Below, one piece after another: positions 1 to 64,000 of a stretch of 64,000 nt of DNA. A program made the position numbers and the translations under genes. Below the pieces are notes generated by a model. It had not been told where the DNA came from, searched no databases, and saw nothing but the letters and a program-made list of their open reading frames with translations. The stretch's first letter is position 1, and every line of letters begins with the position of its first letter. Source of the DNA: an uncultured Gammaproteobacteria bacterium (GTDB lineage Bacteria; Patescibacteriota; Patescibacteriia; Magasanikbacterales; GWA2-37-8); NCBI GenBank assembly GCA_964355175.1, contig CAYHBZ010000001.1, positions 304,523 through 368,522 on the forward strand, in the 5' to 3' direction.

Positions 1-2708
1 TAGCCGGCATTGCGTTTAGCTCCGATACAAGTCTCACTTTTGGGAATACACATACCATTTTGTTGTCCAACCACACAACATTGATCGTTGACTGCATCCG
101 CACAAGTATTATTATTTTTAGTGCAATCAAATACAGAAAACTGAACAGTGTTACTTTTTTTGGAACCAATAGTGGTAACAAATAATGGACCAGAAGCCAC
201 ACCGCCTCCTGGCTTGGTAGTAATATGATGATTGGTATCAAGTGTGACGAAAGATGTTTCCAAACTTGAAAGCATACTAGAACTAGCCCCAATTTTCCAA
301 AAATAAGCCACATCTATATTTTCTAAATTATCACCATAAATATTCAAGACATTACCGACAAAAGGCACCGGCCCAGAAGGTGGATTAATAGCACAAATAC
401 CCGGTTTGGCATCACCACTCACAGTACGAATGGAAAAATTATTGTTGATTGGACTAAAAGTAACATTGTCGGCTAATTTTATTCTTACCGAAAAATCAAA
501 ATTTAAATCAATCGTGCTTGGTATTTTTACCATTACTTGCCCATCATTCCAAATAGAATTAAATTTTTTACATTCTTGAGGAAAATCAACACTACCAACA
601 ATATTTGGATTGGCGGCGTTGCCATCTTTATTTAAAATTACCGACCCACCCTGCGCTCCAAAATTCTTACCATAAATGACCAAATAATCTCCGCGAGCGG
701 TACTGGTAGCACTCAGAGCAGTAATGATAGGGCCGTTTGGATTAGAACCAGAAATAGAAAACTTTATTCCATTACTATACAGACCACCTTTTTTGGCCTG
801 CACGGTAAAACCACCATTACCCAGACCAACTGGCACAAAACTGCTAATTAAATTTTCATCCCAACTGCCAATTTTTACCTTAGATCCCTGAAAAAATATA
901 CCGTCATTAACTACATTGAGATCAGCCAATTTACCAAACCCTTTACCGGACACTGAAAATGGTTGGCCTTCAAAACCTGCCGCAGGATCTATGGTACAAA
1001 TCCCGGGATGAGAAATATTAGTAAGAGTAAAGACACTGCTGGCTCCCCAGCTATCATTGGTAACATCAGTGCCATTTGTACCACCAACCTCTGTCACTAC
1101 TTTCAGCGGACCGGTGGCAGCAATCGAGGCTGGCACAGAAACTACAATTTGATTATCGGTCCAATATTTAAAATTCGCGCCACAATTTACCGGCATGGCT
1201 TCTACCCATTTGCCACTCGTACTGCTAGCAAAATAAACATGGCCTGGATTTTTTCCAAAATATTTACCAAAAACAGATACATAATCCCCTACCGCTCCAT
1301 TATCCAAAGAAAAATAATCAACTCTTACTTTATTTACACAAACGCCGGTAGCCGCTCCAGCCACCTTTTCACAATAACCACTGGAACAATCGGAATTTTG
1401 TGTACAAATGTCGCCGGCACAAGATCCACACTCACCGCCACAATCGCCAGCCGGACTTGGGAAAGAAAATTTTTCTCCTACACTTTCGTCAAGCTTGTTA
1501 TCATAACAGTGGGTTGGTTTTAAATTTATTGAAAAATTAGTTTTAATTTGATTATTTCCCCAATCTATCCCCAATAAACCAATATTATGAGAACCTAGAG
1601 CTGCTTTGAGGGTGTTCCAATTTACAGTTAATGTGCCACTGGTATCACAATTATTCTGTGGCTGGACAGAAGTAATAAAATTATTATCGGCAATCAAATT
1701 TAATGTTTGCAAACCAACATCATCCTTGTAATCAACTATTACTCCGATAGTATCACCCTGACTAAAACCGTCTCCTGGCTGAGGAAATTTAACGGTAATT
1801 TGCGGAGGCGTAGAGTCGATTTTATCACCTGAAGTAAAACTAACATCACTGCAATTATAGGCACCACTGCAAGAAAGACTTTGCAAACCAGACTTTGTTT
1901 TAATATTGGCAGATTTTGCTATTACAATCTTATAAGGGGTCTTATACTCAAAACAATAATAATTGTTATTATTCAAACACTTAGTGGGAGGAGAAAAATA
2001 TACTTCACGATTATTGCCGCCCTGATAATTCCAAGTACCGTCGACCACACTGTTGGTAAAAGTATTAATTACCTGTATGTTATCCGGATGGCCACCAGCA
2101 CCAAGGTGATTTAAACTGTCGATGTCAACATCTTTATTAAAAACCATTATAGGAGAGTAGTTGGCCACACACACATTGCCGCCAGACGGTTTTTTATTAA
2201 TATGAAAAGATTCACCCGCACTACAGTCGACTCCCTGTGGGCAATCTCCACAGGATGGACATTTACCCCCGCAATTCGCGCCACCTTTGTCTATCTGCGC
2301 TTTACATTCTGGGTTGACTCCACCATTGAATCCGGTGGCTTCTACTAATTTAGTCATCACAAAAGCCACTATAGAATAAGCGGACAAAATAATCGCCAAG
2401 CCAATAGTAGCATTAATTAAGATTTTTTTGGCAGTACCAATCTGCTCTTCATTGCCGCCGGAAGTCATCCATTCATATCCGGCATATAACATCAGCACCA
2501 CCGCCAAAATTCCGAGCAACCCCAAAGCTGATTTAATAATATTGGCCACGATGATACGAATATCCACATGACCAAGACCGGTGGCATCCAAAGGCTGTAG
2601 ACCCAAATCAAGCGGAGCGGCCAGAGCTGAACTAGCAAAAAATAGACCAACGGAAAAAAATATTATACCAGCCGATATTAATAATAATTTTTTAAAATTA
2701 TTTTTCAT
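1..2708 (-). CDS. Giant secreted protein, 5'-partial in window (gene continues past position 1). N-terminal TrbC/VirB2-like T4SS pilin domain followed by multiple IPT/TIG-like Ig-fold repeats and Cys-rich segments
   Basis: My own minus-strand translation from the ATG at 2706-2708 gives MKNNFKKLLLISAG, a signal peptide, then two hydrophobic helices flanking ...YAGYEWMTSGGNEEQIGTAKK... (TrbC/VirB2 topology), then repeated GxxVxVxGxxFG IPT-like modules. No stop codon before the window edge. Absent from the ORF track because it is truncated. Confidence 0.6.
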   Translation of the reverse strand, partial: MKNNFKKLLLISAGIIFFSVGLFFASSALAAPLDLGLQPLDATGLGHVDIRIIVANIIKSALGLLGILAVVLMLYAGYEWMTSGGNEEQIGTAKKILINATIGLAIILSAYSIVAFVMTKLVEATGFNGGVNPECKAQIDKGGANCGGKCPSCGDCPQGVDCSAGESFHINKKPSGGNVCVANYSPIMVFNKDVDIDSLNHLGAGGHPDNIQVINTFTNSVVDGTWNYQGGNNREVYFSPPTKCLNNNNYYCFEYKTPYKIVIAKSANIKTKSGLQSLSCSGAYNCSDVSFTSGDKIDSTPPQITVKFPQPGDGFSQGDTIGVIVDYKDDVGLQTLNLIADNNFITSVQPQNNCDTSGTLTVNWNTLKAALGSHNIGLLGIDWGNNQIKTNFSINLKPTHCYDNKLDESVGEKFSFPSPAGDCGGECGSCAGDICTQNSDCSSGYCEKVAGAATGVCVNKVRVDYFSLDNGAVGDYVSVFGKYFGKNPGHVYFASSTSGKWVEAMPVNCGANFKYWTDNQIVVSVPASIAATGPLKVVTEVGGTNGTDVTNDSWGASSVFTLTNISHPGICTIDPAAGFEGQPFSVSGKGFGKLADLNVVNDGIFFQGSKVKIGSWDENLISSFVPVGLGNGGFTVQAKKGGLYSNGIKFSISGSNPNGPIITALSATSTARGDYLVIYGKNFGAQGGSVILNKDGNAANPNIVGSVDFPQECKKFNSIWNDGQVMVKIPSTIDLNFDFSVRIKLADNVTFSPINNNFSIRTVSGDAKPGICAINPPSGPVPFVGNVLNIYGDNLENIDVAYFWKIGASSSMLSSLETSFVTLDTNHHITTKPGGGVASGPLFVTTIGSKKSNTVQFSVFDCTKNNNTCADAVNDQCCVVGQQNGMCIPKSETCIGAKRNAG

Positions 2709-2709
2709 C

Positions 2710-4788
2710 TTAGTTAATCAGTTTTTTATTAGTCTTTATCCATTCTACACAAGTATCTTTGGTAAAATTATTACCAGCAGAAACCAATCCATCACAACAA
2801 AAATCTTTTCCGCCACTAACTGTTTCACAGCAGGTGTTACCGGGTTTGGTAGGATCACAAGTTGGAGAAATGCGACTTGGTGTAGTGGCCTGAGTTTTAT
2901 CCGGTCCAAGTCCAGGATAAAAACAATTGAAATGCGCGTCCTCTACCGTGGAACTAACCACCGGCATATAAAATTGATTATCCAAAAAGGTCGGATGTTC
3001 CATAGTTACTGTCTGATAATCCAAATTCAGATAAGGTTTGTGATAAGCTGGGATCCATGGCTTTTCCGGAGTAGACACAGTAGGAAATTCTATCAAATCA
3101 ATTGAACTAAGAGATTCAACTCTCATTCGTTTACTAAACACCATCTCCCATTTTTGATTTTTAACTACATAATCTGAATCTGGCGCCGGAGTGATATTCA
3201 CAAGATAAGGAGCGGTAATATCTATTTCGCTATTAATTTTGAAACTCCAATAATTATTATCTGGAACCAACCAGTTATTAAAAACCGGCAAAGTAGTGGT
3301 GGCGGTCTGAGCGGATCCATTTTTATTACCATCAAGAGCGTTACTAGCCAGATCCGATACGCCAGAAAAAGGCTGAGATTGGAATGTGCCGCCCAAAGTT
3401 TTAGCAGCTTTCAAAAGCAAAGTATATTCGTCTTCATTTAGACAAAAAATATCTCCACCGCAGGCATTCACTCCACATTTGAGCGACGGTGTAAATTCTA
3501 GAGTCCGGTAATTATTTACCAAATTAAAACTGCCGGCCGGTAAAATATTTTTTAAATTTTTTAAATATATATACTGATCCGATCCTAGCTTAGGAGCTTT
3601 ATAATATTTAGCTGTGCCAAAAGTAGATGTCGTAAAATCGCCCTGCAAACCGGTAGGATCAACTGCTTCGGAAAAAGTAATTTGAACTACTGAATTTCTA
3701 GCCTCCCCTTTTGGATTATCGGTAATGCTTTTTGGAAACACATCTACTACGGTTGGCGGAGTCAGATCGAGAGTGTTATTGCACACGAATTGCCAAGAAT
3801 AATAATCGTTGCCAAGATTTTGTTTGTTGAAAATAGATGGATAATTATTTTCAGAATTATTTTCTGCGATCTTTTTACCCAGATTGACAGTATACCCTAC
3901 CGATTCGGTTTCACTGCCCAAATAACCACCGTCAGATAAGGAAGAGTTGGTAATTGGTTTGAGAACCAAAGTAAAATGACCTTGGACATTATTGTAACTA
4001 CTTATTGATGACAAAACTACCAAACCAGTAATTGGCTGATTGCTGTCTGTACGCTTGACATTGATATAATCATCCATTAATTTCGATCCTGTGCCAGAAG
4101 GAGTCGTAGTCGCGTGATCACAATCGGTATTCCAATTAAATGTGGCTTTACCAGTGTTAATACAATCACCAAATGTATTGCTACCGTTGGTATCTACTAC
4201 AAAACTTGGCAGATAAACCGGCTTGGCAAAAGTAATCACAATTTTTGTATTACGCGGCACATCTTTTTGATCACGAGCTGGATAGTGATCTTTGACAACT
4301 TTACCCAAAGCACCACTGCCGGCAAAATTATAATTTTGGCTCGGGGCGGTATTGGTAGTACCTTCCGTACCAAAACCGTCTTTTACTCCAAGCATCTTCA
4401 TAATAAACGCCACGATCGAATAAGCGGATAAAATAATCACCAAACCAATCACGGCATTGCGAATAATACTTTTGGCCTGACCGATCTGATCTTCATTACC
4501 ACCGGCGGTCATCCAAAGATAGCCCGCATATAGTATGAGACATACCAAAACAATCCCGACTAAACCCAAAGCCGCGCGAATAATGTTGGCAATAATAATG
4601 CGAATATCAAAATTCGCCAAACCAAGCGGTTCTTGGATTATTTGCAAACCTTCATTGACGGTGTTCTGAGCTAAAGCGGTATTAAAAGACAAAAAAACCG
4701 CCACTAAAATTGCCCCCAATATAGTGACGGTCTTTAATTTATTGTATTTATTTTTTACGATCCATTGAAGCATGGGACAATGGAACAA
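2710..4788 (-). CDS. Secreted protein with N-terminal TrbC/VirB2-like T4SS pilin domain and a large extracellular C-terminal region; paralog of the upstream gene
   Basis: 692-aa ORF. Signal peptide KTVTILGAILVAVFLSFNTALA. The motif IANIIRAALGLVGIVLVCLILYAGYLWMTAGGNEDQIGQAKSIIRNAVIGLVIILSAYSIVAFIM is a two-helix TrbC/VirB2-type pilin fold. The true start is probably at the MLQW Met (about 4773). Confidence 0.6.
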   Translation of the reverse strand: MFHCPMLQWIVKNKYNKLKTVTILGAILVAVFLSFNTALAQNTVNEGLQIIQEPLGLANFDIRIIIANIIRAALGLVGIVLVCLILYAGYLWMTAGGNEDQIGQAKSIIRNAVIGLVIILSAYSIVAFIMKMLGVKDGFGTEGTTNTAPSQNYNFAGSGALGKVVKDHYPARDQKDVPRNTKIVITFAKPVYLPSFVVDTNGSNTFGDCINTGKATFNWNTDCDHATTTPSGTGSKLMDDYINVKRTDSNQPITGLVVLSSISSYNNVQGHFTLVLKPITNSSLSDGGYLGSETESVGYTVNLGKKIAENNSENNYPSIFNKQNLGNDYYSWQFVCNNTLDLTPPTVVDVFPKSITDNPKGEARNSVVQITFSEAVDPTGLQGDFTTSTFGTAKYYKAPKLGSDQYIYLKNLKNILPAGSFNLVNNYRTLEFTPSLKCGVNACGGDIFCLNEDEYTLLLKAAKTLGGTFQSQPFSGVSDLASNALDGNKNGSAQTATTTLPVFNNWLVPDNNYWSFKINSEIDITAPYLVNITPAPDSDYVVKNQKWEMVFSKRMRVESLSSIDLIEFPTVSTPEKPWIPAYHKPYLNLDYQTVTMEHPTFLDNQFYMPVVSSTVEDAHFNCFYPGLGPDKTQATTPSRISPTCDPTKPGNTCCETVSGGKDFCCDGLVSAGNNFTKDTCVEWIKTNKKLIN

Positions 4789-4797
4789 AATTATAAA

Positions 4798-5040
4798 TTA
4801 TCTCTTCTTGGTTTCTTCTGGCAAACGACCAATTTTTTTAAGGTATTCCATTTTTCCAGCTACCTTAAGACTGTGCAAAGCACTTTTGCGACGCATGTTA
4901 CGACTCTTATCTTTGTCGTGATAGCGGATTTTCTTTACCTGTAAAATCTTACCTGACTGCTGCCAACGTTTTTTGACGCGGCGCATGTAGGATTCAAAGG
5001 ATTCGTTTTTTCTTCTTTTTATTTCTGACACAATATTCAC
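4798..5040 (-). CDS. rpsU: 30S ribosomal protein S21
   Basis: 80-aa basic protein; ESFESYMRRVKKRWQQSGKIL...RYHDKDKSRNMRRK matches the S21 family pattern. Confidence 0.8.
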   Translation of the reverse strand: MNIVSEIKRRKNESFESYMRRVKKRWQQSGKILQVKKIRYHDKDKSRNMRRKSALHSLKVAGKMEYLKKIGRLPEETKKR

Positions 5041-5102
5041 CTCCGTTTAAAATTAAAATTTACGGCAGATAGCATAAAAATGCTGTCTTCATTATACCTT
5101 AT

Positions 5103-6530
5103 TTATCGCTTATCGTCAAATCGACCCAACTTTCTTTTTAAGACTGTAACTAATTTTTTTTGATCCACGATTTCTTGAATACCGGATTCCATGTCGCGGA
5201 TGATGGCGGTGCCATCTTGCACTTCTTTTTGACCAATAATTACGGTGAAAGGAGCTTTCAAACTATCAGCCAACTCCATCTGACTCTTGAGCGAGGTTTT
5301 GAAAAAATTAAAAGCAATTTTTACTCCAGCACCGCGTAATTGATTTATTAATTTCAAAGTTACGCGACGAGCCTCTTCTCCCAGCTGAGCCACATAGGCA
5401 TCAGTTGGTACTTTTGGCATTTCACGATTATTTTTTTCATTGTATTGTTTGAGCGCCAAAACCGCGCGCTCGAGACCAATCGCCATACCAGCCGCCGGGG
5501 TTGGACGTCCGCCCATTTCTTCTACCAGCAGATCGTAGCGACCACCGCCACCTAAAGCGCTTTGCGATCCTTCTAAATCATCGGCTGGATAAATTTCAAA
5601 TACGGTATTAGTATAATAATTTAAACCGCGGACCAAAGTGTGATCCAATTGATATGGAATTTCAAGCACATCCAAATATTCCAATACTTTCATGAAATGA
5701 TTTTTGCTTTCCGCTCCGAGCCAATTAATAATTTGTGGCGCTTCTTCTTTTACAGTCTGACAGCCTACTTCTTTACAATCGAGCAGACGCATTGGATTTT
5801 TGGTAATACGCTGACGACACTCTTCGCAAAGATAAGAACGCTTACTGCGATAATAATTCACCAATTCATTTTTATAATTAGCGCGCTCAGCCGAAGTACC
5901 AATACTATTTATTTTTATTTCTACCGGCAAACCTAGATCTTTGAAAAAATCATAAGCTACCAAAATCAATTCGGCATCCATGGCTGGATCATTGGACCCA
6001 AAAGTTTCAAAACCAAACTGGTGAAACTGACGATAGCGACCGGCTTGCGGACGGTCATGACGGAACATTGGCCCCCAGTACCACAGCTTGGTAGGCTGAG
6101 GCATATTCCAGAACCCATGCATAATATAAGCACGCACTACGGAGGCAGTCATTTCTGGACGCATGGCTACTTTGGTGGTATCTTTATCTTCAAAAACATA
6201 CATCTCTTTGTCTACAACATCGGTACCTTTACCAATACCACGTACAAACACGCCTACTTCTTCCAAAATTGGGGTTTCAATACGAGCGAATTGAAAATGT
6301 TCGGCCAAATCAGAAATAGATTTATACATCGGCTTCCAATATTTTTCATCCTTTGGCAAAATATCGTGCATACCGCGCAACAACCCATAAGTACGTTTTC
6401 CTTTTTCAACAACGCCTTCTTTTTCTTTAACAGGCTTAGCGGCTTTCACAATCTTTTTCACTTCTGGTTTTTTCATTTTCATTTTTTTATCTTTAGACAT
6501 AAAAGAAGAATTAATATTTTGGAGCTTCAA
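5103..6530 (-). CDS. hisS: Histidine--tRNA ligase
   Basis: Class II aaRS motifs (RPEMTASVVRAY, FRHDRPQAGRYRQFHQFGFE, GGGRYDLLV). The Lys-rich N-terminal extension may be unreal; an internal start is possible. Confidence 0.9.
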   Translation of the reverse strand: MKLQNINSSFMSKDKKMKMKKPEVKKIVKAAKPVKEKEGVVEKGKRTYGLLRGMHDILPKDEKYWKPMYKSISDLAEHFQFARIETPILEEVGVFVRGIGKGTDVVDKEMYVFEDKDTTKVAMRPEMTASVVRAYIMHGFWNMPQPTKLWYWGPMFRHDRPQAGRYRQFHQFGFETFGSNDPAMDAELILVAYDFFKDLGLPVEIKINSIGTSAERANYKNELVNYYRSKRSYLCEECRQRITKNPMRLLDCKEVGCQTVKEEAPQIINWLGAESKNHFMKVLEYLDVLEIPYQLDHTLVRGLNYYTNTVFEIYPADDLEGSQSALGGGGRYDLLVEEMGGRPTPAAGMAIGLERAVLALKQYNEKNNREMPKVPTDAYVAQLGEEARRVTLKLINQLRGAGVKIAFNFFKTSLKSQMELADSLKAPFTVIIGQKEVQDGTAIIRDMESGIQEIVDQKKLVTVLKRKLGRFDDKR

Positions 6531-7116
6531 AAACTTGAATGCGATTTATAGGCCAACCGCGTAGCCAGGTACGACCAACAATGAGACTGGCGTCCACTTT
6601 TCCGAACCGGCGAGAATCAAAACTATTTTCTCGATTATCCCCCATCATGAAATATTGATCTTTGGAAAGTGACATATTTATTTCACCTTCAGTGACAACA
6701 CTTTTTGGGATATAATTTTCTTCAAGCAATAAACCTTCGGGGTGTTCGTTGTTGTAAATAGTTACTTTATTTTCCGAAATTTTTACGCGTTCACCCGGCA
6801 AACCAATCACGCGCTTGAGAAAATATTCTTGGTGATTGTTTGGATATTTAAATACCACGACATCGCCGCGTTTGGGCGTATGCAGACGGTAACTCAACTC
6901 ATCAATAATGAGGTACTCGTGATCATAAAAATTTGGCTCCATGGAAGCGCCTTTGACGTAAAATGGTTTGAAAAGATAATAGCGTACCAGCGCAATCGTA
7001 ATACCGGCCAGCAGAGCAACTTTGATAAATTCCAAAAGTGCTAATCCGGCTCCAGCTAGATAACGACGCAAATAACGCCACAAATTTGAATTAAATTGAT
7101 TTTTTTCGTCAGTCAT
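6511..7116 (-). CDS. lepB: Signal peptidase I
   Basis: N-terminal TM segment; GASMEPNF (Ser box), RGDVVVFKYP, YFLKRVIGLPGE, GDNRENSFDSRRFG. Confidence 0.85.
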   Translation of the reverse strand: MTDEKNQFNSNLWRYLRRYLAGAGLALLEFIKVALLAGITIALVRYYLFKPFYVKGASMEPNFYDHEYLIIDELSYRLHTPKRGDVVVFKYPNNHQEYFLKRVIGLPGERVKISENKVTIYNNEHPEGLLLEENYIPKSVVTEGEINMSLSKDQYFMMGDNRENSFDSRRFGKVDASLIVGRTWLRGWPINRIQVFEAPKY

Positions 7117-7196
7117 AAATATGTTTAGTAGCCAGTATAATACCCCATTTTTTGCCTTTTGGCAAATTTAAAATCCCGAGCATAATCGGGATTTTG

Positions 7197-7270
7197 TGGG
7201 CGATTGAGGAATCGAACCTCAGACCTCGTCATTATCAGTGACGCGCTCTAACCATCTGAGCTAATCGCCC
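7197..7270 (-). tRNA. tRNA-Ile (anticodon GAU)
   Basis: The reverse complement gggcgattagctcagatggttagagcgcgtcactgataatgacgaggtctgaggttcgattcctcaatcgccca folds as a cloverleaf. Anticodon loop is cuGAUaa. Confidence 0.85.
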
Positions 7271-7321
7271 TTTTAATTAAAAAGACTATATCATTTCTCC
7301 CACGAAAAATCAAGACTTCGT

Positions 7322-7395
7322 GGGCGACAGAGGATTTGAACCTCTGACCTTTACAATGTCAATGTAACGCTCTAACCAACTGAGCTAGTCGCCCT
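7322..7395 (-). tRNA. tRNA-Val (anticodon GAC)
   Basis: The reverse complement gggcgactagctcagttggttagagcgttacattgacattgtaaaggtcagaggttcaaatcctctgtcgccca has anticodon stem ttaca/tgtaa and loop ttGACat. Confidence 0.85.
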
Positions 7396-7592
7396 TAAAA
7401 CAGATGGATTGTAGCAGATGTTACTAAAAAAATCAAGATGAGATTGGTTTTAATGTGCTGGTAGCAAAACTGTTCCGAGCGGCCATACGACTGCCGCAGC
7501 GCAACCTGCCAGGGCCTAACTCTGAGGAAAGCGATAAATACTTTTGGTACCGGCAAAAAACCAAAATCTGCGAGATAATGTTACAGGGGAAT

Positions 7593-8561
7593 TTAAAAAA
7601 TTTTTTTCAAATAATTCAATACATAGTCCCTTACGCCATCTTCCAATTCCCAGAATTTATCATGGTAACCCGCATCCCGCAGTAAATTAATTTCTGCTTT
7701 GGTATAATATTGATATTTATCCTTCAAATCTTCGGGCATTTCTATAAATTTAATCTTGGTCTCTTTTTCCAAAGCAGAAAAAATTGCTTTTGCCAAATCA
7801 GAGAAAGATCTGCTTTTCCCAGTACCAACATTAAAGATTCCATTGACGTTTGGATTCTTTAAAAAATATAAAACAACTTTTACCACATCCTTAACATATA
7901 TAAAATCCCTTAGCTGGCCGCCGTTAGAATATTCTTTATTGTAAGATTTAAACAATTTTATTTCATTAGTCTGAACTATTTGTTTGAAACCGTTAAGTAC
8001 TACCGAAGCCATTCTGCCTTTGTGATATTCATAAGGTCCATAAACGTTAAAAAATTTTAGACCCACCCACTGTGGTGGCCGCACTTTTTGCGCTAAAACC
8101 CAAAGATCAAATAAGTGTTTTGATTGGCCATACAAATTCAACGGCTCCAACTCAAAAATATTGTCATCAAAACCACGACTGCCGTCTCCGTAAGTGGCTG
8201 CAGAAGAAGCATATATAAATTGAATGTCTTTCTTCACACAATAATTAAATAGATGCTTACTATATTCATAGTTGGTTTGTAAAATAAAATCCTTATCATC
8301 TTCAGTAGTATCTGAACATGCTCCCATATGTATAATAGCTTTGATGTCAAAAAAATTATCTGATTTTATAGCTAACAAAAATTCATCCCTATCAAAATAT
8401 TTATCATATTTTAAGATTCCCAAATTCTTTCTCTTTGCATCATCAAGCAGATAGTCAACTATTATAATATCGTTGATCAACCCGGCATCATTTAGCGTCT
8501 TGATTATATTGGCACCAATAAATCCAGCCCCTCCTGTGATTATTAATTTGCTATTTGACAT
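7593..8561 (-). CDS. hldD: ADP-L-glycero-D-manno-heptose-6-epimerase (NAD-dependent epimerase/dehydratase family)
   Basis: TGGAGFIG Rossmann motif; MGACSDTTE; YASSAATYG; FNVYGPYEYHKGRMASVV; GIFNVGTGKSRSF. These are collinear with the HldD/RfaD family. Confidence 0.8.
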   Translation of the reverse strand: MSNSKLIITGGAGFIGANIIKTLNDAGLINDIIIVDYLLDDAKRKNLGILKYDKYFDRDEFLLAIKSDNFFDIKAIIHMGACSDTTEDDKDFILQTNYEYSKHLFNYCVKKDIQFIYASSAATYGDGSRGFDDNIFELEPLNLYGQSKHLFDLWVLAQKVRPPQWVGLKFFNVYGPYEYHKGRMASVVLNGFKQIVQTNEIKLFKSYNKEYSNGGQLRDFIYVKDVVKVVLYFLKNPNVNGIFNVGTGKSRSFSDLAKAIFSALEKETKIKFIEMPEDLKDKYQYYTKAEINLLRDAGYHDKFWELEDGVRDYVLNYLKKIF

Positions 8562-8643
8562 ATTTAAAAAACAATAATAACACTTTAATAACTTCTGCCA
8601 GATGATAACCTATCTAAAAAAATAACTTTTTTCATAGAGCAAA

Positions 8644-9951
8644 TTAACTGTCCATTTTTCTACTTTCTTCTAAACGATAAGAATCACTTTCTTCGTGATG
8701 AGTACTTATTTCCAAAATTTCTGATTCATCCAAACCGCCAAAACGATGCTTCACGCCTTGAAAAATCCTCACGAAACTTCCGGGCAACATTTCACTAACA
8801 CTATCACCTACCTCCATACGCACTTTGCCTTTTAGAACTAGAAACATTTCATCTTTATTTTTGTGATAATGCAAACTACATTGAAAACCTTTATTCAAGC
8901 CCAAAATCTTACTACAATAAGAGTCGTTATTTTCCAACCATTTTTCATAGCCCCAGACTTTTTTTACAATAAAAACATCATCGATATGCCTTTGAGTGTT
9001 GGTAAGGACGGAAAGCAGTTCTGATTTATTTATTACCGACGTACCAGATTTTTGGACAACAATTTCACCGGCGCAATTTGACAGATAAGCAGCGGTCTCC
9101 AGGTCCGCCCCAGATAAAATTGAAGCGAACGCGACGGCCGCGATTGTGTCTCCAGCACCCGTAACATCGTATACCTTTACAGCTCTAGCCTTAATTTGTT
9201 TTAAATTCCCTTTTTTATCTGCAAGCAAAATTCCTTCACCACCTAGGGTTAAAAACACATCAGCGTTAAATATTTTTACCAAATTAATCGCTGCGTTGGT
9301 ATATGTATTCTCTCCAGTCATTTCTTGCGCTTCTTTCAAATTGGGACTAAGATAATCAACTCCTTTAAATAACAGATGTCGGCCTGGTTTAATATCAGCG
9401 AAGACTAACTTCTTGTTATTCCTACATAACTCCAACAGACGCTCAACTAAAATAGGAGCAAACAAACCCTTGGCATAATCCGATATCATTACACCATCAA
9501 CATTTTCAATTACTTTTGATATTTTATTTATAAACTCTTCAACTTCTGTTTCAGGTATATCATTGGTGTCTTCAATATCTACTCTCAGCAGTTGCTGACC
9601 TGTAGCCACAAAACGATGTTTAACCGTTGTAGGATATTTGGAAGAACTTATTATGCCTGAATAATCAATACCAACTTCTGACAACATTTCCAAAATTTTT
9701 TTTCCAAAAAAATCGGATCCAACGATACCAGCTAAAAAGACCTGCACCCCCAAAGCTGAAAAATTATTGGCCACATTAGCCCCACCGCCCAGTCGATAAT
9801 AGTCGTCTTTATTCTTTCTAAGAACCGAAACTGGCGCCTCCGGTGAAATTCTTTGAACTTCTCCATTCGTATATACATCCAACATGATATCACCTATAAC
9901 TAAAATTTTTTTATCCTTAAATTTCTCTAATATTTGGGCTATACTTAGCAT
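8644..9951 (-). CDS. D-beta-D-heptose 7-phosphate kinase-like domain (HldE domain I, PfkB family) fused to a C-terminal cupin domain
   Basis: N-terminal about 320 aa: ILVIGDIMLDVY..RISPEAPV, ISDYAKG, DVTGAGDT (RfaE/HldE kinase). C-terminal about 110 aa: WGYEKWL...HYHKNKDEMFLVLKG...GVKHRF is a cupin metal-site pattern. No adenylyltransferase domain is present. Confidence 0.7.
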   Translation of the reverse strand: MLSIAQILEKFKDKKILVIGDIMLDVYTNGEVQRISPEAPVSVLRKNKDDYYRLGGGANVANNFSALGVQVFLAGIVGSDFFGKKILEMLSEVGIDYSGIISSSKYPTTVKHRFVATGQQLLRVDIEDTNDIPETEVEEFINKISKVIENVDGVMISDYAKGLFAPILVERLLELCRNNKKLVFADIKPGRHLLFKGVDYLSPNLKEAQEMTGENTYTNAAINLVKIFNADVFLTLGGEGILLADKKGNLKQIKARAVKVYDVTGAGDTIAAVAFASILSGADLETAAYLSNCAGEIVVQKSGTSVINKSELLSVLTNTQRHIDDVFIVKKVWGYEKWLENNDSYCSKILGLNKGFQCSLHYHKNKDEMFLVLKGKVRMEVGDSVSEMLPGSFVRIFQGVKHRFGGLDESEILEISTHHEESDSYRLEESRKMDS

Positions 9952-10040
9952 AAAATTCTATTTCTACGTACTAATTTTACTTTATAATTTATAATTAATA
10001 CCCTATAATTATAACGCTAAAAACTGCCGAGGTCAATATG

Positions 10041-10072
10041 AAAATCAAAAAATCAGCTTGGTAGCTGATTTT
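10041..10072 (-). terminator. Putative intrinsic terminator downstream of the 16S rRNA
   Basis: Hairpin aatcagct-tggt-agctgatt followed on the minus strand by a U-run. Confidence 0.4.
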
Positions 10073-10073
10073 C

Positions 10074-10102
10074 GCTTGACTTCATAAATGTGACAAAGAA
10101 CC
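10074..10102 (-). promoter_or_regulatory. 3' half of the long-range pre-16S processing stem (pairs with 11838-11865)
   Basis: gcttgacttcataaatgtgacaaagaacc is complementary to ggtctttgtcacatttatgttgtcaagg in the 16S leader over about 28 bp. Confidence 0.5.
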
Positions 10103-10185
10103 ATATCTATCTTGTTCGCCGATTCTGATCAGAGATCAGGATAAGCTCGACTTGGATTCACATACTTTCGTATGAGTATCTCCAG

Positions 10186-11734
<1,549 letters not shown>

Positions 11735-11837
11735 TAAAAAAAGAGAATGATAAGCTCGGAAAAATTCCGAACTATTATTTGTTTTGTTGTTGAATAGACA
11801 GATTTTTAAATATATAAATTTTACTTTATATACTTAT

Positions 11838-11865
11838 GGTCTTTGTCACATTTATGTTGTCAAGG
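11838..11865 (-). promoter_or_regulatory. 5' half of the pre-16S processing stem (RNase III-type stalk)
   Basis: Complementary to 10074-10102 across the mature 16S. Confidence 0.5.
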
Positions 11866-12039
11866 TTCATTCTTTCCTTTTGAAGCCCAGATAAGGCTTC
11901 GACAAAGAAAGAAAAAAGAGGAAGCCATTTTGACTTACTCTTTTCTCTTTCCAGTATCGTCCGAAATTTCCGGTAGACTTAGAAAAATGATTTGATTTTG
12001 AGGTACAATTTGGAGGTAGGTTTTTTCAAAAGCTTTTAC

Positions 12040-12068
12040 ATAATAGCATAAGGTAAAAACCCTGTCAA
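12040..12068 (-). promoter_or_regulatory. Probable rRNA promoter with consensus sigma70-type hexamers
   Basis: The minus strand reads cTTGACAgggtttttaccttatgcTATTATg, i.e. TTGACA, a 17-nt spacer, then TATTAT. It lies about 300 nt upstream of the 16S 5' end. Confidence 0.45.
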
Positions 12069-12097
12069 GGGCGGAAAAATGGCTTGGTTGTGGATAA

Positions 12098-12754
12098 TTA
12101 GCGACTTTCGCCTTTACGCCAATCCCTTATTTTTTTATGGTCTCCAGAAAGAAGAATTTTGGGCACTTTTAGGCCCATAAAATTTTCCGGACGGGTATAT
12201 TGAGGGTATTCAACAATTCCATCTTCAAAGGTTTCTTCTTTGAGCGAATCACTGTTGCCGAGAACTCCCGGCAATAAACGCGATACAGCTTCGATAATAA
12301 CCAGGGCTGGCAATTCGCCGCCCGCTAACACATAGTCCCCGACAGACACCCGATCATCCACAAATTTATAGACACGCTCGTCAAAGCCTTCATAGCGACC
12401 ACTGATGATGACCAGATTATCTAGTTTAGAAAATTGTTTGGCCATTTTTTGATCAAACTTTTTTCCATCCGGATCCATGATAATTATTTTGGTTTTTGGT
12501 TGTTTTATTTTTTTGCCATTTTTTACCAAATCCATATTTTCTAGAGTGAGATAAATTGGCTCTACTTGTAGTACCATACCAGCTCCCCCACCGTATGGTT
12601 TATCGTCGACATGGCGTTGCTTATCCAAAGTAAAATCACGAAAATTATGAGTAATAATTTCTATTAGTTCCTTATTTTGCGCACGCCCCAAAATACTATC
12701 TTGGCAATAGTGATGAATCAGATCTGGAAAAATTGTGAGAATGCTAAATTTCAT
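12098..12754 (-). CDS. trmD: tRNA (guanine37-N1)-methyltransferase
   Basis: MKFSILTIFPDL..., DDKPYGGGAGMV, SPOUT-fold TrmD motifs. Confidence 0.9.
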   Translation of the reverse strand: MKFSILTIFPDLIHHYCQDSILGRAQNKELIEIITHNFRDFTLDKQRHVDDKPYGGGAGMVLQVEPIYLTLENMDLVKNGKKIKQPKTKIIIMDPDGKKFDQKMAKQFSKLDNLVIISGRYEGFDERVYKFVDDRVSVGDYVLAGGELPALVIIEAVSRLLPGVLGNSDSLKEETFEDGIVEYPQYTRPENFMGLKVPKILLSGDHKKIRDWRKGESR

Positions 12755-12919
12755 AATTTCTAAGGTTGAGACAAAATAGAAAATTAATTTTCTATTTTGC
12801 GAGACCTGAATAAATTAGATGGCCTCGCAGAGGACTCATAGTCCCTTGATTATACTATCAAAAAGCTAAAAAAACAAGAATACCGACTTTCGTCGGTATT
12901 CTGTAAGTTATTTTAACTT

Positions 12920-15900
12920 TTATTTTACATTGAAATCAAAGCTATTCTCGGCAAGCACCACATTCTTGCTATCGAGTACTTTCACTTTTGCAGTGTAGGT
13001 ACCGGTAGCTAATTTCTTGCTCAAAGAGCTGGTAGCATTGAATTTAACGGCTTGACCTTTGGATAGCGTGCGGGTTCCGTCAACCTCACCCACTACTTTG
13101 CCATTGGCATCTACTACCTGGCGAACGATTTTTACTTTTACTGGTTTACCAGTTTCGTTCTTATAGGAGTAGGTGTACTTCACAGCACTGCCTGGTTTAT
13201 AATCAACTTTTAATCCGGTGATCACCACTTTGGAATCTGGATTATTGGTAGAAATTGAAGGTGGAGGCAGAGGTTTCTTTACAGTTACATCAAAGCTGTT
13301 TTCACCCAAAAGCTTATTTTTGGAATCCATTACTTTAACTTTGATAGTGTAGTTGCCGTCAGCCAATTTACTGCTTAGTAAATTGCTAGCGCTTGACTTA
13401 AAGGTCTTGCCTTTAGCAATCGAAGCGCTGCTATTTACCTGAGCCACTACTTTACCATTAGCATCGAGCACCTGGCGTGCTACTTTAATCTTTAAAGTAG
13501 CACTATTTTCATTCTTAAAGGAATAAGTGTAAGCAACTGAGCTGTTTGGAACATATTGCAATTTCTTTACTGGTAATATCACCAACTTGGAACCAGGATT
13601 GGAAAGAGTAAAGATTGTTACATTGGAAGAATTAGAGGATCCTACATTGGAAGATTCAGGTAAAGTGGTTAGAGCAGAAGCTTCTTTTAAACCTACAGTT
13701 ACTTGATAAATGGTGCTTAAAGCTCCAGTAGCTGAACGGAATCTGATGTTTAGTGTCTTTTGACCATCACCGGCAGACAACGCAAATACCTTGGTAGTGG
13801 CGTATAGTTCCCACACAGCGCCTACGAAAGCAGAGTCTTCGGAGATTATCATATCTTTAGCGTTGAAAGCTGAAAGATTGATAGTGATATTTCTAGAAGA
13901 TACTGAGGAAGGATTACCTGGTAAGCTGACGGAAACTTTCGAAGGAGCCGAACCAGCACCACTGGTAACACCACCACCGCCGCCGCTTGATCCACTACTA
14001 ACACTTACAGTGTTGCCAGTAAAGGTAGCGGAGTCAGATCCGGTATCAGTAGAATCTTTACTATCGGTAAAGGCAAGAGAAACAGTACCGTTTCCAGAGA
14101 CCTGGAACAATCCATCATTATTTGTTTTAGCACTAGCTACAGAGAAAATATTACCACTGCTTTGGAAGATACCGGTACTAGCACCAGTTTCAGTCAAAGT
14201 GATTGTTTCAGAGTCACTATAAGTATCGGAAGTGACAGTTACAGTCATAGTATCAGCAGAAGTAGTCAGGTTGGCGTCAGTATCTACTACTTTCAAATAC
14301 ACAGAACTAGCGGCAGTAGCATAGGTACTAGCGGCAGTACCAGCACCGTCTACGAAGTCAACCGAGGCAAGTGGGTGAACAATAGCGCCAGTTTCAGTGA
14401 CTGTACCAGTATTAGTAAAGGTGCCAGGAGCGTATAGAGTGTAGCTAGAACCGATAGTCAAAGAACCGGCATTGGTAATACTATCAGTAGAAGTGGTGTT
14501 ACCGGCCAAAGTATAGGTGCCGGCACCAAGAACTAAGCCCCAATATCTTTCAGCTGCTGGGGTTACAGAACCAGTACCAGTGTATCTTACAGTAGAGCTG
14601 GCCGAAGTAAATGTACCACTGTTAACAAAAGCGGTAGTACTGCTAGGGAAAGTCAAGGTAAAACTAGAACCATTTAAAGTCTTGCCGGAATTAATTGTAA
14701 GCACATTACTGACAGTGGTCGAACCAGACAAGGTGCCAGATGTGCCGTTGTTAACAACTAAATTCCAGTAAGTGGTGGAGGCGATGGTGGAGGTGGCACC
14801 GGAGAAGACTACAGTGGAGGTGCTGGCAGTGAAGGTACCGTTGCTTAATAATGGAGTGCCTGTACCGGTGAAGGTTAGGGTCTTGCCATTGGCGTCTAAA
14901 GTTTTTCCAGAGTTAATGGTTAAGACATTGCTGACGGTGGTGTAGCCACCTAATGTACCGGCAGTGCCGTTATCTACAGTCAAATTGTAATAGGTGGTGG
15001 AGGCAATAGTAGCAGTAGCACCGGAATAGACGACAATGGAGGTGCTGGCAGTGAAGGTACCGTTATTAACTAATGGGATACCGGTACCACTTAGAGTAAG
15101 AGTATAACTGCTTGCATCTAAAACCTTGCTGGCATTAACAGTTAGGACATTGCTGACTGTAGTGGAACCAGTTAAGAGGGCAGTCCCGGCGTTGTTAATA
15201 ACCAAATTAAAGTAAGTTGTGGAGGCAACGTCGGGTCCTGTAACACTATTTGAATAGGTAAAGGTAGAACTACCGGCGTTAAATGTGCCGTTATTAATAA
15301 ACGTAGAAGCGTTGTTACCTGTAACTTCTAAAGTACTTGTACCAGCATTAAAAACCGCGCCGCTGTTAATTCTGATACCAGTATTCCCTCCTGCTTGCAA
15401 TCCACCGTATACGGTTGAGCTAGCTGAATCAACCGTCACAGTATAAAAGGTACCGGAGGCCATATTTACACCATTACCAGTATATCTAATAAGTAAATTA
15501 CTAAAATTTGAAGCACCCGTATTATTAACAAACGGAGTTCCTGTGGCAGCTAAAGTAAGATTTTCAATACCTGGCTCCAAGATCGAAGGGGTACCCACAG
15601 TAAATAAATTATTTACTGTAGTACTACCTGTAATAGTGTTGGAAGTGGCACCATTCAAAGTCAAGTTGTAGTAGGTGGTAGAAGCAACGTTGGCGGTGGC
15701 ACCGGAGAAGACTACGGTAGAGGTACTGGCGGTGAAGGTACCGTTGCGTAAAAACGGAGTGCTGGTACCGGTCAATGCCAGAGTATAGCCGTTGGCATCC
15801 AAAGATTTAGTGGAGCTAACAGTAAGTACATTGGTGGTGGTCACATTACCGGCTAAAGTACCGGCAGTGCTGATTAATAGGTTGTAGTAGGAAGCAGAGG

Positions 15901-17338
15901 TGATTGGTTGGGTACTACCACCACCGTAGACCACAGTCGAAGTGCTGGCAGTAAAGGTACCACTTTGTGTAAATGGTGTGATACCTAACAAACTGATCGT
16001 GTATCCATTGGCGTCCAATACAGCGCCACTGCTAATTACAAGATTGTTCATTTCTACTATACCCGCCAATACGGCGGCAGTTGAATCGATTTGTAGACCG
16101 TAGTAGGTAAGGTTAGCGGCAACATTAGTAGCGCCGACACCGGAATATCTGACTACACCATTACTGGTAAGAGTACCAGTTTTAACAAGCGGAGTACCAG
16201 TGCCAGATAAATTCAAAGTGAAGCTAGAAGTATCGAGTGTCTTGCTGGCATTAATAGTCAATACACTACTGACAGTAGTAGAGCCAGACAGTGTACCTGA
16301 GGTGCCATTATCAACAGTCAAATTATAATAGGTGGTGGAGGCGATGGTGGCAGTAGCACCGGAGTATTTAACGGTAGAACCGCTTGGAACAAAAGTACCA
16401 TTTCGCACAAATGGAGTGCTCGTACCAGGCAAATTTATTGTACTTCCTGAATGGCCTGTTAAACTACCTGAGCTACCTATAGTAAGAATATTAGTAGTAG
16501 TAACATTAGAAGTTCCTGCTGTAGACAAAGTTACAGATCCATTTATAGTTAAATTATAAGGCACAAATCTACCTGAAGTTATACCACTATCACCAATTAA
16601 CTTTCCAGTACCAGTCATTGTTACAGTACCTGAAGTTTGAATCAAAGTACCTGGTGATAATATACTTCCTCCAACATTTAGATTAAAGGTAGATAAATCA
16701 AAAACTCTCAGTGAATTAACAGTAAGATCGTTGGTAGTTGTAACACTACTACCAAGCGTGGTATCATCGGCAATAGTAAGGTTGTAAAAATTTATTGATC
16801 CAGGGCCGCTAATAGTTTTAGTAAGACCGGACATCGTGAGAGTACCAACTGTTTGGCTAAGAGTAGTAGTGACATTAACATTACCAGACACATTAATTGT
16901 TCCAGTGGCGTTAAATGCAGTTCCGCCTAATCTCAGATCAACAACAGCCAAAGTACCGCCTACCTGAAAAGTACCGGCGTCTTGTGCAAAACTACCAGTG
17001 CCAGTAAGGGTTACGCCTGAATTAATATTAATAGTTCCGGTATATGTAGAATCCATTGATATGCCGGCAGTAGTTGTACTGACATCAAAAACAGCATTGG
17101 TAGTAGTTCTAGCTCCATTAAAAAACAAATCTTTACCGGTCAGAGTAGTACACGCTGCACCAACTCCACCGATAGTATCTTCCCAATTAGTAAGAGTTGA
17201 AGCCAGCTGAGAACTGCTCGCAGTCCAAGTACAAAAAGCCGCACTTGCCTGCTGACCAAAAAACATTGAGGAGAGCAGAAGTGCTGACCCCACTAAGAGT
17301 AGTTTAGACCTACTCAGAAATGACACATTCGTATTCAT
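12920..17338 (-). CDS. Giant (1472 aa) Thr/Ser/Gly-rich repetitive surface protein (adhesin-like) with two C-terminal tandem Ig-like domains
   Basis: Signal peptide MNTNVSFLSRSKLLLVGSALLLSSMFFGQQASA. More than 10 degenerate ~75-aa repeats (..TVSNVLTINSGKTLDANGKTLTFTGTGTPL..NGTFTASTSTVVFSGATATIASTTYYNLT..). C-terminus has two ~100-aa repeats (..YKPGSAVKYTYSYKNETGKPVKVKIVRQVVDANGKVV..). Confidence 0.6.
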   Translation of the reverse strand: MNTNVSFLSRSKLLLVGSALLLSSMFFGQQASAAFCTWTASSSQLASTLTNWEDTIGGVGAACTTLTGKDLFFNGARTTTNAVFDVSTTTAGISMDSTYTGTININSGVTLTGTGSFAQDAGTFQVGGTLAVVDLRLGGTAFNATGTINVSGNVNVTTTLSQTVGTLTMSGLTKTISGPGSINFYNLTIADDTTLGSSVTTTNDLTVNSLRVFDLSTFNLNVGGSILSPGTLIQTSGTVTMTGTGKLIGDSGITSGRFVPYNLTINGSVTLSTAGTSNVTTTNILTIGSSGSLTGHSGSTINLPGTSTPFVRNGTFVPSGSTVKYSGATATIASTTYYNLTVDNGTSGTLSGSTTVSSVLTINASKTLDTSSFTLNLSGTGTPLVKTGTLTSNGVVRYSGVGATNVAANLTYYGLQIDSTAAVLAGIVEMNNLVISSGAVLDANGYTISLLGITPFTQSGTFTASTSTVVYGGGSTQPITSASYYNLLISTAGTLAGNVTTTNVLTVSSTKSLDANGYTLALTGTSTPFLRNGTFTASTSTVVFSGATANVASTTYYNLTLNGATSNTITGSTTVNNLFTVGTPSILEPGIENLTLAATGTPFVNNTGASNFSNLLIRYTGNGVNMASGTFYTVTVDSASSTVYGGLQAGGNTGIRINSGAVFNAGTSTLEVTGNNASTFINNGTFNAGSSTFTYSNSVTGPDVASTTYFNLVINNAGTALLTGSTTVSNVLTVNASKVLDASSYTLTLSGTGIPLVNNGTFTASTSIVVYSGATATIASTTYYNLTVDNGTAGTLGGYTTVSNVLTINSGKTLDANGKTLTFTGTGTPLLSNGTFTASTSTVVFSGATSTIASTTYWNLVVNNGTSGTLSGSTTVSNVLTINSGKTLNGSSFTLTFPSSTTAFVNSGTFTSASSTVRYTGTGSVTPAAERYWGLVLGAGTYTLAGNTTSTDSITNAGSLTIGSSYTLYAPGTFTNTGTVTETGAIVHPLASVDFVDGAGTAASTYATAASSVYLKVVDTDANLTTSADTMTVTVTSDTYSDSETITLTETGASTGIFQSSGNIFSVASAKTNNDGLFQVSGNGTVSLAFTDSKDSTDTGSDSATFTGNTVSVSSGSSGGGGGVTSGAGSAPSKVSVSLPGNPSSVSSRNITINLSAFNAKDMIISEDSAFVGAVWELYATTKVFALSAGDGQKTLNIRFRSATGALSTIYQVTVGLKEASALTTLPESSNVGSSNSSNVTIFTLSNPGSKLVILPVKKLQYVPNSSVAYTYSFKNENSATLKIKVARQVLDANGKVVAQVNSSASIAKGKTFKSSASNLLSSKLADGNYTIKVKVMDSKNKLLGENSFDVTVKKPLPPPSISTNNPDSKVVITGLKVDYKPGSAVKYTYSYKNETGKPVKVKIVRQVVDANGKVVGEVDGTRTLSKGQAVKFNATSSLSKKLATGTYTAKVKVLDSKNVVLAENSFDFNVK
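14600..16450 (-). repeat. Intragenic tandem coding repeats (about 225-bp units) inside the adhesin gene
   Basis: Recurring blocks such as ggtggtggaggcgatggtggaggtggcaccggagaagactacagtggaggtgctggcagtgaaggtaccgtt at about 14780, 15000, 15690, 15900 and 16330. Confidence 0.5.
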
Positions 17339-17526
17339 AGAAGAAGATGAATTAATTACTTTTTATTTAATAAAAAATTAATAAAATTATTTTGTAGGAA
17401 TTTACTTAAAAATAGACTACAAATGCATTATACACTTTTTTTAAATTCCTTGCAAAGGATAAAAGTATTTTACATGTGGATAAGTGCTCACGGAACGATT
17501 CTTCGTTTCACTTGGAGTGATAAAAA

Positions 17527-17560
17527 ACAAAAAACCGCCTCGACAAATCGAAACGGTTTT
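17527..17560 (-). terminator. Intrinsic terminator after the KH-domain gene
   Basis: Minus-strand RNA CCGUUUCG-AUUUGU-CGAGGCGG (8-bp stem including G-U pairs) followed by UUUUUU. Confidence 0.4.
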
Positions 17561-17570
17561 TAAAATTTTC

Positions 17571-17954
17571 TTAGATTCCCAAGTCATCCACGGCGCTGGT
17601 GTCAATCATCGGTGCCGCACTTGCACTCTGCATAGGGCGAGGACCGCGACCGCCTACCGGCTCATTGATCTTTAGGTTCACGCGAGCATTGTGCTTGGCG
17701 CCTACGATCTTGAGCAAGGTGCGGATGGAGCGAGCGGTTTGGCCGCTGCGTCCAATGACATAGCCCATGTCGGCTGGATCGACATCCAAAGTAATGAGCA
17801 CACCGCGTTCATCAATGATACGGTCGGTCTTTACTTTGTCTGGGTTGTTCACAATCGCCTTTACAAGCGATTCAACAAACATCTGATCTGCTTCCATAGT
17901 ATTGTCGTTATATATTTCATTTCTACAGTCTGTCGACATGTGGAGGTATTCCAC
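17571..17954 (-). CDS. KH-domain RNA-binding protein (UPF0109/YlqC-like, usually encoded next to rpsP)
   Basis: VDPADMGYVIGRSGQTARSIRTLLK contains the KH GxxG loop. The likely true start is the internal MEADQMFVESLVKAIV Met (about 17897). C-terminal Gly/Pro/Ala tail. Confidence 0.65.
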   Translation of the reverse strand: MEYLHMSTDCRNEIYNDNTMEADQMFVESLVKAIVNNPDKVKTDRIIDERGVLITLDVDPADMGYVIGRSGQTARSIRTLLKIVGAKHNARVNLKINEPVGGRGPRPMQSASAAPMIDTSAVDDLGI

Positions 17955-18004
17955 CAGCTCTGCTTTTCTATAATATCAAAATCCTGAAATTCGGTCAATC
18001 TTTT

Positions 18005-18062
18005 TGTCATCCCGAGCGATAGCGAGGGATCTTTAGATTCCTCATTATATTCGGAATGACAG
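18005..18062. repeat. Palindromic element family, copy A (intergenic, KH gene to rpsP)
   Basis: tgtcatcccgagcgatagcgagggatctttagattcctcattatattcggaatgacag. It has nested inverted repeats (gtcatcccga/tcggaatgac, gagggatct/agattcctc) and is homologous to copies at 18884-18937 and 35616-35684. Confidence 0.55.
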
Positions 18063-18066
18063 CGAA

Positions 18067-18381
18067 TTACGCAATTTTTTTCTTCTCGGCCAATTTAGTA
18101 GCGCGACGCTTACTGATAAATACTGATTTTTTTGTTTTGCCTTTTACCAATCCAGCTTTCAAAAACAAATTGTGCAAAGTTGGAGAGGCCTGAGCGCCTT
18201 TACCAATCCAGTAAGTAATTCTTTCGGCATTTGGCAAAAGTTGATTTTCTTTGGCGTGTGGATTGTAAGTACCAACCTGTTCCAAATAAGTACCCCAAGT
18301 ATCCTTGGTCTTTTCAGAAACGATAATGCGATATGTGGCAAATTTATTTTTACCAATACGCTGTAAACGAATTGCTAACAT
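18067..18381 (-). CDS. rpsP: 30S ribosomal protein S16
   Basis: MLAIRLQRIGKNKFATYRIIVSEK...EQVGTYNP is the canonical S16 N-terminus. Lys-rich C-terminal extension. Confidence 0.85.
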   Translation of the reverse strand: MLAIRLQRIGKNKFATYRIIVSEKTKDTWGTYLEQVGTYNPHAKENQLLPNAERITYWIGKGAQASPTLHNLFLKAGLVKGKTKKSVFISKRRATKLAEKKKIA

Positions 18382-18464
18382 AGATTAATTTAATTTTTAT
18401 AAGAGTTTCTCTCATGACTTGTGAAGATCACGGAGAAGTTAAGAGCTGGCCTACTATACTATGT

Positions 18465-21400
18465 TTAGCTGGTTTTGTCAACATTTTCCTGGTCGGCGTA
18501 CTTCCCGATCTCGCCGATATTCACACTCAGTAGCTTGGAAACACCTTCGCCGCCCATAGTCACCCCGTAGAGCGCGTCGGCCGAGTGCATAGTGACGCGG
18601 TTGTGGGTAATCACGATAAATTGAGATTTGGCGGCCAATTCACTCATAATATTGGCAAAACGCAGAGTGTTGGCTTCATCGAGCGCCGCTTCAACTTCAT
18701 CCATTACTACAAATGGAGATGGGTTGCAGTTTAATATGGCGCAGATTAGCGCTATCGAGGTAAGGGTGCGTTCACCGCCCGACAGAGAGCTGATATTTTT
18801 TATTTTCTTACCGGGTGGGTTTACGATAATATCAATACCGGTAAGAATTTTATCGCGTTTTTTGTTTTTCAATACACCACCATTGTCATCCCCGTGAAAA
18901 CGGGGATCTTGGATTCCCGCTTCCGCGGGAATGACAGAGCCGTCGTTTGAAATGACATTACCATTGGCATCCAACATTTCTTCGCTTTCCGGTTCGCCAT
19001 AAATTTCTTCAAGCTGTGCTCCCCCACCATTAAATAATATTTGAAAATAACGATCAAATTCTTTGCGAATTTGTTTAAAGGCTTGTGAGCGTTTTTTCTT
19101 CATGATTTCGTCGAGTTCTTCGATCATCTTAGACAGATCCCCCACCGCTTTGGTCAAATCTTCCAGTTGACTGGAGAGAAAATCATAACGTTCTTTGGTG
19201 GTTTCGTATTCTTTCACTACTTCTTCATCAATACCACCAATCAAACTAAGCTGATATTTAAATTTAGAAATTGAATCCGCCACCTGATCCAGATCCACTT
19301 GAGAAAGCACACTATCCCAGCGTTCAGAGATACTCAAAAGCGAAGAACTGAGCTCATTATTGGCTTCATTATTTAGATCTTCATTTTTGGTTTCAATTTT
19401 AGCCAATTGAATCTTGAATTCATTGCGGCTACTCAGAATTTCATTAACTTCCGTCTGTTTTTTCTGCATTACTTCTTGCAAAGCAAACACGCGCTGTTTT
19501 TTAATTTCTTCCGCGTCATTAAAATTCTTTATTTCAGTAGCAATTTCCAAAATATCTTTCTCGCTGTTTTCAATTTCCGCTTTTACTTTATTTCTTTCCA
19601 CTTCCAAATCTTTCAGATGTTCGCCATACTCCTGCGGACTCATGCGAATAAAATTCAATTCTTTTTCCATCTGCACAAATTCGGCACTCTGCGAATCGCG
19701 CTGAGTGTGCAAAGCAATTAATTGATTTTGAGATTTTTCTTTTTCCATCTGGGCCAAAAGCTGGTCGGTCTTGGCTTTATCGAGTTGTATTTCTAAATCA
19801 CGGAAAATTTGTTCTTGTTTTATCAATTCTTCTTGATAATTAAAACCGGCATTTTCCGCAAAAGAAGTACTGCCGGAAAAACTCAAATGCATTCTTTTTT
19901 GTCCACGGAAACCACCTTTCATTACACCCCGTTTTTCCGCCACATCACCATCCAGAGTAACATAACGAATACGGCCGATACCCAAGCGTTGGGCCACAGC
20001 CAAATTTTTCACTATCAAGGTGTCGCCCAGGATAAATGAAAAAACATTACGAAATTTTTCATCAAATTTCACCAGATCAATCGCCAAACCAAATACGCCG
20101 TCTTCGTTTACTAGATTCTGGGCTTCGTAGCTTTCATTACGACCCACGATTTTATTAATCGGCAAAAAGGTGGCCACACCCATTTTTTCTTCACGCAAAA
20201 ATTCAATGGCGTTTTTGGCCACACTTTCATCAGCCACTACCAGCGATGATAAATTCGCGCCGGCGGCCACTTCCAGAGCGGTACGGTATTCATCCTGCAC
20301 TTCACCCAGCTCGGCCACCAGGCCATATACTTTTCCCAATCGATTTTTGTTTTCCAAAACTGAGCGTACGGCCGTAAGACCACTAAGCTCCAGATACTGA
20401 CGCTCGCTTTTTTGTTCAAATTGTTTGGTTTGCAATTGTGACAGACGCACCGCCGCCTGAGTTTTTTCGCGCGCCAAATCTTGCACCATCGCATTTTTTT
20501 GCGCGAACAATTTTTCCGCTTTCGAAATTTCCGCTTCAATGGACGCGCTATCACGATTTAATTTTTCTTTTTGAATCTGCAATTCCGCCACTTTATTTTC
20601 CAACCAACCGATATTTTGCTTGCCCAAATCACTATAGGCGTTTTGAATTTTGCCGGATAATATGGCCAACTCACGCTCCCAATCATTTTTAATTTTTACA
20701 GCCGCTTGATGTTTTTCTTGTAATTTTACAAACACTTCCTGACGACTTTCCGCGCGCGCCAAATCCGACAATTCATTCTGCACCGTTTCCAATTCTTTAA
20801 AAGCAATACGATAATTTTCATCCAATTCTTTTATGGTTTTATCCAGCTTATCCATCTCAGTTTTATTGCTCCAATATAGCGATCCATAGTATTTTTCTTG
20901 AGCTTCACGCAAATTTATTTCCACTTCATGGCGCTGTTCCAATTTACGGACCTGTTTGGAAAGCAGACGCAAACGCGGCTCTACTTCTTTGAGCAATGTA
21001 TCCACCTGCTTCATATTATCCTCTGTCCGCGCCAATTTCAGGCTGGCCTGGTGGTGTTTGATTTGATATTCCTTTATACCGGAAGCTTCATCCAAAAAAT
21101 CTTTACGCTCGGCTGGTGTCACCGTCAACATTTTGTCTATTGTCCCCTGACCGACTATACTATAAGAGTGCTGGCCAAACTGTGCCTTGGCAAGCAAAAG
21201 ATGGATATCCAGCATGCGCACCGGATTACTGTTTATGAGATACTCACCTTCGCCACTGCGATATAGACGGCGCGTAATCACCACTTCTTCGGCTTCAATA
21301 TCCGCGCGATTATCAGAATTATCGAGTACCATCGAAATTTCGCAAGCACCCAGTGCTCCGCGCGCTGCCGAGCCACCAAAAATAATATCTTCGCTCTTTT

Positions 21401-21623
21401 TACCACGCAAAGTTTTTAGGCTCTGTTCACCCATTACCCAGCGAATCGCATCCACCACATTGGATTTGCCCGAGCCGTTTGGCCCCACAATTGCAGTAAC
21501 ACTAAAACGACCGTCACGGGGCGGCAAAAAGTTTAATTTGGTCTTTTCAGCAAAGGATTTAAATCCCTGAATTTCTAAACTTTTGAGATACATAATTATG
21601 CGGCTTATTATACCACAGCCCAA
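18465..21623 (-). CDS. smc: Chromosome segregation protein SMC
   Basis: Walker A GPNGSGKSN, long coiled-coil, hinge, C-terminal signature LSGGERTLTSIAL and Walker B VVMDEVEAALD. The probable start is MYLKSLEIQGF. It carries an in-frame palindromic-element insertion near the C-terminal head (..SVIPAEAGIQDPRFHGDDN..). Confidence 0.85.
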   Translation of the reverse strand: MGCGIISRIIMYLKSLEIQGFKSFAEKTKLNFLPPRDGRFSVTAIVGPNGSGKSNVVDAIRWVMGEQSLKTLRGKKSEDIIFGGSAARGALGACEISMVLDNSDNRADIEAEEVVITRRLYRSGEGEYLINSNPVRMLDIHLLLAKAQFGQHSYSIVGQGTIDKMLTVTPAERKDFLDEASGIKEYQIKHHQASLKLARTEDNMKQVDTLLKEVEPRLRLLSKQVRKLEQRHEVEINLREAQEKYYGSLYWSNKTEMDKLDKTIKELDENYRIAFKELETVQNELSDLARAESRQEVFVKLQEKHQAAVKIKNDWERELAILSGKIQNAYSDLGKQNIGWLENKVAELQIQKEKLNRDSASIEAEISKAEKLFAQKNAMVQDLAREKTQAAVRLSQLQTKQFEQKSERQYLELSGLTAVRSVLENKNRLGKVYGLVAELGEVQDEYRTALEVAAGANLSSLVVADESVAKNAIEFLREEKMGVATFLPINKIVGRNESYEAQNLVNEDGVFGLAIDLVKFDEKFRNVFSFILGDTLIVKNLAVAQRLGIGRIRYVTLDGDVAEKRGVMKGGFRGQKRMHLSFSGSTSFAENAGFNYQEELIKQEQIFRDLEIQLDKAKTDQLLAQMEKEKSQNQLIALHTQRDSQSAEFVQMEKELNFIRMSPQEYGEHLKDLEVERNKVKAEIENSEKDILEIATEIKNFNDAEEIKKQRVFALQEVMQKKQTEVNEILSSRNEFKIQLAKIETKNEDLNNEANNELSSSLLSISERWDSVLSQVDLDQVADSISKFKYQLSLIGGIDEEVVKEYETTKERYDFLSSQLEDLTKAVGDLSKMIEELDEIMKKKRSQAFKQIRKEFDRYFQILFNGGGAQLEEIYGEPESEEMLDANGNVISNDGSVIPAEAGIQDPRFHGDDNGGVLKNKKRDKILTGIDIIVNPPGKKIKNISSLSGGERTLTSIALICAILNCNPSPFVVMDEVEAALDEANTLRFANIMSELAAKSQFIVITHNRVTMHSADALYGVTMGGEGVSKLLSVNIGEIGKYADQENVDKTS
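18884..18937. repeat. Palindromic element family, copy C, inserted in-frame within smc
   Basis: tgtcatccccgtgaaaacggggatcttggattcccgcttccgcgggaatgacag forms two adjacent hairpins and has the same termini (TGTCATCC...GGAATGACAG) as copies A and B. It encodes VIPAEAGIQDPRFHGDDN in the smc frame. Confidence 0.55.
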
Positions 21624-21628
21624 TTATC

Positions 21629-22630
21629 TTGACAAAACCCCAAAATGGGGATATAATCGCCTGTTCCTTATATATGAAGAAAATAGTTTTACAAATTCAC
21701 GATAAGATCAAAAACGCCAAAAATGTGGTTTTGATTCCGCATCAAAACGCCGATGGCGATGCCCTGGGATCGGCGGGCGCGCTTTTTGATTATCTCACTT
21801 CGCTTGGCATCCAAGTGCGTATTTTTTGTCTTACCCCTCTGAATCCCCGCCTGAGCTTTTTGCCGCATAGTGAAAAACTCACCACCGACCAAAGTATTTT
21901 TTTGGATAAAGAAATTGATTATATTATCGTAGTGGATTCCGGCGATCTGGAATATGCCGGCGTCCATAATTTGGTAAAAGATCATCCGGCCGAAATTATT
22001 AATATTGATCACCACCACACCAACAAACAATTTGGTACTCATAATTTAGTGATCCCCACCATGAGCTCTACCGCAGAAGTAATTTTTCATTTTCTGCGTC
22101 ATGTTCGCGCGCGCTTTACCCATCGTATTGCCACTGCCCTACTTACCGGCATCATCACCGACACCGATAATTTCACCAATGCCGCCACCTCCCAAAGCGC
22201 TATGGCCGCGGCCGGCGAACTGATTCGTCACGGTGGCAATTTGAATCTGATCAACACCCATACTGTCCGCAATAAATCCGTGAATCTCTTGCATTTATGG
22301 GGCGAAGTACTAAATCGCCTCCAAAAACACGAGGGTCTGGATATGGTCTATACCTATATCACCCAAGCCGATTTGGACAAACACCAAGTGAGCGAAAACG
22401 AAAGTGAAGGCATTGCCAATTTTCTCAACAACTTAGACGAAGGCAAGCTGGCCTTAATTCTCAAAGAAACAAAAGACGGAAAAATCAAAGGCAGTTTCCG
22501 TACCACTCGCGACGACACCGATGTCTCGGCGCTCGCCAAAAAAATGGGCGGCGGCGGACACAAAAAAGCGGCGGGATTTTCTACTACAGGTACAATTGAA
22601 GAAGTATTAGAAAAAATAATGGCTTTGTAA
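21629..22630 (+). CDS. DHH/DHHA1 family phosphoesterase (NrnA-like bifunctional oligoribonuclease/pAp phosphatase)
   Basis: HQNADGDALGSAGAL, IVVDSGD, NIDHHHTN (DHH motif) and C-terminal GGGH (DHHA1). The start may be the internal MKKIVLQ Met. Confidence 0.7.
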   Translation: MTKPQNGDIIACSLYMKKIVLQIHDKIKNAKNVVLIPHQNADGDALGSAGALFDYLTSLGIQVRIFCLTPLNPRLSFLPHSEKLTTDQSIFLDKEIDYIIVVDSGDLEYAGVHNLVKDHPAEIINIDHHHTNKQFGTHNLVIPTMSSTAEVIFHFLRHVRARFTHRIATALLTGIITDTDNFTNAATSQSAMAAAGELIRHGGNLNLINTHTVRNKSVNLLHLWGEVLNRLQKHEGLDMVYTYITQADLDKHQVSENESEGIANFLNNLDEGKLALILKETKDGKIKGSFRTTRDDTDVSALAKKMGGGGHKKAAGFSTTGTIEEVLEKIMAL

Positions 22631-22689
22631 TTTTTTGGTTGACCTGCGAGTATAATAATAGTAAAATATCAATAATACTTTCCATTCAC

Positions 22690-22845
22690 TCACCTGTGAA
22701 AACACTCGGATAATTTGCAACCCGCCGAAGCTCTGGCTCTGAACTCGTCGCTTGGCTCCTCAAACAGCAGAGCCAGCCACGCTTCGTCGGCTCACAAATT
22801 ATTTCCTCGTGTTTTCAATGGTTCGTTCATTGGAAAATATTATTT
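22690..22845. repeat. About 155-bp imperfect palindrome between the DHH gene and clpP
   Basis: Left arm ttccattcactcacctgtgaaaacactcggataatttgcaacccgccgaagctctggctctg and right arm cagagccagccacgcttcgtcggctcacaaattatttcctcgtgttttcaatggttcgttcattggaa are reverse complements with scattered mismatches. Confidence 0.4.
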
Positions 22846-22865
22846 CTACATAATTAAAACATACT

Positions 22866-23462
22866 ATGAATAACGACATTAAATCCCAGATACTTATTCC
22901 GACCGTTATTGAAAAAACCAGCTACGGCGAACGTGCCTACGATATCTATTCTCGCTTGCTTATAGATCGCATTATCTTCCTCGGCCAAGCGATCGACGAT
23001 CATGTGGCCAATATTGTAATCGCTCAATTGTTATTCTTGGAAAATCAAGACCCTAGCAAAGATATCAAAATATATATCAATTCCCCAGGAGGATCTGTAT
23101 CCGCCGGCATGGCCATCTACGACACCATGAAATATATCAAAGCCGATGTATCTACTATTTGTATCGGCATGGCCGCCAGTATGGCCGCCGTCTTGCTCGC
23201 ATCTGGCGCCAAAGGCAAACGCATGATTCTGCCCAACGCTGAAGTGATGATTCACCAAGTAATGGGCGGCATGGAAGGCCAAGCCAGTGATATCAAAATC
23301 CACGCTGAACGGATCCTACGCATGAAACAATCTCTGAATAAAATTTTGGCTGAACACACTGGTCAAGATATAAAAAAAGTAGAACAAGACACCGACCGTG
23401 ATAATTTTATGATTGCCAAAGACGCCGTCGCTTACGGCCTAGTAGACAAAATTGTTGAATAA
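22866..23462 (+). CDS. clpP: ATP-dependent Clp protease proteolytic subunit
   Basis: [34 protein letters not shown] (Ser nucleophile), MIHQ (His). Full-length ClpP fold. Confidence 0.9.
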
Positions 23463-23517
23463 TTAGCTATAATTAGCCAAAAAATACCCAAAATTGGGTA
23501 TTTTTTGTTTTACCCCC

Positions 23518-23546
23518 TTGACAAGATCCTCATTCTATGCTATACT
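23518..23546 (+). promoter_or_regulatory. Consensus sigma70-type promoter
   Basis: TTGACA, a 17-nt spacer (agatcctcattctatgc), then TATACT. Followed by a non-coding transcribed region. Confidence 0.5.
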
Positions 23547-23551
23547 TATGA

Positions 23552-23800
23552 GTTGCTAAAAGTGAAGCACCCCGATTCGTTCGGGAACAGGATAAATAAG
23601 CATAGCCGCCCCATAAGGGTATTAGGATCCAGGTCAGTGCAAATTATCGATTCACAACAAGTAAGTATAATTAGCACCGACCCGTATCCACTACAAGCAT
23701 GGGGATGTGTTGACGGATAGAACTGGCTTCGGCTCGTCTTCTCCCTTGACACATCTTCTTGGGTGCGGTTTCCGGGGAATTAATTTTCCCCACAAAAACA
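23552..23800 (+). ncRNA. rnpB: Structured non-coding RNA, most likely a reduced RNase P RNA
   Basis: No ORF. A strong promoter and intrinsic terminator bracket it. Candidate P3 hairpin CCCGAUUCGUUCGGG. AGGAUAAAUAAGCAUAG with a single bulge can pair with 3' CUGGCUU (P4-like pseudoknot). CAUAAGGGUAUUAGG..CCAGGUCAGUGCAA resembles RNase P conserved regions (CAUAGGGCAGG..CCAGUGCAACAG). GAUAGAACUGGCUUCGG resembles ACAGAACCCGGCUUAUCGG. Confidence 0.45.
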
Positions 23801-23803
23801 ACA

Positions 23804-23836
23804 CTGCCTACTTCAAAAAAGTAGGCAGTTTTTTTA
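23804..23836. terminator. Bidirectional intrinsic terminator
   Basis: ctgcctacttc-aaaaaa-gtaggcag is flanked by A-run upstream and T-run downstream. It can serve the + strand ncRNA and the converging minus-strand vanW-like gene. Confidence 0.6.
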
Positions 23837-23854
23837 TTTTTATTTAATTTATTA

Positions 23855-25846
23855 CTAATTGTTTATCGGCACTGGTTCGCTAGGTGTAGCTCCTTGAGCT
23901 TCTGTCGCACCAACCGCCGGAGCTGCACAAGTTTCGCCTGGTTTGCACTCTGGCACCGCGTCCACACCCACCATACAAATTTTTGGCAACGGTCGATAGT
24001 AGCTATCAAACACACGATCTATTTTTTCACCAGCTGGCGTAACTCTACTATAAGTAAAACTGGCCACCGCGCCGCGAAAAGCATTTTGACATTTTACTTC
24101 GCCAGGTTTTAATTTAGCACTTTTTATTTCTTGTGGCTCGCCCGATGGAATCCATTTTTTTACGAGCGGATGAGTGTACGACCCATTGCGACCATCCGGT
24201 TTACCCCAGAGCGTGAAGATAAGTTGTTGTTTTTTATAATCAATCTCGGTCTGCAACAACAAATAATGTCCGGTATCATTTTTAAATTTTAAATCGAGTG
24301 ACGGCTCATACAAAGTAGCATCGGTACCGGGATTGCCATTCACCGGATCGGAATAATACCCGACCACCAAAGAATGATTTTGACGTTGGGTAATATCCAT
24401 ACCAGAATTCATGGCCATACGGAAAAGAGTGGTACCGATCTGACACATACCACCACCTATTTCATTTTTTATTTCGTTTCCTTTAATCACCGCTTCCGGC
24501 AGAAAACCATTTTCCGCCGTAAACGGACCAGCATAGCGGATAGCGGAAAATTCTTCATCTGGTTTTATAAGCGCACCATTTAGACGTGCCACGGCGTGGG
24601 CGATATTTTTGATACGATTGGTATGGCTATCTTTAAAAGTAGAATATCCCACCCCTACCACTTCTTCAATACCAAGCTCATTGGCATTGGCCATTTTTAC
24701 TACCGGCTCCGCCACATCTACAGTAAGCGCTACGGTTTTATTGGCTTGAGCCGGATGATAATTTCTATCTTTAAAAGCGGCATTGAGATCAGCATAAGTT
24801 TTTTCAGCATTCAAAGTAAGACCCGTTTGACTGGCTTGAAATTCCTTGACTTTACCTTTTTCATCCACGGCAAATTTGGCATCTTGCGCCGATCTATCTA
24901 CTAGGGGGCGCAGGCTCTCCAAATAAGTTTTTACTTTTTCTTGATTTAAAATAAATATCGGCTGTTGATTTTCATCCTTGGTCACTTCAATCCAGCCGCC
25001 ATATTGCGCCAAGGTCAAAGGCCAATCACGACGAGCTTTGGTCTGCGGATCCACATAATTTAATCCTAGATCACCATATCCCAAAACAGCCGCTAAATTT
25101 TCACTGGCTTTTTGGGCGTCAGAAAATTTTATGGCCGGTTCAAATTGTTTGGCGGTGACCGGTATATTTCCGAGATAGAGCTGACTCAAATTTGTTTGAA
25201 TTTGTTCAATAATTTTTTCATACTCAAATTCCAGCCCAGACTGCTCGGACACCACCGAATAATTCAACGGTGAAAAAGAAGTAATAAAAATATTAGCGTT
25301 GCGCGGTTTGTCTACTTTGTCGTCCAGATTATCTTTAAGCAGGCTCATTAAATTTAGCCAGTCTACTTTTACCGGCACATTCAAATTAGTATTTTGAACA
25401 CGATAATACAGCGGTCCAAACAAACGCGCCGGCCAACTACCCCCGCGGCCAAGTCCGTAAGCCGCCTGCCACAAAGCATAGCTGTCCAGCTTCACCAATT
25501 CAGCTGCCTCGCCGCCGCTGGCGACAGTATCAATACGCAAAACGGTTTTTTTATCGTTCACATTCACATCCAAATTTATACCCTCTTTGGACAATCTATT
25601 GTTGGTAGTCTCAATAAAATTATTTAAATCAGAGCGTGTCATCGAGCCAAGATGATAATTTCCGGCATAAACTCCCGGATAAATTTTATCCTGATAAACT
25701 TTCAAATAAGTAGCCGTTGCCCCCGAAACCACACCAAGTACCGCGACCAAAACCAAAAAAAATACCGCGACTATTTTTAGCGGACGCTTCCAAGGTTTTG
25801 CCTCCACCGATTCGCTCGGAAAGGTCTGTTTGATATCTTCATTCAT
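23855..25846 (-). CDS. VanW-domain protein (membrane-anchored, cell-wall associated)
   Basis: N-terminal TM anchor; C-terminal GGGMCQIGTTLFRMAMNSG...RQNHS matches the VanW-family core (GGGVCQVSTT..). Confidence 0.6.
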   Translation of the reverse strand: MNEDIKQTFPSESVEAKPWKRPLKIVAVFFLVLVAVLGVVSGATATYLKVYQDKIYPGVYAGNYHLGSMTRSDLNNFIETTNNRLSKEGINLDVNVNDKKTVLRIDTVASGGEAAELVKLDSYALWQAAYGLGRGGSWPARLFGPLYYRVQNTNLNVPVKVDWLNLMSLLKDNLDDKVDKPRNANIFITSFSPLNYSVVSEQSGLEFEYEKIIEQIQTNLSQLYLGNIPVTAKQFEPAIKFSDAQKASENLAAVLGYGDLGLNYVDPQTKARRDWPLTLAQYGGWIEVTKDENQQPIFILNQEKVKTYLESLRPLVDRSAQDAKFAVDEKGKVKEFQASQTGLTLNAEKTYADLNAAFKDRNYHPAQANKTVALTVDVAEPVVKMANANELGIEEVVGVGYSTFKDSHTNRIKNIAHAVARLNGALIKPDEEFSAIRYAGPFTAENGFLPEAVIKGNEIKNEIGGGMCQIGTTLFRMAMNSGMDITQRQNHSLVVGYYSDPVNGNPGTDATLYEPSLDLKFKNDTGHYLLLQTEIDYKKQQLIFTLWGKPDGRNGSYTHPLVKKWIPSGEPQEIKSAKLKPGEVKCQNAFRGAVASFTYSRVTPAGEKIDRVFDSYYRPLPKICMVGVDAVPECKPGETCAAPAVGATEAQGATPSEPVPINN

Positions 25847-25848
25847 AA

Positions 25849-26301
25849 TTATTCCTCCACTATAATAATTGGGATATTACCATCTACTTTATTTTTTGGC
25901 AACGCCACCGTCAGTACCCCATTTTTAAACTCAGCTCGGGCCATTTCCACTTTTACTTCCACCGGCAATACGATGGTGCGTGAAAATTTACCCCAATAAC
26001 ATTCGCGATAAAAAAATTCCAGCTCAGTGCTCAGCGGCGATTGGCGCTCACCACGAATCGTGAGCACATCATTTTGTAAATGCAATTCCACATTTTCCGG
26101 TTTGCATCCGGCCATCGGCGCCACCACTACCACTTCGTCTTTTGTCTGCACCACATCTATCGCCAGCTGACCTTCGCTGTTTAAAGCCGAAGATTCCGTC
26201 GAATTCCCTTTCATGAAATCGGCTAAGATAGAAAAATCATCTGCATTGTTTTCAAGTGGCAGAGAAAAATTATTATTCATATGTCTATTATTATACAACA
26301 A
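25849..26301 (-). CDS. Hsp20/alpha-crystallin family small heat-shock protein
   Basis: Alpha-crystallin domain: AIDVVQTKDEVVVVAPMAG..., ..AEFKNGVLTVALPK. Confidence 0.8.
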   Translation of the reverse strand: MLYNNRHMNNNFSLPLENNADDFSILADFMKGNSTESSALNSEGQLAIDVVQTKDEVVVVAPMAGCKPENVELHLQNDVLTIRGERQSPLSTELEFFYRECYWGKFSRTIVLPVEVKVEMARAEFKNGVLTVALPKNKVDGNIPIIIVEE

Positions 26302-26352
26302 ATTTCAAAAAAACAAAAATCGGCGACCAAAGCCAAATTTGCTAATTTTGCA

Positions 26353-28203
26353 CTATCGTTTTGGAACCTTTTGATCAATCTTGGAAGCCAATTTATGCTC
26401 GGCGCAATAATCCACTACGGCCTCAAGGAAAATCTTGCCGTACTTGGCCAATTTTATATCACCAAATCCGGAAATCTTACGCACATCCTCCAAAGTCAGC
26501 GGCAGATAGGCCGACAGTTCGAGCAAAGTAGCGTCGGAAAATATCAGATAAGCCGGTACATTTTCTTTCTGTGCCAATTCGGTGCGGACGATTTTGAGTT
26601 TACCAAATAATTCCTCTTCATAAGGAATATCTCCGAGAGACACTTTCTTGCTTTTTTCTTTCACGGTTTCTATTTCTTTTTTATCCGCGATTTTTACCAA
26701 GAAAATTTTCTCTTTGCCCAGCAGGACATCACGACTTTTTTCCGTAAGCGCCAAAATTGGATATTCACTGCCGACTTGTTTGAGATAATCAAAAGAAATC
26801 AAATCTTTAAAATAGCGAAACCAATCTTCTTTGGGAATATCTTTGCCAATGCCGTAAGTTTTCAGAGTTTTGTGATACTCGCTAATTTTTTGGTTTTTGG
26901 AACCGCGCAAAAAATCCACCACATAAGTAAGTCCATAGCGACTTTCCAATCTGGCCACGGCCGACAAAGCTTTTTGGGCAATTACGGTAGCGTCAAATTT
27001 TTCACGTACGGTGAGACAGACATCACAATTACCACACTGCTCCGGCGCTTCTTCATCGAAATAATTTAATATGGCCCGACGGCGGCAAGCATTGGCTTCG
27101 CATAGAGTAGCCATTTGCGAAAGTTTACGCAACATTATTCGTGTTTGCTCCGGATTATTTTCTACAGCGGCAAATCTTTTGAGTTTCATTACATCACCGC
27201 CGCTGTAAAATAAAATTGCTTCACTTTTCAGCCCATCACGGCCGGCACGTCCGGTTTCCTGATAATAGCTTTCGATATTTTTTGGCAAATCACCGTGAAT
27301 CACAAAACGCACATTGGACTTGTTTATACCCATGCCAAAAGCAATCGTAGCCACAATTATTTTTATCTGATCTTTGATAAATAGGTCCTGGTGTTTTTGT
27401 CTTTTGTCTCCATTTAATCCGGCATGATAAGACTTTACCGAAAAACCGTCGGCTTTTAATTTATCCGCCATCTTGTCGGCCGAATTACGCGATAATACAT
27501 AGATAATACCAGAATCATCGCGATGTTTTTTCAGGTAAGCTACTATCTGCTCATACATTTTTCGTTTTGGCTCGACACTATAATGAATATTGGGGCGATT
27601 GAAACTAGAGGTAAAAACGCTTGGTTTTTTTAGCTGTAATTTATTTAAAATATCATCACGCGTGAGCTGATCCGCCGTAGCCGTGAGCGCGATAGTCGGC
27701 ACCTGTGGAAATTGTTTTTTCAGCGACGACAACAAGCGATACTCTGGCCTGAAATCATGCCCCCAGCTGGAAATACAATGCGCTTCATCAATCGCAAACA
27801 AAGAAATATCCAAATCTCTCAAAAAAACCAAAAACTGCTGATTATTACCAAGCAGCCTCTCTGGAGAAACATATAATAATTTTATTTCTTTTCTTTCCAA
27901 CTGCCTATAAATATCCGAAAGTTCATCATTATCAAGCGATGAATTCATGTAGGCCGCCCTGATGCCATTGAGGCGCAAAGCATCTACTTGATCTTTCATC
28001 AGAGCGATGAGCGGCGAGATTACCACCGTCAAACCACCAAACATCAAAGCCGGAATCTGATAACATAGTGACTTTCCCCCGCCAGTGGGCATCAAAACAA
28101 ACGCATCTCGTTTTTGCAAGATGGTTTGGATAATTTCTTCTTGATTGAATCGAAATGATTCGTAACCAAATTTGGTTTTAAGAATTTGCGCGGGAGATTG
28201 CAT
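26353..28203 (-). CDS. recQ: ATP-dependent DNA helicase RecQ
   Basis: [24 protein letters not shown] (motif I), DEAH ([19 protein letters not shown]), a Zn-binding Cys cluster (CGNCDVC) and C-terminal RQC/HRDC-like regions. Confidence 0.9.
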
Positions 28204-28221
28204 TAGTTTAAAAGTTTCAGG

Positions 28222-28641
28222 CTATTGTGCACAAGAACGAGCCAATAAATAATCGTTGGCCGTCGGCTCGGCGCCATTTTTAATTTCATTGGCGCGCTTC
28301 TCGCCCAATTTGGCATAGAAACACGCTTCCATAGCCGGAGTAATTTGAGTCGGCAACTTCGCCGGATCAATACCCACTTTCTCCAGCGCTTGTTCTTGGG
28401 CCGGAGATAACATCGGATTCTTGTCTACTGCCGCATTGTTTGTATTTTTTGTCGTAGAGGCTGGTTGTCCATATGAATTTTGAAGCAAAGGTTTGATACC
28501 ATATGGATCGGCCACATACAGATAAATACCCGCAATGATTAGGAGAAAGAAAATGATTCCCAGAATCATAAAAAATATTTGCAGAAATTTTTTCATATAA
28601 TTTTGATTTAAATATATTACCAGATTTATTGTATCACCCAT
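28222..28641 (-). CDS. Hypothetical membrane-anchored protein
   Basis: ORF with N-terminal TM helix (FLQIFFMILGIIFFLLIIAGIYLYV). No recognisable domain. Confidence 0.35.
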   Translation of the reverse strand: MGDTINLVIYLNQNYMKKFLQIFFMILGIIFFLLIIAGIYLYVADPYGIKPLLQNSYGQPASTTKNTNNAAVDKNPMLSPAQEQALEKVGIDPAKLPTQITPAMEACFYAKLGEKRANEIKNGAEPTANDYLLARSCAQ

Positions 28642-28688
28642 CTATAACAAAAGCAAAAAGCGAGCTATTAACTCACTTTTCACGTCCG

Positions 28689-28779
28689 CGGAGAGGCAGG
28701 GATTTGAACCCTGGATGCAGTTTTAAAGCTGCATAACACATTAGCAGTGTGCCGCTTTCGACCACTCAGCCACCTCTCC
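28689..28779 (-). tRNA. tRNA-Ser (anticodon GCU), long variable arm
   Basis: The reverse complement ggagaggtggctgagtggtcgaaagcggcacactgctaatgtgttatgcagctttaaaactgcatccagggttcaaatccctgcctctccg has anticodon loop cuGCUaa and a long extra arm, typical of class II tRNAs. Confidence 0.8.
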
Positions 28780-28855
28780 AAAATATGTAAATTGTGCTAT
28801 AATTGTACCAGAAAAATAAAAATAGTCAACCCATCTGCAATTATCAACTTAGCTA

Positions 28856-30445
28856 TTGATTATGAAAAAAATACTTTTTTGGCTGTTATTGGTACTAAAT
28901 TTAGTCTATCCGCTGACCATTATATCCAATACCCTAGACGGTGATTTCGGTTGGCATCTGCGTTTTGGACAGGATATCCACACGCAGAGCTCTTTTCCCT
29001 ACCTCGATACCTACACCTATACAAAATATGGCGAACCTTGGACCAATCACGAGTGGGGCGGCGACTGGATTATTTACCAGGTTTATTCTCATCTAGGATA
29101 CTTCTGGATCAATATCATCGTGGCACTGGCCGGCGCTCTCGCTTTTTGGATTATCGGCAAAGCATTTATTAAAAAACCTGGAGTTTCTTTTTTGTTTTTT
29201 GCTCTGGCCTGCCAGATGGCCGTGTACCATATTTTCGCGCCACGTCTGGCGATGTTTTCGCAATTATTTGCCGCTTTGATTATTTTAATAATTGAAAAAT
29301 ATTCCTCCCGTCCGCGCGCGCTATACCTGATACCGTTTATTATCTGGCTGTGGTCCGTTTTGCACGGTAGCTGGATTTTGGGCTTTATTATTATGAATAT
29401 TTATTTGGGTTGTGCCGTGCTTCCATATATTGTGGGCCAAAAATACCAAAAATATTTTAATGAAGAAAAAAAGCCGCTTACTTTTATTTATCAGCTAATA
29501 GGGATTCAATTGCTGGCGGCAGTGCTAATTATAATCAATCCCTACGGCATAAAAATTTGGCAAGAAATCTTTCAGTATTTTGGACAAAATTACTACAAAG
29601 CCCACATTAGCGAATGGACACCGAGCTATGCTTATCCGGTGTTTCCAAAAATTTTGATTTTGCAGACCATTACCTTAGTATTGGTAATATACGGCTTTAT
29701 CAAACGCAAAGTAAAATTTACTTACCTGACTTTTTTCCTGGCCTTTTTTTACGCGGCCATGATGTACAAACGCCAAGCGATTTTTACCGCCCTGCTTTCC
29801 GCCCCAATATTATATTATACCGCCACTTTTATGCGGGAACAGATGACCAATTTAAAATTTTATAACTTTTTTATAAAACAAAAAGAAAAATTCTATTTTG
29901 TCGGAATAATTATCACGATACTTTTGATAATATTCTATGCCCGCCAAATGCACTATACCGATGATCCTTGGAATGACAAAATTCTTTCCTATAATAACGC
30001 TCCGCCCTACGAAGCGACCATATTTTTACAAAACTATACCGCGGGAAAATCAATAAAATTATTCAATGAATTCAGTTGGGGTGGATTTTTAAATTGGATG
30101 TTGCCAAATGCTCTGGTATATCTGGACGGCCGCGGCAGTGCCACCTGGATGCACGACAAAAATACCAGCATGCTACAACACTATATCGAACTCAAAGAAG
30201 AAGATAATGCCGTAAAAATAATTGAAGATACCGGGGCGGACTATATCATGTTACGCTATCCCAAATTTGTCATTAGCGGCATTCCCAGCTTCGCCGACCG
30301 ACATTTATTTGGTGATAATTTCAAAGAATATTTCGTGAATCATGAAGAAAAACTGAGGGAGAAAATTGACAATAGCGGTCACTGGAAAAAAATATATTCA
30401 GACAATCGCGCTAACATCTGGCAAAAAATTAATCCCGCGCCATAA
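28856..30445 (+). CDS. Polytopic integral membrane protein (more than 10 TM), possibly a GT-C-type glycosyltransferase
   Basis: 529 aa, hydrophobic throughout with periplasmic-loop aromatic and acidic residues. No confident family assignment. Confidence 0.4.
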   Translation: MIMKKILFWLLLVLNLVYPLTIISNTLDGDFGWHLRFGQDIHTQSSFPYLDTYTYTKYGEPWTNHEWGGDWIIYQVYSHLGYFWINIIVALAGALAFWIIGKAFIKKPGVSFLFFALACQMAVYHIFAPRLAMFSQLFAALIILIIEKYSSRPRALYLIPFIIWLWSVLHGSWILGFIIMNIYLGCAVLPYIVGQKYQKYFNEEKKPLTFIYQLIGIQLLAAVLIIINPYGIKIWQEIFQYFGQNYYKAHISEWTPSYAYPVFPKILILQTITLVLVIYGFIKRKVKFTYLTFFLAFFYAAMMYKRQAIFTALLSAPILYYTATFMREQMTNLKFYNFFIKQKEKFYFVGIIITILLIIFYARQMHYTDDPWNDKILSYNNAPPYEATIFLQNYTAGKSIKLFNEFSWGGFLNWMLPNALVYLDGRGSATWMHDKNTSMLQHYIELKEEDNAVKIIEDTGADYIMLRYPKFVISGIPSFADRHLFGDNFKEYFVNHEEKLREKIDNSGHWKKIYSDNRANIWQKINPAP

Positions 30446-31157
30446 CCAGTCCATACACTTTTTGCGCTCCGGCGGATTTTAATACACGCGCACACTCCTG
30501 CATCGTGGCCCCGCTCGTGAAAACATCATCCACCAAAATAATATTTTTAGAGAGCGCGTCACGACCTTGCCAAACAAAAGCGCCATTTAGATTGGACAGG
30601 CGCTCAGCTCGATTTAATTTGGCTTGCTGTTTGGTAAATTTTATTCTCTGTAAATTGAGATCATCCAACTGAATACCCGGATGATCTTTTTTTAATACTT
30701 GAAAAATATTTTGCGCGATTAATTGCGCCTGATTGAATCCGCGCTCACGCCGACGCCGGCTATGTAGCGGCACGGGCACAAGTGTGGCATCACAGCTAGG
30801 CAGATTACCGGCTTGCCAAATAGTATTCAAAAATTCTGTCGTGATTTGAAGCCAAAGATTATTGATATCCGTAACTAGATTATACTTAAATTTTTTTATC
30901 AATCCACTCACCGCTCTATTATTTTGATAATTAAAAAAGGCGGCCACAGCTTCTAGACTGCTGGCCGCCTGACAATTGAGACAATTTTTGCCGTTTAAAT
31001 TTTTCAGATGACAAACTGGACAATAAAATTCTCCGCCGTTAAAACTTTGTATTATACAACTATCACACCACCACACACCCTCTTGATCGCAGCCCAAACA
31101 AAATATCGGAAACAAACAATCCTTTATAAATTGCACTAGCTCCCCTCCCCTAAACAT
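30429..31157 (-). CDS. comF: ComF family competence protein (phosphoribosyltransferase domain, ComFC-like)
   Basis: N-terminal 4-Cys zinc finger (CLGCD..CDSC..CPVC..CLNC) and C-terminal PRTase motif ILVDDVFTSGATM. Confidence 0.75.
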   Translation of the reverse strand: MFRGGELVQFIKDCLFPIFCLGCDQEGVWWCDSCIIQSFNGGEFYCPVCHLKNLNGKNCLNCQAASSLEAVAAFFNYQNNRAVSGLIKKFKYNLVTDINNLWLQITTEFLNTIWQAGNLPSCDATLVPVPLHSRRRRERGFNQAQLIAQNIFQVLKKDHPGIQLDDLNLQRIKFTKQQAKLNRAERLSNLNGAFVWQGRDALSKNIILVDDVFTSGATMQECARVLKSAGAQKVYGLVMARD

Positions 31158-31160
31158 ATT

Positions 31161-31757
31161 TTATTTTACCATTGTAAAATTATCTACAAACCAAGTGTCG
31201 CCACTTTTTACCAAGCTCACTTTGGCCTGAGCGTCTTTTTGAGTAATCACTCCGCCTTTTTCTTCAGTAATTTTTACCTGCAAATCTACCGTCGCGCTGA
31301 CATCAGTCCAAGCGGATATTTTGGCGCTATAGGCCTCCACACTCACGGCATAAAAATTTGGACTATTAGCGGGAATATTAGCCGGAATTTTGGCACTTAA
31401 TTGTTTCCAGTAGCTGTCGGTGGCCAAACTTTCCACATCCATCATATTCTGATAGCGGCTTTCCGAAGAATATGAATTCAATCTTTCCACGAAAATTTTA
31501 GCAAAATTTTGAGCGGCCTTTTGCTGAGTTTCCAAAGTGCTGGTTTTTGGCACATTTACATTCTGTAGATTGGTGACTGGCAAAGTGGTGCCGGCAGGAT
31601 TACTTTCAGAGTCGCCAGGCAATACTGTATTACCAGCATTATCTACTGCCGGAGCATTTTTATTTTTGGAGCGCACATACAAAAATATACTGACACCCAA
31701 AATAAATAATACGATTAAACTAACTACGATAAAAATACGGGCGCGTAATGACATCAT
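31161..31757 (-). CDS. Hypothetical membrane-anchored extracytoplasmic protein (possible VirB8-like component; speculative)
   Basis: N-terminal TM (IFIVVSLIVLFILGVSIFLYV) plus a soluble domain of about 150 aa. Directly downstream of VirB4 on the same strand. Confidence 0.35.
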   Translation of the reverse strand: MMSLRARIFIVVSLIVLFILGVSIFLYVRSKNKNAPAVDNAGNTVLPGDSESNPAGTTLPVTNLQNVNVPKTSTLETQQKAAQNFAKIFVERLNSYSSESRYQNMMDVESLATDSYWKQLSAKIPANIPANSPNFYAVSVEAYSAKISAWTDVSATVDLQVKITEEKGGVITQKDAQAKVSLVKSGDTWFVDNFTMVK

Positions 31758-31766
31758 ACAAAATTA

Positions 31767-33635
31767 TTATTTAGTTTGATTTTCAAATTCTTGTTTGGCG
31801 CGTTCGATCTCAAGCAACTGCTGCGGGTTGGTGGTCACCAGCTGATCTTCGGTATACGAAGCCACGATCTTGATAGCGGCATGTTTGAGACCGGCAAAAA
31901 ATATTCCTTCACCCGGAGCACTCTCCAACAATAAATATTTTTCACTATCCGTAAGCATGAAAACTTTTTGAATGTTGTCCACGGCGGCCGGAGATTGGCG
32001 GAGCAACAATTGCAAAGCCGAATTGGTCACAATCGCCTGTCCGTATTGGGAATGCAAGAAATCATTTACATCCTGCGTAATAGTCGTGACACCCAAATAA
32101 TATTTACGACAGCGTTTCACCAAAGCAAAAATAAATCTGGCGGAATCTTCGTGTTGCATCAGCCACCAGGCTTCATCAATTACGAGCACGCGCTTGCGAC
32201 GCTCGGAGCGCACCGTGTTCCAAATATAATTGATAATCGCGTAAATAGCGAGCGGACGCAATTCATCTTCCAAATCACGCACACTATACACCACCAACTG
32301 ATTTTTCATTTCCACATTGGTTGGCGAATTGAATAGTCCACTAAAAGTACCTTCGGTATATTTTTTCAATTTTAATACCAATTCGTTCGAGCCTTCCATA
32401 CCTTCGAGCACTTCCTGCAAATCTTGCATGATTGGCGCTTCGACAGTATTGAGATCCACACCGGATACGATATCTTTTTTGGCGTAAGTTTCGATGAGCG
32501 CTCTATCGATTACCGAATCCTGCTCAGTAGTAATACCACCAAGCATAATACGGAGTAATCCTTTCACAGTAATAACCGCGCTACGAATAATATCGTCGAC
32601 AGACAAATCCTGCTCCATTGGGCGAGGCAGATCAAATGGATTTACTTTACTCTCACTGCTCAAAGAAATATTAATATAAGTACCACCGACCGCGTCAGAG
32701 AGATGTTTATATTCCATTTCCGGATCAATCACAATCACTTCCAGGCCCATCATGAGAGAGCGCAAAATTTCCAATTTAATGGCATAGCTTTTACCGGCAC
32801 CGGAAGTAGCAAATACTACCATATTGGCATTCTGCATCGAAAAACGATCAAACAAAATCAAACTATTGTTGTGACGATTGATTCCGTACAAGATACCATT
32901 ATCGGAAGTAAGCTCGGCAGAAATAAATGGAAAAGACGCGGCAATCGGCGATGAATTCATGTTGTAGGAAATCATCAATTCATCATTGCACAGCGGCAAA
33001 GTAGAATTAAAACCTTGCTCAGCTTGATACAATACTTTGCGACTCATGATCAATTTACTGCCAAAAATACTTTCGATATCTTCGGATAACTGATCCAATT
33101 TTTCTTTATTTTTGGTATAAATAGTGACATAAAAAGCAAACTGAAAAAAGTGCTCTGTCCCCTGGGTTAGATTGTCGCGCAAGCCTTCAATATCACGCAA
33201 AGCGGTCTCACGAATTGGATCACGCGGCGCGCCCTTTTCGGCATCGGCGCTAATCTGCGCTTCGAGCGCACCTACTTTATTTTTTAATTGTTTCAAAATA
33301 ATTTCGGCTTTAATCGGATAAAAGAACATTGAAATATCCATATTCACCGACAAACCAATCACGGGAGAGCTCCAACCCACGGAAATATAACGCGGATAAT
33401 TCATGATGAAAAGCGTACGACAAAAAGTGGTGCCAAGCTGGATAAAATTGGACTCAATATTAAAAGCCGCCGGCGCGATAATATCACGCAACGACACCAC
33501 GCCCTCACGATAGACCTGCTCTTCTTGCAGAGTAATGAGTTCGGCAGCGGTAGCTTTTTCTAACTTGCTTTTATCTTTACTACCCAAACTCGCTTTATCG
33601 TTTTGTTTGGCAATGAATTGTGGTTTAAAGGCCAT
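31767..33635 (-). CDS. virB4: VirB4/TrbE/CagE-family type IV secretion ATPase, C-terminal portion
   Basis: LGTTFCRTLFIMNYPRYISVGW (VirB4 region), Walker A VFATSGAGKSY, Walker B VLVIDEAWW, GVTTITQDVNDF. Confidence 0.8.
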   Translation of the reverse strand: MAFKPQFIAKQNDKASLGSKDKSKLEKATAAELITLQEEQVYREGVVSLRDIIAPAAFNIESNFIQLGTTFCRTLFIMNYPRYISVGWSSPVIGLSVNMDISMFFYPIKAEIILKQLKNKVGALEAQISADAEKGAPRDPIRETALRDIEGLRDNLTQGTEHFFQFAFYVTIYTKNKEKLDQLSEDIESIFGSKLIMSRKVLYQAEQGFNSTLPLCNDELMISYNMNSSPIAASFPFISAELTSDNGILYGINRHNNSLILFDRFSMQNANMVVFATSGAGKSYAIKLEILRSLMMGLEVIVIDPEMEYKHLSDAVGGTYINISLSSESKVNPFDLPRPMEQDLSVDDIIRSAVITVKGLLRIMLGGITTEQDSVIDRALIETYAKKDIVSGVDLNTVEAPIMQDLQEVLEGMEGSNELVLKLKKYTEGTFSGLFNSPTNVEMKNQLVVYSVRDLEDELRPLAIYAIINYIWNTVRSERRKRVLVIDEAWWLMQHEDSARFIFALVKRCRKYYLGVTTITQDVNDFLHSQYGQAIVTNSALQLLLRQSPAAVDNIQKVFMLTDSEKYLLLESAPGEGIFFAGLKHAAIKIVASYTEDQLVTTNPQQLLEIERAKQEFENQTK

Positions 33636-33638
33636 ATT

Positions 33639-34325
33639 TTATTCTTGTTCAATTTGCATCTTATCCATTGGCGCCATACGCTCGGTGAGAGCGATATCGG
33701 GATTATAAGTAGAGTACAATACTTCTACCAGAGACTGAGTGTCGAGGCGCACCACTTCCAGACCAATTCCGCGCAAACCAGACTCTACTTGGCGCACACG
33801 CTGATCTAAATCATATTTGCGTTTGGTGAATCTTTCCGCTTTTAGTTTTACCGTCACGGCCGGATGAAAAACTTCGCTCAAACGCGCCCAAAAACTTTTT
33901 TGTTTATTGGACAAAGGATCATAAGGCACCACTACATAAAAATTTTTGCTCATAATCTCCCCCATCTCGACAAGCTCCGACACAAAAGATCGATAGTCGG
34001 CAATCTGCGCGCGCAACAATTCATTGGTCTGTTCGCGCTCGCGTTTGAGCAAATCTTCCAGGTACGGCTTGATATATAATTCACGCGACTGAATTACCAC
34101 CTGCAAAGGGTGGTCCAAACCGTTGAGAAAACTCACATAAGCGGATACGATAGCGTTTTGTTCGTCTTCATTTTTCAAAGCAAAATTAATGCTCGATACT
34201 AACATTATAGCACGCATCGTGCCATCTTTCATCACCACGGTATCCTGTCTGATTTCTGAAACAGACAAAAATCTTTGGGCGGATGGTATGCTGGTTTTTT
34301 TTGCTGCCGCTTTTTTATTCTTCAT
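33639..34325 (-). CDS. VirB4-family N-terminal domain encoded as a separate ORF
   Basis: FALKNEDEQNAIVSAYVSFLNGLDHPLQVVIQSR resembles the VirB4/TrbE N-terminal region. Its stop TAA lies 1 nt before the ATG of the downstream ATPase ORF. The two together (228+622 aa) equal a typical about 850-aa VirB4. Confidence 0.5.
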   Translation of the reverse strand: MKNKKAAAKKTSIPSAQRFLSVSEIRQDTVVMKDGTMRAIMLVSSINFALKNEDEQNAIVSAYVSFLNGLDHPLQVVIQSRELYIKPYLEDLLKREREQTNELLRAQIADYRSFVSELVEMGEIMSKNFYVVVPYDPLSNKQKSFWARLSEVFHPAVTVKLKAERFTKRKYDLDQRVRQVESGLRGIGLEVVRLDTQSLVEVLYSTYNPDIALTERMAPMDKMQIEQE

Positions 34326-34331
34326 ATAAAA

Positions 34332-34784
34332 TTAATCTTCCGGTTTATAATAACCGCCGGTATTTACCGCCAAGGCCAAATCGCGCAGACGGTTATAGGA
34401 TAAATTTGGCACCTCCGCGATCTTTTCTACTAGCACCACCGTTTCCATTTTGCGCAATTGTTCCAATTCTTCTTTGGTGTCCATTTTATACCAGATGCGT
34501 CGACTCGGTCGGCGCAGTGTCTGAAACAAATTCAATAAAAAATAATGAAAAGACTGTCCGTTGATTTTTACAAAAGCCAAGATCAGAGAAAAGCTACCTA
34601 GAGTGGCTAGAGAGAAAATGAACAAAGCCATGTCCGCCAATTTAAAAGTAATAAATAAAATCAGTCCGGCAATTAGCAAGATCAAAAACTGACGCGTAGT
34701 CACCGGTCCAAAAATTTTATCCTCAACGTCAATAAATTGTGGCACTACAAACTGTTCCATATTAAATAGCCAACTCTTTTTCAA
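34332..34784 (-). CDS. Small two-TM membrane protein, VirB3/PrgI-like candidate
   Basis: FGPVTTRQFLILLIAGLILFITFKLADMALFIFSLATLGSFSLILAFV is a pair of TM helices in a 140-150-aa protein immediately upstream of virB4, the conserved VirB3 position. Confidence 0.35.
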   Translation of the reverse strand: MKKSWLFNMEQFVVPQFIDVEDKIFGPVTTRQFLILLIAGLILFITFKLADMALFIFSLATLGSFSLILAFVKINGQSFHYFLLNLFQTLRRPSRRIWYKMDTKEELEQLRKMETVVLVEKIAEVPNLSYNRLRDLALAVNTGGYYKPED

Positions 34785-35901
34785 AATTAATTAAAGCTTC
34801 AATTTCCGCTAAAGAAATTTTATCTCTTTCTCCCAGCACTCCGGATAGTGGTCGTCTCTGCTCTATCGCCTCATCCACCGCGCTAATATAAGATTGATAC
34901 AGAGGACTATTATGCCAAGCGTCCCAGGATTTCATAAACAGCAGATAGGATTCTTCTTTCAAGTTCAAAAATTTTTGTTTCAGGCGCTCAGCGGCATCGA
35001 CCGGCTTGGAAGACAGGCGGCGAAAATCTACCAGATTGAAAAATTGAATCTCGTCGAGAGGCCCCATGGCCATCGGTTTGCTATGCACATCGTGCATCAT
35101 CGCTCTAGGAGTCACCGAAGCCGCGCGCATTGGCGCAATATTTTGGGCCGGTTTCTGCTCTGTTTTTTTTGCGATCAAATCTTCGATCGGCGCCGAAGCT
35201 ACGCCGGCACTGAAAATAATTTTATCTACAATATTTTCTTTCACTTCCTTTTTTTCTACTTTCGGCAAGTAAGTGGTTGGTTTGGATTTTTCGGTCAATT
35301 CTCTAGCCTGAGTTTCAGTCAATCCCAATCCACCGTCTTTTATAGAACGGCCACAAGCATCCAGAGTATCAGGTTCACTGCGAATATCTTTTAGACGGAG
35401 CTGAACGACACTACGCAAGCGACTATCAATTTGAGGTGAAACTTTAAATGATAAACTGGAAATGATTTTGGAAACTTGATCGGTGCGATTGGATGCTACG
35501 GTAGTTTTGGCATGTTCACTGTCTGGGACTTCTTCATGGAGCAATGATTTCAAATCTTCATTTTTCAAAACTGGCTTTCCTGGCACTTTTTTATCGTCAT
35601 CCTGAGCGACTTTATTGTCATCCCGAACGGATGTGAGGGATCTTTCCGGCCTGTTAGATTCCTCGCTTACACTCGGAATGACAGTATTCACCTTTGGAAC
35701 GACAGGTGCTAAAACAGGCTTCACAGGTGCGGACACAGGCACAGCCGGTGTTGGCGCCACTGGTGTCGGTGCAACTGTTGGTACAGCCACTGTCGGTGTA
35801 GACGCGCCGGCCTGGCGTTTTTTTATTTCAGTCAAAGAAACCCTCTCGGTCGTGCCGTCGGATTTTTTTACCGTAATCATGATTTGATTATTGTCTGGCA
35901 T
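34762..35901 (-). CDS. Hypothetical protein (Pro/Ala/Val-rich linker) in T4SS cluster; contains an in-frame palindromic-element insertion
   Basis: 379-aa ORF. The segment VIPSVSEESNRPERSLTSVRDDN is encoded by repeat copy B. Confidence 0.4.
   Translation of the reverse strand: MPDNNQIMITVKKSDGTTERVSLTEIKKRQAGASTPTVAVPTVAPTPVAPTPAVPVSAPVKPVLAPVVPKVNTVIPSVSEESNRPERSLTSVRDDNKVAQDDDKKVPGKPVLKNEDLKSLLHEEVPDSEHAKTTVASNRTDQVSKIISSLSFKVSPQIDSRLRSVVQLRLKDIRSEPDTLDACGRSIKDGGLGLTETQARELTEKSKPTTYLPKVEKKEVKENIVDKIIFSAGVASAPIEDLIAKKTEQKPAQNIAPMRAASVTPRAMMHDVHSKPMAMGPLDEIQFFNLVDFRRLSSKPVDAAERLKQKFLNLKEESYLLFMKSWDAWHNSPLYQSYISAVDEAIEQRRPLSGVLGERDKISLAEIEALINFEKELAI
35616..35684. repeat. Palindromic element family, copy B, inserted in-frame in the 379-aa gene
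   Basis: tgtcatcccgaacggatgtgagggatctttccggcctgttagattcctcgcttacactcggaatgacag; an adjacent half-site cgtcatcctgagcg at 35595-35608. Confidence 0.55.
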
Positions 35902-35903
35902 AT

Positions 35904-36914
35904 TTATAAGCTATGTTGATGTAAACCAATCACCAGGCGTAATAATTCTCTGAGCCAATTCTGCACGGCTTGAGTATTTGGTTCATTTTGATAAAAATCG
36001 GCAATAAATTTTTCTTGAGCAAAAGTTTTAATATCCGCTTCATAAACCAAAGCAAATACTTGGTGAACAGCTTCCTGAACTTTCACGCCAGAAACAGCTT
36101 CGGAAGTGGTCGGTATAAATTCTCCATTATAATCCAAAGTACGAATCAAACCATCAAATTCTTTATCCAATTCTTGGGCATTCAAGCCATTATAAGCCAT
36201 CAACAAACGATCGCGCACTGGCACACCTACCACCACCGATTGATAAAAATAATTTTGTAATAAAAATTTATGATCAGATATTGATAAATCCCTAAAATAT
36301 GCCCAGGCCATTTGTATTATTAGACTACTGACCAAAACTTCCAGCCAATAAAACTGTGCACCTTCGTAATCGTCTTCCTTGGTAGCCGCAGGCAAAGAAT
36401 TTAATAATTTTCCGACATAACTAGTTGAAGCCGCGCCGGTAATTATTTGCCTCAAGGTATAGACAAATAAAATATCATCATAATAAGGCAACTTGCCGGC
36501 CAAAATCAAACTAATTTCTTCATCGTTATACGGCTTGATTTCTTTCAGATCAGGCGACAAATTATCAGTAGCGGCTGATACCAAAAAAATCTGTGAAGAT
36601 AAGCTATTTAACAACTCTTGATCGCTGGGGTTGGCTATAAAACTTTTGATAAGATCGACGCTGATTAAACTTATTAAAACCTTATCAATTTTTACAAGCA
36701 GTCCATTACTGGTATTTTGCAATTGTTTGGATAGATTTTCGGCCACACCATAGATACCCTTGGAATTTGGAGTAAACAGCTCTAGACGATCCTCGGCGGC
36801 GACCAATTCATTCAAAGCCAAGACAACCTCATTTTGTGGCTGAGAATAAAAGGTATATAATTTTTGCGCTCCAAGCTTTAAGGCCATATTTAAGAAAATA
36901 TTTTTTCGTTCCAA
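35904..36914 (-). CDS. Hypothetical cytoplasmic protein (T4SS cluster)
   Basis: 336-aa ORF with no TM or signal and no recognisable motifs. Codon usage is consistent with neighbours. Confidence 0.4.
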   Translation of the reverse strand: MERKNIFLNMALKLGAQKLYTFYSQPQNEVVLALNELVAAEDRLELFTPNSKGIYGVAENLSKQLQNTSNGLLVKIDKVLISLISVDLIKSFIANPSDQELLNSLSSQIFLVSAATDNLSPDLKEIKPYNDEEISLILAGKLPYYDDILFVYTLRQIITGAASTSYVGKLLNSLPAATKEDDYEGAQFYWLEVLVSSLIIQMAWAYFRDLSISDHKFLLQNYFYQSVVVGVPVRDRLLMAYNGLNAQELDKEFDGLIRTLDYNGEFIPTTSEAVSGVKVQEAVHQVFALVYEADIKTFAQEKFIADFYQNEPNTQAVQNWLRELLRLVIGLHQHSL

Positions 36915-37963
36915 TGAAATTGATTATCGGATTCGCTGAAATATACCAACTCATCAGTTATTAATTTTTGCTCCTGCAAAATCGAGCTGAACTGGACTAA
37001 TAAATTTAATTGATCTTCATCAATCAAACTAACTTTACTTTTAACTACCGACAATAATTTTTTAATAAAATCAGGGGCTTGAGTTTTTAGCCAATCGGCG
37101 ACTGCGGTGGCACTGCCCAACCATTGGGTGAGATCCGGTAATGCTTGCAAAAAATTCAAATAGGTTGCGGATTTATCAATTTCCGCTTGCGGTTCCACCT
37201 TTTCTTCGTGCAAACATTTATCTTCTGTGATATTTTTCCAAATTTTTCCACTTACCAAAGAGTCGTAAATTACCAATATATATTCCAAAGCGGCTTTCAA
37301 CGGCGCATCTAAGCTGGTAACCTCGATAAATTGTCTAGCAAATTCTTCTACTTTTGTTTCTTCATTATCGGTTTTGAATTCATCCAGCATTTTCACCCAT
37401 TGAGAGATAGATTTATTATTTTTATCATCGAGATCGCCGACAATATTTTTATTTTCAGAGATATCGTCGGCAAATTTGCCGGCATCTTCTTTGTAAATAT
37501 TTATAAAACAATATTGGGCGAAGTAATTTCTAATACTTTCGATAACTTGTATCTTGCCAGACAACACAGCCAACAACAAAAATCTGGAGCCAAGTAAAAA
37601 ATCTTGACGCAAACTTTTCTGTTGAGCAAAATTCAAAAAACCAAGCCAGGCATAATACTTTTGATAAAACCAATTTTGTTCATCATTTAAAAAATCAAAA
37701 AATATTTTTTTATTAGACCAATCTTCCAAAGACCCGAGAATTTCACTATCTGCACCATCGTAGTAATCAGATTGATAATGGTACAAAGAAAACAGCAAAT
37801 TCAGCTGCACCTGTTCACTGGCCAAGACTGATTGATCTACATCAGCCCAATCTCTGGCGGTATAATCCGAGCTATTGTTTTCTAATTTACGCAACAAAAC
37901 CTGGCGCTCCTGCTCTGAGCGCTCTGGAAAAAAATTGGAAATTAATTCTTCGTAAGAAAACAT
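36890..37963 (-). CDS. Hypothetical cytoplasmic protein (T4SS cluster)
   Basis: 357-aa ORF, acidic, helical, with no recognisable motifs. Confidence 0.4.
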   Translation of the reverse strand: MFSYEELISNFFPERSEQERQVLLRKLENNSSDYTARDWADVDQSVLASEQVQLNLLFSLYHYQSDYYDGADSEILGSLEDWSNKKIFFDFLNDEQNWFYQKYYAWLGFLNFAQQKSLRQDFLLGSRFLLLAVLSGKIQVIESIRNYFAQYCFINIYKEDAGKFADDISENKNIVGDLDDKNNKSISQWVKMLDEFKTDNEETKVEEFARQFIEVTSLDAPLKAALEYILVIYDSLVSGKIWKNITEDKCLHEEKVEPQAEIDKSATYLNFLQALPDLTQWLGSATAVADWLKTQAPDFIKKLLSVVKSKVSLIDEDQLNLLVQFSSILQEQKLITDELVYFSESDNQFHWNEKIFS

Positions 37964-37992
37964 ACTACCTGTTTATTTTATTGATCAAAATT

Positions 37993-40900
37993 TTATGATG
38001 TTGGATCTTTCTTATTTTTTTCAGCAGTTCCTTTTTCTACCGGTTTAAATGCCGCCATCTGCCTCTTTGGTGCCTTGCCGTCATCAGTAAAAGCCCCTTC
38101 ATTGTATAAAGAAATCAACTGACTGATATTTGTAATATGCTCCTGCTTACCTTTTGCCATCACAGTAATATTCATTTTACCGGTCTGATAAGCTTCCTGA
38201 GCGTCTACCTGAGATTTCTTGGCCAAAGTCATCAACACATCTTGAGGGTTGGTAAACAACTGATCCTTTACCAATTCATTAAACCAATCATTGGTAGTTT
38301 GCTGGTGTAAGGCGTCTTCTTTATTCTTTATATGTCCAAGACGTTTACCTGATTTTACCTCAGAGTATCTCCCGGCCAGCCCAATACCGTCATCGGAAAA
38401 TTTCTGTGCCCAATTATGACGCCCTGAATCAGACCCATTGGCTTTTTTACCATTAATCAAGAGACCATCCTTTTCTGTAAAATAATCTTCAACGTTTTCC
38501 GTGGAAGCCAAACCGGCCATATGGTTTAGATAACGTGGAGTAGTTTTTTGATGGTTTAAATGACTGGTAATATCACCTCTGGATATACGATACGCTTTGC
38601 CTCTGGTTCTAGTAGCATAGCCTGTACCCTCATCTAAGTTAATATAGGAATGCGATTGTTTACCGGCACGATTGCCAACATCCAATTTGTTGACCTCACC
38701 CAACACACCATCTTGGGCGATTCCAGCACCCACCAATACATGCCTTTGTTTACCTCTGCTAGATTTGATATTATCGGCATGGCCACCATTTTCAGTATGA
38801 GAACCACCGGCCATCTCATCGCGTAAATTGGTAACAAATTGAATTTGAGATTGATTATCATCCTGCGTCTTGATATATTGAGCCATTTTAGACTTATCGG
38901 TAATTGTTTTTAATGGAGCACTGTCAGCACCAAACTTATCACCGAATGTTTTTAATTCACTACCGGTAAAATCTTGATTTTCCAATTTATCATAAAATTG
39001 AGCCACACTCATACCCATTTCTTGCACAGCATAATCCATCACTTTGGCTACTTGTTTATGCATACCGGCAAATTCTAAATCACCACCAGTACTCAAAACC
39101 GCAAACAAATCATTAATTTTTTCAACGTTAAACTCCTTGCCTTGCCAACCAAGCCCACCATCTGCAACATTTTTTTGCATCTCCGCTTTTAAATCAGGTG
39201 CCATCGCGCGCCAAATACCATCATCAAGCCAACTTTTAGAAACACCATGATCAAGCATAGCGGCCATAATATTTTTATCGGCAGAAGTTGGCCCAGTACC
39301 TTTACCCTCTTTCGCATCTTTTCTCTTTTGAATCATCGCCAAAAGATTGGTACCAAAGTTACTGGTATAGGTGCTATAATCCATGTCCGTAAATCTTTTA
39401 CGATAATATTCTCTACCTTCAGATAAAGCCTCGTTTGGCACAGTGATACCTCGAGGTTTGTAAACTTCTTCTTGCTCTACTTCACTCAATAAATAATTAT
39501 GATCTTTGGAATAGGCATTTTTTTCCTCAGTTTCCTTGGCATGAGCCGCTGAATTCTCCCAAGAAATACTAGAGGTTCTTTTGGCTCTAGCTTTCTGTAC
39601 AGCCTCTTTTCTAGCGTCCTTAAGTGTCTGATCATTGTTATCTATAGATGAAATTTCTTCCTGTAGGGTTTCAATACTATCTTCTTTAGCTTTTATCGTA
39701 CTCCCATTTTTTACATCAAAATCGTTAAATGCTTTTTTGGCAGCTTCTAATTCTTCCGGATTGGAAGGATCCGCCGCTCCCAAAGCTGCTTGTAGCCTAT
39801 TTTTTTCCGAAGACAATTTACCAAGCTCTTCCTGTTCCGCTTTTAGCTGAGTGCGTTTGAGGGCCGAACCTTCAGAATGCATATTGTTGGCTGATTCCAA
39901 AATTTCCTGAGCCTCAAGCTCAGCTTTTATTGCCTCTTCGTCAAAGCCATGTTTTGCTTTAGTTAAATTATTGCTGAGTTGCGTTTTGGCAGTATCAGCA
40001 CCAAGTTCGGCTCCAGCTTGCTTTCTGAGAAGGCCCTTACCGCCATGTTTTATTATTTTACCATTTTCATCTTTCTTATCTTCGGTGTCAGAAAAAGCAA
40101 CGGCGGCTTTCTTTTCCAATTCTTCAATTTCAGCATGTTCTGTGCCTTCTTCAGCTGCTATAGCTGCTTGCTTGGCGAGTAATGCTCCGGCATGTTCCAT
40201 GAAATGCAACTTAGCACCACCTTCAGCTAAATGAGCGGCTTTCTCAGACAATTCCGCTTTAAACTTCGCCTCCACCTTGGCGGCGACCACTTGTTTTCCT
40301 TTGCCACTTTTACGATATTCTTCCAATGTTCCCGACATCAGTTCCTTGGTTCGTTCTTTGTTTCTATCAGCTCTTTCATTATGACCAACAACTTGTTCAG
40401 CTATACTACCTTTTTCATATTGAAATTTACCATCTTTAAAACGAGAACTCTCCAAAGTGGCACGGCGACCATACTCTTGGAATTCAGAAGTTTTAGCGGC
40501 AGAGCGTTCTTTTTCCGCGGCCAACATACCTTGGGCAACACGATCAAAGCCATCTGGCATATCACGCAAAAATGCACCTTTAGGAATGGCCGTTATCCTT
40601 TTATCTATCAATTCTTCTTGTAGTTTGGATTGATCTTCTGTTTTCTTTAAAGTTTTACGGCTGCCAATTAATTTGGCGCGAGCTTCATAGCGATTTTTTT
40701 GAAACCAACTCCTTGAATCCTTATCTTCATATTCATATTCACCTTCGATATCTTTACCATTTTCATCTTTCTTATTAACAAATTTCATTCTGGCGTTTCC
40801 TTTATCATCTAATTTTACATTACCGTGCTCATCTTTCTCCTCCTCCATTTTTAATCTAGGACCTTCCGAACGATAAATTTTCCAGCTTTCCAACTGGCGT

Positions 40901-42189
40901 TTGGCAAAATTTTGAACTCTTTCTACCGTATCTCCCAAAGGTGTCGCATTCCAAACCGCACTCTTGATACCACTGCCAGCGGCACTCACCGCTTTACTAC
41001 CCATATCTTTGGTCTTATTAAATGCCCACATACCGGCCGCTACACCAGAGCCAACCGTAGCCACTTTCTTGGCAAAATCCGTGGCCTTGCTCATCGCACT
41101 GCCACCTACTGTACCAAGCGACTGCGCGGTCTTGGCACCAACAAGTAAAATACCAATTGCGATAGCGAAGTTGGCAATTTTATCAAAACTCATCACCGCG
41201 CTAATACCCACGGTCGCGGCCGCGCCGTTAACTTTCGCACCCGGCATATTTTCTTGCGGAGCGGAATTATTCTCTTTGCTACTAATTTCAGAATTTATCT
41301 GACCACTGCCCACTACCGCAAATGACAGCCATAGGAAAAATACTACGACCGGACCCACGATGACATGATTACCAAACTCACTCCACCATTGCGAAGCATA
41401 TTTTTCGGTTTGCGGAATCACGCTGAGCACAAAAGCAAATGGCGACAACACAATCAAAATCCACAGCACCAACATGCGAGCCAAAAGCATAAATACAAAT
41501 ACGGCCATAATGCCCAAAGTGAGAGCGGCAAAACCAAGTGCGCCCACCGCGGCACCAAAAATTTCTGAATTACTGGTGAGACCTTGCGGACCAGTTTCGG
41601 GATTGAGAGAATAAATTTTATCCAAACTAAAAGCGTTGATCAAATTACCACCGGCCGTGGCGGCGATACCGTTTACAAAAGTAATCATTACCACCTGAGA
41701 AATATCAATAATCACGCCACAAATTATTCGACTGAAATTTACCAAAATAGCGGCAAAGAAAAACTTCACCAACATTTTTTTCCATTCGTATTGTTCTAGA
41801 CCCAAGATAGTACCAAAAGCCACCAGCAACAAAACCACCACAAAAAACATATTGGTAATATCACGCACCATCACCCAGCCTACCTGCACAGCGGTGGAAT
41901 TCAGATAGCCATTATAGCCGGCAATCTCAATAATAAACGACAAACAAAAAATCGCCAGACGAATCATCAAAGCCGCAGCGGCCAAGAGCATGGTCGTGAT
42001 TGCTTTGACAAAAGTATTAGGCTCAAAACCACCGGCGGCGGCCGGCTCGGCATACACCACATTTGTACCCATCACCGCATACACACCCAGACCCAAAACC
42101 AGCAAAAATACAAAAAGGGCCACTTGGTTTTTGTGGGCAGATAAAAAGTTATAGAGTTTAATTGTTCTCGCTTTAATACTTGAGAACAT
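37993..42189 (-). CDS. VirB6/TrbL-like polytopic membrane protein with an about 1000-aa hydrophilic C-terminal extension (1398 aa)
   Basis: The N-terminal about 400 aa have 6-7 TM helices with TrbL/VirB6-like spacing (..VRDITNMFFVVVLLLVAFGTILG.., ..MLVLWILIVLSPFAFVLSVIP..). The C-terminal region is charged, with coiled-coil segments. Confidence 0.7.
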   Translation of the reverse strand: MFSSIKARTIKLYNFLSAHKNQVALFVFLLVLGLGVYAVMGTNVVYAEPAAAGGFEPNTFVKAITTMLLAAAALMIRLAIFCLSFIIEIAGYNGYLNSTAVQVGWVMVRDITNMFFVVVLLLVAFGTILGLEQYEWKKMLVKFFFAAILVNFSRIICGVIIDISQVVMITFVNGIAATAGGNLINAFSLDKIYSLNPETGPQGLTSNSEIFGAAVGALGFAALTLGIMAVFVFMLLARMLVLWILIVLSPFAFVLSVIPQTEKYASQWWSEFGNHVIVGPVVVFFLWLSFAVVGSGQINSEISSKENNSAPQENMPGAKVNGAAATVGISAVMSFDKIANFAIAIGILLVGAKTAQSLGTVGGSAMSKATDFAKKVATVGSGVAAGMWAFNKTKDMGSKAVSAAGSGIKSAVWNATPLGDTVERVQNFAKRQLESWKIYRSEGPRLKMEEEKDEHGNVKLDDKGNARMKFVNKKDENGKDIEGEYEYEDKDSRSWFQKNRYEARAKLIGSRKTLKKTEDQSKLQEELIDKRITAIPKGAFLRDMPDGFDRVAQGMLAAEKERSAAKTSEFQEYGRRATLESSRFKDGKFQYEKGSIAEQVVGHNERADRNKERTKELMSGTLEEYRKSGKGKQVVAAKVEAKFKAELSEKAAHLAEGGAKLHFMEHAGALLAKQAAIAAEEGTEHAEIEELEKKAAVAFSDTEDKKDENGKIIKHGGKGLLRKQAGAELGADTAKTQLSNNLTKAKHGFDEEAIKAELEAQEILESANNMHSEGSALKRTQLKAEQEELGKLSSEKNRLQAALGAADPSNPEELEAAKKAFNDFDVKNGSTIKAKEDSIETLQEEISSIDNNDQTLKDARKEAVQKARAKRTSSISWENSAAHAKETEEKNAYSKDHNYLLSEVEQEEVYKPRGITVPNEALSEGREYYRKRFTDMDYSTYTSNFGTNLLAMIQKRKDAKEGKGTGPTSADKNIMAAMLDHGVSKSWLDDGIWRAMAPDLKAEMQKNVADGGLGWQGKEFNVEKINDLFAVLSTGGDLEFAGMHKQVAKVMDYAVQEMGMSVAQFYDKLENQDFTGSELKTFGDKFGADSAPLKTITDKSKMAQYIKTQDDNQSQIQFVTNLRDEMAGGSHTENGGHADNIKSSRGKQRHVLVGAGIAQDGVLGEVNKLDVGNRAGKQSHSYINLDEGTGYATRTRGKAYRISRGDITSHLNHQKTTPRYLNHMAGLASTENVEDYFTEKDGLLINGKKANGSDSGRHNWAQKFSDDGIGLAGRYSEVKSGKRLGHIKNKEDALHQQTTNDWFNELVKDQLFTNPQDVLMTLAKKSQVDAQEAYQTGKMNITVMAKGKQEHITNISQLISLYNEGAFTDDGKAPKRQMAAFKPVEKGTAEKNKKDPTS

Positions 42190-42390
42190 GAAAATAAATT
42201 TACTGTCATTATTATATCATAATTCAGCTAAGCGAACAAACAAAACCCTCATCTCTCCAAACACTTATCCACACATTTATTTTTAATAAAAAAATTGACA
42301 GTGCTAGACCGATTTGTTAAGGTGAATTAAATGCTCTTTACACTGTGTGTTGAGCTTTTCGCTCACACCAACCACCCCCAAGAGGACGCC

Positions 42391-42714
42391 ATGAAGCTGC
42401 TCGTCAGTCTCACTTGCTTGGCGCTCTCCTGCGCCACCGAACCTCCCCCGACGATCTCGACGACGTCGAGTCTCATCACCACCGACCCGTGCCAGGGCAA
42501 ACAGTGGCTGGAAGAACATATCCTGGACTGCGGTCCAGGCAAATTCTACTGCTACCCCAAAGTGACTCAGCCGAAAAATGCCAACTGCCGGCTGATGTGC
42601 CAGACGCACTGGTACCCTATCAGCTGGGTCGAAGGCCAGGAGGGCGACAGCTACATCCGCATTCGCGACGACTTCACCGGAGATATCCTCCTGTGCCTCG
42701 TGCGAGCAAAATGA
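42391..42714 (+). CDS. Small secreted Cys-rich protein (possible lipoprotein) in high-GC island
   Basis: RBS aagagga; signal peptide MKLLVSLTCLALSCA; 7-8 Cys in about 90 mature residues. GC-rich codon usage (ctg/ctc/gcg/acc) is unlike the rest of the window. Confidence 0.45.
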   Translation: MKLLVSLTCLALSCATEPPPTISTTSSLITTDPCQGKQWLEEHILDCGPGKFYCYPKVTQPKNANCRLMCQTHWYPISWVEGQEGDSYIRIRDDFTGDILLCLVRAK

Positions 42715-42902
42715 GGTGACTCAACGGGGTTTCCGCCAAGGGGCTGACGCTAGCCGTCGGCTCCTGGCTCCCCAACTCATTTAGATAACGGCTTTAGGGC
42801 TGTTTTTTTATTTTTGGAGTTATCCACAGAGATATTGTATTTTTATCAAATTGTGGCATACTAAAATAGTATGGGTAATAAATTACCCTCAATCTAGCCA
42901 AA

Positions 42903-42931
42903 TGGTTGACAGAAACAACCGTTTGTGCTAT
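42903..42931 (+). promoter_or_regulatory. Consensus sigma70-type promoter (TTGACA-17-TATAAT) driving the second island ORF
   Basis: ttgaca gaaacaaccgtttgtgc tataat. A downstream about 210-nt leader has the uORF ATGggaagagattgtggtggaatgtttgtttgcTAA (MGRDCGGMFVC) and a 14-bp hairpin gagattgtggtgga/tccaccacaatctc. Confidence 0.5.
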
Positions 42932-43146
42932 AATAAGCAATCGTTCTTTACAAGTGCTAATTTTGCCTATTTGGGCGAAATTGGCCAATATAACGAGAGA
43001 AGGAAATAAAAATGGGAAGAGATTGTGGTGGAATGTTTGTTTGCTAAGGCAAGCACACAGTCCACCACAATCTCGGACGCATGTTGCTCCAAGATAGTGT
43101 GGTCGGTTCTCACGAACCGCTAGCCTCTCTGTCTCAGGAGAACACC

Positions 43147-43554
43147 ATGCGCTACGCGCTCCTGGCCATCACGGCCGTTCTGTTCGTCGCCTGTGCGTCC
43201 GAAGCCGGAAATTCCGGCCCGGGCAACAGCTCCAACCAATGGCAGCCGACTGCCGACGCCGGGTCGCACAACGACTCCAGCGCCAAGCAGGCCGACAGCA
43301 GCTCGCAGCCGCAACCGGACCAGCAGGTCGTCGAAGTGAACGCCTGCGTGGACCTCAGCGTCAACGACGGCATCTACGACTGCCAGGACGGCAATCCGCA
43401 GACGACCATCGTGGCCAATCCGGAAACGTGCGAGTACCAGGCTGAAATGTGGTACTCTACGCCGGACAAGACCCAGGTCCTGGACGGCGCCAAGCGCGTC
43501 ATCGCCAAGGTCGGCAAGTACACGGTTGACTGCGTGCGCAAAGAGACGAAGTAA
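43147..43554 (+). CDS. Small secreted lipoprotein-like Cys-containing protein in high-GC island
   Basis: RBS aggaga; MRYALLAITAVLFVACASEAG (signal plus lipobox-like VAC); Ser/Gln/Asp-rich low-complexity region, then a domain with 4 Cys. GC about 60%. Confidence 0.45.
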   Translation: MRYALLAITAVLFVACASEAGNSGPGNSSNQWQPTADAGSHNDSSAKQADSSSQPQPDQQVVEVNACVDLSVNDGIYDCQDGNPQTTIVANPETCEYQAEMWYSTPDKTQVLDGAKRVIAKVGKYTVDCVRKETK

Positions 43555-43708
43555 TGCAGAACTTCGTCGCCGGCAAACGCCGGTCCTTCCGCGAGCCCCC
43601 AGCTCGCCCTCCTCCTCTCGTGTCCGCTTCTGCATCGGCGCCATTCCCCATGGCGCCGCGGACACTTCCTTAGGATATTATTTTGTTAGTGTTTTGAGGA
43701 AATAAAAA

Positions 43709-43737
43709 AATCTCGGTTTATGACCGAGATTTTTTGT
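43709..43737. terminator. Bidirectional intrinsic terminator
   Basis: aatctcggt-ttatg-accgagatt flanked by A-run and T-run. It closes the island + strand ORFs and the converging minus-strand giant gene. Confidence 0.5.
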
Positions 43738-43755
43738 TATTTTTAAATTATATAA

Positions 43756-46700
43756 CTATGGATTTTCTATTTTATTTACTGGCACAACTACTCTAGACTT
43801 AAATAAAGTATTAGAGTGAGAATTTTCAGATGTATCAGTATATATAGAATAAAAACTACACTCTTGCATTTTACCATCATAGCAACTACTTGTACCATCT
43901 GTACCTGCAGTTTCACTATCCACACAAGTACCATTACACCATCCCCAATTATCCAACACCTGAACTTTTGGTTGATAAACACAGCAACCGCCCAGTTTGG
44001 CATCATCCCATTTTGTCTTTTGAACACCACTGAGGACATCACAATTTTCATGCCAGATAGGAGCGCCTTCTTGGCCAGTACAATTATAATAAACTGTGGC
44101 GGTATATGGATGGAGATCACAGCTTTGATTTAGAATATATCCAAAGGCAGGAGCTTTGGTCTCATCAGCGGTACACTGAGGCAACAACTTGCCGTTACAT
44201 TCACTATCCATAGTACAAGGCACACTAGAACCGTTACATACACCGGCTTTACACATACCGCCTATAAAGTATCCGCGCTGATTCCAAAAACTACCATCAC
44301 TGGTTTTTTTGATATCACTTGGATCACCGGTACCCGGGTCAATAATAATTCTTCGCACCGGCATATGATCTGAGTCGGCATTATAGAAGAATTTGAAACT
44401 TGCTTCGTATGGCTTGGTGTCGATGACCAGATGATCAGTAGCGGATGCGGGCAATTTATTGTTAATGTTGAAACCATCCTGGAATATTTCCTGACATTTG
44501 CCGCTGGTGTCACAATCACCGACCGGATGTACTTGAGGAACTGATTTAGAAGGATCGTGGGCATCGCCATTATAATTTGTAGCTATATTAGTCACATCCA
44601 AATCTTTGGTAGTCAAAACCAATTTATCACTGGTGGTTGGCGATCTATATAATTGAGTTTTGTTATCAGAGAATATACTGATATTGCCAAACGGAATCTT
44701 AGCATAAACCTGCACGAGCAAACTCAGCGACTCTTTGATCTTGTCTACCAAAGGCTTACCACTGGTTGGGGCTTTGGAACTCATATTCTTTGGCAAACAT
44801 ACTTTCACCTGATCTCCAACACAACTATTTTCGTAACAAGCGGCATCAGTAGCACAACCTAAAGTACTGCTAACTACCCCATTGAAACTACAGTTACCTG
44901 CACAGAAGAAACCATTCTTTTCACAATTACTACTGCCATTGGCAGCATTACAGTCCAAAGCCATCTTTGGCGTGGTTGTACTACTGGTACAAGAGTTGGC
45001 TGAAAGATTACAAACCGAAGTATCGCCAAAAGCATTCTTACACTTAGTATTATCACCGGTACCGTCGGAATTTTTACATTTAAATTGACAAGTATTGTTG
45101 TTACCATGATTAGCACAAACGATATTGTAATTACAATTACTGTCTTGAGTACAACTGGAATAACTGGCAAGACTCCAGCGATCATAAGTTAAATTATTTG
45201 AGGTAAAACCTTTGTATCCTACAGGAGAACCTTTAGGACACATAGCTGTACTAAGCGGCTCTTCAAAAATTCCATTCGTGCCAAAACAAGAACGTAATAA
45301 ATACAACGGACTATTAGGGCTTTTGGTTTTAGAGTCATTCATGAAAGCGAACGGTGAGCTGGTAGCTTCACGAGTAAAATTCACTTTATTTTTATAAACG
45401 GCATCTACATTGGAAACATCTATCGTTTTGAAATCGCTTTTGGTATATTTCCACAACCTATCCGCCCAAGGTGCAAATTTTGTATCCAAACTGTCGAACT
45501 GGACATAGGCCTGGCAACCAATCTGAGTGTTTTGGAAACTTGACATAATGTTTGAATACCAAGTACCGTCCGGATAAGCTTTTGGTTCATCCGGCACACA
45601 GTGGGTATAACACCAATCTGGGTCATAATTATCACAGCCCTTAATTCCGCTAGCGGCTTTATAATCACTATGGAAACCTACGCCACAGATAGTGTGTGGA
45701 GATTCTTCAAAACCGTCATCAAGCGCAAGGGCAAACACACAATCAGAATCTGAATTATACACGTTAGCAGATGTATTAAAACATCTATCAAAACCACCCA
45801 AATCCGATCTGTAAATATTCGCGGCCACACAATACTTTGTTCCTTCCGGTAGTGCCGCGGCCGACTGTGGATTACTGCCATTGATATCCACTGATCCCTC
45901 TATTGAACCAAGTGGCAACCAACTCATACATGGATATTGTGGATCGTCCTTTGTACCACCAATTACTCTAGATTTATCATACTCCAAACAAAAACCTTTC
46001 CAACCATACAAATTTTGAATTTTATTATCTTTTATCTGACAGGTACCTCCGGCTTTTTCACATTCTCCTGGTGGCAATTGAGCCGGATTTTTAGCATCAA
46101 AAGCAACACTACATGGCTGATCATCTTTTGAACCACCTAAACATACACCTTTATTATCTTCAGCATACACTGTCTTCAAGGAAGAATCATTTTTCTGAGA
46201 AAAATACTTGACTACGGACTTATTACCAAATGTTACTTTGGCATAATCACAATCACAAACCTGAGCCGCCGGATCTCCGGCATCAAATACAGCACCACCA
46301 TTTTCAAAGCATTTATTTAATTTGGTGGAATCCTTCAAATTATTCGCAAAAATATTTGGAAAAGGAGAGTCTTTTTCCGGATAAGCGCGACAAGCCTTAC
46401 CAATACTAGAAGCGGCCAAATCACTATTTTTGCCATCATTACCTTGCAAACACCATCCATTTGTACAAACACCGTCATTTTGTGCACCACAAGATACAGT
46501 AGTTGTAGCTGATTTACAACCAAATTTATTACTACCACCCGCGCACTTTGTGACATCATTTCCACAAGGAATAAGCCTAAGCAATCTCCAATCAGGATCG
46601 GGATCAGAAGCTTTGGCGATATTAAATTGCCACAATTCCTCTACCGGATAACTTCCCAAAATAGACAGACCTACTAACTCTCTTCCTTTCCAGGACACAT

Positions 46701-49700
46701 CGCGAGTTACATATTTTTCTTCAGTCAAAACCTTATTGGAATACTCACTTTGTCCGGTAATAAATTCGGCGCAATTTGCAGCTTGCCCATTTGGATCACT
46801 GGCACTAGGCAACTTGTCACAGAGGCCAATCGCGGTACACTGGGAAACTTTTTTATTTTGTTTATCATCCCATTTGTCGGTGCTGGCTTTGCATTGGAGC
46901 CATTCCGCGCATTCGCGATCACGCTTCACTGAAATAATACGATTAGCGTCTAGATTACCAGTAGTCATTGGATTGACTTTGGTGACTGCAAATAAATTAC
47001 CACTGATATCGCCCAAAGTACTATCGCTTTTGGCGTAGGTAGCTACAGTATCATATACCTTGGTTGGTTTATCGGTTTGATCAAACAGCGCACACCCGGC
47101 TTTTTGACTAACCTGTCCAGCACAATCACCTTCTGTTAGTTTAGTATTGTCAAACAAATAATAAGTTTGATCTTTATCAGCGTGGTCAATAAATTCAGAA
47201 CAGGTATCTTGTTCAGCCGGACACTCACCTACAAAATTTTTGTATTTGCCGGTATCACCAAATGACCACAGGTTAAAATAATTTCCATTTTTCTTATAAT
47301 CAGGATAGCAGGCTTGTTTGTCTTTCAGGTCGGGCAAACAAATATTTCCGCCAGAACATTCATCATTACTGCTACAGAAAGTTTGTGGATTGGCCACAGC
47401 CAAAGTAGTGCTGTTGCCACAGACACTCACACCTTTCCAAAACCAACCGGATATAGGTTGTTTGGATATCGGATCATTGAAGGTTCGCAGGGAACAAATT
47501 TTATTTCCACTCACAGCCGGATCTTTGAAATAGGCTGTACCTTTGCTGGAATTATAAGCATCACAACCTACCGCTTCCGCTTTACACAAAATACCACTTT
47601 TCGGACCAGCGTCACTAGTATTATCTTCAAACTGATTTGGATCAATTTTTACTGTGGTAGTAACATATTTTATTTTACCGGTCGCAGTCAAAGTCTGTTT
47701 ACCGGCATAGGTACAACCAAGATCTACAGCATTACAACTACTATTACTCTTACCATCGGCCACTAGATATATAGTACTACTGTCGGTACTATCGGCTGGG
47801 ACATAATAGGTCGAATCCAATACTTGCGGATGAGACAAACTACTATTATTTATATTGGCAGCAGTAATCTCGGACAAAGTAAATCCTTTTATATTCATAT
47901 AACAGCCACTCTTGCCCTGCTCTACCTGACAAGAGAACGACTTCCCGCCTACCACAGCAGTGCTCTTGGTACCGCCAATGCCCGACAAGAATACATTATA
48001 GGCGCGCGGACCGGCATCGGATACTTTATTAAAAGTATCTTTAAAAGCGGTACAACCAATAGCACCATCACGACAGAGATAACTAAAGTTGGTAAGGTAA
48101 TACAAAGTATCACCCAAACTATTTTTTGGACCGGTGTAAGCGGTACAGCCCAAAGCGGCGCCCGGTAAATTATCAGCCGGTTCGTCATCGCAAATTGAAT
48201 CCACTCGCAAAGAATTCTTTACCAAGTAGATATAATCGGAGACTTTTGTCAGACGAATATTATCCAAGAATAGACTACCGCTACCATTTAAAGTAAAGAT
48301 AAGACTGTTTAAAGTGGCGGTATCGGAAGATGGTAATTTAATGTTGAATTTGAATACTTGCCAGTTGTTATTGGCGCTAAAAATTGAAATATCAGTTGTC
48401 TTGCCGTTGTTGTCACTCATTTTCACAGACGCATTTAGACCGGTCCCTTTGGCCCAGAAAGTGAGATCATAACTCTGATCAGAAGCCTTGTCCACATCGC
48501 CACCCGAAACCGGTACAGATTTGGAAAGTACTGCGTTGTTGCCGGACAGTTCCAAGGAATGTTCACCGGCGTGATTTGATTCATTAGACCATACTACCGT
48601 GCCACCGTTTACCGACCAGCCTTTGGCCGCGGAAACTGAATCGGCAGTTTCAAAGGTAATGATAGGATTAGTGCTGCTGGCATCCAAACCAATAGTTTGA
48701 ATATTATTACCGTGATTGCCTTTATAGGCGCGACAAGAAACCATCTCAGCCGCGCAAGTCTGGCTGGATTGGTTGTGACTTATTATACCTCCTGGCAAAC
48801 CATAATAATAACAAGCACCATCTTTGGCTTCGCCGTTGCCAAAACATTTGTCTGGACCAGCCATTTCGTCACTATTTAGACGATACTGTGCACAGTCGGC
48901 GGATACTACCACAGTAGTGTGCATCAGAGCATAGTAAACATTGCCTTGATCATCATTAAATTGTCGACAATCCGGATCAGCAGTTCCGCTCTTATATAAT
49001 TTTTCATTACATTGATATTGCTTGGCATAGTTGCGCTCAACATCATCCTTAAATACTGTCAAAGGATTACCGTCAGTATATTTTTGCAAAGTATATGATT
49101 GTAATTGATAGCCACCAACTTTTGAACCTTCGTAAGTATAGAAATTTTTCTGTTTATTTTCATCCGGCTTGATACAACTGCGCAACAGGGTAAAATTTTC
49201 TACTTTTTCACCACCGTCTTGCGAGGATTCCATATTAGTGAAACCGGTACAATTATCGTCCGCCACAGTACATTCTTTGCCGGATTCAAAATTATTATAT
49301 TTGGAAGGAGGCACTATATAAGCGAGCGGATTGCCGCCGGAATAAGTGGTAGGCATTTCTTGATAGGCATTATACCCTACACAGCGGGCATCACACTGGT
49401 CGTTCCAGGCCGTGACAGTGTTATTGTCTACCTGGGCCGCCAAAAATTTACCGGGAATACCAGGAGCATCAGTGTCATTTACATTTTTGAATATCGAACA
49501 GCCGACTTCGCTAGCAATACAAACCTTGGCATAGCTGTCGCACTCTGTTTTTGGAGTCATCTTGATAAGATCGGACAAACTCTGTGGCCAATTTATACCA
49601 TTGGCACTGTTGGCATCTTTATCATAACAATTCAAATAATCCGGAGCTTTTTTGAGATATACCAAATCAGTATTAACATTACTCACACTTGGAGCATTTC

Positions 49701-51705
49701 CAGCGCTGGCATTTTTTACCAATCTAAAAGCACTACAACCGGCGGCTGAAGCATCACAGCTAGAAACTTTGTTATTTAAATAAATACCTTTGTTGGAAAT
49801 ATCAGTATAAGGAGCACTAAGCGCGGTAGATGTTGTCCAGCCAGCATTATTTTGATTCAAACTATACGCGCTACAACCAACATCATTTTGTTCACAACTG
49901 CCGGTATCTAAAGTGCGATACAAATAACCAACCTGCTCACCCTGACTATTGGTAAATGAGCGGCAAGTAGCATATTTTGGTTCACATTTTTGACCTTCCT
50001 CAAACTTCCAGACATTTTTTTCACGCACACAGTTGCCATAGCCTATACAATGACCGGTGCTGTCGCGACCCACGCAGGTTTTGATATCCATACATTCCTC
50101 TAAACGATCCGGCACATCCGCACCTACCGGAGTTGTGCCATACCCCAGAGCATCACAACGAGTTTGTTCTAATTTTACTACCCAATTTGGATCTACCAAA
50201 TGACAATATGGGAAATTGGTCGGATCATCATTTACGCTAAGCACATTGCCTTGTGCGTCTTTTACATAACTACATTTATAAAAACTTTTCACTACCTCTT
50301 CTAGAGTGGCGGGATTATCCGGATCACTGCGTTTGGCTGCAATCTCCATGCCTAATGGGAAAATACCAAGCTGGCGCAACACCGCGATATTGCTATAGCA
50401 ATAATTATTATCTTTATCAAAACAACGTGGGTCCTGATTGGCCGTAACATTGGTCGGTGGAATCAATTTGGAGGTAGGGTGTAAAAAACCGCGCTTCATC
50501 GCCTCGGCGATGGTGAGAGGATCTCCATGTTTGGCTTCTTGGATAGCTTGGACCAAGCTATCATCAGCACGACAGTTGTATACACCATGCGAATCACAAC
50601 TATTGAGCTGGGTCAAAATATCATAATCCTCGGCCGCGGTTAATTTTGGTGTCAAAAATTCACTAAAGACAGCTTCGGCGGCGGCGCGACCGGCCAGTTC
50701 GGTACCGGCGCTGTTTGGATTCTGACCAACATTAGCAGCTGGACATTTGCCGCTACCGGTAACACCTGGAATACTCACACAGCCGGCTCCAAACGGGAGC
50801 ATTCCATTTTCTCGGAAATTTTTGAGCATCTGACTGGAGAGAGTATTCAAAAATATACTGAGGGTGGAAGGGATAATTTCATAAGCACCAGATCCCATGG
50901 CGGCGCCAATCTGAGCTTGGCTTTTATCGTTTTGTTTGTTGGGCGCATTGGCTTTCATTTCGTCAGCCGTTACTTGAGCTGGCGTTTTGATGCGGTTATC
51001 AATCAGACCGGTCACAGCTTTGAAACCGCCGCCCTCGGCACGGGTAGCTCTGGCATCATCAGTCTGCTGAGCGTAGAGACGGTCAATTTTTTCAGTAGTT
51101 TTAATATTTATACCCAAATCAGTATCATCCACTTTTAAAGAAGCGGAAAAAACTTTACTAGGGTCAATTCCATTATTATAAACACTACTCAAAGAATTAC
51201 CCCAATTAGTGGAAAAAGTTCGTAAATTACAAGCCGGCTTGGGCGGATTGGCACCATAATTATAGTTCAAACCTATTCTGAGGGCTAGATCCAACTTGAT
51301 ATCTGGCACTTTACATAGATCCAAGCCGAAAGTTTTTCCCAGACTATCGATAGCGGCACCGGCGGCGTCATTACCCACATCTTTGAGATAGCCGCCCACA
51401 CTCTTGGTATGAGCAAACGGATTCTGACCTTTGCCACCCGAAGCCAACCAGACGGCGCTGTCATAGGCCACTTTACGCATAAAATAACCGACAGCTTGTT
51501 GAGCGGCATTCATCACGGCAATTTTCCAACCATTTTTAATTGTGTCCCATATGCTTTTCGCCTGTGCCTGAACATCAGCAATAACTGAAACTGGCAACTG
51601 AGCCTGAGCCGGCTGAGCGGACAAAATAAATTCAGTAAATGAAGAAAAAACAAATAGAGTCAAAAGTATGCCGACCGCGAATTTTTTTGTTTTTCTAAAA
51701 AACAT
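43756..51705 (-). CDS. Giant (2649 aa) secreted Cys-rich protein of unknown function
   Basis: Signal peptide MFFRKTKKFAVGILLTLFVFSSFTEFILSAQPAQA. Hundreds of Cys in recurring C..C spacing, Asn/Gly/Thr-rich, with no internal stop over 7.9 kb. All + strand ORFs in the span are short antisense artefacts. Confidence 0.55.
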   Translation of the reverse strand: MFFRKTKKFAVGILLTLFVFSSFTEFILSAQPAQAQLPVSVIADVQAQAKSIWDTIKNGWKIAVMNAAQQAVGYFMRKVAYDSAVWLASGGKGQNPFAHTKSVGGYLKDVGNDAAGAAIDSLGKTFGLDLCKVPDIKLDLALRIGLNYNYGANPPKPACNLRTFSTNWGNSLSSVYNNGIDPSKVFSASLKVDDTDLGINIKTTEKIDRLYAQQTDDARATRAEGGGFKAVTGLIDNRIKTPAQVTADEMKANAPNKQNDKSQAQIGAAMGSGAYEIIPSTLSIFLNTLSSQMLKNFRENGMLPFGAGCVSIPGVTGSGKCPAANVGQNPNSAGTELAGRAAAEAVFSEFLTPKLTAAEDYDILTQLNSCDSHGVYNCRADDSLVQAIQEAKHGDPLTIAEAMKRGFLHPTSKLIPPTNVTANQDPRCFDKDNNYCYSNIAVLRQLGIFPLGMEIAAKRSDPDNPATLEEVVKSFYKCSYVKDAQGNVLSVNDDPTNFPYCHLVDPNWVVKLEQTRCDALGYGTTPVGADVPDRLEECMDIKTCVGRDSTGHCIGYGNCVREKNVWKFEEGQKCEPKYATCRSFTNSQGEQVGYLYRTLDTGSCEQNDVGCSAYSLNQNNAGWTTSTALSAPYTDISNKGIYLNNKVSSCDASAAGCSAFRLVKNASAGNAPSVSNVNTDLVYLKKAPDYLNCYDKDANSANGINWPQSLSDLIKMTPKTECDSYAKVCIASEVGCSIFKNVNDTDAPGIPGKFLAAQVDNNTVTAWNDQCDARCVGYNAYQEMPTTYSGGNPLAYIVPPSKYNNFESGKECTVADDNCTGFTNMESSQDGGEKVENFTLLRSCIKPDENKQKNFYTYEGSKVGGYQLQSYTLQKYTDGNPLTVFKDDVERNYAKQYQCNEKLYKSGTADPDCRQFNDDQGNVYYALMHTTVVVSADCAQYRLNSDEMAGPDKCFGNGEAKDGACYYYGLPGGIISHNQSSQTCAAEMVSCRAYKGNHGNNIQTIGLDASSTNPIITFETADSVSAAKGWSVNGGTVVWSNESNHAGEHSLELSGNNAVLSKSVPVSGGDVDKASDQSYDLTFWAKGTGLNASVKMSDNNGKTTDISIFSANNNWQVFKFNIKLPSSDTATLNSLIFTLNGSGSLFLDNIRLTKVSDYIYLVKNSLRVDSICDDEPADNLPGAALGCTAYTGPKNSLGDTLYYLTNFSYLCRDGAIGCTAFKDTFNKVSDAGPRAYNVFLSGIGGTKSTAVVGGKSFSCQVEQGKSGCYMNIKGFTLSEITAANINNSSLSHPQVLDSTYYVPADSTDSSTIYLVADGKSNSSCNAVDLGCTYAGKQTLTATGKIKYVTTTVKIDPNQFEDNTSDAGPKSGILCKAEAVGCDAYNSSKGTAYFKDPAVSGNKICSLRTFNDPISKQPISGWFWKGVSVCGNSTTLAVANPQTFCSSNDECSGGNICLPDLKDKQACYPDYKKNGNYFNLWSFGDTGKYKNFVGECPAEQDTCSEFIDHADKDQTYYLFDNTKLTEGDCAGQVSQKAGCALFDQTDKPTKVYDTVATYAKSDSTLGDISGNLFAVTKVNPMTTGNLDANRIISVKRDRECAEWLQCKASTDKWDDKQNKKVSQCTAIGLCDKLPSASDPNGQAANCAEFITGQSEYSNKVLTEEKYVTRDVSWKGRELVGLSILGSYPVEELWQFNIAKASDPDPDWRLLRLIPCGNDVTKCAGGSNKFGCKSATTTVSCGAQNDGVCTNGWCLQGNDGKNSDLAASSIGKACRAYPEKDSPFPNIFANNLKDSTKLNKCFENGGAVFDAGDPAAQVCDCDYAKVTFGNKSVVKYFSQKNDSSLKTVYAEDNKGVCLGGSKDDQPCSVAFDAKNPAQLPPGECEKAGGTCQIKDNKIQNLYGWKGFCLEYDKSRVIGGTKDDPQYPCMSWLPLGSIEGSVDINGSNPQSAAALPEGTKYCVAANIYRSDLGGFDRCFNTSANVYNSDSDCVFALALDDGFEESPHTICGVGFHSDYKAASGIKGCDNYDPDWCYTHCVPDEPKAYPDGTWYSNIMSSFQNTQIGCQAYVQFDSLDTKFAPWADRLWKYTKSDFKTIDVSNVDAVYKNKVNFTREATSSPFAFMNDSKTKSPNSPLYLLRSCFGTNGIFEEPLSTAMCPKGSPVGYKGFTSNNLTYDRWSLASYSSCTQDSNCNYNIVCANHGNNNTCQFKCKNSDGTGDNTKCKNAFGDTSVCNLSANSCTSSTTTPKMALDCNAANGSSNCEKNGFFCAGNCSFNGVVSSTLGCATDAACYENSCVGDQVKVCLPKNMSSKAPTSGKPLVDKIKESLSLLVQVYAKIPFGNISIFSDNKTQLYRSPTTSDKLVLTTKDLDVTNIATNYNGDAHDPSKSVPQVHPVGDCDTSGKCQEIFQDGFNINNKLPASATDHLVIDTKPYEASFKFFYNADSDHMPVRRIIIDPGTGDPSDIKKTSDGSFWNQRGYFIGGMCKAGVCNGSSVPCTMDSECNGKLLPQCTADETKAPAFGYILNQSCDLHPYTATVYYNCTGQEGAPIWHENCDVLSGVQKTKWDDAKLGGCCVYQPKVQVLDNWGWCNGTCVDSETAGTDGTSSCYDGKMQECSFYSIYTDTSENSHSNTLFKSRVVVPVNKIENP

Positions 51706-51718
51706 ATTAGGGTTTGGG

Positions 51719-52381
51719 CTATCTATTAGCAGACGAAGTGGAAATATTATTTAAATTTTGAATATTGTTGTTGGTATTATTTGGACTCATCATTTCCTGT
51801 ATCATCTGCATCAATTCAGCATCGCTATAATTATCCACGATTTCTTTTTTTACACCGGCACCTATCAACATCGCTCTGACCTGAACCGGATCTTTTATTG
51901 CCTGCTCTAGATTTGTAATCGGAGCGGTAGCCGGAGCCTGCAAATCAGCTGGCGTGGCACCGACAGTGCTGGTAGCGGAAACCTCAGTAGCTTCTAGGGC
52001 CTGTCCACAATCAGTGCCTTCGGCACACAGCGGATTGGTTTTGGTCTGTATTTCTTTGCCATCCAGGATGCTATCGCCATCGGTATCAGGCAAATAAGGA
52101 CTGGTGCCATAAACATAAAGCTCGTCAAAATCACTCAGCTCATCGCGATCGGTATCACGAAATCTCAAAGCATCCACGGTATCTACCTGATCTTTTATTG
52201 AAGCGGAAATTTCTTTGTTAAGAGCGAAGCGACTATAGATATTATTGCGAATTTGCAAAACACCCAAACCAATCGCTAAAATAGCAAAAGCCAACAGCAA
52301 GACAAAACCAATCTTCTGTTCTTTAGTTAAGATTGAGCTAATAGTTTTTTGACTGTCAGCCATAACCAGAATTAATTTCAT
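51719..52381 (-). CDS. Membrane-anchored protein with thrombospondin type 3-like Ca-binding repeats
   Basis: N-terminal TM (IGFVLLLAFAILAIGLGVL); DTDRDELSDFDE and DTDGDSILDGKE match DxDxDG-type motifs. Confidence 0.4.
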   Translation of the reverse strand: MKLILVMADSQKTISSILTKEQKIGFVLLLAFAILAIGLGVLQIRNNIYSRFALNKEISASIKDQVDTVDALRFRDTDRDELSDFDELYVYGTSPYLPDTDGDSILDGKEIQTKTNPLCAEGTDCGQALEATEVSATSTVGATPADLQAPATAPITNLEQAIKDPVQVRAMLIGAGVKKEIVDNYSDAELMQMIQEMMSPNNTNNNIQNLNNISTSSANR

Positions 52382-52406
52382 TAATTATACCACAGAAACC
52401 ACATTA

Positions 52407-53258
52407 TTATAATGTGGATATCTTTGATAGCTGCTCCCAATTAGCAACTGACAGCTCTTGCGCCCGCACTGTTTCTGAAAAGCCCATATTTTTTAGGGCT
52501 AATTGAAGTTTTTCTTTGTTTTGTTTGCCGAAATAAGGCAGAAGATTTTTTATCAACAATTTACGTTTCTGAGCAAAACCAATTTTCACCATTTGAAAAA
52601 ACTTTTTATTATATTCGGCATCAGGTCGTTTCTGATCTATTTTTATTTTTAATACGGCCGAGTCCACCTGAGGCGAGGGCCAAAAATTATTTCTATTTAC
52701 TTCCCCTACCATCTCCGCTTGGCCAAAATATTGCACTGCGATAGCCAACACTGACATATCGCCCGGCTTGGAACAAATACGCTGAGCCACTTCTTTTTGT
52801 ACCATTAGGGTCATCTCTTTTGGTTTATTGGATAAATCTTCCAAAAATAGCTTCAGAACCGGCGAAGTGATTTGATATGGCAAATTGGCCACCACTTTAT
52901 AATTTTTGGGAAATATTTTCGGATCGGCGCGCAGGACATTGCCCCAAATAATTTCAAAATTATCTTCTTGGCTTTGGGCCAAACGCGAGCTGATTTCTTG
53001 CCAATACGCCTCAAGTTTTTTTTCAATTTCAAAAGCCAGCAATTTTTTTACTTTCGCGGCCAGATCCAAAGTAAGGATGCCAAAACCAGGACCGACTTCG
53101 ATCACGGTATCTTTTTTATTTACTCCGCTCACAGCAATGATCATATCAATGACCTCCGGATTGATTAGATAATTTTGACCGTATTCTTTGGATGGTCGCA
53201 GCTGAAATTTCGCACAAAGATGTTTGAGATAATCAACATTAAAAAGTTTTTCATTCAT
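52407..53258 (-). CDS. rsmA: 16S rRNA (adenine1518-N6/adenine1519-N6)-dimethyltransferase
   Basis: GQNYLINPEVI, VIEVGPGFGILT (SAM motif), NLPYQITSP. Confidence 0.85.
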   Translation of the reverse strand: MNEKLFNVDYLKHLCAKFQLRPSKEYGQNYLINPEVIDMIIAVSGVNKKDTVIEVGPGFGILTLDLAAKVKKLLAFEIEKKLEAYWQEISSRLAQSQEDNFEIIWGNVLRADPKIFPKNYKVVANLPYQITSPVLKLFLEDLSNKPKEMTLMVQKEVAQRICSKPGDMSVLAIAVQYFGQAEMVGEVNRNNFWPSPQVDSAVLKIKIDQKRPDAEYNKKFFQMVKIGFAQKRKLLIKNLLPYFGKQNKEKLQLALKNMGFSETVRAQELSVANWEQLSKISTL

Positions 53259-53259
53259 A

Positions 53260-53862
53260 TTATATTTGTACTTCCAAACCGCCTTGTCTTAACATTTTTA
53301 TTTTATTCCCGACAGCCGATACGATAGTGGTGTGAGGATTATGAGGCAATTCGCCATAATCCAAAATAATATCCGGTTGCTCCGATAGGGATTTAAATAT
53401 TTCATAAAACTCAGCGGCGGAATAACAGCTAGGCTGACCAGCTAAATTGGCGGAAGTGGCGACAAGCGGTCTTTGGATTTTTTCCGTAATTGATTTTATC
53501 AGCGGATAATCGGATACGCGTATGGCTACCGTATTATTTTTACCTACCACTCCCTTGGCCAATTTACCTAGAGCATAGTTACCTACCACGGTAATAGGAC
53601 CAGGCCAATAAGCATGGGCCAGACGATTTAAATTATAATTCCAGAGCAAATATTTTTTGGCCATTTCGATACTATTTACGGTTACTAGTAATGGCTTGTC
53701 GTCACTGCGGCCTTTGATTTTGAAAATTCTATCTACCGCCGCTTGATTGGTAGCGTCACAGCCTAGGCCGTAAGAAGTCTCAGTTGGAAAAACCAAAACT
53801 TTTCCGTTTAAAATTTCGGAAACTACTTGGGCTAGATTGCATTCTGACAGTATTTGCATATT
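53260..53862 (-). CDS. tsaC: L-threonylcarbamoyladenylate synthase (YrdC/Sua5 family)
   Basis: VLVFPTETSYGLGCDATNQAAVDRIFKIKGRSDDKPLLV is the YrdC fold signature. The start is set at the internal MQILSEC Met, abutting the prfB stop; the ORF-track start at 53943 overlaps prfB. Confidence 0.75.
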   Translation of the reverse strand, partial: NMQILSECNLAQVVSEILNGKVLVFPTETSYGLGCDATNQAAVDRIFKIKGRSDDKPLLVTVNSIEMAKKYLLWNYNLNRLAHAYWPGPITVVGNYALGKLAKGVVGKNNTVAIRVSDYPLIKSITEKIQRPLVATSANLAGQPSCYSAAEFYEIFKSLSEQPDIILDYGELPHNPHTTIVSAVGNKIKMLRQGGLEVQI

Positions 53863-54937
53863 ATTCTTTAATCCATTTGAGATAGGATTCGCACAGTGGC
53901 AATAATTCTCCTTCGAGCACGCCTTCCGGATCGGTACTTTCATAATCGGTGCGATGATCTTTTACCAGATGATACGGATGCAAGACATAACTTCTGATTT
54001 GATTCCCCCACTCAGCGCTTTTGTATTCGCCGCGTAATTCTTTGTGTTCTTTGGCGAGTTTTTCTTCTTCAATACGATACAGCTTCGCTTTGAGAATTTT
54101 CATCGCGGTTTCTTTGTTTTGGGTTTGGGAGCGTTCGTTTTGGCAGGATACGCTGATACCGGTAGGAAGATGAACGATACGCACAGCACTATAGGTGGTG
54201 TTTACACTCTGTCCACCTTTGCCACCGCTCATAAAGGTATCAATACGCAAATCTTTTGGGTCAATACTTACCTCTACTTTGTCATCCAGCTCGGGCAACA
54301 CCTCTACGAGCGCAAAGGAAGTATGTCGCATTTTTTCAGCATCAAACGGCGAAATACGCACGAGACGATGCACACCGTGTTCGGATTTGAGATAGCCAAA
54401 AGCGTAGCGTCCGGACACGCGAAAAGTAATGGATTTGTATCCGGTTTCTTGCCCGCGACTTTCATCCAATATTTCTATACGCCATTTTTGTTTTTCACAA
54501 AATCTGCTAATCATACGCAAAAGCATTTCTGTCCAATCCTGCGCTTCGGTGCCACCACTGCCGGCATGCATGGATACTATGGCGTTGGTCTGATCGTATG
54601 GCCCATTTAAAAGTAAAAATAATTCATATTCCTCAAACTTTTTTTCGAGCTGAGTAATTTGCGCCTCAATTTCTTTTTCCAGACTGGGATCTTCTGACTG
54701 GCTCAGCTCCAAAAGATCATTAGCTTGTTTTTTTATCTCATCCCATTTGTCTACTTCTCCTTTTATATTCTGATAGTCTTGACTTATAGCTTGCGCACTT
54801 TTTTGATCAGACCAAAAATCGGCGGCGTTCATCTGCTTGGCCAATTGCTCCATTTTATTTTTTAAATCCTCTAATTTTAAAAGAGTGACCGCCTCCTCAA
54901 TCTTTTTATTCAAAATCCGCAACTTTTCCAAAAGCAT
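53861..54937 (-). CDS. prfB: Peptide chain release factor 2
   Basis: SPF tripeptide (RISPFDAEKMRHTSFA) and GGQ motif (SGGKGGQSVNTT). Single uninterrupted ORF, with no +1 frameshift site. Confidence 0.9.
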   Translation of the reverse strand: MLLEKLRILNKKIEEAVTLLKLEDLKNKMEQLAKQMNAADFWSDQKSAQAISQDYQNIKGEVDKWDEIKKQANDLLELSQSEDPSLEKEIEAQITQLEKKFEEYELFLLLNGPYDQTNAIVSMHAGSGGTEAQDWTEMLLRMISRFCEKQKWRIEILDESRGQETGYKSITFRVSGRYAFGYLKSEHGVHRLVRISPFDAEKMRHTSFALVEVLPELDDKVEVSIDPKDLRIDTFMSGGKGGQSVNTTYSAVRIVHLPTGISVSCQNERSQTQNKETAMKILKAKLYRIEEEKLAKEHKELRGEYKSAEWGNQIRSYVLHPYHLVKDHRTDYESTDPEGVLEGELLPLCESYLKWIKE

Positions 54938-54938
54938 A

Positions 54939-55436
54939 TTAGAAAATCTTTACCAAACCCAGGGTAAAAGCCAAAGTAATTAGATTGGAAGCGATTACTC
55001 CAGCCAATAGATACGGCCAAGCTTTTTTGGTGGGCATACCCAAAATAAAAGCGATCAGGGCGGCCGTAATTCCACCATTGATTGGCAAGGGCAAGCTCAT
55101 AAAAATAAACAAACCCCATAGTTCATACTTTTGATATTTAGCAAATTTCTCCTGGGCGTGCAATATGGTTTTCGCCCAAGCTTTTCCAAAAAAACCGGAA
55201 TTTTGAGAGATCCAATTGTGGAATCGTTCAGCTAATAATAAAATCAAAGAAATCGGCACCATATTACCCACCGTCACTATCGCCATGGCTTCCCATGGAT
55301 TCAGATGAAAAACAACCACACCAATAGCCAAAGATACCTTTTCGGTAAAAGGCAACATGGATAGAATAAAAGTAGCAATTTCCGGAGGAAAGCCTTGGAA
55401 AAAATTGACTATATATTGAATGGTTGGATTGTTCAT
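54939..55436 (-). CDS. Small polytopic membrane protein (small multidrug-export-like / COG2426-like)
   Basis: 165 aa with 4-5 TM helices. Weak resemblance to the Sm_multidrug_ex family. Confidence 0.4.
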   Translation of the reverse strand: MNNPTIQYIVNFFQGFPPEIATFILSMLPFTEKVSLAIGVVVFHLNPWEAMAIVTVGNMVPISLILLLAERFHNWISQNSGFFGKAWAKTILHAQEKFAKYQKYELWGLFIFMSLPLPINGGITAALIAFILGMPTKKAWPYLLAGVIASNLITLAFTLGLVKIF

Positions 55437-55544
55437 AGATAATCTATAGTTTAGCCTATAAAAACTCTTTTGACAAATATTGACCTTTTATATGATATAC
55501 GACTGTGCTATGATAGAAATAATTAATTTTTAACCATATAACAT

Positions 55545-55937
55545 ATGGAACTCAATACCCTTTTGTTCCTAGTCGGACGTATCGTATTCGGCGGCTATTT
55601 CATCATGAGTGGCCTCAACCACTTTCAGCATGCGGATATGCTCAGTGGATATGCGGCCAGCAAAGGAGTAAAATCTCCAAAGATGGCGGTATACTTTAGC
55701 GGTTTACTGTTACTGGTTGGCGGCTTGGGCGTATTACTGGGCGTATGGGTACAGTTAGCAGTATTATGCCTAGTACTTTTCTTGTTGCCAGTTAGTTTTA
55801 TGATGCATGCTTTCTGGAAAATTACTGACCAAAATATGAAGATGACAGAGAGTGTCAATTTCAAAAAAAATATGGCATTACTAGGCGCGGCTTTAATGTT
55901 GCTTGCTATTTCTACTCCTTGGCCTTTGTCGCTGTAA
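55545..55937 (+). CDS. DoxX family membrane protein
   Basis: LFLVGRIVFGGYFIMSGLNHF... in a 4-TM protein of 130 aa, typical of DoxX. Confidence 0.7.
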   Translation: MELNTLLFLVGRIVFGGYFIMSGLNHFQHADMLSGYAASKGVKSPKMAVYFSGLLLLVGGLGVLLGVWVQLAVLCLVLFLLPVSFMMHAFWKITDQNMKMTESVNFKKNMALLGAALMLLAISTPWPLSL

Positions 55938-55953
55938 AATAAATAAAAATAAA

Positions 55954-55985
55954 AGCAGCCAATCAATTGGCTGCTTTTTTTCTTT
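55954..55985. terminator. Bidirectional intrinsic terminator
   Basis: agcagccaat-ca-attggctgct (10-bp stem) followed by tttttttt. It sits between doxX (+) and the converging giant gene (-). Confidence 0.55.
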
Positions 55986-55995
55986 TTTTTAATAA

Positions 55996-58900
55996 TTAAT
56001 TGATCGGTACAGACACCAAAAGATCTTTTATAAACGCGCTAATACCATCACTTATAATAACCTTCGGTTTAAATACACCCGGCGCAGAATAAGTGTGCGA
56101 TAAAGAACTGTTTATCACCGATGCCGGCGTGATTACCCCGTCGCCAAAATCCCAGGTATATGAATAATAAGGTTTATCTGATTCGTAGAGATAAACATTT
56201 TTAAAGTAAGAATCAAAGACAGCTGGACACCAGGCATTGCCGCAATAAGAAGTAAAGTACATTTCACTGTAAGCTTTGTTGGCCAATAATTTGCCTACCG
56301 GGATTTTGTAATGTTTCCATTGACCATAAGTGGTGTAATCTTTAAAACTGTTGTCTGTATTGGCAGATTCTCCGTATACAGCATTTAAAGCAATATAATT
56401 TTTCACATTCCAATCCGGGTAGCCATTGTCAAAACCAAAGCCGTGGCTCCAGCCGAGACCATTAGATTTGAAGTCCAACTCTACTATCGTACTAGAGGTG
56501 ATGGTATATGGATGATTCACCGCTTTCCACATCATCTTATTTAAATATAGCGTATCGCCATTGTCTTGCGCTTCGCCTGAACCGGAGGCGAACGATGGAA
56601 TGATGTTACGAAGGTTTAATTTACTGAAATCCAATTTAGCCAGTACTTTGGAAGCGGCTCCGCCGGCTGGTTCGGCGGTGAAACTCAGCGCCAGAGATGA
56701 AGTCCCTATAATTGGTGCAGAAAAAACACTGGCCGTAAGCGGTAAATAACCAGAGTTTATATTCACACTCTTGGTATCAATATTTTTACCATCACTCACT
56801 ATCACTTTGGCATTAAAGGTTCCGACTGAATTATAAATATGATTTATAGTATTCATAGCCGGTGAACTTTCTGTCACTACCCCGTCCCCAAAATCCCAAC
56901 TGTAGGAATAATTGGATTTGTCCGATTCATAAACATTAATATTTTTGAAATAAGAATCAAAGACAGCCGGACATGAGCTGTTGCCACAATAGGAATTAAA
57001 GTACATTTCGCTGTAGGCTTTGTTGGCTAATAATTTTCCTACTGGAATTTTGTAGTGTTTCCATTGGCCGAACTCTTTGTAATCATTGAAAGAATTATCA
57101 GTGGTAGGAGATTCGCCGTAAACCGCGCTGAGAGCTATAAAATGTTTCACATTCCAATCTGGATAACCGTTATCAAAACCAAAACCGTGACTCCAACCCT
57201 TGCCATTGGATTTGAAATCCAATTCTACCACGGTATTAGGTGTAATTGTATGAGAGTAATTTACCGCTTTCCACATCATTTTATTTAGATAAAGAGTGTG
57301 CCCATTATCTTGAACTTCGGCGGATCCAGACGCATAAGATGGTATAATGTTGCGGAGATTTAATTTGCTAAAGTCTAAAGCTAAAACCTGTTTACCGGCT
57401 CCATCAGTCGCGTTGGCAGAAAAATCCACCGCTAGCGGCGGCACCCCACTGGTAGAGCTAGCGACAATGGCGGCTTTGAGAGGCAGGTAGCCTGGGCTGA
57501 TAATTACACTTTTAGTGTCAGTATTTTTACCGTCACTCACAATAACTTTCGCGGAGAAATCACCATCTTGTAGATATTGGTGGGTAGTGGCGGCAAAGAC
57601 AACCGAACTTTGTACAGGCGTACCATCCCCAAAATCCCAACTGTAAGAATAATAAGATTTATCAGATTCGTAGACATGGACATTTTTGAAATAAGAATCA
57701 AAGACAGCCGGACATGAGCTGTTGCCACAATAGGAATTAAAGTACATTTCGCTGTAGGCTTTGTTGGCTAATAATTTTCCTACTGGAATTTTGTAGTGTT
57801 TCCATTGGCCGAACTCTTTGTAATCATTGAAAGAATTATCAGTGCTGGCAGATAAACCATATACCGAACTCAAAGAGATATAATTTTTCACATTCCAATC
57901 TGGATAACCATTATCAAAACCAAAGCCATGACTCCAGCCCTTGCCATTGGATTTGAAATCCAATTCTACCATAGTATTTGGTGTAATTGTGTATGGACTG
58001 TTTACTGCCTTCCACATCATTTTGTTTAGATATAAAGCATCACCATTATCCTGGACTTCAGCTGAACCAGAAGCGTAAGAAGGTATAATATTGCGAAGAT
58101 TTAATTTGCTAAAGTCTAATTTAGCCGGCACTTTGGAAGCAGACCCTCCGATTGTTTCAGCACTAAATTTGACTGTGACGGGCGGCACACCAATAGTAGT
58201 GTCCGCGACAAGCTGAACACTCAATGGCATTACATACACACTACTAATTGGACCGACAAAATTACCGGTTAAACTCTCATAACCACTCTTATTCACTGCG
58301 ACAACACTGTAATAATATGATCCGTTACTAGGAAAATTATTATCGGTATATTCTGTTGATGAAACATTGGCAATGTTAGCTAGCGGCATTAATCCTGCAG
58401 TACTACTAACCATCAACTGCGAACGATAAATATTGAAATGATCGAAATTGCCAACAGGATCAAGATATTTGTCCCATTTCAAAACCACCCCGTCTTTAGT
58501 AGAAGTCGCTGTAATATTATTTACACTTTGAGGAATATTAAAATCTTTAGTAAGATCAGCAGTATTGAACACCATTTGTGCGCCATACAAATAACCGCTA
58601 GACCACACGGCCATCAAATTATTTCCGTTGCCGGCCAAAGATACCGCGTCGCTATTAAAATAATTTTGACTGGCTAAATTTATATTCTGTGGCGACAGCC
58701 AACTGCCGTTCGCCAATTTGGTTGTCCAAGCTAAATTAGTTTGACCGCTATTGTTATTATAATTTTGATATACAATCTGCACCTTGCCCTGACCAGCCAG
58801 TGCCAACTTCGGATATTCAGCACTCATACCACTAATAATCGGCGACACTTCTTCATTTGACTTCCAGACCACTCCATTAAACCAGGTGTACATCACTCTG

Positions 58901-61900
58901 GATCGGCTTTGTCCGGAAACTGGATCCTGATAATATTCCCTAAAGGCGTAATGCAAATTATTATTTTCTGATTTCAATACCGGCATATCTACCGAACTAG
59001 TGGACACTATTACCGATGATGACCAACTAGATCCGCTTTTGATAGTATGCTTTATTTTATTTTCGCTTCCCGCTTTATAAACCAAGTGTAATTTATTGTC
59101 GGCTGTCACGGCTAACAAAGGATAACTTGGGTATTGGTCAAAATTAAGATTATTAATAGCCGACCAACTGCCAGACAGGGGTTTAGATATAAAATTGATT
59201 GTTCTATTACCAGAAGTCTGACAACTATCATTCCAAGTCGCACCATCCACCCAAGCGACCGAAGTATTGCCGACACTATCTACAGTAAAATTTGGATCGC
59301 GTGATTCGGTAGAATTATTGGACAAATTAGCCGGACCAACCCATTTACTACCATCAAAATAGTAATGGTAAATTTCCTGATCATTGAAACTAACGCAACC
59401 GCCGCTACCACCGGAACTTTGCCACATCAAATGAGGATTAGATCCGACCATTTTTAACTTTAACGAACTTACAGGACGATAACCGGTTAAGTTGCCGTCG
59501 GTCTGCCACACTTTTTCATAGACAACTATCGGCTCAGTCCAAGTGCTATTTTGGTATTTTAGATACATTAATCTTTCTTTGATTATACGCGGGCTTTGAC
59601 TGAGATTGTCTTCTAAATAACGATACACCACATGAGCGACACCGGAGGAATCATATTCCAACATATATTGATCACGCGAAATGCTAGCCGTGCTAGTGCT
59701 GCTTTCCACTACATATTGAGGCATCGCCCAAGGATCAGCCGGCTTAGCGGACGGATCTTTGATAGTAAAATAATTATCACTGTTATCAATACCTTCTAAG
59801 AAATTTTTTGCGTCCGCGCCGCGTACTCTGATTTTAAATTTATCCCCTGTATAAGATGAACTGAGCGGTATGGCCCAATTATAACTTCCGGTATTTGGAA
59901 TATTGTTAACCAAACTTGTAAATGAATTTGGATATTCTAAATATAAACTTACTTTGGAAACACCGCCGGTTGACGAAGAGGTCCAATTAATCGTATTGGT
60001 CGCGCCCAGCGTAAATATTTCACCGCCGTTTGGTGAAGTCACCGTAAAGGTGGGAGCTGTGCCGTCGATTATTTCAAACGGCCCCCATTCTTTGGAAACA
60101 GATTCATTGCCACGAAAATCTCTTAAGTTGCCTTTTATTTTATAACCAGTACCTAGAGGTAAATCCGTTGGCACATACCATTTCATTTCCGCGTAATTAT
60201 TTACCGCTTGATTCACGGCTGTTCCCAAAAATTGCCAGATTTGATTCGTCGGATTCCATAGATAAAAATCCCCTTCCTTAATTCCCACATTATCCGATCC
60301 AAAGGTTAATAAACTATATTCTTGTTGATTTTTTACTTTATAAGTAGTCGCCCAACGTAATTCCGTGGCGGAATTTACTGGCGCAACCGTATCTGATTTT
60401 AAATGTGAAAAAAAACGAATATTAGTAGTGGTGGCATTTGGTGAAACATCGAAAGACTGACGGAAACCGTCATATTGTGTTTTTTCTATATATCCAAACA
60501 ACCGGCCATTATTATATCCTCCTTTGCTAAAATTTCCATCATTGTCTGTACTGACAGAGCCCGTACCCTGAGTAAACCCACCTACATTAGGAAATTTTTC
60601 TTTATCCAAAGTAACAAATCCGCTAATTCCACCAACATATTTACTGTCAGTGGCACTCATCTGCACCGACACTGGATTGGAATAATAATGTAAATTATTG
60701 TTAGTATCGAGCACACCCATCGAAAAATCATAAATTACATTCTCTTCAAAATAACCTATTATATATTTACTAGGATCATAACCGGTGTAGTTCCAGTTGG
60801 TATCGGTTTTTTTCTTGAACATCAAAATATAACCAGCGCGATTTGGATCCGGTTTTGATTGTGGGATAGTGGCAATAACCGCCGGGTTGCCGTTTAGGCT
60901 ATATTTAAAAACGGAAAAATATAACGGCAAGGCGGCGTAACTATTCGCGGCGCTGGCAAAATTAAAATTTTTCGCTATCCAGTTGTCATCATAGTTGGCG
61001 TCCCGATCGCCTTCCGCGTACAATCTAAAATCAACATTGCCGATATAGCCGATAGTATCCGGTATGTTAAAATTAACAACAACGGTTTCGTTTGGCTTGA
61101 TCACCGTACCTGCCGGCAAATTAAATGTCAGACCAGTATTATAATTATCCGCGAAAATATAAAAAGTGGTGGTGGCGACATAATCATATCCTCGATTTTT
61201 TATAGTCACAGTAAAATTTGCCTGACTTCTGTTTACCAAATTACCGGCATTTACCAAATCAACAAAAATTAAATCACCTTGCGCCAAAGCTCGAACAACC
61301 GATAAAGTAGACTTTATTTCCTGGTCAAAACTACCATCAGCCGCCTGACTCAATAAAATATTTTTATTCAAAACAGCCACCTTATCCAAATTCACTTGGT
61401 AAATCTTCCAAGTACTGACAGTCGCGCTTTCATCAATTACATTTTCCACACCAAGCAATCTTTCGTTCGTAGTATCATATTGTGAATTTAAATAATTCAA
61501 CAAACTGTTAATCTTACTCTGAATGGAAATTTGAAATCCTCCATCCGCGGCCAAAGTAAGGGTTTTGAAAGGATACAAATATTGCGCGGTAAAATTTATT
61601 AAATAATAGCTAGGGTTACTATTTTCAGTATAACGCATCGCTCCATCGGATGGGATACTATTGGTTATAAATAATAAAACTTTTGGCAAAGCATCTGAAA
61701 TAGAATAACTTCCGGCCCACAGCGCCCAAGCTACCTGCGCGCTAGTTTCCACATCACTGGCATATCTAGGCTGTAAACCATAGCCGCCGTCTTTATTTTT
61801 TTGCGCGATAATTTCATCCAAAAGCGCCTGGTAAGGCTGACCTAGACCAACCAAAATTCTAGCCTTTATCGCTTTCTCACGCAGATTGACCGGAGCGGTA

Positions 61901-62847
61901 TTTTTCAAAAAATTCACCGCGGCCGTATACTGATCATTATTGGTAAGTTTAAAATCACTTAACGCGAAAACCACTTCGGCCGTAGTCTCATACTGATTAT
62001 AGCGACCAAAACTACCATCGGGATTTTGCTGAGTAGAAATATAATACAAAGCATTATCGGAAGGATACTTTTCAATACCATCATAGCTAGCAATAATCGG
62101 CGTACCGGCACTAACACTCTCTACGCCCAGCCAAGCACGCAAATATTCACCAATAGTAGCCTGACGCCCATTTCTTTTTTTCAAATTTTCTTCAATCGAA
62201 TTTGCCTGTTCGCGAATACCGGCACCAGAGACAGAATATAAATCCAAATCAGATTGTTTTTCGATAAATCTATTTTTTATATCTGCCTTGATAGCTGATT
62301 CGTTCAAATCATGCAGAATATTTCTTTTAGGATTAGCTTTGAGATCTTTGCGCCAATCTACCACACTGTTTAAATTTGGATCAACGGTTTTATTTTGCGC
62401 TACATACGGATGTGCTTCTTTAATTCTGCTGGTCAAAAAATCTCTTTCTATTTTTATCCTATTTTGATCGGAGTTTTTATCGGTAGCAATTTCGCGATAT
62501 TGACCTACCATTTCCTGAATATCTTTAGGTACATGGTATTGATCCATCGCATCAGCGTCCCCCATTTTATGTTTGGGAATAGTTAGATTTTTCAAAGATT
62601 CACTATCGCGACGAGATGAAAACTCAGCGGCCTTTTGCTGATAAACAGAAAAATCCTGTGGCAAAACCACTTCCTGTTCCCAATCTATCGCCGACCAATC
62701 TGTTTCTGGTAAATTTGAAGCGGTAGAACTAACCGACAATACACCCTTGGTATTTTTCACACCGACAGCTTGTGCCAAAGTAGGCAAAAAATTACCTACG
62801 ACTAGGCTGATGATTATAGGTGTGACCAAAAGGCGTTTTAGGAACAT
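55996..62847 (-). CDS. Giant (2283 aa) secreted protein: N-terminal prenyltransferase/terpene-cyclase-like (PFTB-type) repeats, a central beta-rich region, and three C-terminal ~246-aa tandem repeats each containing a PKD domain
   Basis: Signal peptide MFLKRLLVTPIIISLVVGNFLPTLAQA. QNPDGSFG, QKNKDGGYG and QAADGSFD match the PFTB repeat pattern. YSYSWDFGDG appears three times (PKD hallmark). Confidence 0.6.
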   Translation of the reverse strand: MFLKRLLVTPIIISLVVGNFLPTLAQAVGVKNTKGVLSVSSTASNLPETDWSAIDWEQEVVLPQDFSVYQQKAAEFSSRRDSESLKNLTIPKHKMGDADAMDQYHVPKDIQEMVGQYREIATDKNSDQNRIKIERDFLTSRIKEAHPYVAQNKTVDPNLNSVVDWRKDLKANPKRNILHDLNESAIKADIKNRFIEKQSDLDLYSVSGAGIREQANSIEENLKKRNGRQATIGEYLRAWLGVESVSAGTPIIASYDGIEKYPSDNALYYISTQQNPDGSFGRYNQYETTAEVVFALSDFKLTNNDQYTAAVNFLKNTAPVNLREKAIKARILVGLGQPYQALLDEIIAQKNKDGGYGLQPRYASDVETSAQVAWALWAGSYSISDALPKVLLFITNSIPSDGAMRYTENSNPSYYLINFTAQYLYPFKTLTLAADGGFQISIQSKINSLLNYLNSQYDTTNERLLGVENVIDESATVSTWKIYQVNLDKVAVLNKNILLSQAADGSFDQEIKSTLSVVRALAQGDLIFVDLVNAGNLVNRSQANFTVTIKNRGYDYVATTTFYIFADNYNTGLTFNLPAGTVIKPNETVVVNFNIPDTIGYIGNVDFRLYAEGDRDANYDDNWIAKNFNFASAANSYAALPLYFSVFKYSLNGNPAVIATIPQSKPDPNRAGYILMFKKKTDTNWNYTGYDPSKYIIGYFEENVIYDFSMGVLDTNNNLHYYSNPVSVQMSATDSKYVGGISGFVTLDKEKFPNVGGFTQGTGSVSTDNDGNFSKGGYNNGRLFGYIEKTQYDGFRQSFDVSPNATTTNIRFFSHLKSDTVAPVNSATELRWATTYKVKNQQEYSLLTFGSDNVGIKEGDFYLWNPTNQIWQFLGTAVNQAVNNYAEMKWYVPTDLPLGTGYKIKGNLRDFRGNESVSKEWGPFEIIDGTAPTFTVTSPNGGEIFTLGATNTINWTSSSTGGVSKVSLYLEYPNSFTSLVNNIPNTGSYNWAIPLSSSYTGDKFKIRVRGADAKNFLEGIDNSDNYFTIKDPSAKPADPWAMPQYVVESSTSTASISRDQYMLEYDSSGVAHVVYRYLEDNLSQSPRIIKERLMYLKYQNSTWTEPIVVYEKVWQTDGNLTGYRPVSSLKLKMVGSNPHLMWQSSGGSGGCVSFNDQEIYHYYFDGSKWVGPANLSNNSTESRDPNFTVDSVGNTSVAWVDGATWNDSCQTSGNRTINFISKPLSGSWSAINNLNFDQYPSYPLLAVTADNKLHLVYKAGSENKIKHTIKSGSSWSSSVIVSTSSVDMPVLKSENNNLHYAFREYYQDPVSGQSRSRVMYTWFNGVVWKSNEEVSPIISGMSAEYPKLALAGQGKVQIVYQNYNNNSGQTNLAWTTKLANGSWLSPQNINLASQNYFNSDAVSLAGNGNNLMAVWSSGYLYGAQMVFNTADLTKDFNIPQSVNNITATSTKDGVVLKWDKYLDPVGNFDHFNIYRSQLMVSSTAGLMPLANIANVSSTEYTDNNFPSNGSYYYSVVAVNKSGYESLTGNFVGPISSVYVMPLSVQLVADTTIGVPPVTVKFSAETIGGSASKVPAKLDFSKLNLRNIIPSYASGSAEVQDNGDALYLNKMMWKAVNSPYTITPNTMVELDFKSNGKGWSHGFGFDNGYPDWNVKNYISLSSVYGLSASTDNSFNDYKEFGQWKHYKIPVGKLLANKAYSEMYFNSYCGNSSCPAVFDSYFKNVHVYESDKSYYSYSWDFGDGTPVQSSVVFAATTHQYLQDGDFSAKVIVSDGKNTDTKSVIISPGYLPLKAAIVASSTSGVPPLAVDFSANATDGAGKQVLALDFSKLNLRNIIPSYASGSAEVQDNGHTLYLNKMMWKAVNYSHTITPNTVVELDFKSNGKGWSHGFGFDNGYPDWNVKHFIALSAVYGESPTTDNSFNDYKEFGQWKHYKIPVGKLLANKAYSEMYFNSYCGNSSCPAVFDSYFKNINVYESDKSNYSYSWDFGDGVVTESSPAMNTINHIYNSVGTFNAKVIVSDGKNIDTKSVNINSGYLPLTASVFSAPIIGTSSLALSFTAEPAGGAASKVLAKLDFSKLNLRNIIPSFASGSGEAQDNGDTLYLNKMMWKAVNHPYTITSSTIVELDFKSNGLGWSHGFGFDNGYPDWNVKNYIALNAVYGESANTDNSFKDYTTYGQWKHYKIPVGKLLANKAYSEMYFTSYCGNAWCPAVFDSYFKNVYLYESDKPYYSYTWDFGDGVITPASVINSSLSHTYSAPGVFKPKVIISDGISAFIKDLLVSVPIN
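56030..58250 (-). repeat. Three about 738-bp tandem direct repeats (intragenic)
   Basis: Long stretches are identical between copies 2 and 3 (e.g. ttgaaataagaatcaaagacagccggacatgagctgttgccacaataggaattaaagtacatttcgctgtaggctttgttggctaataattttcctactggaattttgtagtgtttccattggccgaactctttgtaatcattgaaagaattatcagt at about 56940 and about 57680). Copy 1 is about 85% similar. Confidence 0.6.
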
Positions 62848-62857
62848 ATAATTAAAT

Positions 62858-63517
62858 TTAAGATAACATCCTTATTATTAGAAAACAAAATAGATAAACC
62901 ACTATTGAAAAAAATACTAGGTACATAAAAATATTGCCCATTTCCAATGTATCTAGTTTGCGTTCTACAAAAAATTTTTTATCCGACAATAATTTATTGG
63001 CTTCGTTTGCTATATCAACAAGAAATAATTTCGTAAATTTAGTAGGTAAAAATATCAAATTCTTTTCATAGAACTCAAAATCCGTATCATCGTCGGCATT
63101 ATCTGAAGACGAAAACACAATCGCAATGCTATAATAATAGCTCTTTAAAGATACACTCTTGGTTATAATAAAACGATCTACCATCTTTAATGGAAGACGT
63201 ACCGAATCACACCAAATTTCTCCTGAAACATAATCTATTTTAAAAGCATGCGACCCCGATAGAGCCAAAATATTTTTCAAGATTAGATAAAAAACAAACA
63301 GAACTAAAACAAGGCCAAGATAATCTTTTGGCGCCTGCGGAATTAAACGAGACAGTCCATATCTTTGGTAAGTAAAATAAAAAATTAAGAAAAATACAAC
63401 AAACCACGACAAATTAAGAAAAATAGCGAGATAATTTTTTTGTTTAACAATCAATTCTTGATTTGAATGCTTGACGGAAAATCTTCCAAAAGTAATAATT
63501 TTTTGCAATAAATTCAT
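62858..63517 (-). CDS. Hypothetical membrane protein
   Basis: 219-aa ORF with 3 hydrophobic segments and an acidic DNADDDTDFEF patch. Confidence 0.35.
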   Translation of the reverse strand: MNLLQKIITFGRFSVKHSNQELIVKQKNYLAIFLNLSWFVVFFLIFYFTYQRYGLSRLIPQAPKDYLGLVLVLFVFYLILKNILALSGSHAFKIDYVSGEIWCDSVRLPLKMVDRFIITKSVSLKSYYYSIAIVFSSSDNADDDTDFEFYEKNLIFLPTKFTKLFLVDIANEANKLLSDKKFFVERKLDTLEMGNIFMYLVFFSIVVYLFCFLIIRMLS

Positions 63518-63523
63518 AATAAT

Positions 63524-64000
63524 TTAATTGATTTTTTTATGCCAATGTAGCTTATCCACTTTTCTAATATTTTCCTCTTCGCCGATAATCTCTAAATATT
63601 CCAATAATTTTATCAATTCATCGTCATCCTCCTGTCCGATAAACTCTTTTACAAATACAGCGTTGCCGTAGTTACGCTCCAATTTTTCTTTAGAATCATC
63701 CACCATAATAATTGAATCCAAGGCATAGCCGGTTTTTTTCTTTATTTTTCGTAAATCTTTTATATTATAAAAATAACCTAAATCGTGATCAAACCGACGA
63801 ACACAATGCTGACTCGTCAAAACTATTTTTAGCTCCCCGAGATCTTTAAAAATAACATCGACAACTTGACCTGCATAGTCCTCGCCTGATGAGGTCCAGA
63901 CCGCAACATCAAATAATTCTAAACACTGCTGTAAAAATTTATCTAGTCCAGGTCTTTTATAAATATTATATTCAAATACCTTAAAATCCGGCTCCCGCCC
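63524..64000 (-). CDS. NIF/FCP1-like HAD-family phosphatase, 5'-partial (continues beyond window end)
   Basis: The minus-strand frame is open to the window edge; the ORF-track start at 63820 is an internal Met. ..KRPGLDKFLQQCLELFDVAVWTSSGEDYAGQVVDVIF.. matches the NLI-interacting-factor phosphatase core. Confidence 0.5.
   Translation of the reverse strand, partial: GREPDFKVFEYNIYKRPGLDKFLQQCLELFDVAVWTSSGEDYAGQVVDVIFKDLGELKIVLTSQHCVRRFDHDLGYFYNIKDLRKIKKKTGYALDSIIMVDDSKEKLERNYGNAVFVKEFIGQEDDDELIKLLEYLEIIGEEENIRKVDKLHWHKKIN

Follow-up and report, generated by a model that had tools for sequence, protein, structure and literature searches.

What is the function of a cupin domain that is fused to the C-terminus of a heptose kinase? 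This question is raised by a gene at positions 8644..9951 on the minus strand of the window, the 64,000-nucleotide stretch of DNA that was analysed as a whole. The open reading frame starts with ATG and encodes 435 aa, with the stop codon included in the coordinates. Its product consists of an N-terminal HldA-type PfkB kinase domain (residues 1-317; 9001..9951, minus strand) and a C-terminal cupin domain (residues 318-435; 8647..9000, minus strand). On the basis of its Cupin_2 and PF01050 matches, conservation, an AF2 model and a Foldseek search, we regard the latter as a candidate sedoheptulose-7-phosphate isomerase.

The identity of the kinase part is the easier one to assess. In a Pfam scan of the 435-aa protein, PfkB (PF00294) is matched at residues 14-306 with an E-value of 1.1e-45. 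The top NCBIfam match is TIGR02198 (rfaE_dom_I) with 296.3 bits, while the next unrelated kinase family, ribokinase, reaches 91 bits. The equivalog cutoff of TIGR02198 (345 bits) is not reached. The nearest solved structure is Burkholderia HldA (PDB entry 4e84, E 8e-42), and fructokinase is matched at 9e-13. A previous sequence-only reading of this DNA described an RfaE-type kinase domain with the motifs ISPEAPV, SDYAKG and DVTGAGDT. All of them are found, at residues 35-41, 157-162 and 262-269, respectively, the first as part of the signature RISPEAPV. The GAGD anion hole is formed by G265, A266, G267 and D268, which are invariant in 57 homologues, and Asp268 is the catalytic aspartate. The assignment of the N-terminal domain as a putative HldA-type heptose-7-phosphate kinase is well supported by homology. 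Phosphorylation at O1 (beta) is inferred, and there is no enzyme assay.

The same reading stated that a cupin takes the place of the usual adenylyltransferase, and this holds. The alignment with NF008454, the profile of bifunctional HldE, is limited to profile positions 3-318 of 475, and no match to the adenylyltransferase domain PF01467 is found by Pfam in the fusion protein, therefore the adenylyltransferase half is absent. Cupin_2 (PF07883) is matched at residues 353-405 (E 1.3e-9; 38 bits against a cutoff of 27.2), and a weak match to PF01050, the C-terminal domain of type II phosphomannose isomerases (PMI), is seen at residues 329-415. The cupin motif 1 consensus G(X)5HXH(X)4E(X)6G is fitted by residues 355-375, with HYHKNKDE at residues 361-368, and His402 is located within GVKHRF. 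The AF2 model of the full-length fusion has a pLDDT of 93.4 and a pTM of 0.81. The model of the cupin alone, a check proposed with the original description, is all-beta and confident (pLDDT 96.2). No SIS or SIS_2 domain is matched by Pfam in the window protein, which has a cupin fold instead. Thus, it is not a member of the GmhA family (TIGR00441), and any claim on an isomerase function is a claim of functional analogy.

The gene is embedded in a simple arrangement. As had been stated, hldD, which encodes ADP-glyceromanno-heptose 6-epimerase (7593..8561, minus strand), follows directly downstream, and its product scores 409.9 bits with TIGR02197 against a cutoff of 274.6. The gap between the fusion gene and hldD is 82 nt, a consensus scan detects no terminator-like site in it, and the two genes are probably co-transcribed. 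The 16S rRNA gene (10186-11741, minus strand) lies 234 nt upstream of the kinase-cupin gene. Between the 16S rRNA gene and the heptose genes, a terminator-like hairpin with a T-run is recognised by consensus scan and from the sequence (10048..10073, minus strand). A promoter-like site, TTGACC-17-TATAAT, with 11/12 matches is located 57 nt 5' of the ATG (10008..10036, minus strand); it was found by consensus scan and has not been shown to function. The genes of tRNA-Val and tRNA-Ile are located after hldD. The window otherwise contains housekeeping genes, type-IV-secretion-like genes and genes of giant surface proteins. In Pfam scans of all sizeable ORFs, no gmhA, gmhB, hldC or heptosyltransferase gene was detected in the 64-kb window. 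The homologues of the fusion protein are labelled Parcubacteria/Paceibacterota, and the source organism is therefore taken to be a CPR bacterium with a tiny genome.

A second heptose locus (L001) belongs to the same genome. It contains a second kinase-cupin paralogue (P0007), which is 53% identical to the window protein. The window protein, this paralogue, the window HldD and the HldC-GmhB protein encoded at 11321-12370 of L001 are all recorded on a 953,736-bp contig in the same three sources, so that the organism has two kinase-cupin genes. The one in the window is beside hldD, and the one at the second locus is beside hldC-gmhB, a GT9 gene and the genes of two Wzy_C proteins. The SDR at the second locus is not an HldD, so that, of the two loci examined, only the one in the window has an identified HldD. 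A separate gmhA together with a complete canonical HldE elsewhere in the genome would have spoken against a role of the cupin in the pathway. No such HldE is present at the second locus, where kinase-cupin and HldC-GmhB are found instead; for gmhA, absence is established only within 10 kb on either side of the cupin. In the HldC part, I, S, K or Y stands at position 5 instead of the arginine of STTR5, which Tang et al. associated with promiscuity for CTP/UTP (PMC11461863). With this arginine missing, there is no pointer to CDP- or UDP-heptose. Wzy_C proteins as a family are compatible with a ligase, polymerase or O-oligosaccharyltransferase role. The two Wzy_C-domain proteins are the sole hint that heptose may be attached to the giant Ser/Thr-rich proteins, which is untested speculation. 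The broader suggestion that nucleotide-heptose is synthesised in an organism that probably lacks LPS gains support from the HldC-GmhB and GT9 genes of the second locus and from an earlier report of ADP-heptose synthesis in Paceibacteria (PMC9166423). In one supplement column of that report, taken here as Paceibacteria, KEGG module M00064 is marked 'x, TIGR'. This may mean that M00064 is incomplete with TIGRFAM matches present, but this is our own reading and is not stated in the paper.

A fusion of this kind could be a frameshift or an assembly artefact. This is not the case, because the PfkB and Cupin_2 architecture is shared by all of the best 120 database relatives listed (cluster representatives, 45-58% identity, full coverage), and it is therefore present in at least 120. 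About 100 of these best 120 relatives have a precomputed PF01050 match. When the cupin by itself is the query of an exhaustive HMMER search, 3,648 cluster representatives are retrieved, 1,021 of them at E<1e-10. The majority stand alone, with a length of 105-150 aa and 45-55% identity. The fusions are not restricted to one order or one partner. The cupin precedes the kinase in P0137, P0177, P0250, L066 and L068. Three-part proteins occur as kinase-adenylyltransferase-cupin (P0129) and cupin-kinase-adenylyltransferase (L093), and the cupin is also found as adenylyltransferase-cupin (P0163) and as cupin-HldD (L033).

The genomic context of the cupin was analysed in GTDB representative genomes, and neighbours within 10 kb were scored with HMMs built for this analysis. 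The scan gave 80 loci with 79 intact cupins in CPR bacteria, DPANN archaea (Woese-, Pace-, Nano- and Aenigmatarchaeota), Bdellovibrionota/Oligoflexia, Planctomycetota and Verrucomicrobiota. The intact cupins comprise 24 kinase-cupin fusions, 3 cupin-kinase fusions (one also with HldC), 1 cupin-HldD fusion and 51 stand-alone proteins. An HldA kinase is found within 10 kb at 63 of the 79 loci, HldC at 50, GmhB at 42, HldD at 37 and GT9 at 36, and all five are present together at 24. In CPR bacteria, the cluster order is kinase-cupin, HldC-GmhB, HldD and GT9. The HldC-GmhB proteins of these clusters (335-350 aa) consist of an adenylyltransferase of the rfaE_dom_II type joined to a GmhB-type phosphatase, the HldD proteins score 384-401 bits, and the whole set lies among GT1/GT2/GT4, PMT_2, Wzy_C and flippase genes. 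In DPANN archaea, a stand-alone cupin typically opens a cupin-HldD-HldA-GmhB-HldC operon, with GT9 upstream. Thirteen of the 79 loci have no heptose gene within 10 kb. The neighbours of these orphan stand-alone cupins, which are located on DPANN contigs, are housekeeping genes, among them GyrA, nucleoside deoxyribosyltransferase, ACT and SET, and are uninformative. Cupin relatives are also encoded on 325 contigs of IMG/VR. Among the best 80 viral loci, an HldC-like gene is near the cupin in 43, an HldD-like gene in 28, an HldA-type gene in 8 and an HddA-like gene in 6, and GmhA is near the cupin in none. On one Logan contig, which also encodes PolB and primase, the cupin occurs together with a CTP-transferase-like gene and an HddA-like kinase.

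One enzyme is missing from these clusters. They encode kinase, phosphatase, adenylyltransferase, epimerase and transferase, and sedoheptulose-7-phosphate isomerisation is the only step of ADP-heptose synthesis without a gene. A GmhA-like SIS ORF is present within 10 kb at two of the 79 cupin loci (L014 and L016) and at none of the 24 complete clusters. The two exceptions score far below the GmhA cutoffs, and an HddA-like GHMP kinase is nearby in both; L016 carries a second GmhB in addition. This suggests a separate alpha-type (GDP-heptose-like) route at these two loci. The reciprocal test was made on 80 GmhA-like loci from metagenomes. At eight of them an HldA/HldE kinase is adjacent, and all eight have a canonical kinase and no member of the cupin family, for example the cluster GmhB-HldD-HldE-GmhA of L195. 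One weak HldC-cupin ORF is found at one GmhA locus (L210). In the operons, the isomerase slot holds either GmhA or the cupin, and the two hardly ever occur together. The absence of gmhA refers to 10 kb on either side of the cupin and not to whole genomes, and in E. coli gmhA lies apart from the other heptose genes.

What kind of cupin is this? No close solved relative exists in the PDB. Quercetin dioxygenase is the top sequence/profile match, owing to the generic metal motif, and the cupin phosphomannose isomerase from Thermococcus (7zvy) and D-lyxose isomerase (2y0o) come next. Foldseek with the cupin model ranks 7zvy first (E 4e-8, TM 0.77-0.82) among 749 PDB cupin matches. Hundreds of cupins score almost equally, so the fold does not decide the function. 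Profile matches of the family are more specific. In a Pfam scan of 101 family members, Cupin_2 is matched by 92, the D-lyxose isomerase family PF07385 by 75 (best 1e-10) and PF01050 by 67 (best 1e-13), the latter two counted at E<=1e-3. FdtA (PF05523) is matched by two, the RmlC type (PF00908) by none and AraC_binding weakly by seven. A best match to a non-sugar family had been named as an outcome that would refute an isomerase role, and the specific matches are to sugar isomerases. For the window protein itself the scores stay below the gathering thresholds: PF01050 gives 23.5 bits for the cupin alone and 19.9 bits in the full protein (threshold 23.6), and PF07385 gives 14.9 bits (threshold 20.8). 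The PF07385 matches in 75 of 101 relatives indicate a remote relatedness only. TIGR01479 (GMP/PMI) reaches 17 bits on the C-terminal part only, and the partner here is a PfkB kinase and not a guanylyltransferase. One cupin relative is named 'mannose-6-phosphate isomerase-like protein' by JGI. PMI and the lyxose/mannose isomerases convert a 2-ketose to a manno-configured aldose, which is the same stereochemistry as that from sedoheptulose 7-phosphate to D-glycero-D-manno-heptose 7-phosphate.

We consider it probable, but far from established, that the cupin is an analogue of GmhA and isomerises sedoheptulose 7-phosphate; there is no biochemistry. This reading rests on the fusion of one cupin family to several ADP-heptose enzymes, on the conserved operons that lack only the isomerase and the near mutual exclusion with SIS-type GmhA, and on the family-level similarity to manno-type aldose-ketose isomerases. 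Phage contigs that pair the cupin with HldC- or HldD-like genes and no GmhA, and the presence of the remaining steps in the same genome, argue in the same direction.

The most serious competitor assigns the cupin to a later stage, as an NDP-heptose tailoring enzyme. It would be a CapF-, RmlC- or FdtA-like epimerase or ketoisomerase that acts on ADP-heptose or on a keto intermediate together with an HldD-like SDR, and a SIS-type GmhA elsewhere would supply heptose 7-phosphate. The frequent adjacency of cupin and HldD, in the window, in the DPANN operons and at many phage loci, would fit this role, as would their fusion in L033. Nucleotidyltransferase, SDR and cupin also form the classic deoxysugar layout, many phage loci have no kinase near the cupin, and the cupin domain of CapF is among the fold matches, as one of many generic ones. 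However, the Pfam counts of RmlC-type (0/101) and FdtA (2/101) proteins are set against 67-75 of 101 for the PMI and lyxose isomerase families. The cupin is most often fused to the kinase, whose substrate is the product of the isomerase, and the neighbouring HldD proteins have the scores of normal ADP-heptose 6-epimerases, which need no partner. A tailoring role would, moreover, leave each of the 24 otherwise complete clusters without an isomerase gene and the exclusion with GmhA in operons unexplained. We regard it as unlikely, and an epimerase is not excluded. A cupin-based modification of GDP-heptose is known from Campylobacter, where RmlC-like C3/C5 epimerases are used, but these belong to a different cupin family (PMC7949155).

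The similarity to PF01050, the archaeal cupin PMI as top fold match and the JGI name of one relative would also be expected of an ordinary phosphomannose isomerase. Such an enzyme would convert fructose 6-phosphate to mannose 6-phosphate, either for ADP-mannose-type products via the kinase, or for GDP-mannose synthesis with a fusion that serves co-regulation only. The partners do not agree with this. The HldD meets the TIGR02197 cutoff and would find no stereocentre in ADP-mannose, the kinases match HldA/rfaE_dom_I best, GT9 heptosyltransferases are among the partners, and the GMP partner domain (NTP_transferase) is absent from the fusions. An ADP-mannose product is disfavoured by the conservation of HldD, and the PMI assignment as a whole appears quite improbable.

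The conservation of the domain gives a further argument. Over 119 homologues, identity to the query averages 62% in the cupin and 44% in the kinase domain. Some 30 residues of the cupin do not vary across the homologues, including the metal ligands H361, H363, E368 and H402. W333, G334, E336, E414, H419 and D423 are further conserved, as are the basic residues K331, K348, K366, R403 and R426, which are among the invariant positions. The family signature can be written as KxWGxExW...YCxK...SLHxHxxKDE...HRF...STHHxxxDxxR. The cupin domain is strongly constrained and presumably catalytic. This constraint, with its invariant metal ligands and several invariant Lys/Arg residues, also supports the assignment as a GmhA analogue. 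That the cupin is merely a non-catalytic metabolite sensor or an oligomerisation domain regulating the kinase, as the ligand-binding cupins of AraC-type regulators and the weak AraC_binding matches might suggest, is the least credible proposal, since a complete His/His/Glu/His site, these invariant residues, a conservation above that of the catalytic kinase and its occurrence in phages and as a separate gene in operons would be unexpected for a regulatory appendage.

Substitution of GmhA by the cupin thus remains the best-supported reading, as the sequence-only reading had proposed among its options, although it is unproven. Several points speak for caution. Fusion partners need not catalyse consecutive steps, as HldE joins steps 2 and 4. 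No close relative of the cupin has been characterised, 13 of the 79 loci lack heptose genes, and two fusion loci (L014 and L016) have a GmhA-like gene nearby. The wider proposal is held with slightly less confidence, though we still judge it the likelier outcome: the cupin family would be an unrecognised, non-homologous sedoheptulose-7-phosphate isomerase, and complete ADP-heptose pathways would exist in many CPR bacteria and DPANN archaea, in some Bdellovibrionota and in hundreds of phages.

According to the proposed mechanism, the fusion would carry out steps 1 and 2 of the ADP-heptose pathway as one bifunctional enzyme. The cupin is inferred to bind a divalent metal via H361, H363, E368 and H402. 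By metal-assisted aldose-ketose chemistry it would isomerise sedoheptulose 7-phosphate to D-glycero-D-manno-heptose 7-phosphate and replace the SIS-fold GmhA, which is likewise an inference. Such chemistry is used by cupin phosphomannose, phosphoglucose and lyxose isomerases. The PfkB domain would then use ATP to phosphorylate O1, yielding the beta-1,7-bisphosphate, a step for which homology gives good support, and by inference the fused kinase would pull the equilibrium of the isomerase. Judged from homology and context, HldC-GmhB of the second locus would remove the 7-phosphate and adenylylate the sugar, the adjacent HldD would epimerise C6, and the GT9 heptosyltransferase may pass the heptose to an unknown non-LPS acceptor.

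Searches of 7.7 M PMC papers and of bioRxiv gave no paper that links a cupin to sedoheptulose-7-phosphate isomerisation or to ADP-heptose synthesis. What we predict is a non-homologous replacement of GmhA in an undescribed fusion architecture that is widespread across CPR bacteria, DPANN archaea and phages. If this is true, it would be a non-orthologous displacement at the committed step of heptose-nucleotide synthesis, and it would close a pathway hole in the CPR, DPANN and phage genomes. Surveys based on gmhA would under-count ADP-heptose producers, and these surveys and the annotation by KEGG M00064 would call complete pathways incomplete. ADP-heptose is an agonist of innate immunity (ALPK1-TIFA), and GmhA is considered as a target of antibacterial adjuvants. 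The organisms concerned would be potential producers of this ALPK1 agonist and users of heptose in non-LPS glycans, which suggests that organisms without LPS carry heptose in surface glycans. Kinase-cupin and HldC-GmhB would together provide four pathway activities from two genes, which would be convenient for the enzymatic production of ADP-heptose if the cupin is the isomerase.

A comparison with known systems places the fusion between several precedents. The cupin phosphoglucose isomerase of Pyrococcus and Thermococcus (PF06560) shows that a cupin can displace a classical sugar-phosphate isomerase non-orthologously, but it is a member of another cupin family and acts on another substrate, and no Pfam match to it is seen here. 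Type II PMI (PF01050), the archaeal cupin PMIs (7zvy and 7zvm) and the cupin D-lyxose/D-mannose isomerases (PF07385, 2y0o) share the cupin fold, the metal site and the manno outcome with the proposed enzyme, and they are its best specific Pfam and fold matches. The identity to the solved structures is only 14-22% and the scores of the window protein are marginal; furthermore, type II PMI is partnered with a GMP domain, whereas the present family has heptose-enzyme partners and a signature of its own. In commentaries on Tang et al. (Science 2024), heptose enzymes are presented as proteins of one, two or three domains (isomerase, kinase and nucleotidyltransferase), and a cupin is not mentioned (PMC11573728, PMC11461863). 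GmhA (LpcA, TIGR00441) has the same reaction as that proposed for the cupin and the same slot in ADP-heptose clusters. Their structures are completely different, GmhA with a SIS Rossmann-like fold and the cupin with a beta-barrel and a His/His/Glu/His metal site, so that the relation is one of analogy and not of homology. HldE/HldA have the same HldA-type PfkB kinase at the N-terminus, and the fusion of pathway steps has precedents in HldE and in the tri-domain isomerase-kinase-nucleotidyltransferase type. While HldE carries a cytidylyltransferase-like adenylyltransferase at the C-terminus, the window fusion carries the cupin at this position, and the adenylyltransferase is fused to GmhB in a separate protein.

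The cupin family is encoded on 325 viral contigs of IMG/VR, of which the best 80 were taken as loci L094-L173; a further locus is found at L008 10001-11934. Genes for an rfaE_dom_II-like nucleotidyltransferase and an HldD-like epimerase often adjoin the viral cupin genes, and HldA- or HddA-like kinases are neighbours in some cases. No GmhA is observed near the cupin gene in these best 80 of the 325 contigs. The heptose-type neighbours and the lack of a nearby GmhA suggest that phages encode heptose-nucleotide synthesis which uses the cupin.

In the window, the heptose genes (7593-9951) are AT-richer than the stretch as a whole, with GC contents of 32.4% in hldD and 36.9% in the kinase-cupin fusion against 40.8% overall. 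The closest homologues of this fusion among the matches listed (55-58% identity) are found in the other locus type, together with hldC-gmhB. For these two reasons, the window copy may have been horizontally acquired or may be a relocated paralogue. The same genome has a second heptose locus (L001, 1-19329). Two large Wzy_C-domain proteins, one of them with TPR, are encoded there with a kinase-cupin paralogue (P0007, 53% identical to the window protein), an HldC-GmhB fusion and a GT9 heptosyltransferase, and a methyltransferase, a UbiA prenyltransferase and an HpnA-like SDR are also present. Why two kinase-cupin genes are kept in one genome is unexplained.

The window pair lies downstream of a 16S rRNA gene (10186-11741, reverse strand). 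Behind this gene come a terminator-like hairpin of its own and a promoter-like site; the two heptose genes are next, and after them tRNA-Val(GAC) and tRNA-Ile(GAU) (7196-7394, reverse strand). Neither a 23S nor a 5S gene follows the 16S gene anywhere in the 64-kb window. Thus, the rRNA operon is unlinked, with protein genes between the 16S and the tRNAs. Elsewhere in the window, a type-IV-secretion-like set (31767-34784 and 2710-4788) comprises a TraG/VirB4-type P-loop ATPase, a TraC-like protein, a PrgI-like protein and a 692-aa protein with T4SS-pilin and Big_5 domains. Giant surface proteins, repetitive and rich in Ser/Thr, are encoded in the vicinity of these genes (12920-17338, 37993-42189, 43756-51705 and 55996-62847).

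DPANN loci share a conserved ORF of about 255-275 aa that separates GT9 from the cupin operon and is transcribed divergently (L053 9108-9914 and L071 3644-4411, both reverse strand, with equivalents in other loci). Its N-terminus is ribbon-helix-helix-like (KIAISxDxSLLxLVDSKVDGSxIRSRSQAIE) and it also carries a sugar-1-phosphate NTP_transferase domain. The product may combine a regulator with an enzyme, or may be a second nucleotidyltransferase of the cluster. On one Nanoarchaeia contig (L033 9980-11236), a single ORF of 419 aa joins the cupin (residues 29-84) to an HldD-like epimerase (residues 125-411). On another (L036 10350-14144), the GyrA gene contains an intein (PF14890) inside the topoisomerase domain. 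On one Nanoarchaeota contig (L088 5274-8674), putative glucokinase, 6-phosphogluconolactonase and 6-phosphogluconate dehydrogenase genes, named from N-terminal sequence likeness, are inserted between the cupin operon and GT9. Heptose synthesis may be linked through this set to the supply of pentose phosphates.

In two CPR loci, L014 and L016, a divergent SIS protein resembling GmhA is encoded within a few kb of the kinase-cupin gene (features at L014 17375-17986 and at L016 16261-16893, 11294-12310 and 18843-19499). It scores 86-95 and 44-56 bits, where the cutoffs are 209-320. An HddA-like GHMP kinase is near in both loci, and L016 also has a second GmhB. The GmhA-like gene may provide a separate isomerase for a parallel pathway of the alpha type, similar to that for GDP-heptose.

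Follow-up and report, generated by a model that had tools for sequence, protein, structure and literature searches.

Three short repeat elements in the 64-kb stretch of DNA analysed here (henceforth referred to as 'the window') are very probably head-to-head dimers of TGTC-tagged REPs, members of the CGTC-tagged superfamily resident in Candidatus Magasanikbacteria (Patescibacteria/Candidate Phyla Radiation, CPR), which are non-autonomous and two of which are read in frame within variable loops of proteins. Neisseria dRS3 and Rickettsia RPE-4/RPE-6 belong to this superfamily (Di Nocera et al. 2013, BMC Genomics 14:522, PMC3733652), and the elements are not of a new kind since they fit its published definition of CGTC/TGTC-tagged REPs (PMC3733652). 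What is new is apparently the host, Candidatus Magasanikbacteria of the CPR: insertion within genes is known for the family and apparently unreported for this group. The preliminary description of this DNA had supposed that such behaviour was undescribed for this kind of genome; our literature search, which yielded no paper on REPs or palindromic elements in Patescibacteria or the Candidate Phyla Radiation, agrees with this as far as the host is concerned, but the element family and its behaviour were already known. The range of a known but unexplained repeat superfamily, for which no transposase is known, thereby comes to include the Candidate Phyla Radiation.

The three homologous elements were located where they had originally been reported, with the shared termini (Table 1). 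Each consists of two inverted stem-loops of 26-30 nt with the TGTC tags outermost; all six units carry the tag TGTC and terminate in GGRATGAC, and in all three copies the units are arranged head-to-head with their tags pointing outward. The inverted repeats noted in the preliminary description are therefore real, but its view of each element as a single palindrome is better replaced by that of two inverted stem-loops; the paired units could fold apart, or jointly as a single long hairpin. The stems of C1 and C2 are perfect and 8 bp long, those of A1, A2, B1 and B2 span 9 positions with a tandem G-A/A-G mismatch, and the first stem pairs read AT...AT in every unit, that is, A-T followed by T-A. 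The loops are of 4 nt (GATA, GAAA, GGAA, GGAT and TTAC) with the exception of that of A2 (ATA, 3 nt), and every unit has a 3-nt tail, being CCA in C2, CTT in A1, C1 and B1 and CTA in A2, which departs from the CCA majority of the family. Unit B2, with three non-Watson-Crick positions in its stem, was identified by eye, outside the strict scan described below. The half-unit CGTCATCCTGAGCGA next to copy B, which reads VAQDDD on the coding strand, is probably a remnant of an earlier unit. All three copies combine one ATCCC unit and one ATTCC unit. We rejected this as a rule for the family, as viral contigs hold C-T, C-C and T-T dimers (roughly 20, 16 and 30, respectively); the genome loci had been selected for C-T dimers and are thus unusable for a test of heterodimers.

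Table 1. Positions of the elements, their units and neighbouring features in the window.
Feature	Position	Strand	Description
Promoter-like site	17970-17998	-	TTGACC-17-TATTAT with TG before it; for KH-domain gene (17571-17954)
Copy A	18005-18061	-	Head-to-head REP dimer; intergenic, 3' untranslated region of rpsP
Unit A1	tag 18005-18008; stem-loop 18009-18030	+	TGTC, then ATCCCGAGC/GATA/GCGAGGGAT; tail CTT
Unit A2	tag 18061-18058; stem-loop 18057-18037	-	ATTCCGAAT/ATA/ATGAGGAAT; tail CTA
rpsP	18067-18381	-	Ribosomal protein S16; stop codon 5 nt upstream of copy A
SMC gene	18465-21623	-	Host of copy C; 1052 aa; matches SMC_N and SMC_hinge
Copy C	18884-18936	-	Head-to-head REP dimer within SMC gene
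Unit C1		+	TGTC, then ATCCCCGT/GAAA/ACGGGGAT
Unit C2		-	TGTC, then ATTCCCGC/GGAA/GCGGGAAT; tail CCA
Gene X	34762-35901	-	Host of copy B; 379-aa conserved Patescibacteria protein; directly upstream of PrgI-like and TraC-like genes
Half-unit	35595-35609	+	CGTCATCCTGAGCGA; decayed, CGTC tag and single stem arm without partner, beside copy B
Copy B	35616-35683	-	Head-to-head REP dimer with 13-nt spacer; within gene X
Unit B1	tag 35616-35619; stem-loop 35620-35641	+	TGTC; tail CTT
Unit B2	tag 35683-35680; stem-loop 35679-35658	-	

The terminal pattern TGTCATCC-N20-50-GGAATGACA matched copies A and C and had no match in 100 dinucleotide-preserving shuffles of the sequence; copy B, with an interior of 51 nt, just misses the gap range of this pattern. 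A strict unit scan, which required a GTC tag followed by 7-9 stem pairs with AT first and by a loop of 3-7 nt, returned 6 units in the 64-kb window; 1.24 were expected, and none of 100 shuffles gave more than 5. Of these six units, five are halves of the three elements, and the remaining one, at 46474, is a weak stray match. When folded as RNA, all copies (dG of -25 to -35 kcal/mol) were far better than shuffled sequence, with z = -3.7 to -6.8, and the expectation that at least three copies exist is borne out by the three dimers of the window alone. That the elements are chance palindromes or an artefact of metagenome assembly is vanishingly improbable in view of the shuffles and the folding, and because the DNA to the left and right of each copy is part of one gene and has its matches in the same relatives. 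An extra GGAATGAC at 29970 is without a hairpin and was not counted as an element. In Rfam no element reached the gathering score, and a permissive threshold gave only chance-level matches to FtrB (E = 0.46) and mir-2008 (E = 0.73).

By the published definition, a CGTC-tagged REP has an unpaired tag CGTC (with variants TGTC or CCTC), an 8-9 bp stem opening with the pairs A-T and T-A, a loop of 4-5 nt and an unpaired 3-nt tail, mostly CCA, and such REPs occur mostly as head-to-head dimers (PMC3733652). Families CGTC-1 to CGTC-4 are distinguished, dRS3 being equated with CGTC-1; in-frame intragenic copies have been reported, in which dimers encode 20-30 aa; and no linked transposase gene is known, the mechanism of spreading having been left open (PMC3733652). 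The elements described here resemble these REPs in tag, stem, loop, tail, dimers with outward tags, the occurrence of homo- and heterodimers and in-frame copies. They differ in their host, as the published hosts are Proteobacteria, Chlorobi, Bacteroidetes, Spirochaetes and Thermotogae, with Patescibacteria unlisted (PMC3733652). Further differences emerge from our sample of Patescibacteria, in which the genuine units are all TGTC and none CGTC, tails of CTT, CTA or CCC equal those of CCA in frequency, a loop of 3 nt occurs in some units, and about one unit in two is located within an ORF. The latter is accounted for by the compactness of CPR genomes, which are about 1 Mb in size and roughly 94% coding, so that about half of the units come to lie inside genes, as in Rickettsia.

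Within the superfamily, dRS3 is described by the 20-bp pattern ATTCCC(N8)GGGAAT (PMC3898611), to which unit C2 (ATTCCCGCGGAAGCGGGAAT) is an exact fit; the other five units fall outside this pattern, as their stems begin with ATCCC or belong to the 9-bp type. Whereas the dRS3/NIMEs of Neisseria number about 650-725 copies, located mostly in large intergenic mosaic arrays, and are integration sites of phage Nf, the elements in the window are few, isolated dimers, two of them coding, with no phage association seen. The RPE-like behaviour originally proposed turns out to be closer than an analogy, given that RPE-4 and RPE-6 are members of the same superfamily. Judged by motif, the window units share the signature of RPE-4/6/7, a terminal ATGAC. 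They also share in-frame location in housekeeping genes of a small, gene-dense genome, extended altered flanks ('eRPE'), the reuse of the same sites in orthologues, and solvent-exposed insertion sites (PMC3767692), the SMC site here being a loop relative to 5H66/3ZGX. In contrast, the annotated RPE-4/6/7 insertions measure 84-192 bp compared to 53-68 bp for the dimers here, and they are conserved across spotted-fever Rickettsia whereas the present elements are absent from relatives that are 82-95% identical. According to the RPE literature cited, the classic RPE-1 to RPE-3 (100-150 bp) are unrelated in sequence. The elements further resemble REPINs of the REPIN/RAYT system (GTAG-tagged REPs), in that two inverted REP units form a hairpin and are short, non-autonomous and interspersed; however, membership of that system was rejected, as the tag is TGTC and not GTAG, no Y1_Tnp match was obtained in the window ORFs scanned, and no RAYT (Y1 transposase) gene was found in the window or is known to be linked to CGTC REPs.

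As the preliminary description had stated, copies B and C lie in frame and in the same orientation within ORFs whose frames they do not break. Copy C is read as VIPAEAGIQDPRFHGDDN (aa 897-914) in the SMC protein, and copy B as VIPSVSEESNRPERSLTSVRDDN (aa 74-96) in the Pro/Ala/Val-rich N-terminal linker of the gene X product. The Walker B region of SMC (VVMDEVEAALDE) and its signature motif LSGGE are intact. The insertion site in SMC is a roughly 50-aa lineage-specific loop in a region that is very variable in length among homologues, and the 50 residues around the insertion correspond to only 4 residues in the solved head of B. subtilis SMC (5H66/3ZGX). As read from the sequence in coding orientation, two of the three frames of copy C and one of the three frames of copy B are open. 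Both intragenic copies use one mutually open frame (GTC-ATY-CCN, i.e. Val-Ile-Pro ... Asp-Asp-Asn) and lie in hypervariable linkers, as is expected if only such insertions survive: with about 94% of the genome coding, genes would receive many of the insertions, and the survivors would be those with an open frame in tolerant, probably disordered loops. We infer that translation runs through both elements and that the added peptides are roughly neutral. The peptides predicted across the elements are SVIPAEAGIQDPR and FHGDDNGGVLK for SMC and PERSLTSVR for gene X. For annotation, this means that peptides of the kind VIP...GIQ, SFR...GMT and ...RNDD/GDD in CPR proteins are repeat-derived loops and not conserved motifs, and that such loops can mislead alignments and domain calls.

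Comparison with relatives bears directly on the origin of the segments. A syntenic Ca. Magasanikbacteria genome (L001), 82% identical over 2.65 kb including indels, is without copies A and C, and the last codons of its rpsP are not the same as those in the window. A second relative (L140), whose flanks are 91-95% identical, is without copy B and without the half-unit CGTCATCCTGAGCGA; the closest gene X orthologue (P0121/L140) accordingly lacks the copy B segment. The copy C segment was found in none of 120 SMC homologues, including one that is 87% identical, which upholds the earlier proposal that the SMC insertion is lineage-specific, and the copy B segment was found in none of the 10 closest gene X homologues. 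Judging from these alignments, at least copies B and C were acquired by this lineage once it had diverged from its close relatives; copy A can be compared to a single relative, so that a gain here is indistinguishable from a loss in L001. The opposite reading, in which the segments are ancestral parts of the linkers and were lost from close relatives, draws on the single comparison genome for copy A and on the flanks, which are likewise altered, compared to relatives, to the left and right of all three copies, leaving no clean empty site to set against a filled one. It is nevertheless highly improbable, both because the segments are missing from all of the 120 SMC and 10 nearest gene X homologues and because a match to a repeat family of many phyla is unexpected for a lineage-specific linker. 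The unclean insertions instead suggest that the mobile unit may exceed the palindrome, or that the sites may have undergone several rounds of remodelling. No direct repeat that could represent a target-site duplication was found around any of the three copies, and we therefore rejected the assignment to MITEs despite the inverted termini.

We also considered whether the repeats are mainly sites of recombination or integration, used for example by IS110-type insertion sequences or filamentous phage, such that the flanks vary through recombination. The linker around copy B, which is unalignable between flanks that are 91-95% identical, would be consistent with this, as would the occurrence of family dimers in viral or prophage contigs; moreover, the Nf1 integrase targets dRS3, which has also been implicated in rearrangements (PMC3898611), and REPs are known as IS targets (PMC1525189). 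However, no IS, integrase or prophage gene was seen adjoining any of the three copies and synteny with relatives is maintained on either side of each copy, which makes this reading improbable. The dimers would presumably spread by means of a trans-acting enzyme acting on single-stranded hairpin DNA, or by recombination between copies; no Y1/HUH or other transposase domain was detected in the 27 window ORFs, including 20 small ORFs, that were scanned against Pfam.

Copy A is intergenic, as originally described, and is separated from the rpsP stop codon by 5 nt and from the promoter-like site, which is conserved in L001, by 7 nt. In this position, just past a stop codon and usual for REPs, its RNA hairpin could shield the message of rpsP from 3' exonucleases. 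A role at the RNA level has a model in E. coli, where a REP lies between malE and malF. By extension, the hairpins here might be kept for such a role, with copy A stabilising 3' ends or partly blocking transcription between rpsP and the KH-domain gene, REPs after the PrgI-like gene of relatives tuning the amounts of subunits and the in-frame copies being incidental. We regard this as unlikely overall. In its favour, copy A occupies a typical REP position, since REPs usually lie within 20 bp of the 3' end of the upstream ORF (PMC3733652); on the transcribed strand, G-U wobbles allow the outer stems to pair in full, whereas the other strand has C-A mismatches; and 11 of 23 units in 61 Patescibacteria loci lie no more than 700 nt downstream of gene X, around the PrgI-like gene. 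On the other hand, the close relative L001 is without copy A, and copy A is not an intrinsic terminator because the sense (-) strand continues after it as ACAAAAAGAUUGACC, without a U-run, the sole terminator-like call there being on the antisense strand. Furthermore, the orientation of dimers relative to transcription is unbiased among 129 dimers from many phyla (22 vs 20 between co-directional genes and 21 vs 16 inside ORFs). In all three window copies the T-type unit comes first on the sense strand, giving G-U instead of C-A in the long hairpin; as the 129 dimers are unbiased, we rejected an orientation rule and treat this bias as chance (p about 0.25).

Beyond the window, the dimer pattern occurred at no fewer than 120 genome loci compared to about 7 expected (an estimate). 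Among the matches listed were Alpha-, Beta- and Gammaproteobacteria, Chloroflexota, Acidobacteriota, Planctomycetota, Nitrospirota, Gemmatimonadota and Verrucomicrobiota, at least 10 Patescibacteria genomes and a Rickettsiaceae genome (Tisiphia, L027). Because GC-rich genomes are rich in spurious long ORFs, the longest stop-free ORF across a dimer is an unreliable measure, and it was applied only to AT-rich CPR loci, each of which was then checked individually. An unselected sample of Patescibacteria (442 kb from 61 loci) contained 23 units, and 14 of 17 insertion events in this DNA fell in gene X or no more than 700 nt downstream of it. In-frame TGTC units were present in the gene X linker of 7 of 61 metagenome orthologues; the orthologues L179, L180 and L181 carry independent TGTC units or dimers in frame in this same linker, that of L181 being a nested composite. 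Hence, the gene X linker and the DNA just downstream apparently constitute a recurrent landing site in Patescibacteria, which is a new observation. Tentatively, and with more doubt than confidence, one may go further and propose that TGTC/CGTC REPs are truly pan-prokaryotic, persist and move even in ultra-small CPR genomes that are without a dedicated transposase and, in Patescibacteria, concentrate at the T4SS-like locus, where their repeated insertion and decay could make disordered linkers expand and become hypervariable, an idea which both the half-unit beside copy B and the L181 composite fit; if true, this would mean that a universal host function mobilises them, or that they often pass from one phylum to another. 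The apparent T4SS-like hotspot and the small, fully searchable genomes make the CPR convenient for studying how CGTC REPs spread. In another Magasanikbacteria genome, the gene for a Wzy_C O-antigen ligase contains an in-frame dimer.

Rather than single palindromes, the three elements in the window (copies A, B and C) are best regarded as pairs of inverted units. The TGTC tag of each unit is unpaired and faces outward. The stem always starts with AT and comprises 8 pairs in copy C and, in copies A and B, 9 positions that include a tandem G-A/A-G mismatch; the loop measures 3-4 nt and the tail 3 nt (CTT, CTA or CCA). All three elements were found where the preliminary description had placed them, and a search with their terminal pattern, TGTCATCC...GGAATGACA, retrieved copies A and C but nothing from 100 dinucleotide-preserving shuffles; the interior of copy B is slightly longer than those of the other two. 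A structural scan returned six units in the window (five halves of copies A-C and one weak stray match, the second half of copy B being read by eye) against 1.24 expected from shuffles, and none in the four very large ORFs. When folded as RNA, all copies were far more stable than shuffled controls (z-scores from -3.7 to -6.8, dG as low as -35 kcal/mol), and copy C as DNA prefers two separate hairpins. Next to copy B, at a distance of 7 nt, is a decayed half-unit, CGTCATCCTGAGCGA. The window's longest inverted repeat, with 26-nt arms that are 88% complementary and a 4-nt loop, is unrelated to the TGTC family.

The window derives from a Patescibacteria (CPR) bacterium whose best SMC match (87% identity) comes from a Candidatus Magasanikbacteria genome, and has a GC content of 41%, with 41 ORFs of at least 80 aa occupying most of it. 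Copy A is intergenic, whereas copies B and C lie within genes (see the table). The protein encoded by gene X, the host of copy B, has no match in Pfam and more than 100 Patescibacteria homologues; the genes immediately downstream of it are PrgI-like and TraC-like. The rRNA genes are unlinked: the 16S gene, about 3 kb from two tRNA genes, is followed by protein-coding ORFs, and neither 23S nor 5S occurs anywhere in the window.

Positions of the elements, their host genes and other features (window coordinates unless a comparison locus, L, is named)
Feature	Position	Strand	Remarks
Copy A	18005-18061		between rpsP and KH-domain gene
Copy C	18884-18936		read as VIPAEAGIQDPRFHGDDN, SMC residues 897-914
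Copy B	35616-35683		read as VIPSVSEESNRPERSLTSVRDDN, gene X residues 74-96
SMC gene	18465-21623	minus	SMC_N and hinge domains; host of copy C
Gene X, 379 aa	34762-35901	minus	host of copy B
Gene X linker segment	35566-35809		copy B and half-unit
Apparent hotspot region	34332-35901		T4SS-like locus
SMC variable loop	18860-18990
SMC-rpsP spacer	18380-18470
TTGACA-17-TATAGT	18481-18453		promoter-like, in spacer
tRNA-Val, tRNA-Ile	7196-7394
16S rRNA gene	10186-11741
Very large ORF	12920-17338		1472 aa; Thr/Ser/Gly-rich repeats
Very large ORF	37993-42189		1398 aa
Very large ORF	43756-51705		2649 aa
Very large ORF	55996-62847		2283 aa
Longest inverted repeat	43019-43074		just downstream of ORF 43120-43665
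ComF-like gene	30429-31157		phosphoribosyltransferase
Composite in gene X	L181:1600-1760
In-frame dimer	L050:5444-5505		CHSRESGNLTEKTDPRFHGDD
Single TGTC unit	L206:10637-10659
Single TGTC unit	L211:10881-10903

The CGTC-tagged REPs defined by Di Nocera et al. in 2013 carry an unpaired terminal CGTC tag (often TGTC) on an 8-9 bp stem whose first pairs are A-T and T-A, have 4-5 nt loops and a 3-nt tail, mostly CCA, occur mostly as head-to-head homo- and heterodimers with the tags outside, include intragenic copies and have no associated transposase gene (PMC3733652). The window elements are members of this published family, all of whose testable defining features they show, and depart from it only slightly, in tail sequence and one loop length. 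In that survey CGTC-1 was equated with Neisseria dRS3, while CGTC-1 and CGTC-4 of R. conorii correspond to RPE-6 and RPE-4, and in-frame intragenic dimers, most numerous in R. conorii, encode 20-30 aa (PMC3733652). Unit C2 of copy C (ATTCCCGCGGAAGCGGGAAT) fits the dRS3 pattern ATTCCC(N8)GGGAAT exactly, and the ATGAC motif singled out in RPE-4/6/7 (PMC3767692) is the terminal motif of the window elements. A role of the repeats as targets for recombination or integration, such as dRS3 has, finds no support in this window. The observation is confirmed, and the proposal of a palindromic family with RPE-like, in-frame copies is supported. Rfam contains no corresponding model.

The dimer pattern GTCATCCC-N10-12-GGGATC-N16-46-GGAATGAC, scanned over 185,579 species-representative genomes, gave at least 120 loci, with about 7 chance matches estimated for the whole collection. 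The matches listed include Alpha-, Beta- and Gammaproteobacteria, Chloroflexota, Acidobacteriota, Planctomycetota, Nitrospirota, Gemmatimonadota and Verrucomicrobiota, together with at least 10 Patescibacteria genomes (Uhr-, Davies-, Morani-, Wolfe-, Roizman- and Magasanikbacteria and Saccharimonadales among them), and the unit types CCCGCGAAAGCGGG, CCGGCGAAGGCCGG, CCGAGCGNAGCGAGG and CCGGACTTGATCCGG recur across these groups. The 2013 survey covers five phyla, Patescibacteria not among them (PMC3733652), and full-text searches found no literature connecting REPs or palindromic elements with either Patescibacteria or the Candidate Phyla Radiation, in agreement with the earlier suggestion that such insertions may be undescribed for this kind of genome. 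Both the repeat family and its reading in frame are known from earlier work; of interest here are the new host group, the large share of intragenic units and an apparent hotspot at a T4SS-like locus. The CCGGCGAAGGCCGG subtype, otherwise common in proteobacterial matches (e.g. L013, L051, L085), also occurs as a dimer on a 3.8-kb contig of a Bathyarchaeota genome bin (L032), and this copy could stem from mis-binning rather than being archaeal. Family dimers are further present in several dozen IMG/VR viral contigs (L122-L178), which may be true phage genomes, prophage flanks or vectors and where 18 loci have the C-T, 16 the C-C and 27 the T-T pattern, some being common to more than one pattern.

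Comparison with relatives indicates gain in this lineage for copies B and C at least; copy A may be either a gain here or a loss in the one relative compared. A related, syntenic Magasanikbacteria contig (L001; SMC-rpsP-KH), 82% identical over 2.65 kb with indels included, contains neither copy C nor copy A, and the inserted SMC segment occurs in 0 of the 120 best SMC homologues, as expected had copy C been inserted in this lineage. Likewise, copy B is absent from the closest gene X homologue (P0121, 79% amino-acid identity): the DNA flanks of its locus (L140) are 91% and 95% identical to the window and the linker segment between them is unalignable, forming a sharply bounded hypervariable segment within a conserved gene. 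The bases beside all three copies also differ from the relative, including the final rpsP codons and stop codon at copy A, so that the events were not clean, and no target-site duplication is visible at the three sites. Rickettsia RPE-4/6/7 are reported to behave alike, their remodelled flanks being termed 'extended RPE' regions (PMC3767692). Copy A starts 5 nt past the stop codon of rpsP and ends 7 nt ahead of a promoter-like TTGACC-17-TATTAT site. Judged by this position, it plausibly acts at the RNA level by protecting the rpsP message, although the close relative does without it and the family has no orientation bias. The SMC-rpsP spacer is nearly identical to L001, whereas the adjoining coding DNA is only ~85-90% identical.

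The comparisons show short, non-autonomous repeats that come and go between close relatives and, in a gene-dense genome, persist only at tolerant positions. For the CGTC-tagged superfamily no transposase is known (PMC3733652), and none was detected in the 27 window ORFs scanned. The SMC insertion lies in the C-terminal head half, between the conserved GGxAxL and GIDI...PPGKK strands, in a stretch that is highly variable in length and sequence in Patescibacteria; in the solved head structure of B. subtilis SMC (5H66, 3ZGX), only 4 residues correspond to 50 query residues here, the 18 inserted among them. Both the Walker B motif and the signature motif are preserved. The site of copy B, a Pro/Ala/Val-rich N-terminal linker, is likewise hypervariable. 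By our own reading of the sequences in the coding orientation, two of the three frames are open in copy C and only one in copy B. This one, the GTC-ATY-CCN frame, begins with Val-Ile-Pro and finishes with Asp-Asp-Asn. Selection against stop codons would leave this frame, and the shared frame noted in the preliminary description thus needs no special property of the element. In the Patescibacteria SMC homologues P0002, P0006, P0016 and P0104 the equivalent loop holds different repeat-like peptides, such as NNLTIQQFNN, PLNLPSERGE...SPLLVEEG and RHSFSDGGS, and this tolerant site may also be open to other repeat families.

To sample loci not selected for repeats, 61 metagenome loci (L182-L242; 442 kb, 39% GC, ~94% in ORFs) were fetched via conserved gene X peptides. 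They contained 23 genuine units, all TGTC-tagged and about half inside ORFs (~1 per 19 kb, compared with ~1 per 11 kb in the window). Nine lay in gene X, in the N-terminal linker or further along, 11 around the PrgI-like gene, no more than 700 nt downstream of gene X, and 3 elsewhere. Gene X plus 700 nt downstream makes up 24% of the bases and holds 20 of the 23 units (binomial p ~3e-10 on units, a value that overstates independence since related genomes may share some insertions) or, counted as events, 14 of 17, and so appears to be a hotspot for TGTC units. Checked at the DNA level, orthologues L179, L180 and L181 carry in-frame units or dimers of differing subtypes and frames in the gene X linker. 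The L181 gene carries a composite in which a REP unit is seemingly interrupted by further palindromic sequence (TGTCATTTCGAGCGGAGCCCCAAAAGGGCGGAGTCGAGAAATCCC...GGGATGACA), read in the alternative frame as VSFRAE...GMT. The window's ComF-like gene has no TGTC unit; in L206 and L211 single units are found at corresponding positions, immediately ahead of this gene or at its start. In another Magasanikbacteria genome (L050), an in-frame REP dimer immediately precedes the Wzy_C domain in an O-antigen ligase gene; an O-antigen ligase gene is also among those carrying RPE-4 in R. japonica (PMC3767692).

Follow-up and report, generated by a model that had tools for sequence, protein, structure and literature searches.

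Nine densely packed genes lie at positions 30429-42189 of the window, i.e., the whole 64-kb stretch of DNA analyzed here. As described in the original prediction, all nine ORFs are present and carried by the minus strand, with spacings of -25 to +29 nt according to ORF coordinates. The organism belongs to Candidatus Magasanikbacteria (class ABY1, Patescibacteria) and is a monoderm. The GC content is 0.41 in both the cluster and the window and matches that of the genome, and the flanking genes (ksgA, sua5, prfA, recQ, hisS and 16S rRNA) are housekeeping ones. Unrelated genes commonly sit close together in the same direction in this genome, ksgA, sua5 and prfA, for example, being separated by 1 to 25 nt.

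The first gene of the operon (37993-42189, minus strand) encodes a 1398-aa protein with ~7-8 hydrophobic helices in its N-terminal ~400 aa, followed by ~970 hydrophilic and charged residues, as judged from hydropathy. Pfam and NCBIfam searches with this protein gave no direct match. With an AlphaFold (AF2) model of residues 1-420, of medium confidence (pLDDT 61.6), the five best PDB matches were all TrwI/VirB6 chains of R388 (Foldseek probability 0.98-1.0, E-values from 1.6e-3, TM-scores 0.26-0.46), and 2 out of 15 homologues match Pfam TrbL at 1e-4. These results agree with the VirB6/TrbL-like assignment made earlier, and the protein, whose gene occupies the same position in related loci, is predicted to be an extended VirB6-like polytopic membrane protein. 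The 198-aa protein encoded at 31161-31757 (minus strand), which had been described as membrane-anchored, is VirB8-like by predicted fold: it is a bitopic membrane protein with an N-terminal transmembrane helix, a disordered linker and a C-terminal NTF2-like domain.

The VirB4-family ATPase (622 aa; 31767-33635, minus strand) is of the MPF_FATA/CD1110 type. Its best profiles are the NCBIfam model conju_CD1110 (NF045971; 357.6 bits for a cut-off of 325 bits, covering profile positions 174-728 of 752) and Mycoplasma families (277.4 bits), and it matches Pfam P-loop_TraG at 7.7e-28. Reading of the translation revealed intact Walker A (ATSGAGKS) and Walker B (VLVIDE) motifs. The preceding gene (33639-34325, minus strand) encodes a 228-aa TrsD/TraD-family protein which matches NCBIfam TrsD (2.7e-8), positions 3-119 of the CD1110 VirB4 profile and the N-terminal part of Pfam TraC_F_IV, while PF26593 TraC-like is assigned to its orthologues. 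This protein is the homologue of the first ~170 residues of a full-length VirB4 from monoderms, and the earlier description of VirB4 as split is correct by homology. In 74 out of 74 loci, TrsD and VirB4 are encoded by distinct ORFs, with all three relative frames represented; the "split" VirB4 thus reflects a conserved arrangement of two genes and not a pseudogene. Upstream of trsD, a gene at 34332-34784 (minus strand) encodes a PrgI/VirB3-like small membrane protein which, consistent with the 2-TM VirB3-like protein first proposed, matches Pfam PrgI above cut-off (7.2e-9) and has two transmembrane helices at residues 32-50 and 54-72 (hydropathy). Identity of this protein across relatives is 53-82%; its length is 150 aa from a TTG start and 142 aa from the ATG selected by the gene caller. 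With an extended VirB6, VirB3/PrgI, a VirB8-like protein, VirB4 and TrsD, the cytoplasmic-membrane platform of a minimal monoderm T4SS is complete; the other products of the operon are three soluble proteins specific to the lineage and a terminal ComFC.

The three soluble proteins, predicted initially as cytoplasmic hypothetical proteins, indeed show no convincing transmembrane segment by hydropathy, and profile and PDB searches gave no match. The 357-aa protein (36890-37963, minus strand) is fast-evolving and of variable size among relatives, with a homologue detected in only 8 of 80 loci (29-36% identity; tblastn) and no match in Pfam, NCBIfam or PDB searches. The 336-aa protein (35904-36914, minus strand), also fast-evolving, was detected in 17 of 80 loci (24-35% identity) and likewise matched nothing in family and PDB searches; the gene caller gives it 327 aa. 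The number of ORFs between the VirB6 gene and the third gene (34762-35901, minus strand), which lies directly upstream of prgI and encodes the conserved 379-aa protein p379, varies among relatives. Alignment of p379 homologues revealed an N-terminal KKxDGT motif, a Pro/Ala-rich linker, an RLKDIR...GGLGL motif and a conserved C-terminal helical domain. A profile search assigned 1,896 representative clusters (E<=1e-3) to this family, whose members have no Pfam annotation and whose named sources are all Patescibacteria; a PDB search with the p379 profile gave no match. Even the most distant members adjoin PrgI-TrsD-VirB4, and p379 is an uncharacterized T4SS-associated component.

The last gene of the operon (30429-31157, minus strand) begins 3 nt past the stop codon of the VirB8-like gene and encodes a 242-aa ComF-family protein, ComFC, matching TIGR00201 (5.2e-28) and GntX (8.2e-25), both under curated cut-offs. 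It contains an N-terminal double zinc ribbon (four CxxC) and a phosphoribosyltransferase-type domain with a PRPP loop, ILVDDVFTSGAT. The ComF linkage on which the original prediction relied is real and conserved, since in 70 of 71 related loci the gene after VirB4 and the VirB8-like gene is comF. A search starting from comF found the link to the T4SS in 38 of 54 loci, including every comF homologue of at least 39% identity, the 16 unlinked loci being in more distant lineages. Because unrelated genes are routinely packed in this genome, the abutment of comF is nevertheless weak evidence of a functional link. A recQ gene, also invoked in favor of DNA import, is indeed located ~2 kb from the cluster, but just one of the 80 related loci shows this adjacency.

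Two VirB2-type pilin-domain proteins are encoded at the start of the window, as originally noted. The first (3-2708, minus strand; at least 902 aa, running off the window start) matches Pfam T4SS_pilin at 4.1e-7 (30.4 bits, cut-off 26.6) and carries a large Ig-like/TIG C-terminal extension with TIG and Big_7 domains. The second (692 aa; 2710-4788, minus strand), a paralogue of the first (E 1.3e-32), matches T4SS_pilin above cut-off (2.7e-8), the NCBIfam Mbov_0395 pilin-like family (3.7e-5) and, in its Ig-like extension, Big_5 (2e-12). The protein encoded at 3-2708 is a probable partner of the T4SS encoded 26 kb away. Upstream of the VirB6 gene, a giant Cys-rich protein of 2649 aa (43756-51705, minus strand) has an N-terminal signal or transmembrane segment, pointing to a secreted or surface location, and no match in Pfam and NCBIfam searches. 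It occupies this position in 13 loci (tblastn), and among the more distant relatives examined, four have a 2,700-3,100-aa ORF there. This giant protein is possibly a host-contact accessory.

Comparison with related genomes, proposed in the original prediction as a check, showed that gene order is conserved, the recurrent arrangement being VirB6 - X - p379 - PrgI - TrsD - VirB4 - VirB8 - ComF, with synteny to housekeeping neighbors also kept. With a probability of about 0.85, the cluster is the Magasanikbacteria version, with a terminal comF, of the chromosomal T4SS common to nearly all CPR bacteria, and its arrangement is very likely typical of class ABY1 or Candidatus Magasanikbacteria. The system is already known: the T4SS of Patescibacteria, its set of TrsD, VirB4, PrgI, VirB6 and pilins, and the ABY1-specific comF linkage were published in 2023-2025. 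The published description comprises TrsD, PrgI, VirB6 and VirB2 arrays without a relaxase, with ksgA in the vicinity, comF in loci of ABY1 and VirB8 homologues found largely in that class (Quinonero-Coronel et al., 2025; PMC12102498). The present cluster shares VirB4 with an adjacent TrsD, a PrgI-type VirB3, VirB6, VirB2-like pilin-domain proteins, a chromosomal location among housekeeping genes near ksgA and the absence of relaxase or coupling protein beside virB4 and, with ABY1 members, comF and a recognizable VirB8 homologue; taxonomy and profile scores suggest that its VirB4 belongs to the Patescibacteria clade. It differs in that its pilin genes are 26 kb from virB4 and bear 550-800-aa Ig-like extensions, in having recQ nearby rather than the recG or radA reported for ABY1, and in lacking a VirB1-type hydrolase, whereas S. 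epibionticum has peptidase and lysozyme genes after virB4. Neither the p379 family nor the syntenic giant protein is described in the available portions of PMC12102498 and PMC10633639.

Regarding its nature, the cluster belongs to the resident machinery of the cell rather than to a mobile or conjugative element, since neither the 64-kb window nor, in seven annotated relatives, the ±10-kb surroundings contain a relaxase, coupling protein, VirB11 or integrase. This supports the non-conjugative reading made earlier, as does the absence of VirD4, relaxase and VirB11 domains in the scanned window ORFs (nearly all those of at least 150 aa). In pGO1-type conjugative plasmids, the gene order is TrsC-TrsD-TrsE, which PrgI-TrsD-VirB4 mirrors; this order (for TrsD context, see PMC12102498), together with a VirB4 above the cut-off of a conjugation-ATPase model, could evoke a decayed integrative conjugative element which lost its relaxase, coupling protein and integrase. 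The cluster also shares with MPF_FATA conjugative systems (pGO1 Trs, pIP501 Tra, pCF10 Prg and CTn2 CD1110) a bitopic VirB8-like NTF2 protein and the absence of VirB7, VirB9, VirB10 and VirB11; unlike them, it has no relaxase, coupling protein, VirB1 hydrolase or oriT context, is chromosomal and vertically inherited, and has VirB2-type pilin-domain proteins and an extended VirB6. Such decay is extremely improbable: every gene is intact, VirB4 is 73-89% identical across the best 80 related genomes, synteny with housekeeping neighbors is conserved, GC content equals the genome average, neither an integrase nor repeats nor a tRNA-bounded island was found, and the T4SS is reported as near-universal and phylogenetically coherent within phylum classes (PMC12102498). 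Hardly more probable is the parallel initially drawn with Helicobacter ComB, in which dsDNA would be taken up and passed to ComEC and ComFC. ComB is a precedent for an import-direction T4SS, without relaxase or coupling protein and with ComFC in the same organism, and here too these genes are absent nearby and comF is adjacent. However, VirB4 scores only 122.7 bits with VirB4_CagE (cut-off 643), far from its CD1110 and Mycoplasma matches, and VirB7, VirB9 and VirB10 are absent from the cluster, whereas H. pylori ComB is a diderm MPF_T system with ComB7, ComB9, ComB10 and the VirB11-family ComB11. ComB moves dsDNA across the outer membrane only, a membrane which a monoderm lacks. Membership in the ComB family was therefore rejected. 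The premise that ComB has no VirB11 is also outdated, as it requires a VirB11-family ATPase encoded at a distance; the ComB system itself was acquired recently by Helicobacteraceae (PMC13395361). In addition, comFC is outside the comB operons, the partner of H. pylori ComFC being ComEC at the inner membrane and not ComB (PMC9005727).

The single most likely specific mechanism, plausible although tentative, would be nucleic-acid uptake via the T4SS, with ComFC as putative cytoplasmic ssDNA acceptor. VirB4 hexamers, held by VirB3, VirB6 and VirB8, would drive a channel and/or pilus at the host-bacterium contact, the pilin-domain proteins from 3-4788 being the proposed pilus material; nucleic acid from the host or the environment would enter through the channel, and ComFC would bind incoming single-stranded DNA on the cytoplasmic face. 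To our knowledge, all characterized MPF_FATA relatives are DNA translocators. The only known role of ComFC is ssDNA transport and handling (PMC9005727), and the idea that the Patescibacteria T4SS brings in DNA or macromolecules of the host has already been published as a hypothesis in 2023-2025 (PMC12102498). The proposed import would be closer to the archaeal Ced importer than to Helicobacter ComB. Like the present cluster, Ced and Ted are minimal sets in which an ATPase of VirB4 type and a polytopic VirB6-like protein are joined by small membrane proteins and VirB2-like pilins, with a single membrane to cross and no relaxase, which makes Ced the best functional precedent for import. The cluster differs in that its VirB4 reaches only 58.4 bits with CedB (cut-off 700) and no CedA1/CedA2 equivalents were identified; most Patescibacteria VirB4 cluster apart from archaeal importers (PMC12102498). 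Protein export, or attachment by pili with comF as a co-transcribed bystander, has about the same likelihood: the cluster might form a host-interaction apparatus based on VirB2-type pili or adhesins and/or on protein export, comF being a passenger for T4P/ComEC. In S. epibionticum, the only Patescibacterium tested, the T4SS (SEML1_0006-0019) is essential, as is its pilin array, whereas the cells can do without comEC, comF and dprA (Wang et al., 2023; PMC10633639); the core role of the machine there is therefore independent of the Com pathway. Routine packing of unrelated genes and the unlinked comF outside the lineage favor this apparatus as well, and ComEC, DprA, ComEA and coupling protein were not found in the window. 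It fits less well with a comF that remains terminal in 70 of 71 genomes although adjacent genes diverged to 23-53% identity, with DNA transport by its characterized relatives, and with the absence of any identified effector, secretion signal or coupling protein. The two divergent, Ig-extended pilin-domain proteins and the giant surface proteins encoded in the window, for their part, are just as compatible with a role in host adhesion or secretion.

Together with ComFC, the region 30429-42189 specifies a complete cytoplasmic-membrane module for a minimal type IV secretion system (T4SS) of monoderm type. It is filled by nine minus-strand ORFs, from virB6 to comF, separated by intergenic gaps of -25 to +29 nt, which is compatible with a single transcription unit, and the original prediction of a co-directional T4SS-type cluster is borne out by the VirB4, TrsD and PrgI profiles together with the predicted VirB6 fold. 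VirB4 (31767-33635, 622 aa) matches Pfam P-loop_TraG (7.7e-28) and scores 357.6 bits with NCBIfam NF045971 (VirB4-like conjugal transfer ATPase, CD1110 family; cut-off 325), of which it spans positions 174-728 of 752, with both its Walker A (ATSGAGKS) and Walker B (VLVIDE) motifs intact. The upstream ORF (33639-34325, 228 aa) matches NCBIfam NF041427 TrsD (2.7e-8) and positions 3-119 of the CD1110 profile. VirB4 had been read as split between an N-domain ORF and an ATPase, and judging from these profile positions, TrsD and VirB4 jointly amount to one monoderm VirB4 of full length. The two are separate ORFs in 74/74 loci, with all three relative frames represented, indicating that the split is neither a frameshift artefact nor a recent pseudogenization; a pseudogene is thereby ruled out and VirB4 is not degraded. 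Similarly, the expected VirB3-like protein with two transmembrane (TM) segments proved to be a PrgI/VirB3 protein (34332-34784, 150 aa; Pfam PrgI 7.2e-9) with two hydrophobic helices.

The two other membrane components have been recognized mainly by structure. The VirB6-like protein (37993-42189, 1398 aa), which contains about eight hydrophobic segments within residues 1 to ~400, retrieves nothing in Pfam (E up to 10) or NCBIfam. Its AlphaFold model, built from an alignment of 15 homologs, is all-helical and of medium confidence (pLDDT 61.6), and a Foldseek search of the PDB, the sole source of this fold match, placed TrwI/VirB6 chains from the T4SS of R388 in all of the first five positions, with probabilities of 0.98-1.0 and E values from 1.6e-3 to 4e-2 over some 280-296 aligned columns, ahead of unrelated matches of low probability. 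Two of the 15 homologs also match Pfam TrbL/VirB6 at 1e-4, and the protein is assigned with moderate confidence as a predicted "extended VirB6". Against PDB sequences, a profile of its N-domain gave low-complexity noise only and its C-terminal 978 aa nothing useful. The 198-aa protein encoded after virB4 (31161-31757), which lacks a match in Pfam (E up to 10) or NCBIfam, has the features of the VirB8 family, being bitopic with a short N-terminus, one TM helix and a predicted extracytoplasmic NTF2-like domain; structurally, this points clearly to VirB8. Such an identification would complete the monoderm core set in ABY1, the class to which Magasanikbacteria belong in GTDB taxonomy and in which sequence searches found few VirB8 homologs.

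The last gene of the operon encodes ComF (30429-31157, 242 aa), whose matches to TIGR00201 (5.2e-28, 98 bits against a curated cut-off of 233) and GntX (8.2e-25) are both below the curated cut-offs. CxxC motifs at residues 20, 31, 46 and 59 and a PRPP-loop motif, ILVDDVFTSGAT, at residues 207-218 nevertheless predict the architecture of ComFC, i.e., an N-terminal 4-Cys zinc finger and a PRT-type domain with a PRPP loop (PMC9005727). The adjacency of comF to the T4SS genes, noticed at the outset, extends well beyond this genome, since comF is on the same strand and at most 2.5 kb from VirB4 in 70 of the 71 loci with enough downstream sequence; the gap between the VirB8-like stop and the comF start is mostly 0-50 nt in relatives, and at least two CxxC motifs are retained in 69/69 ComF orthologs. 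In the reciprocal search of metagenome contigs with ComF, VirB4 was found directly upstream in 38 of the 54 loci with enough upstream sequence. The other 16 are the most distant homologs (33-38% identity), none of the 54 being an unlinked homolog above 39% identity, which indicates that the linkage is lineage-limited. The end of the operon is a fixed place for comF in Magasanikbacteria, which leads to a concrete protein-protein hypothesis in which ComFC would interact with VirB4, TrsD or VirB6.

The 3' end of comF overlaps by 17 nt a convergent gene (28856-30445, plus strand) encoding a 529-aa polytopic membrane protein with a weak match to Wzy-like oligosaccharide polymerases (E 0.002). Of 80 related loci, 18 have a detectable homolog placed convergently in the same way, and in four annotated relatives a minus-strand ORF of 519-533 aa is found at this place. 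The possibility that this protein is ComEC was rejected, as it has no Competence-domain match and shows the Wzy-like match instead.

Between virB6 and prgI, the operon encodes three soluble proteins, p357 (36890-37963), p336 (35904-36914) and p379 (34762-35901), none with a convincing TM segment and none with a match in Pfam (E up to 10) or NCBIfam. The p379 profile had zero matches in the PDB, and p336 and p357 gave nothing useful against PDB sequences. At E<=1e-3, the p379 family comprises 1,896 representative clusters; it is unannotated, and its named sources are all Patescibacteria. Its members adjoin PrgI-TrsD-VirB4 in every relative examined, including the most distant ones (loci L083-L088), and in distant relatives, contig permitting, VirB4 is followed by a ~200-aa gene and then by a PRT-domain or ComF-sized gene. 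Homologs of p336 and p357 are detectable in just 17 and 8 loci, respectively. The loci do not share an ortholog at the second-to-last position ahead of prgI, and an alignment of the genes found there (A4) was discarded because it intermixed two unrelated families, p336-like and p357-like. As a large unannotated soluble family encoded beside prgI, p379 deserves characterization. In one of the distant loci (L084), which has RecO and RuvX just upstream of the T4SS genes, the p379 homolog is separated from prgI by an inserted 124-aa gene (11371-11745) with 23S_rRNA_IVP/bAvd domains, which are those of accessory proteins in diversity-generating retroelements.

A VirB4 scan with one genome per species retrieved more than 571 relatives, the best 80 of which (73-89% VirB4 identity) were compared. 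Among these 80, informative titles name Candidatus Magasanikbacteria, Magasanikiibacteriota or "Patescibacteria group" MAGs. Many relatives carrying the operon (L001, L003, L008-L011 and others) are titled "uncultured Gammaproteobacteria bacterium", which appears to be a placeholder or mislabel in public records because the same contigs bear the Patescibacteria-specific operon. Synteny is conserved: tblastn with every window protein against these loci showed a constant order and strand, namely VirB6, variable ORFs, p379, PrgI, TrsD, VirB4, VirB8-like and ComF. The median identities to relatives (VirB4, 79%; TrsD, 67%; PrgI, 62%; VirB6, 43%; ComF, 40%; VirB8-like, 34%; p379, 32%) show that the ATPase core is strongly constrained and that the accessory parts evolve fast.

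The view that the cluster is not a conjugative element stands. No relaxase, coupling protein (T4CP), VirB11, VirB9 or VirB10 domain was detected by Pfam in nearly all window ORFs of at least 150 aa, and the relaxase, coupling protein, oriT and integrase of a conjugative T4SS or ICE are missing from the 64 kb, so that neither a relaxase nor a VirD4 adjoins the cluster within the window. Genes for a relaxase, coupling protein, VirB11 or integrase are likewise absent from the 10 kb on either side of the locus in the seven annotated relatives inspected. GC content is not deviant (0.410 for the cluster versus 0.408 for the window), the flanks are housekeeping genes, every cluster gene is intact, and the arrangement is common to many species-level genomes, its synteny being that of a vertically inherited locus.

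A survey of 3,035 Patescibacteria genomes identified VirB4 in 2,417 of them, mostly as one monophyletic clade nested in MPF_FATA, with TrsD as the most abundant companion component, widespread PrgI-type VirB3, VirB6 and VirB2-like pilins, rare VirB8 homologs, "nearly all" in class ABY1, almost no relaxases and frequent ksgA genes near virB4 (Quinonero-Coronel et al., 2025; PMC12102498). The cluster is a further instance of this published system and no new kind of system, sharing with it TrsD, PrgI, VirB6, VirB8, comF, ksgA (10 kb upstream) and pilin-domain genes. In fact, its VirB4 has an MPF_FATA affinity, by profile score and by the titles of relatives, TrsD lies beside virB4, PrgI/VirB3 and VirB6 (the latter by predicted fold and weak TrbL matches in homologs) are encoded nearby, VirB2-like pilin domains are found in the ORFs at 3-4788, relaxases are lacking in the window and in the ±10 kb of relatives, and a comF gene within the T4SS locus is combined with a recognizable VirB8 homolog, as in the ABY1 arrangement, in which recombination genes are often present too. 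What is added here is modest: the VirB8-like gene is identified from structure, the comF synteny is put into numbers, and p379 is recognized as a family.

In contrast, the proposed kinship with Helicobacter ComB had to be abandoned as a family assignment. ComB, a system of diderm bacteria and of MPF_T type, includes ComB7, ComB9 and ComB10 and brings dsDNA no further than the periplasm; it needs the VirB11-family ATPase ComB11 and is a recent acquisition in Helicobacteraceae (PMC13395361). The partner of ComFC in H. pylori is ComEC, at the inner membrane (PMC9005727). Neither a VirB9 or VirB10 domain of the outer-membrane core nor a T2SSE/VirB11 domain is found in the window, and VirB4 reaches 122.7 bits with the VirB4_CagE model (cut-off 643), while clearing the cut-off of the CD1110 model. 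For single-membrane import, a closer functional precedent than ComB is provided by the archaeal Ced/Ted systems; VirB4 as a CedB ortholog was itself rejected (NF041017 CedB, 58.4 bits versus a cut-off of 700).

From established T4SS biology, VirB4 hexamers would dock on VirB3, VirB6 and VirB8 and power pilin extraction and substrate translocation, TrsD probably providing the N-terminal domain missing from the shortened VirB4, while the VirB8-like ectodomain may prolong the channel across the wall; a Gram-positive VirB8 homolog binds DNA (as cited in PMC12857230). A host-contacting surface structure would be formed by the two pilin-domain proteins (3-4788), perhaps along with the giant protein encoded in synteny upstream of virB6. 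DNA import with the participation of ComFC, a plausible, unproven proposal already in print and repeated as a speculation in a 2025 T4SS review (PMC12857230), has in our estimate a probability of about 0.3: comF is fixed at the operon end throughout the lineage, ComFC is without a known role besides ssDNA transport and handling, and the T4SS class as a whole descends from DNA translocators, but comF is unlinked in other lineages, unrelated genes are often packed co-directionally in this genome, and no ComEC, DprA or T4CP is encoded nearby. Essentiality data from Southlakia epibionticum also weigh against import. Its T4SS is unusual: nearest to conjugative systems of Gram-positive bacteria, it includes a pilin array but no recognizable relaxase or coupling protein. 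Epibiotic growth requires this T4SS and can dispense with comEC, comF and dprA, comEC being needed for transformation only (Wang et al., 2023; PMC10633639). That the machine serves in secretion or as a pilus, comF being a passenger, is rated about as likely as import and slightly ahead of it, and the remaining probability goes to other or mixed functions.

A more specific and rather improbable form of the import proposal is that the ABY1/Magasanikbacteria T4SS is a ComEC-independent single-membrane DNA importer. VirB4/TrsD would pull host or environmental DNA via the VirB6/VirB8/VirB3 channel, and the operon ComFC would be a dedicated cytoplasmic ssDNA acceptor, replacing the coupling protein of conjugation but in reverse, with the p379 family as a further adaptor. 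If true, it would make this T4SS the first "reverse conjugation" machine of a bacterial monoderm and would give ultrasmall bacteria a way to acquire nucleotides and genes. More generally, DNA import, if shown, would explain the nucleotide and gene supply of auxotrophic epibionts in a phylum which represents a large share of bacterial diversity and whose T4SS is near-universal, and essential in the one species tested.

Pilin N-termini had also been anticipated at the edge of the window, and the tandem ORFs at 3-2708 and 2710-4788 (minus strand), 26 kb from virB4, both carry a T4SS_pilin domain above the Pfam cut-off. They are paralogous, each combining a signal peptide, the VirB2-type T4SS_pilin domain and an extracellular extension of 550-800 aa (Big_5, Big_7, TIG). 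Their size far exceeds that of canonical pilins, and instead of filament subunits they may be adhesins, either displayed on a pilus or anchored in the membrane. Upstream of the VirB6 gene, the ORF 43756-51705 (minus strand) encodes the giant protein, a Cys-rich, secreted protein of 2649 aa without recognizable domains. In 13 related loci, a homolog can be detected on the upstream side of VirB6, and in four of six distant relatives examined an ORF of 2,700-3,100 aa lies further upstream.

The 1.5-kb spacer 5' of virB6 includes two plus-strand ORFs and, also on the plus strand, a perfect sigma-70 consensus promoter, as well as the bidirectional hairpin terminator (43705-43735) by which the giant-protein gene is closed. 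The ORFs form a GC-rich island (42331-43554; ORF GC 0.58 and 0.62 versus 0.41 for the window). Their products are putative lipoproteins, both small and Cys-rich, whose internal starts are MKLLVSLTCLALSC and MRYALLAITAVLFVAC; the promoter (TTGACA-17-TATAAT, 42906-42934) precedes the second ORF. An RNA gene in the GC-rich 1.4 kb upstream of virB6 was rejected, Rfam giving nothing above noise at the place of these orphan ORFs. The two lipoprotein ORFs have no Pfam match and no homolog in 88 related loci, each being the sole member of its own protein cluster. The exact sequence of the first recurs on four contigs (NCBI, Logan, ENA), making an assembly chimera improbable, and the presence of a RelB/ParE toxin-antitoxin pair at the equivalent intergenic site of another locus (L088) suggests an insertion hot spot.

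With a GC content of 0.41, almost every gene on one strand, several giant surface proteins, dispersed housekeeping genes (hisS, lepB, trmD, smc, clpP, recQ, ksgA, sua5 and prfA), one 16S rRNA gene and three tRNA genes, the window looks like part of a small streamlined chromosome. The 16S rRNA gene (10186-11741, minus strand) is complete (1390 bits) and adjoins neither a 23S nor a 5S gene, which indicates that the rRNA genes are unlinked; tRNA-Ile and tRNA-Val lie ~2.8 kb downstream, past two protein-coding genes. Finally, the listed ORFs of sua5 (53260-53943) and prfA (53861-54937), both on the minus strand, overlap by 83 nt, and sua5 probably starts further downstream than its first in-frame start codon.
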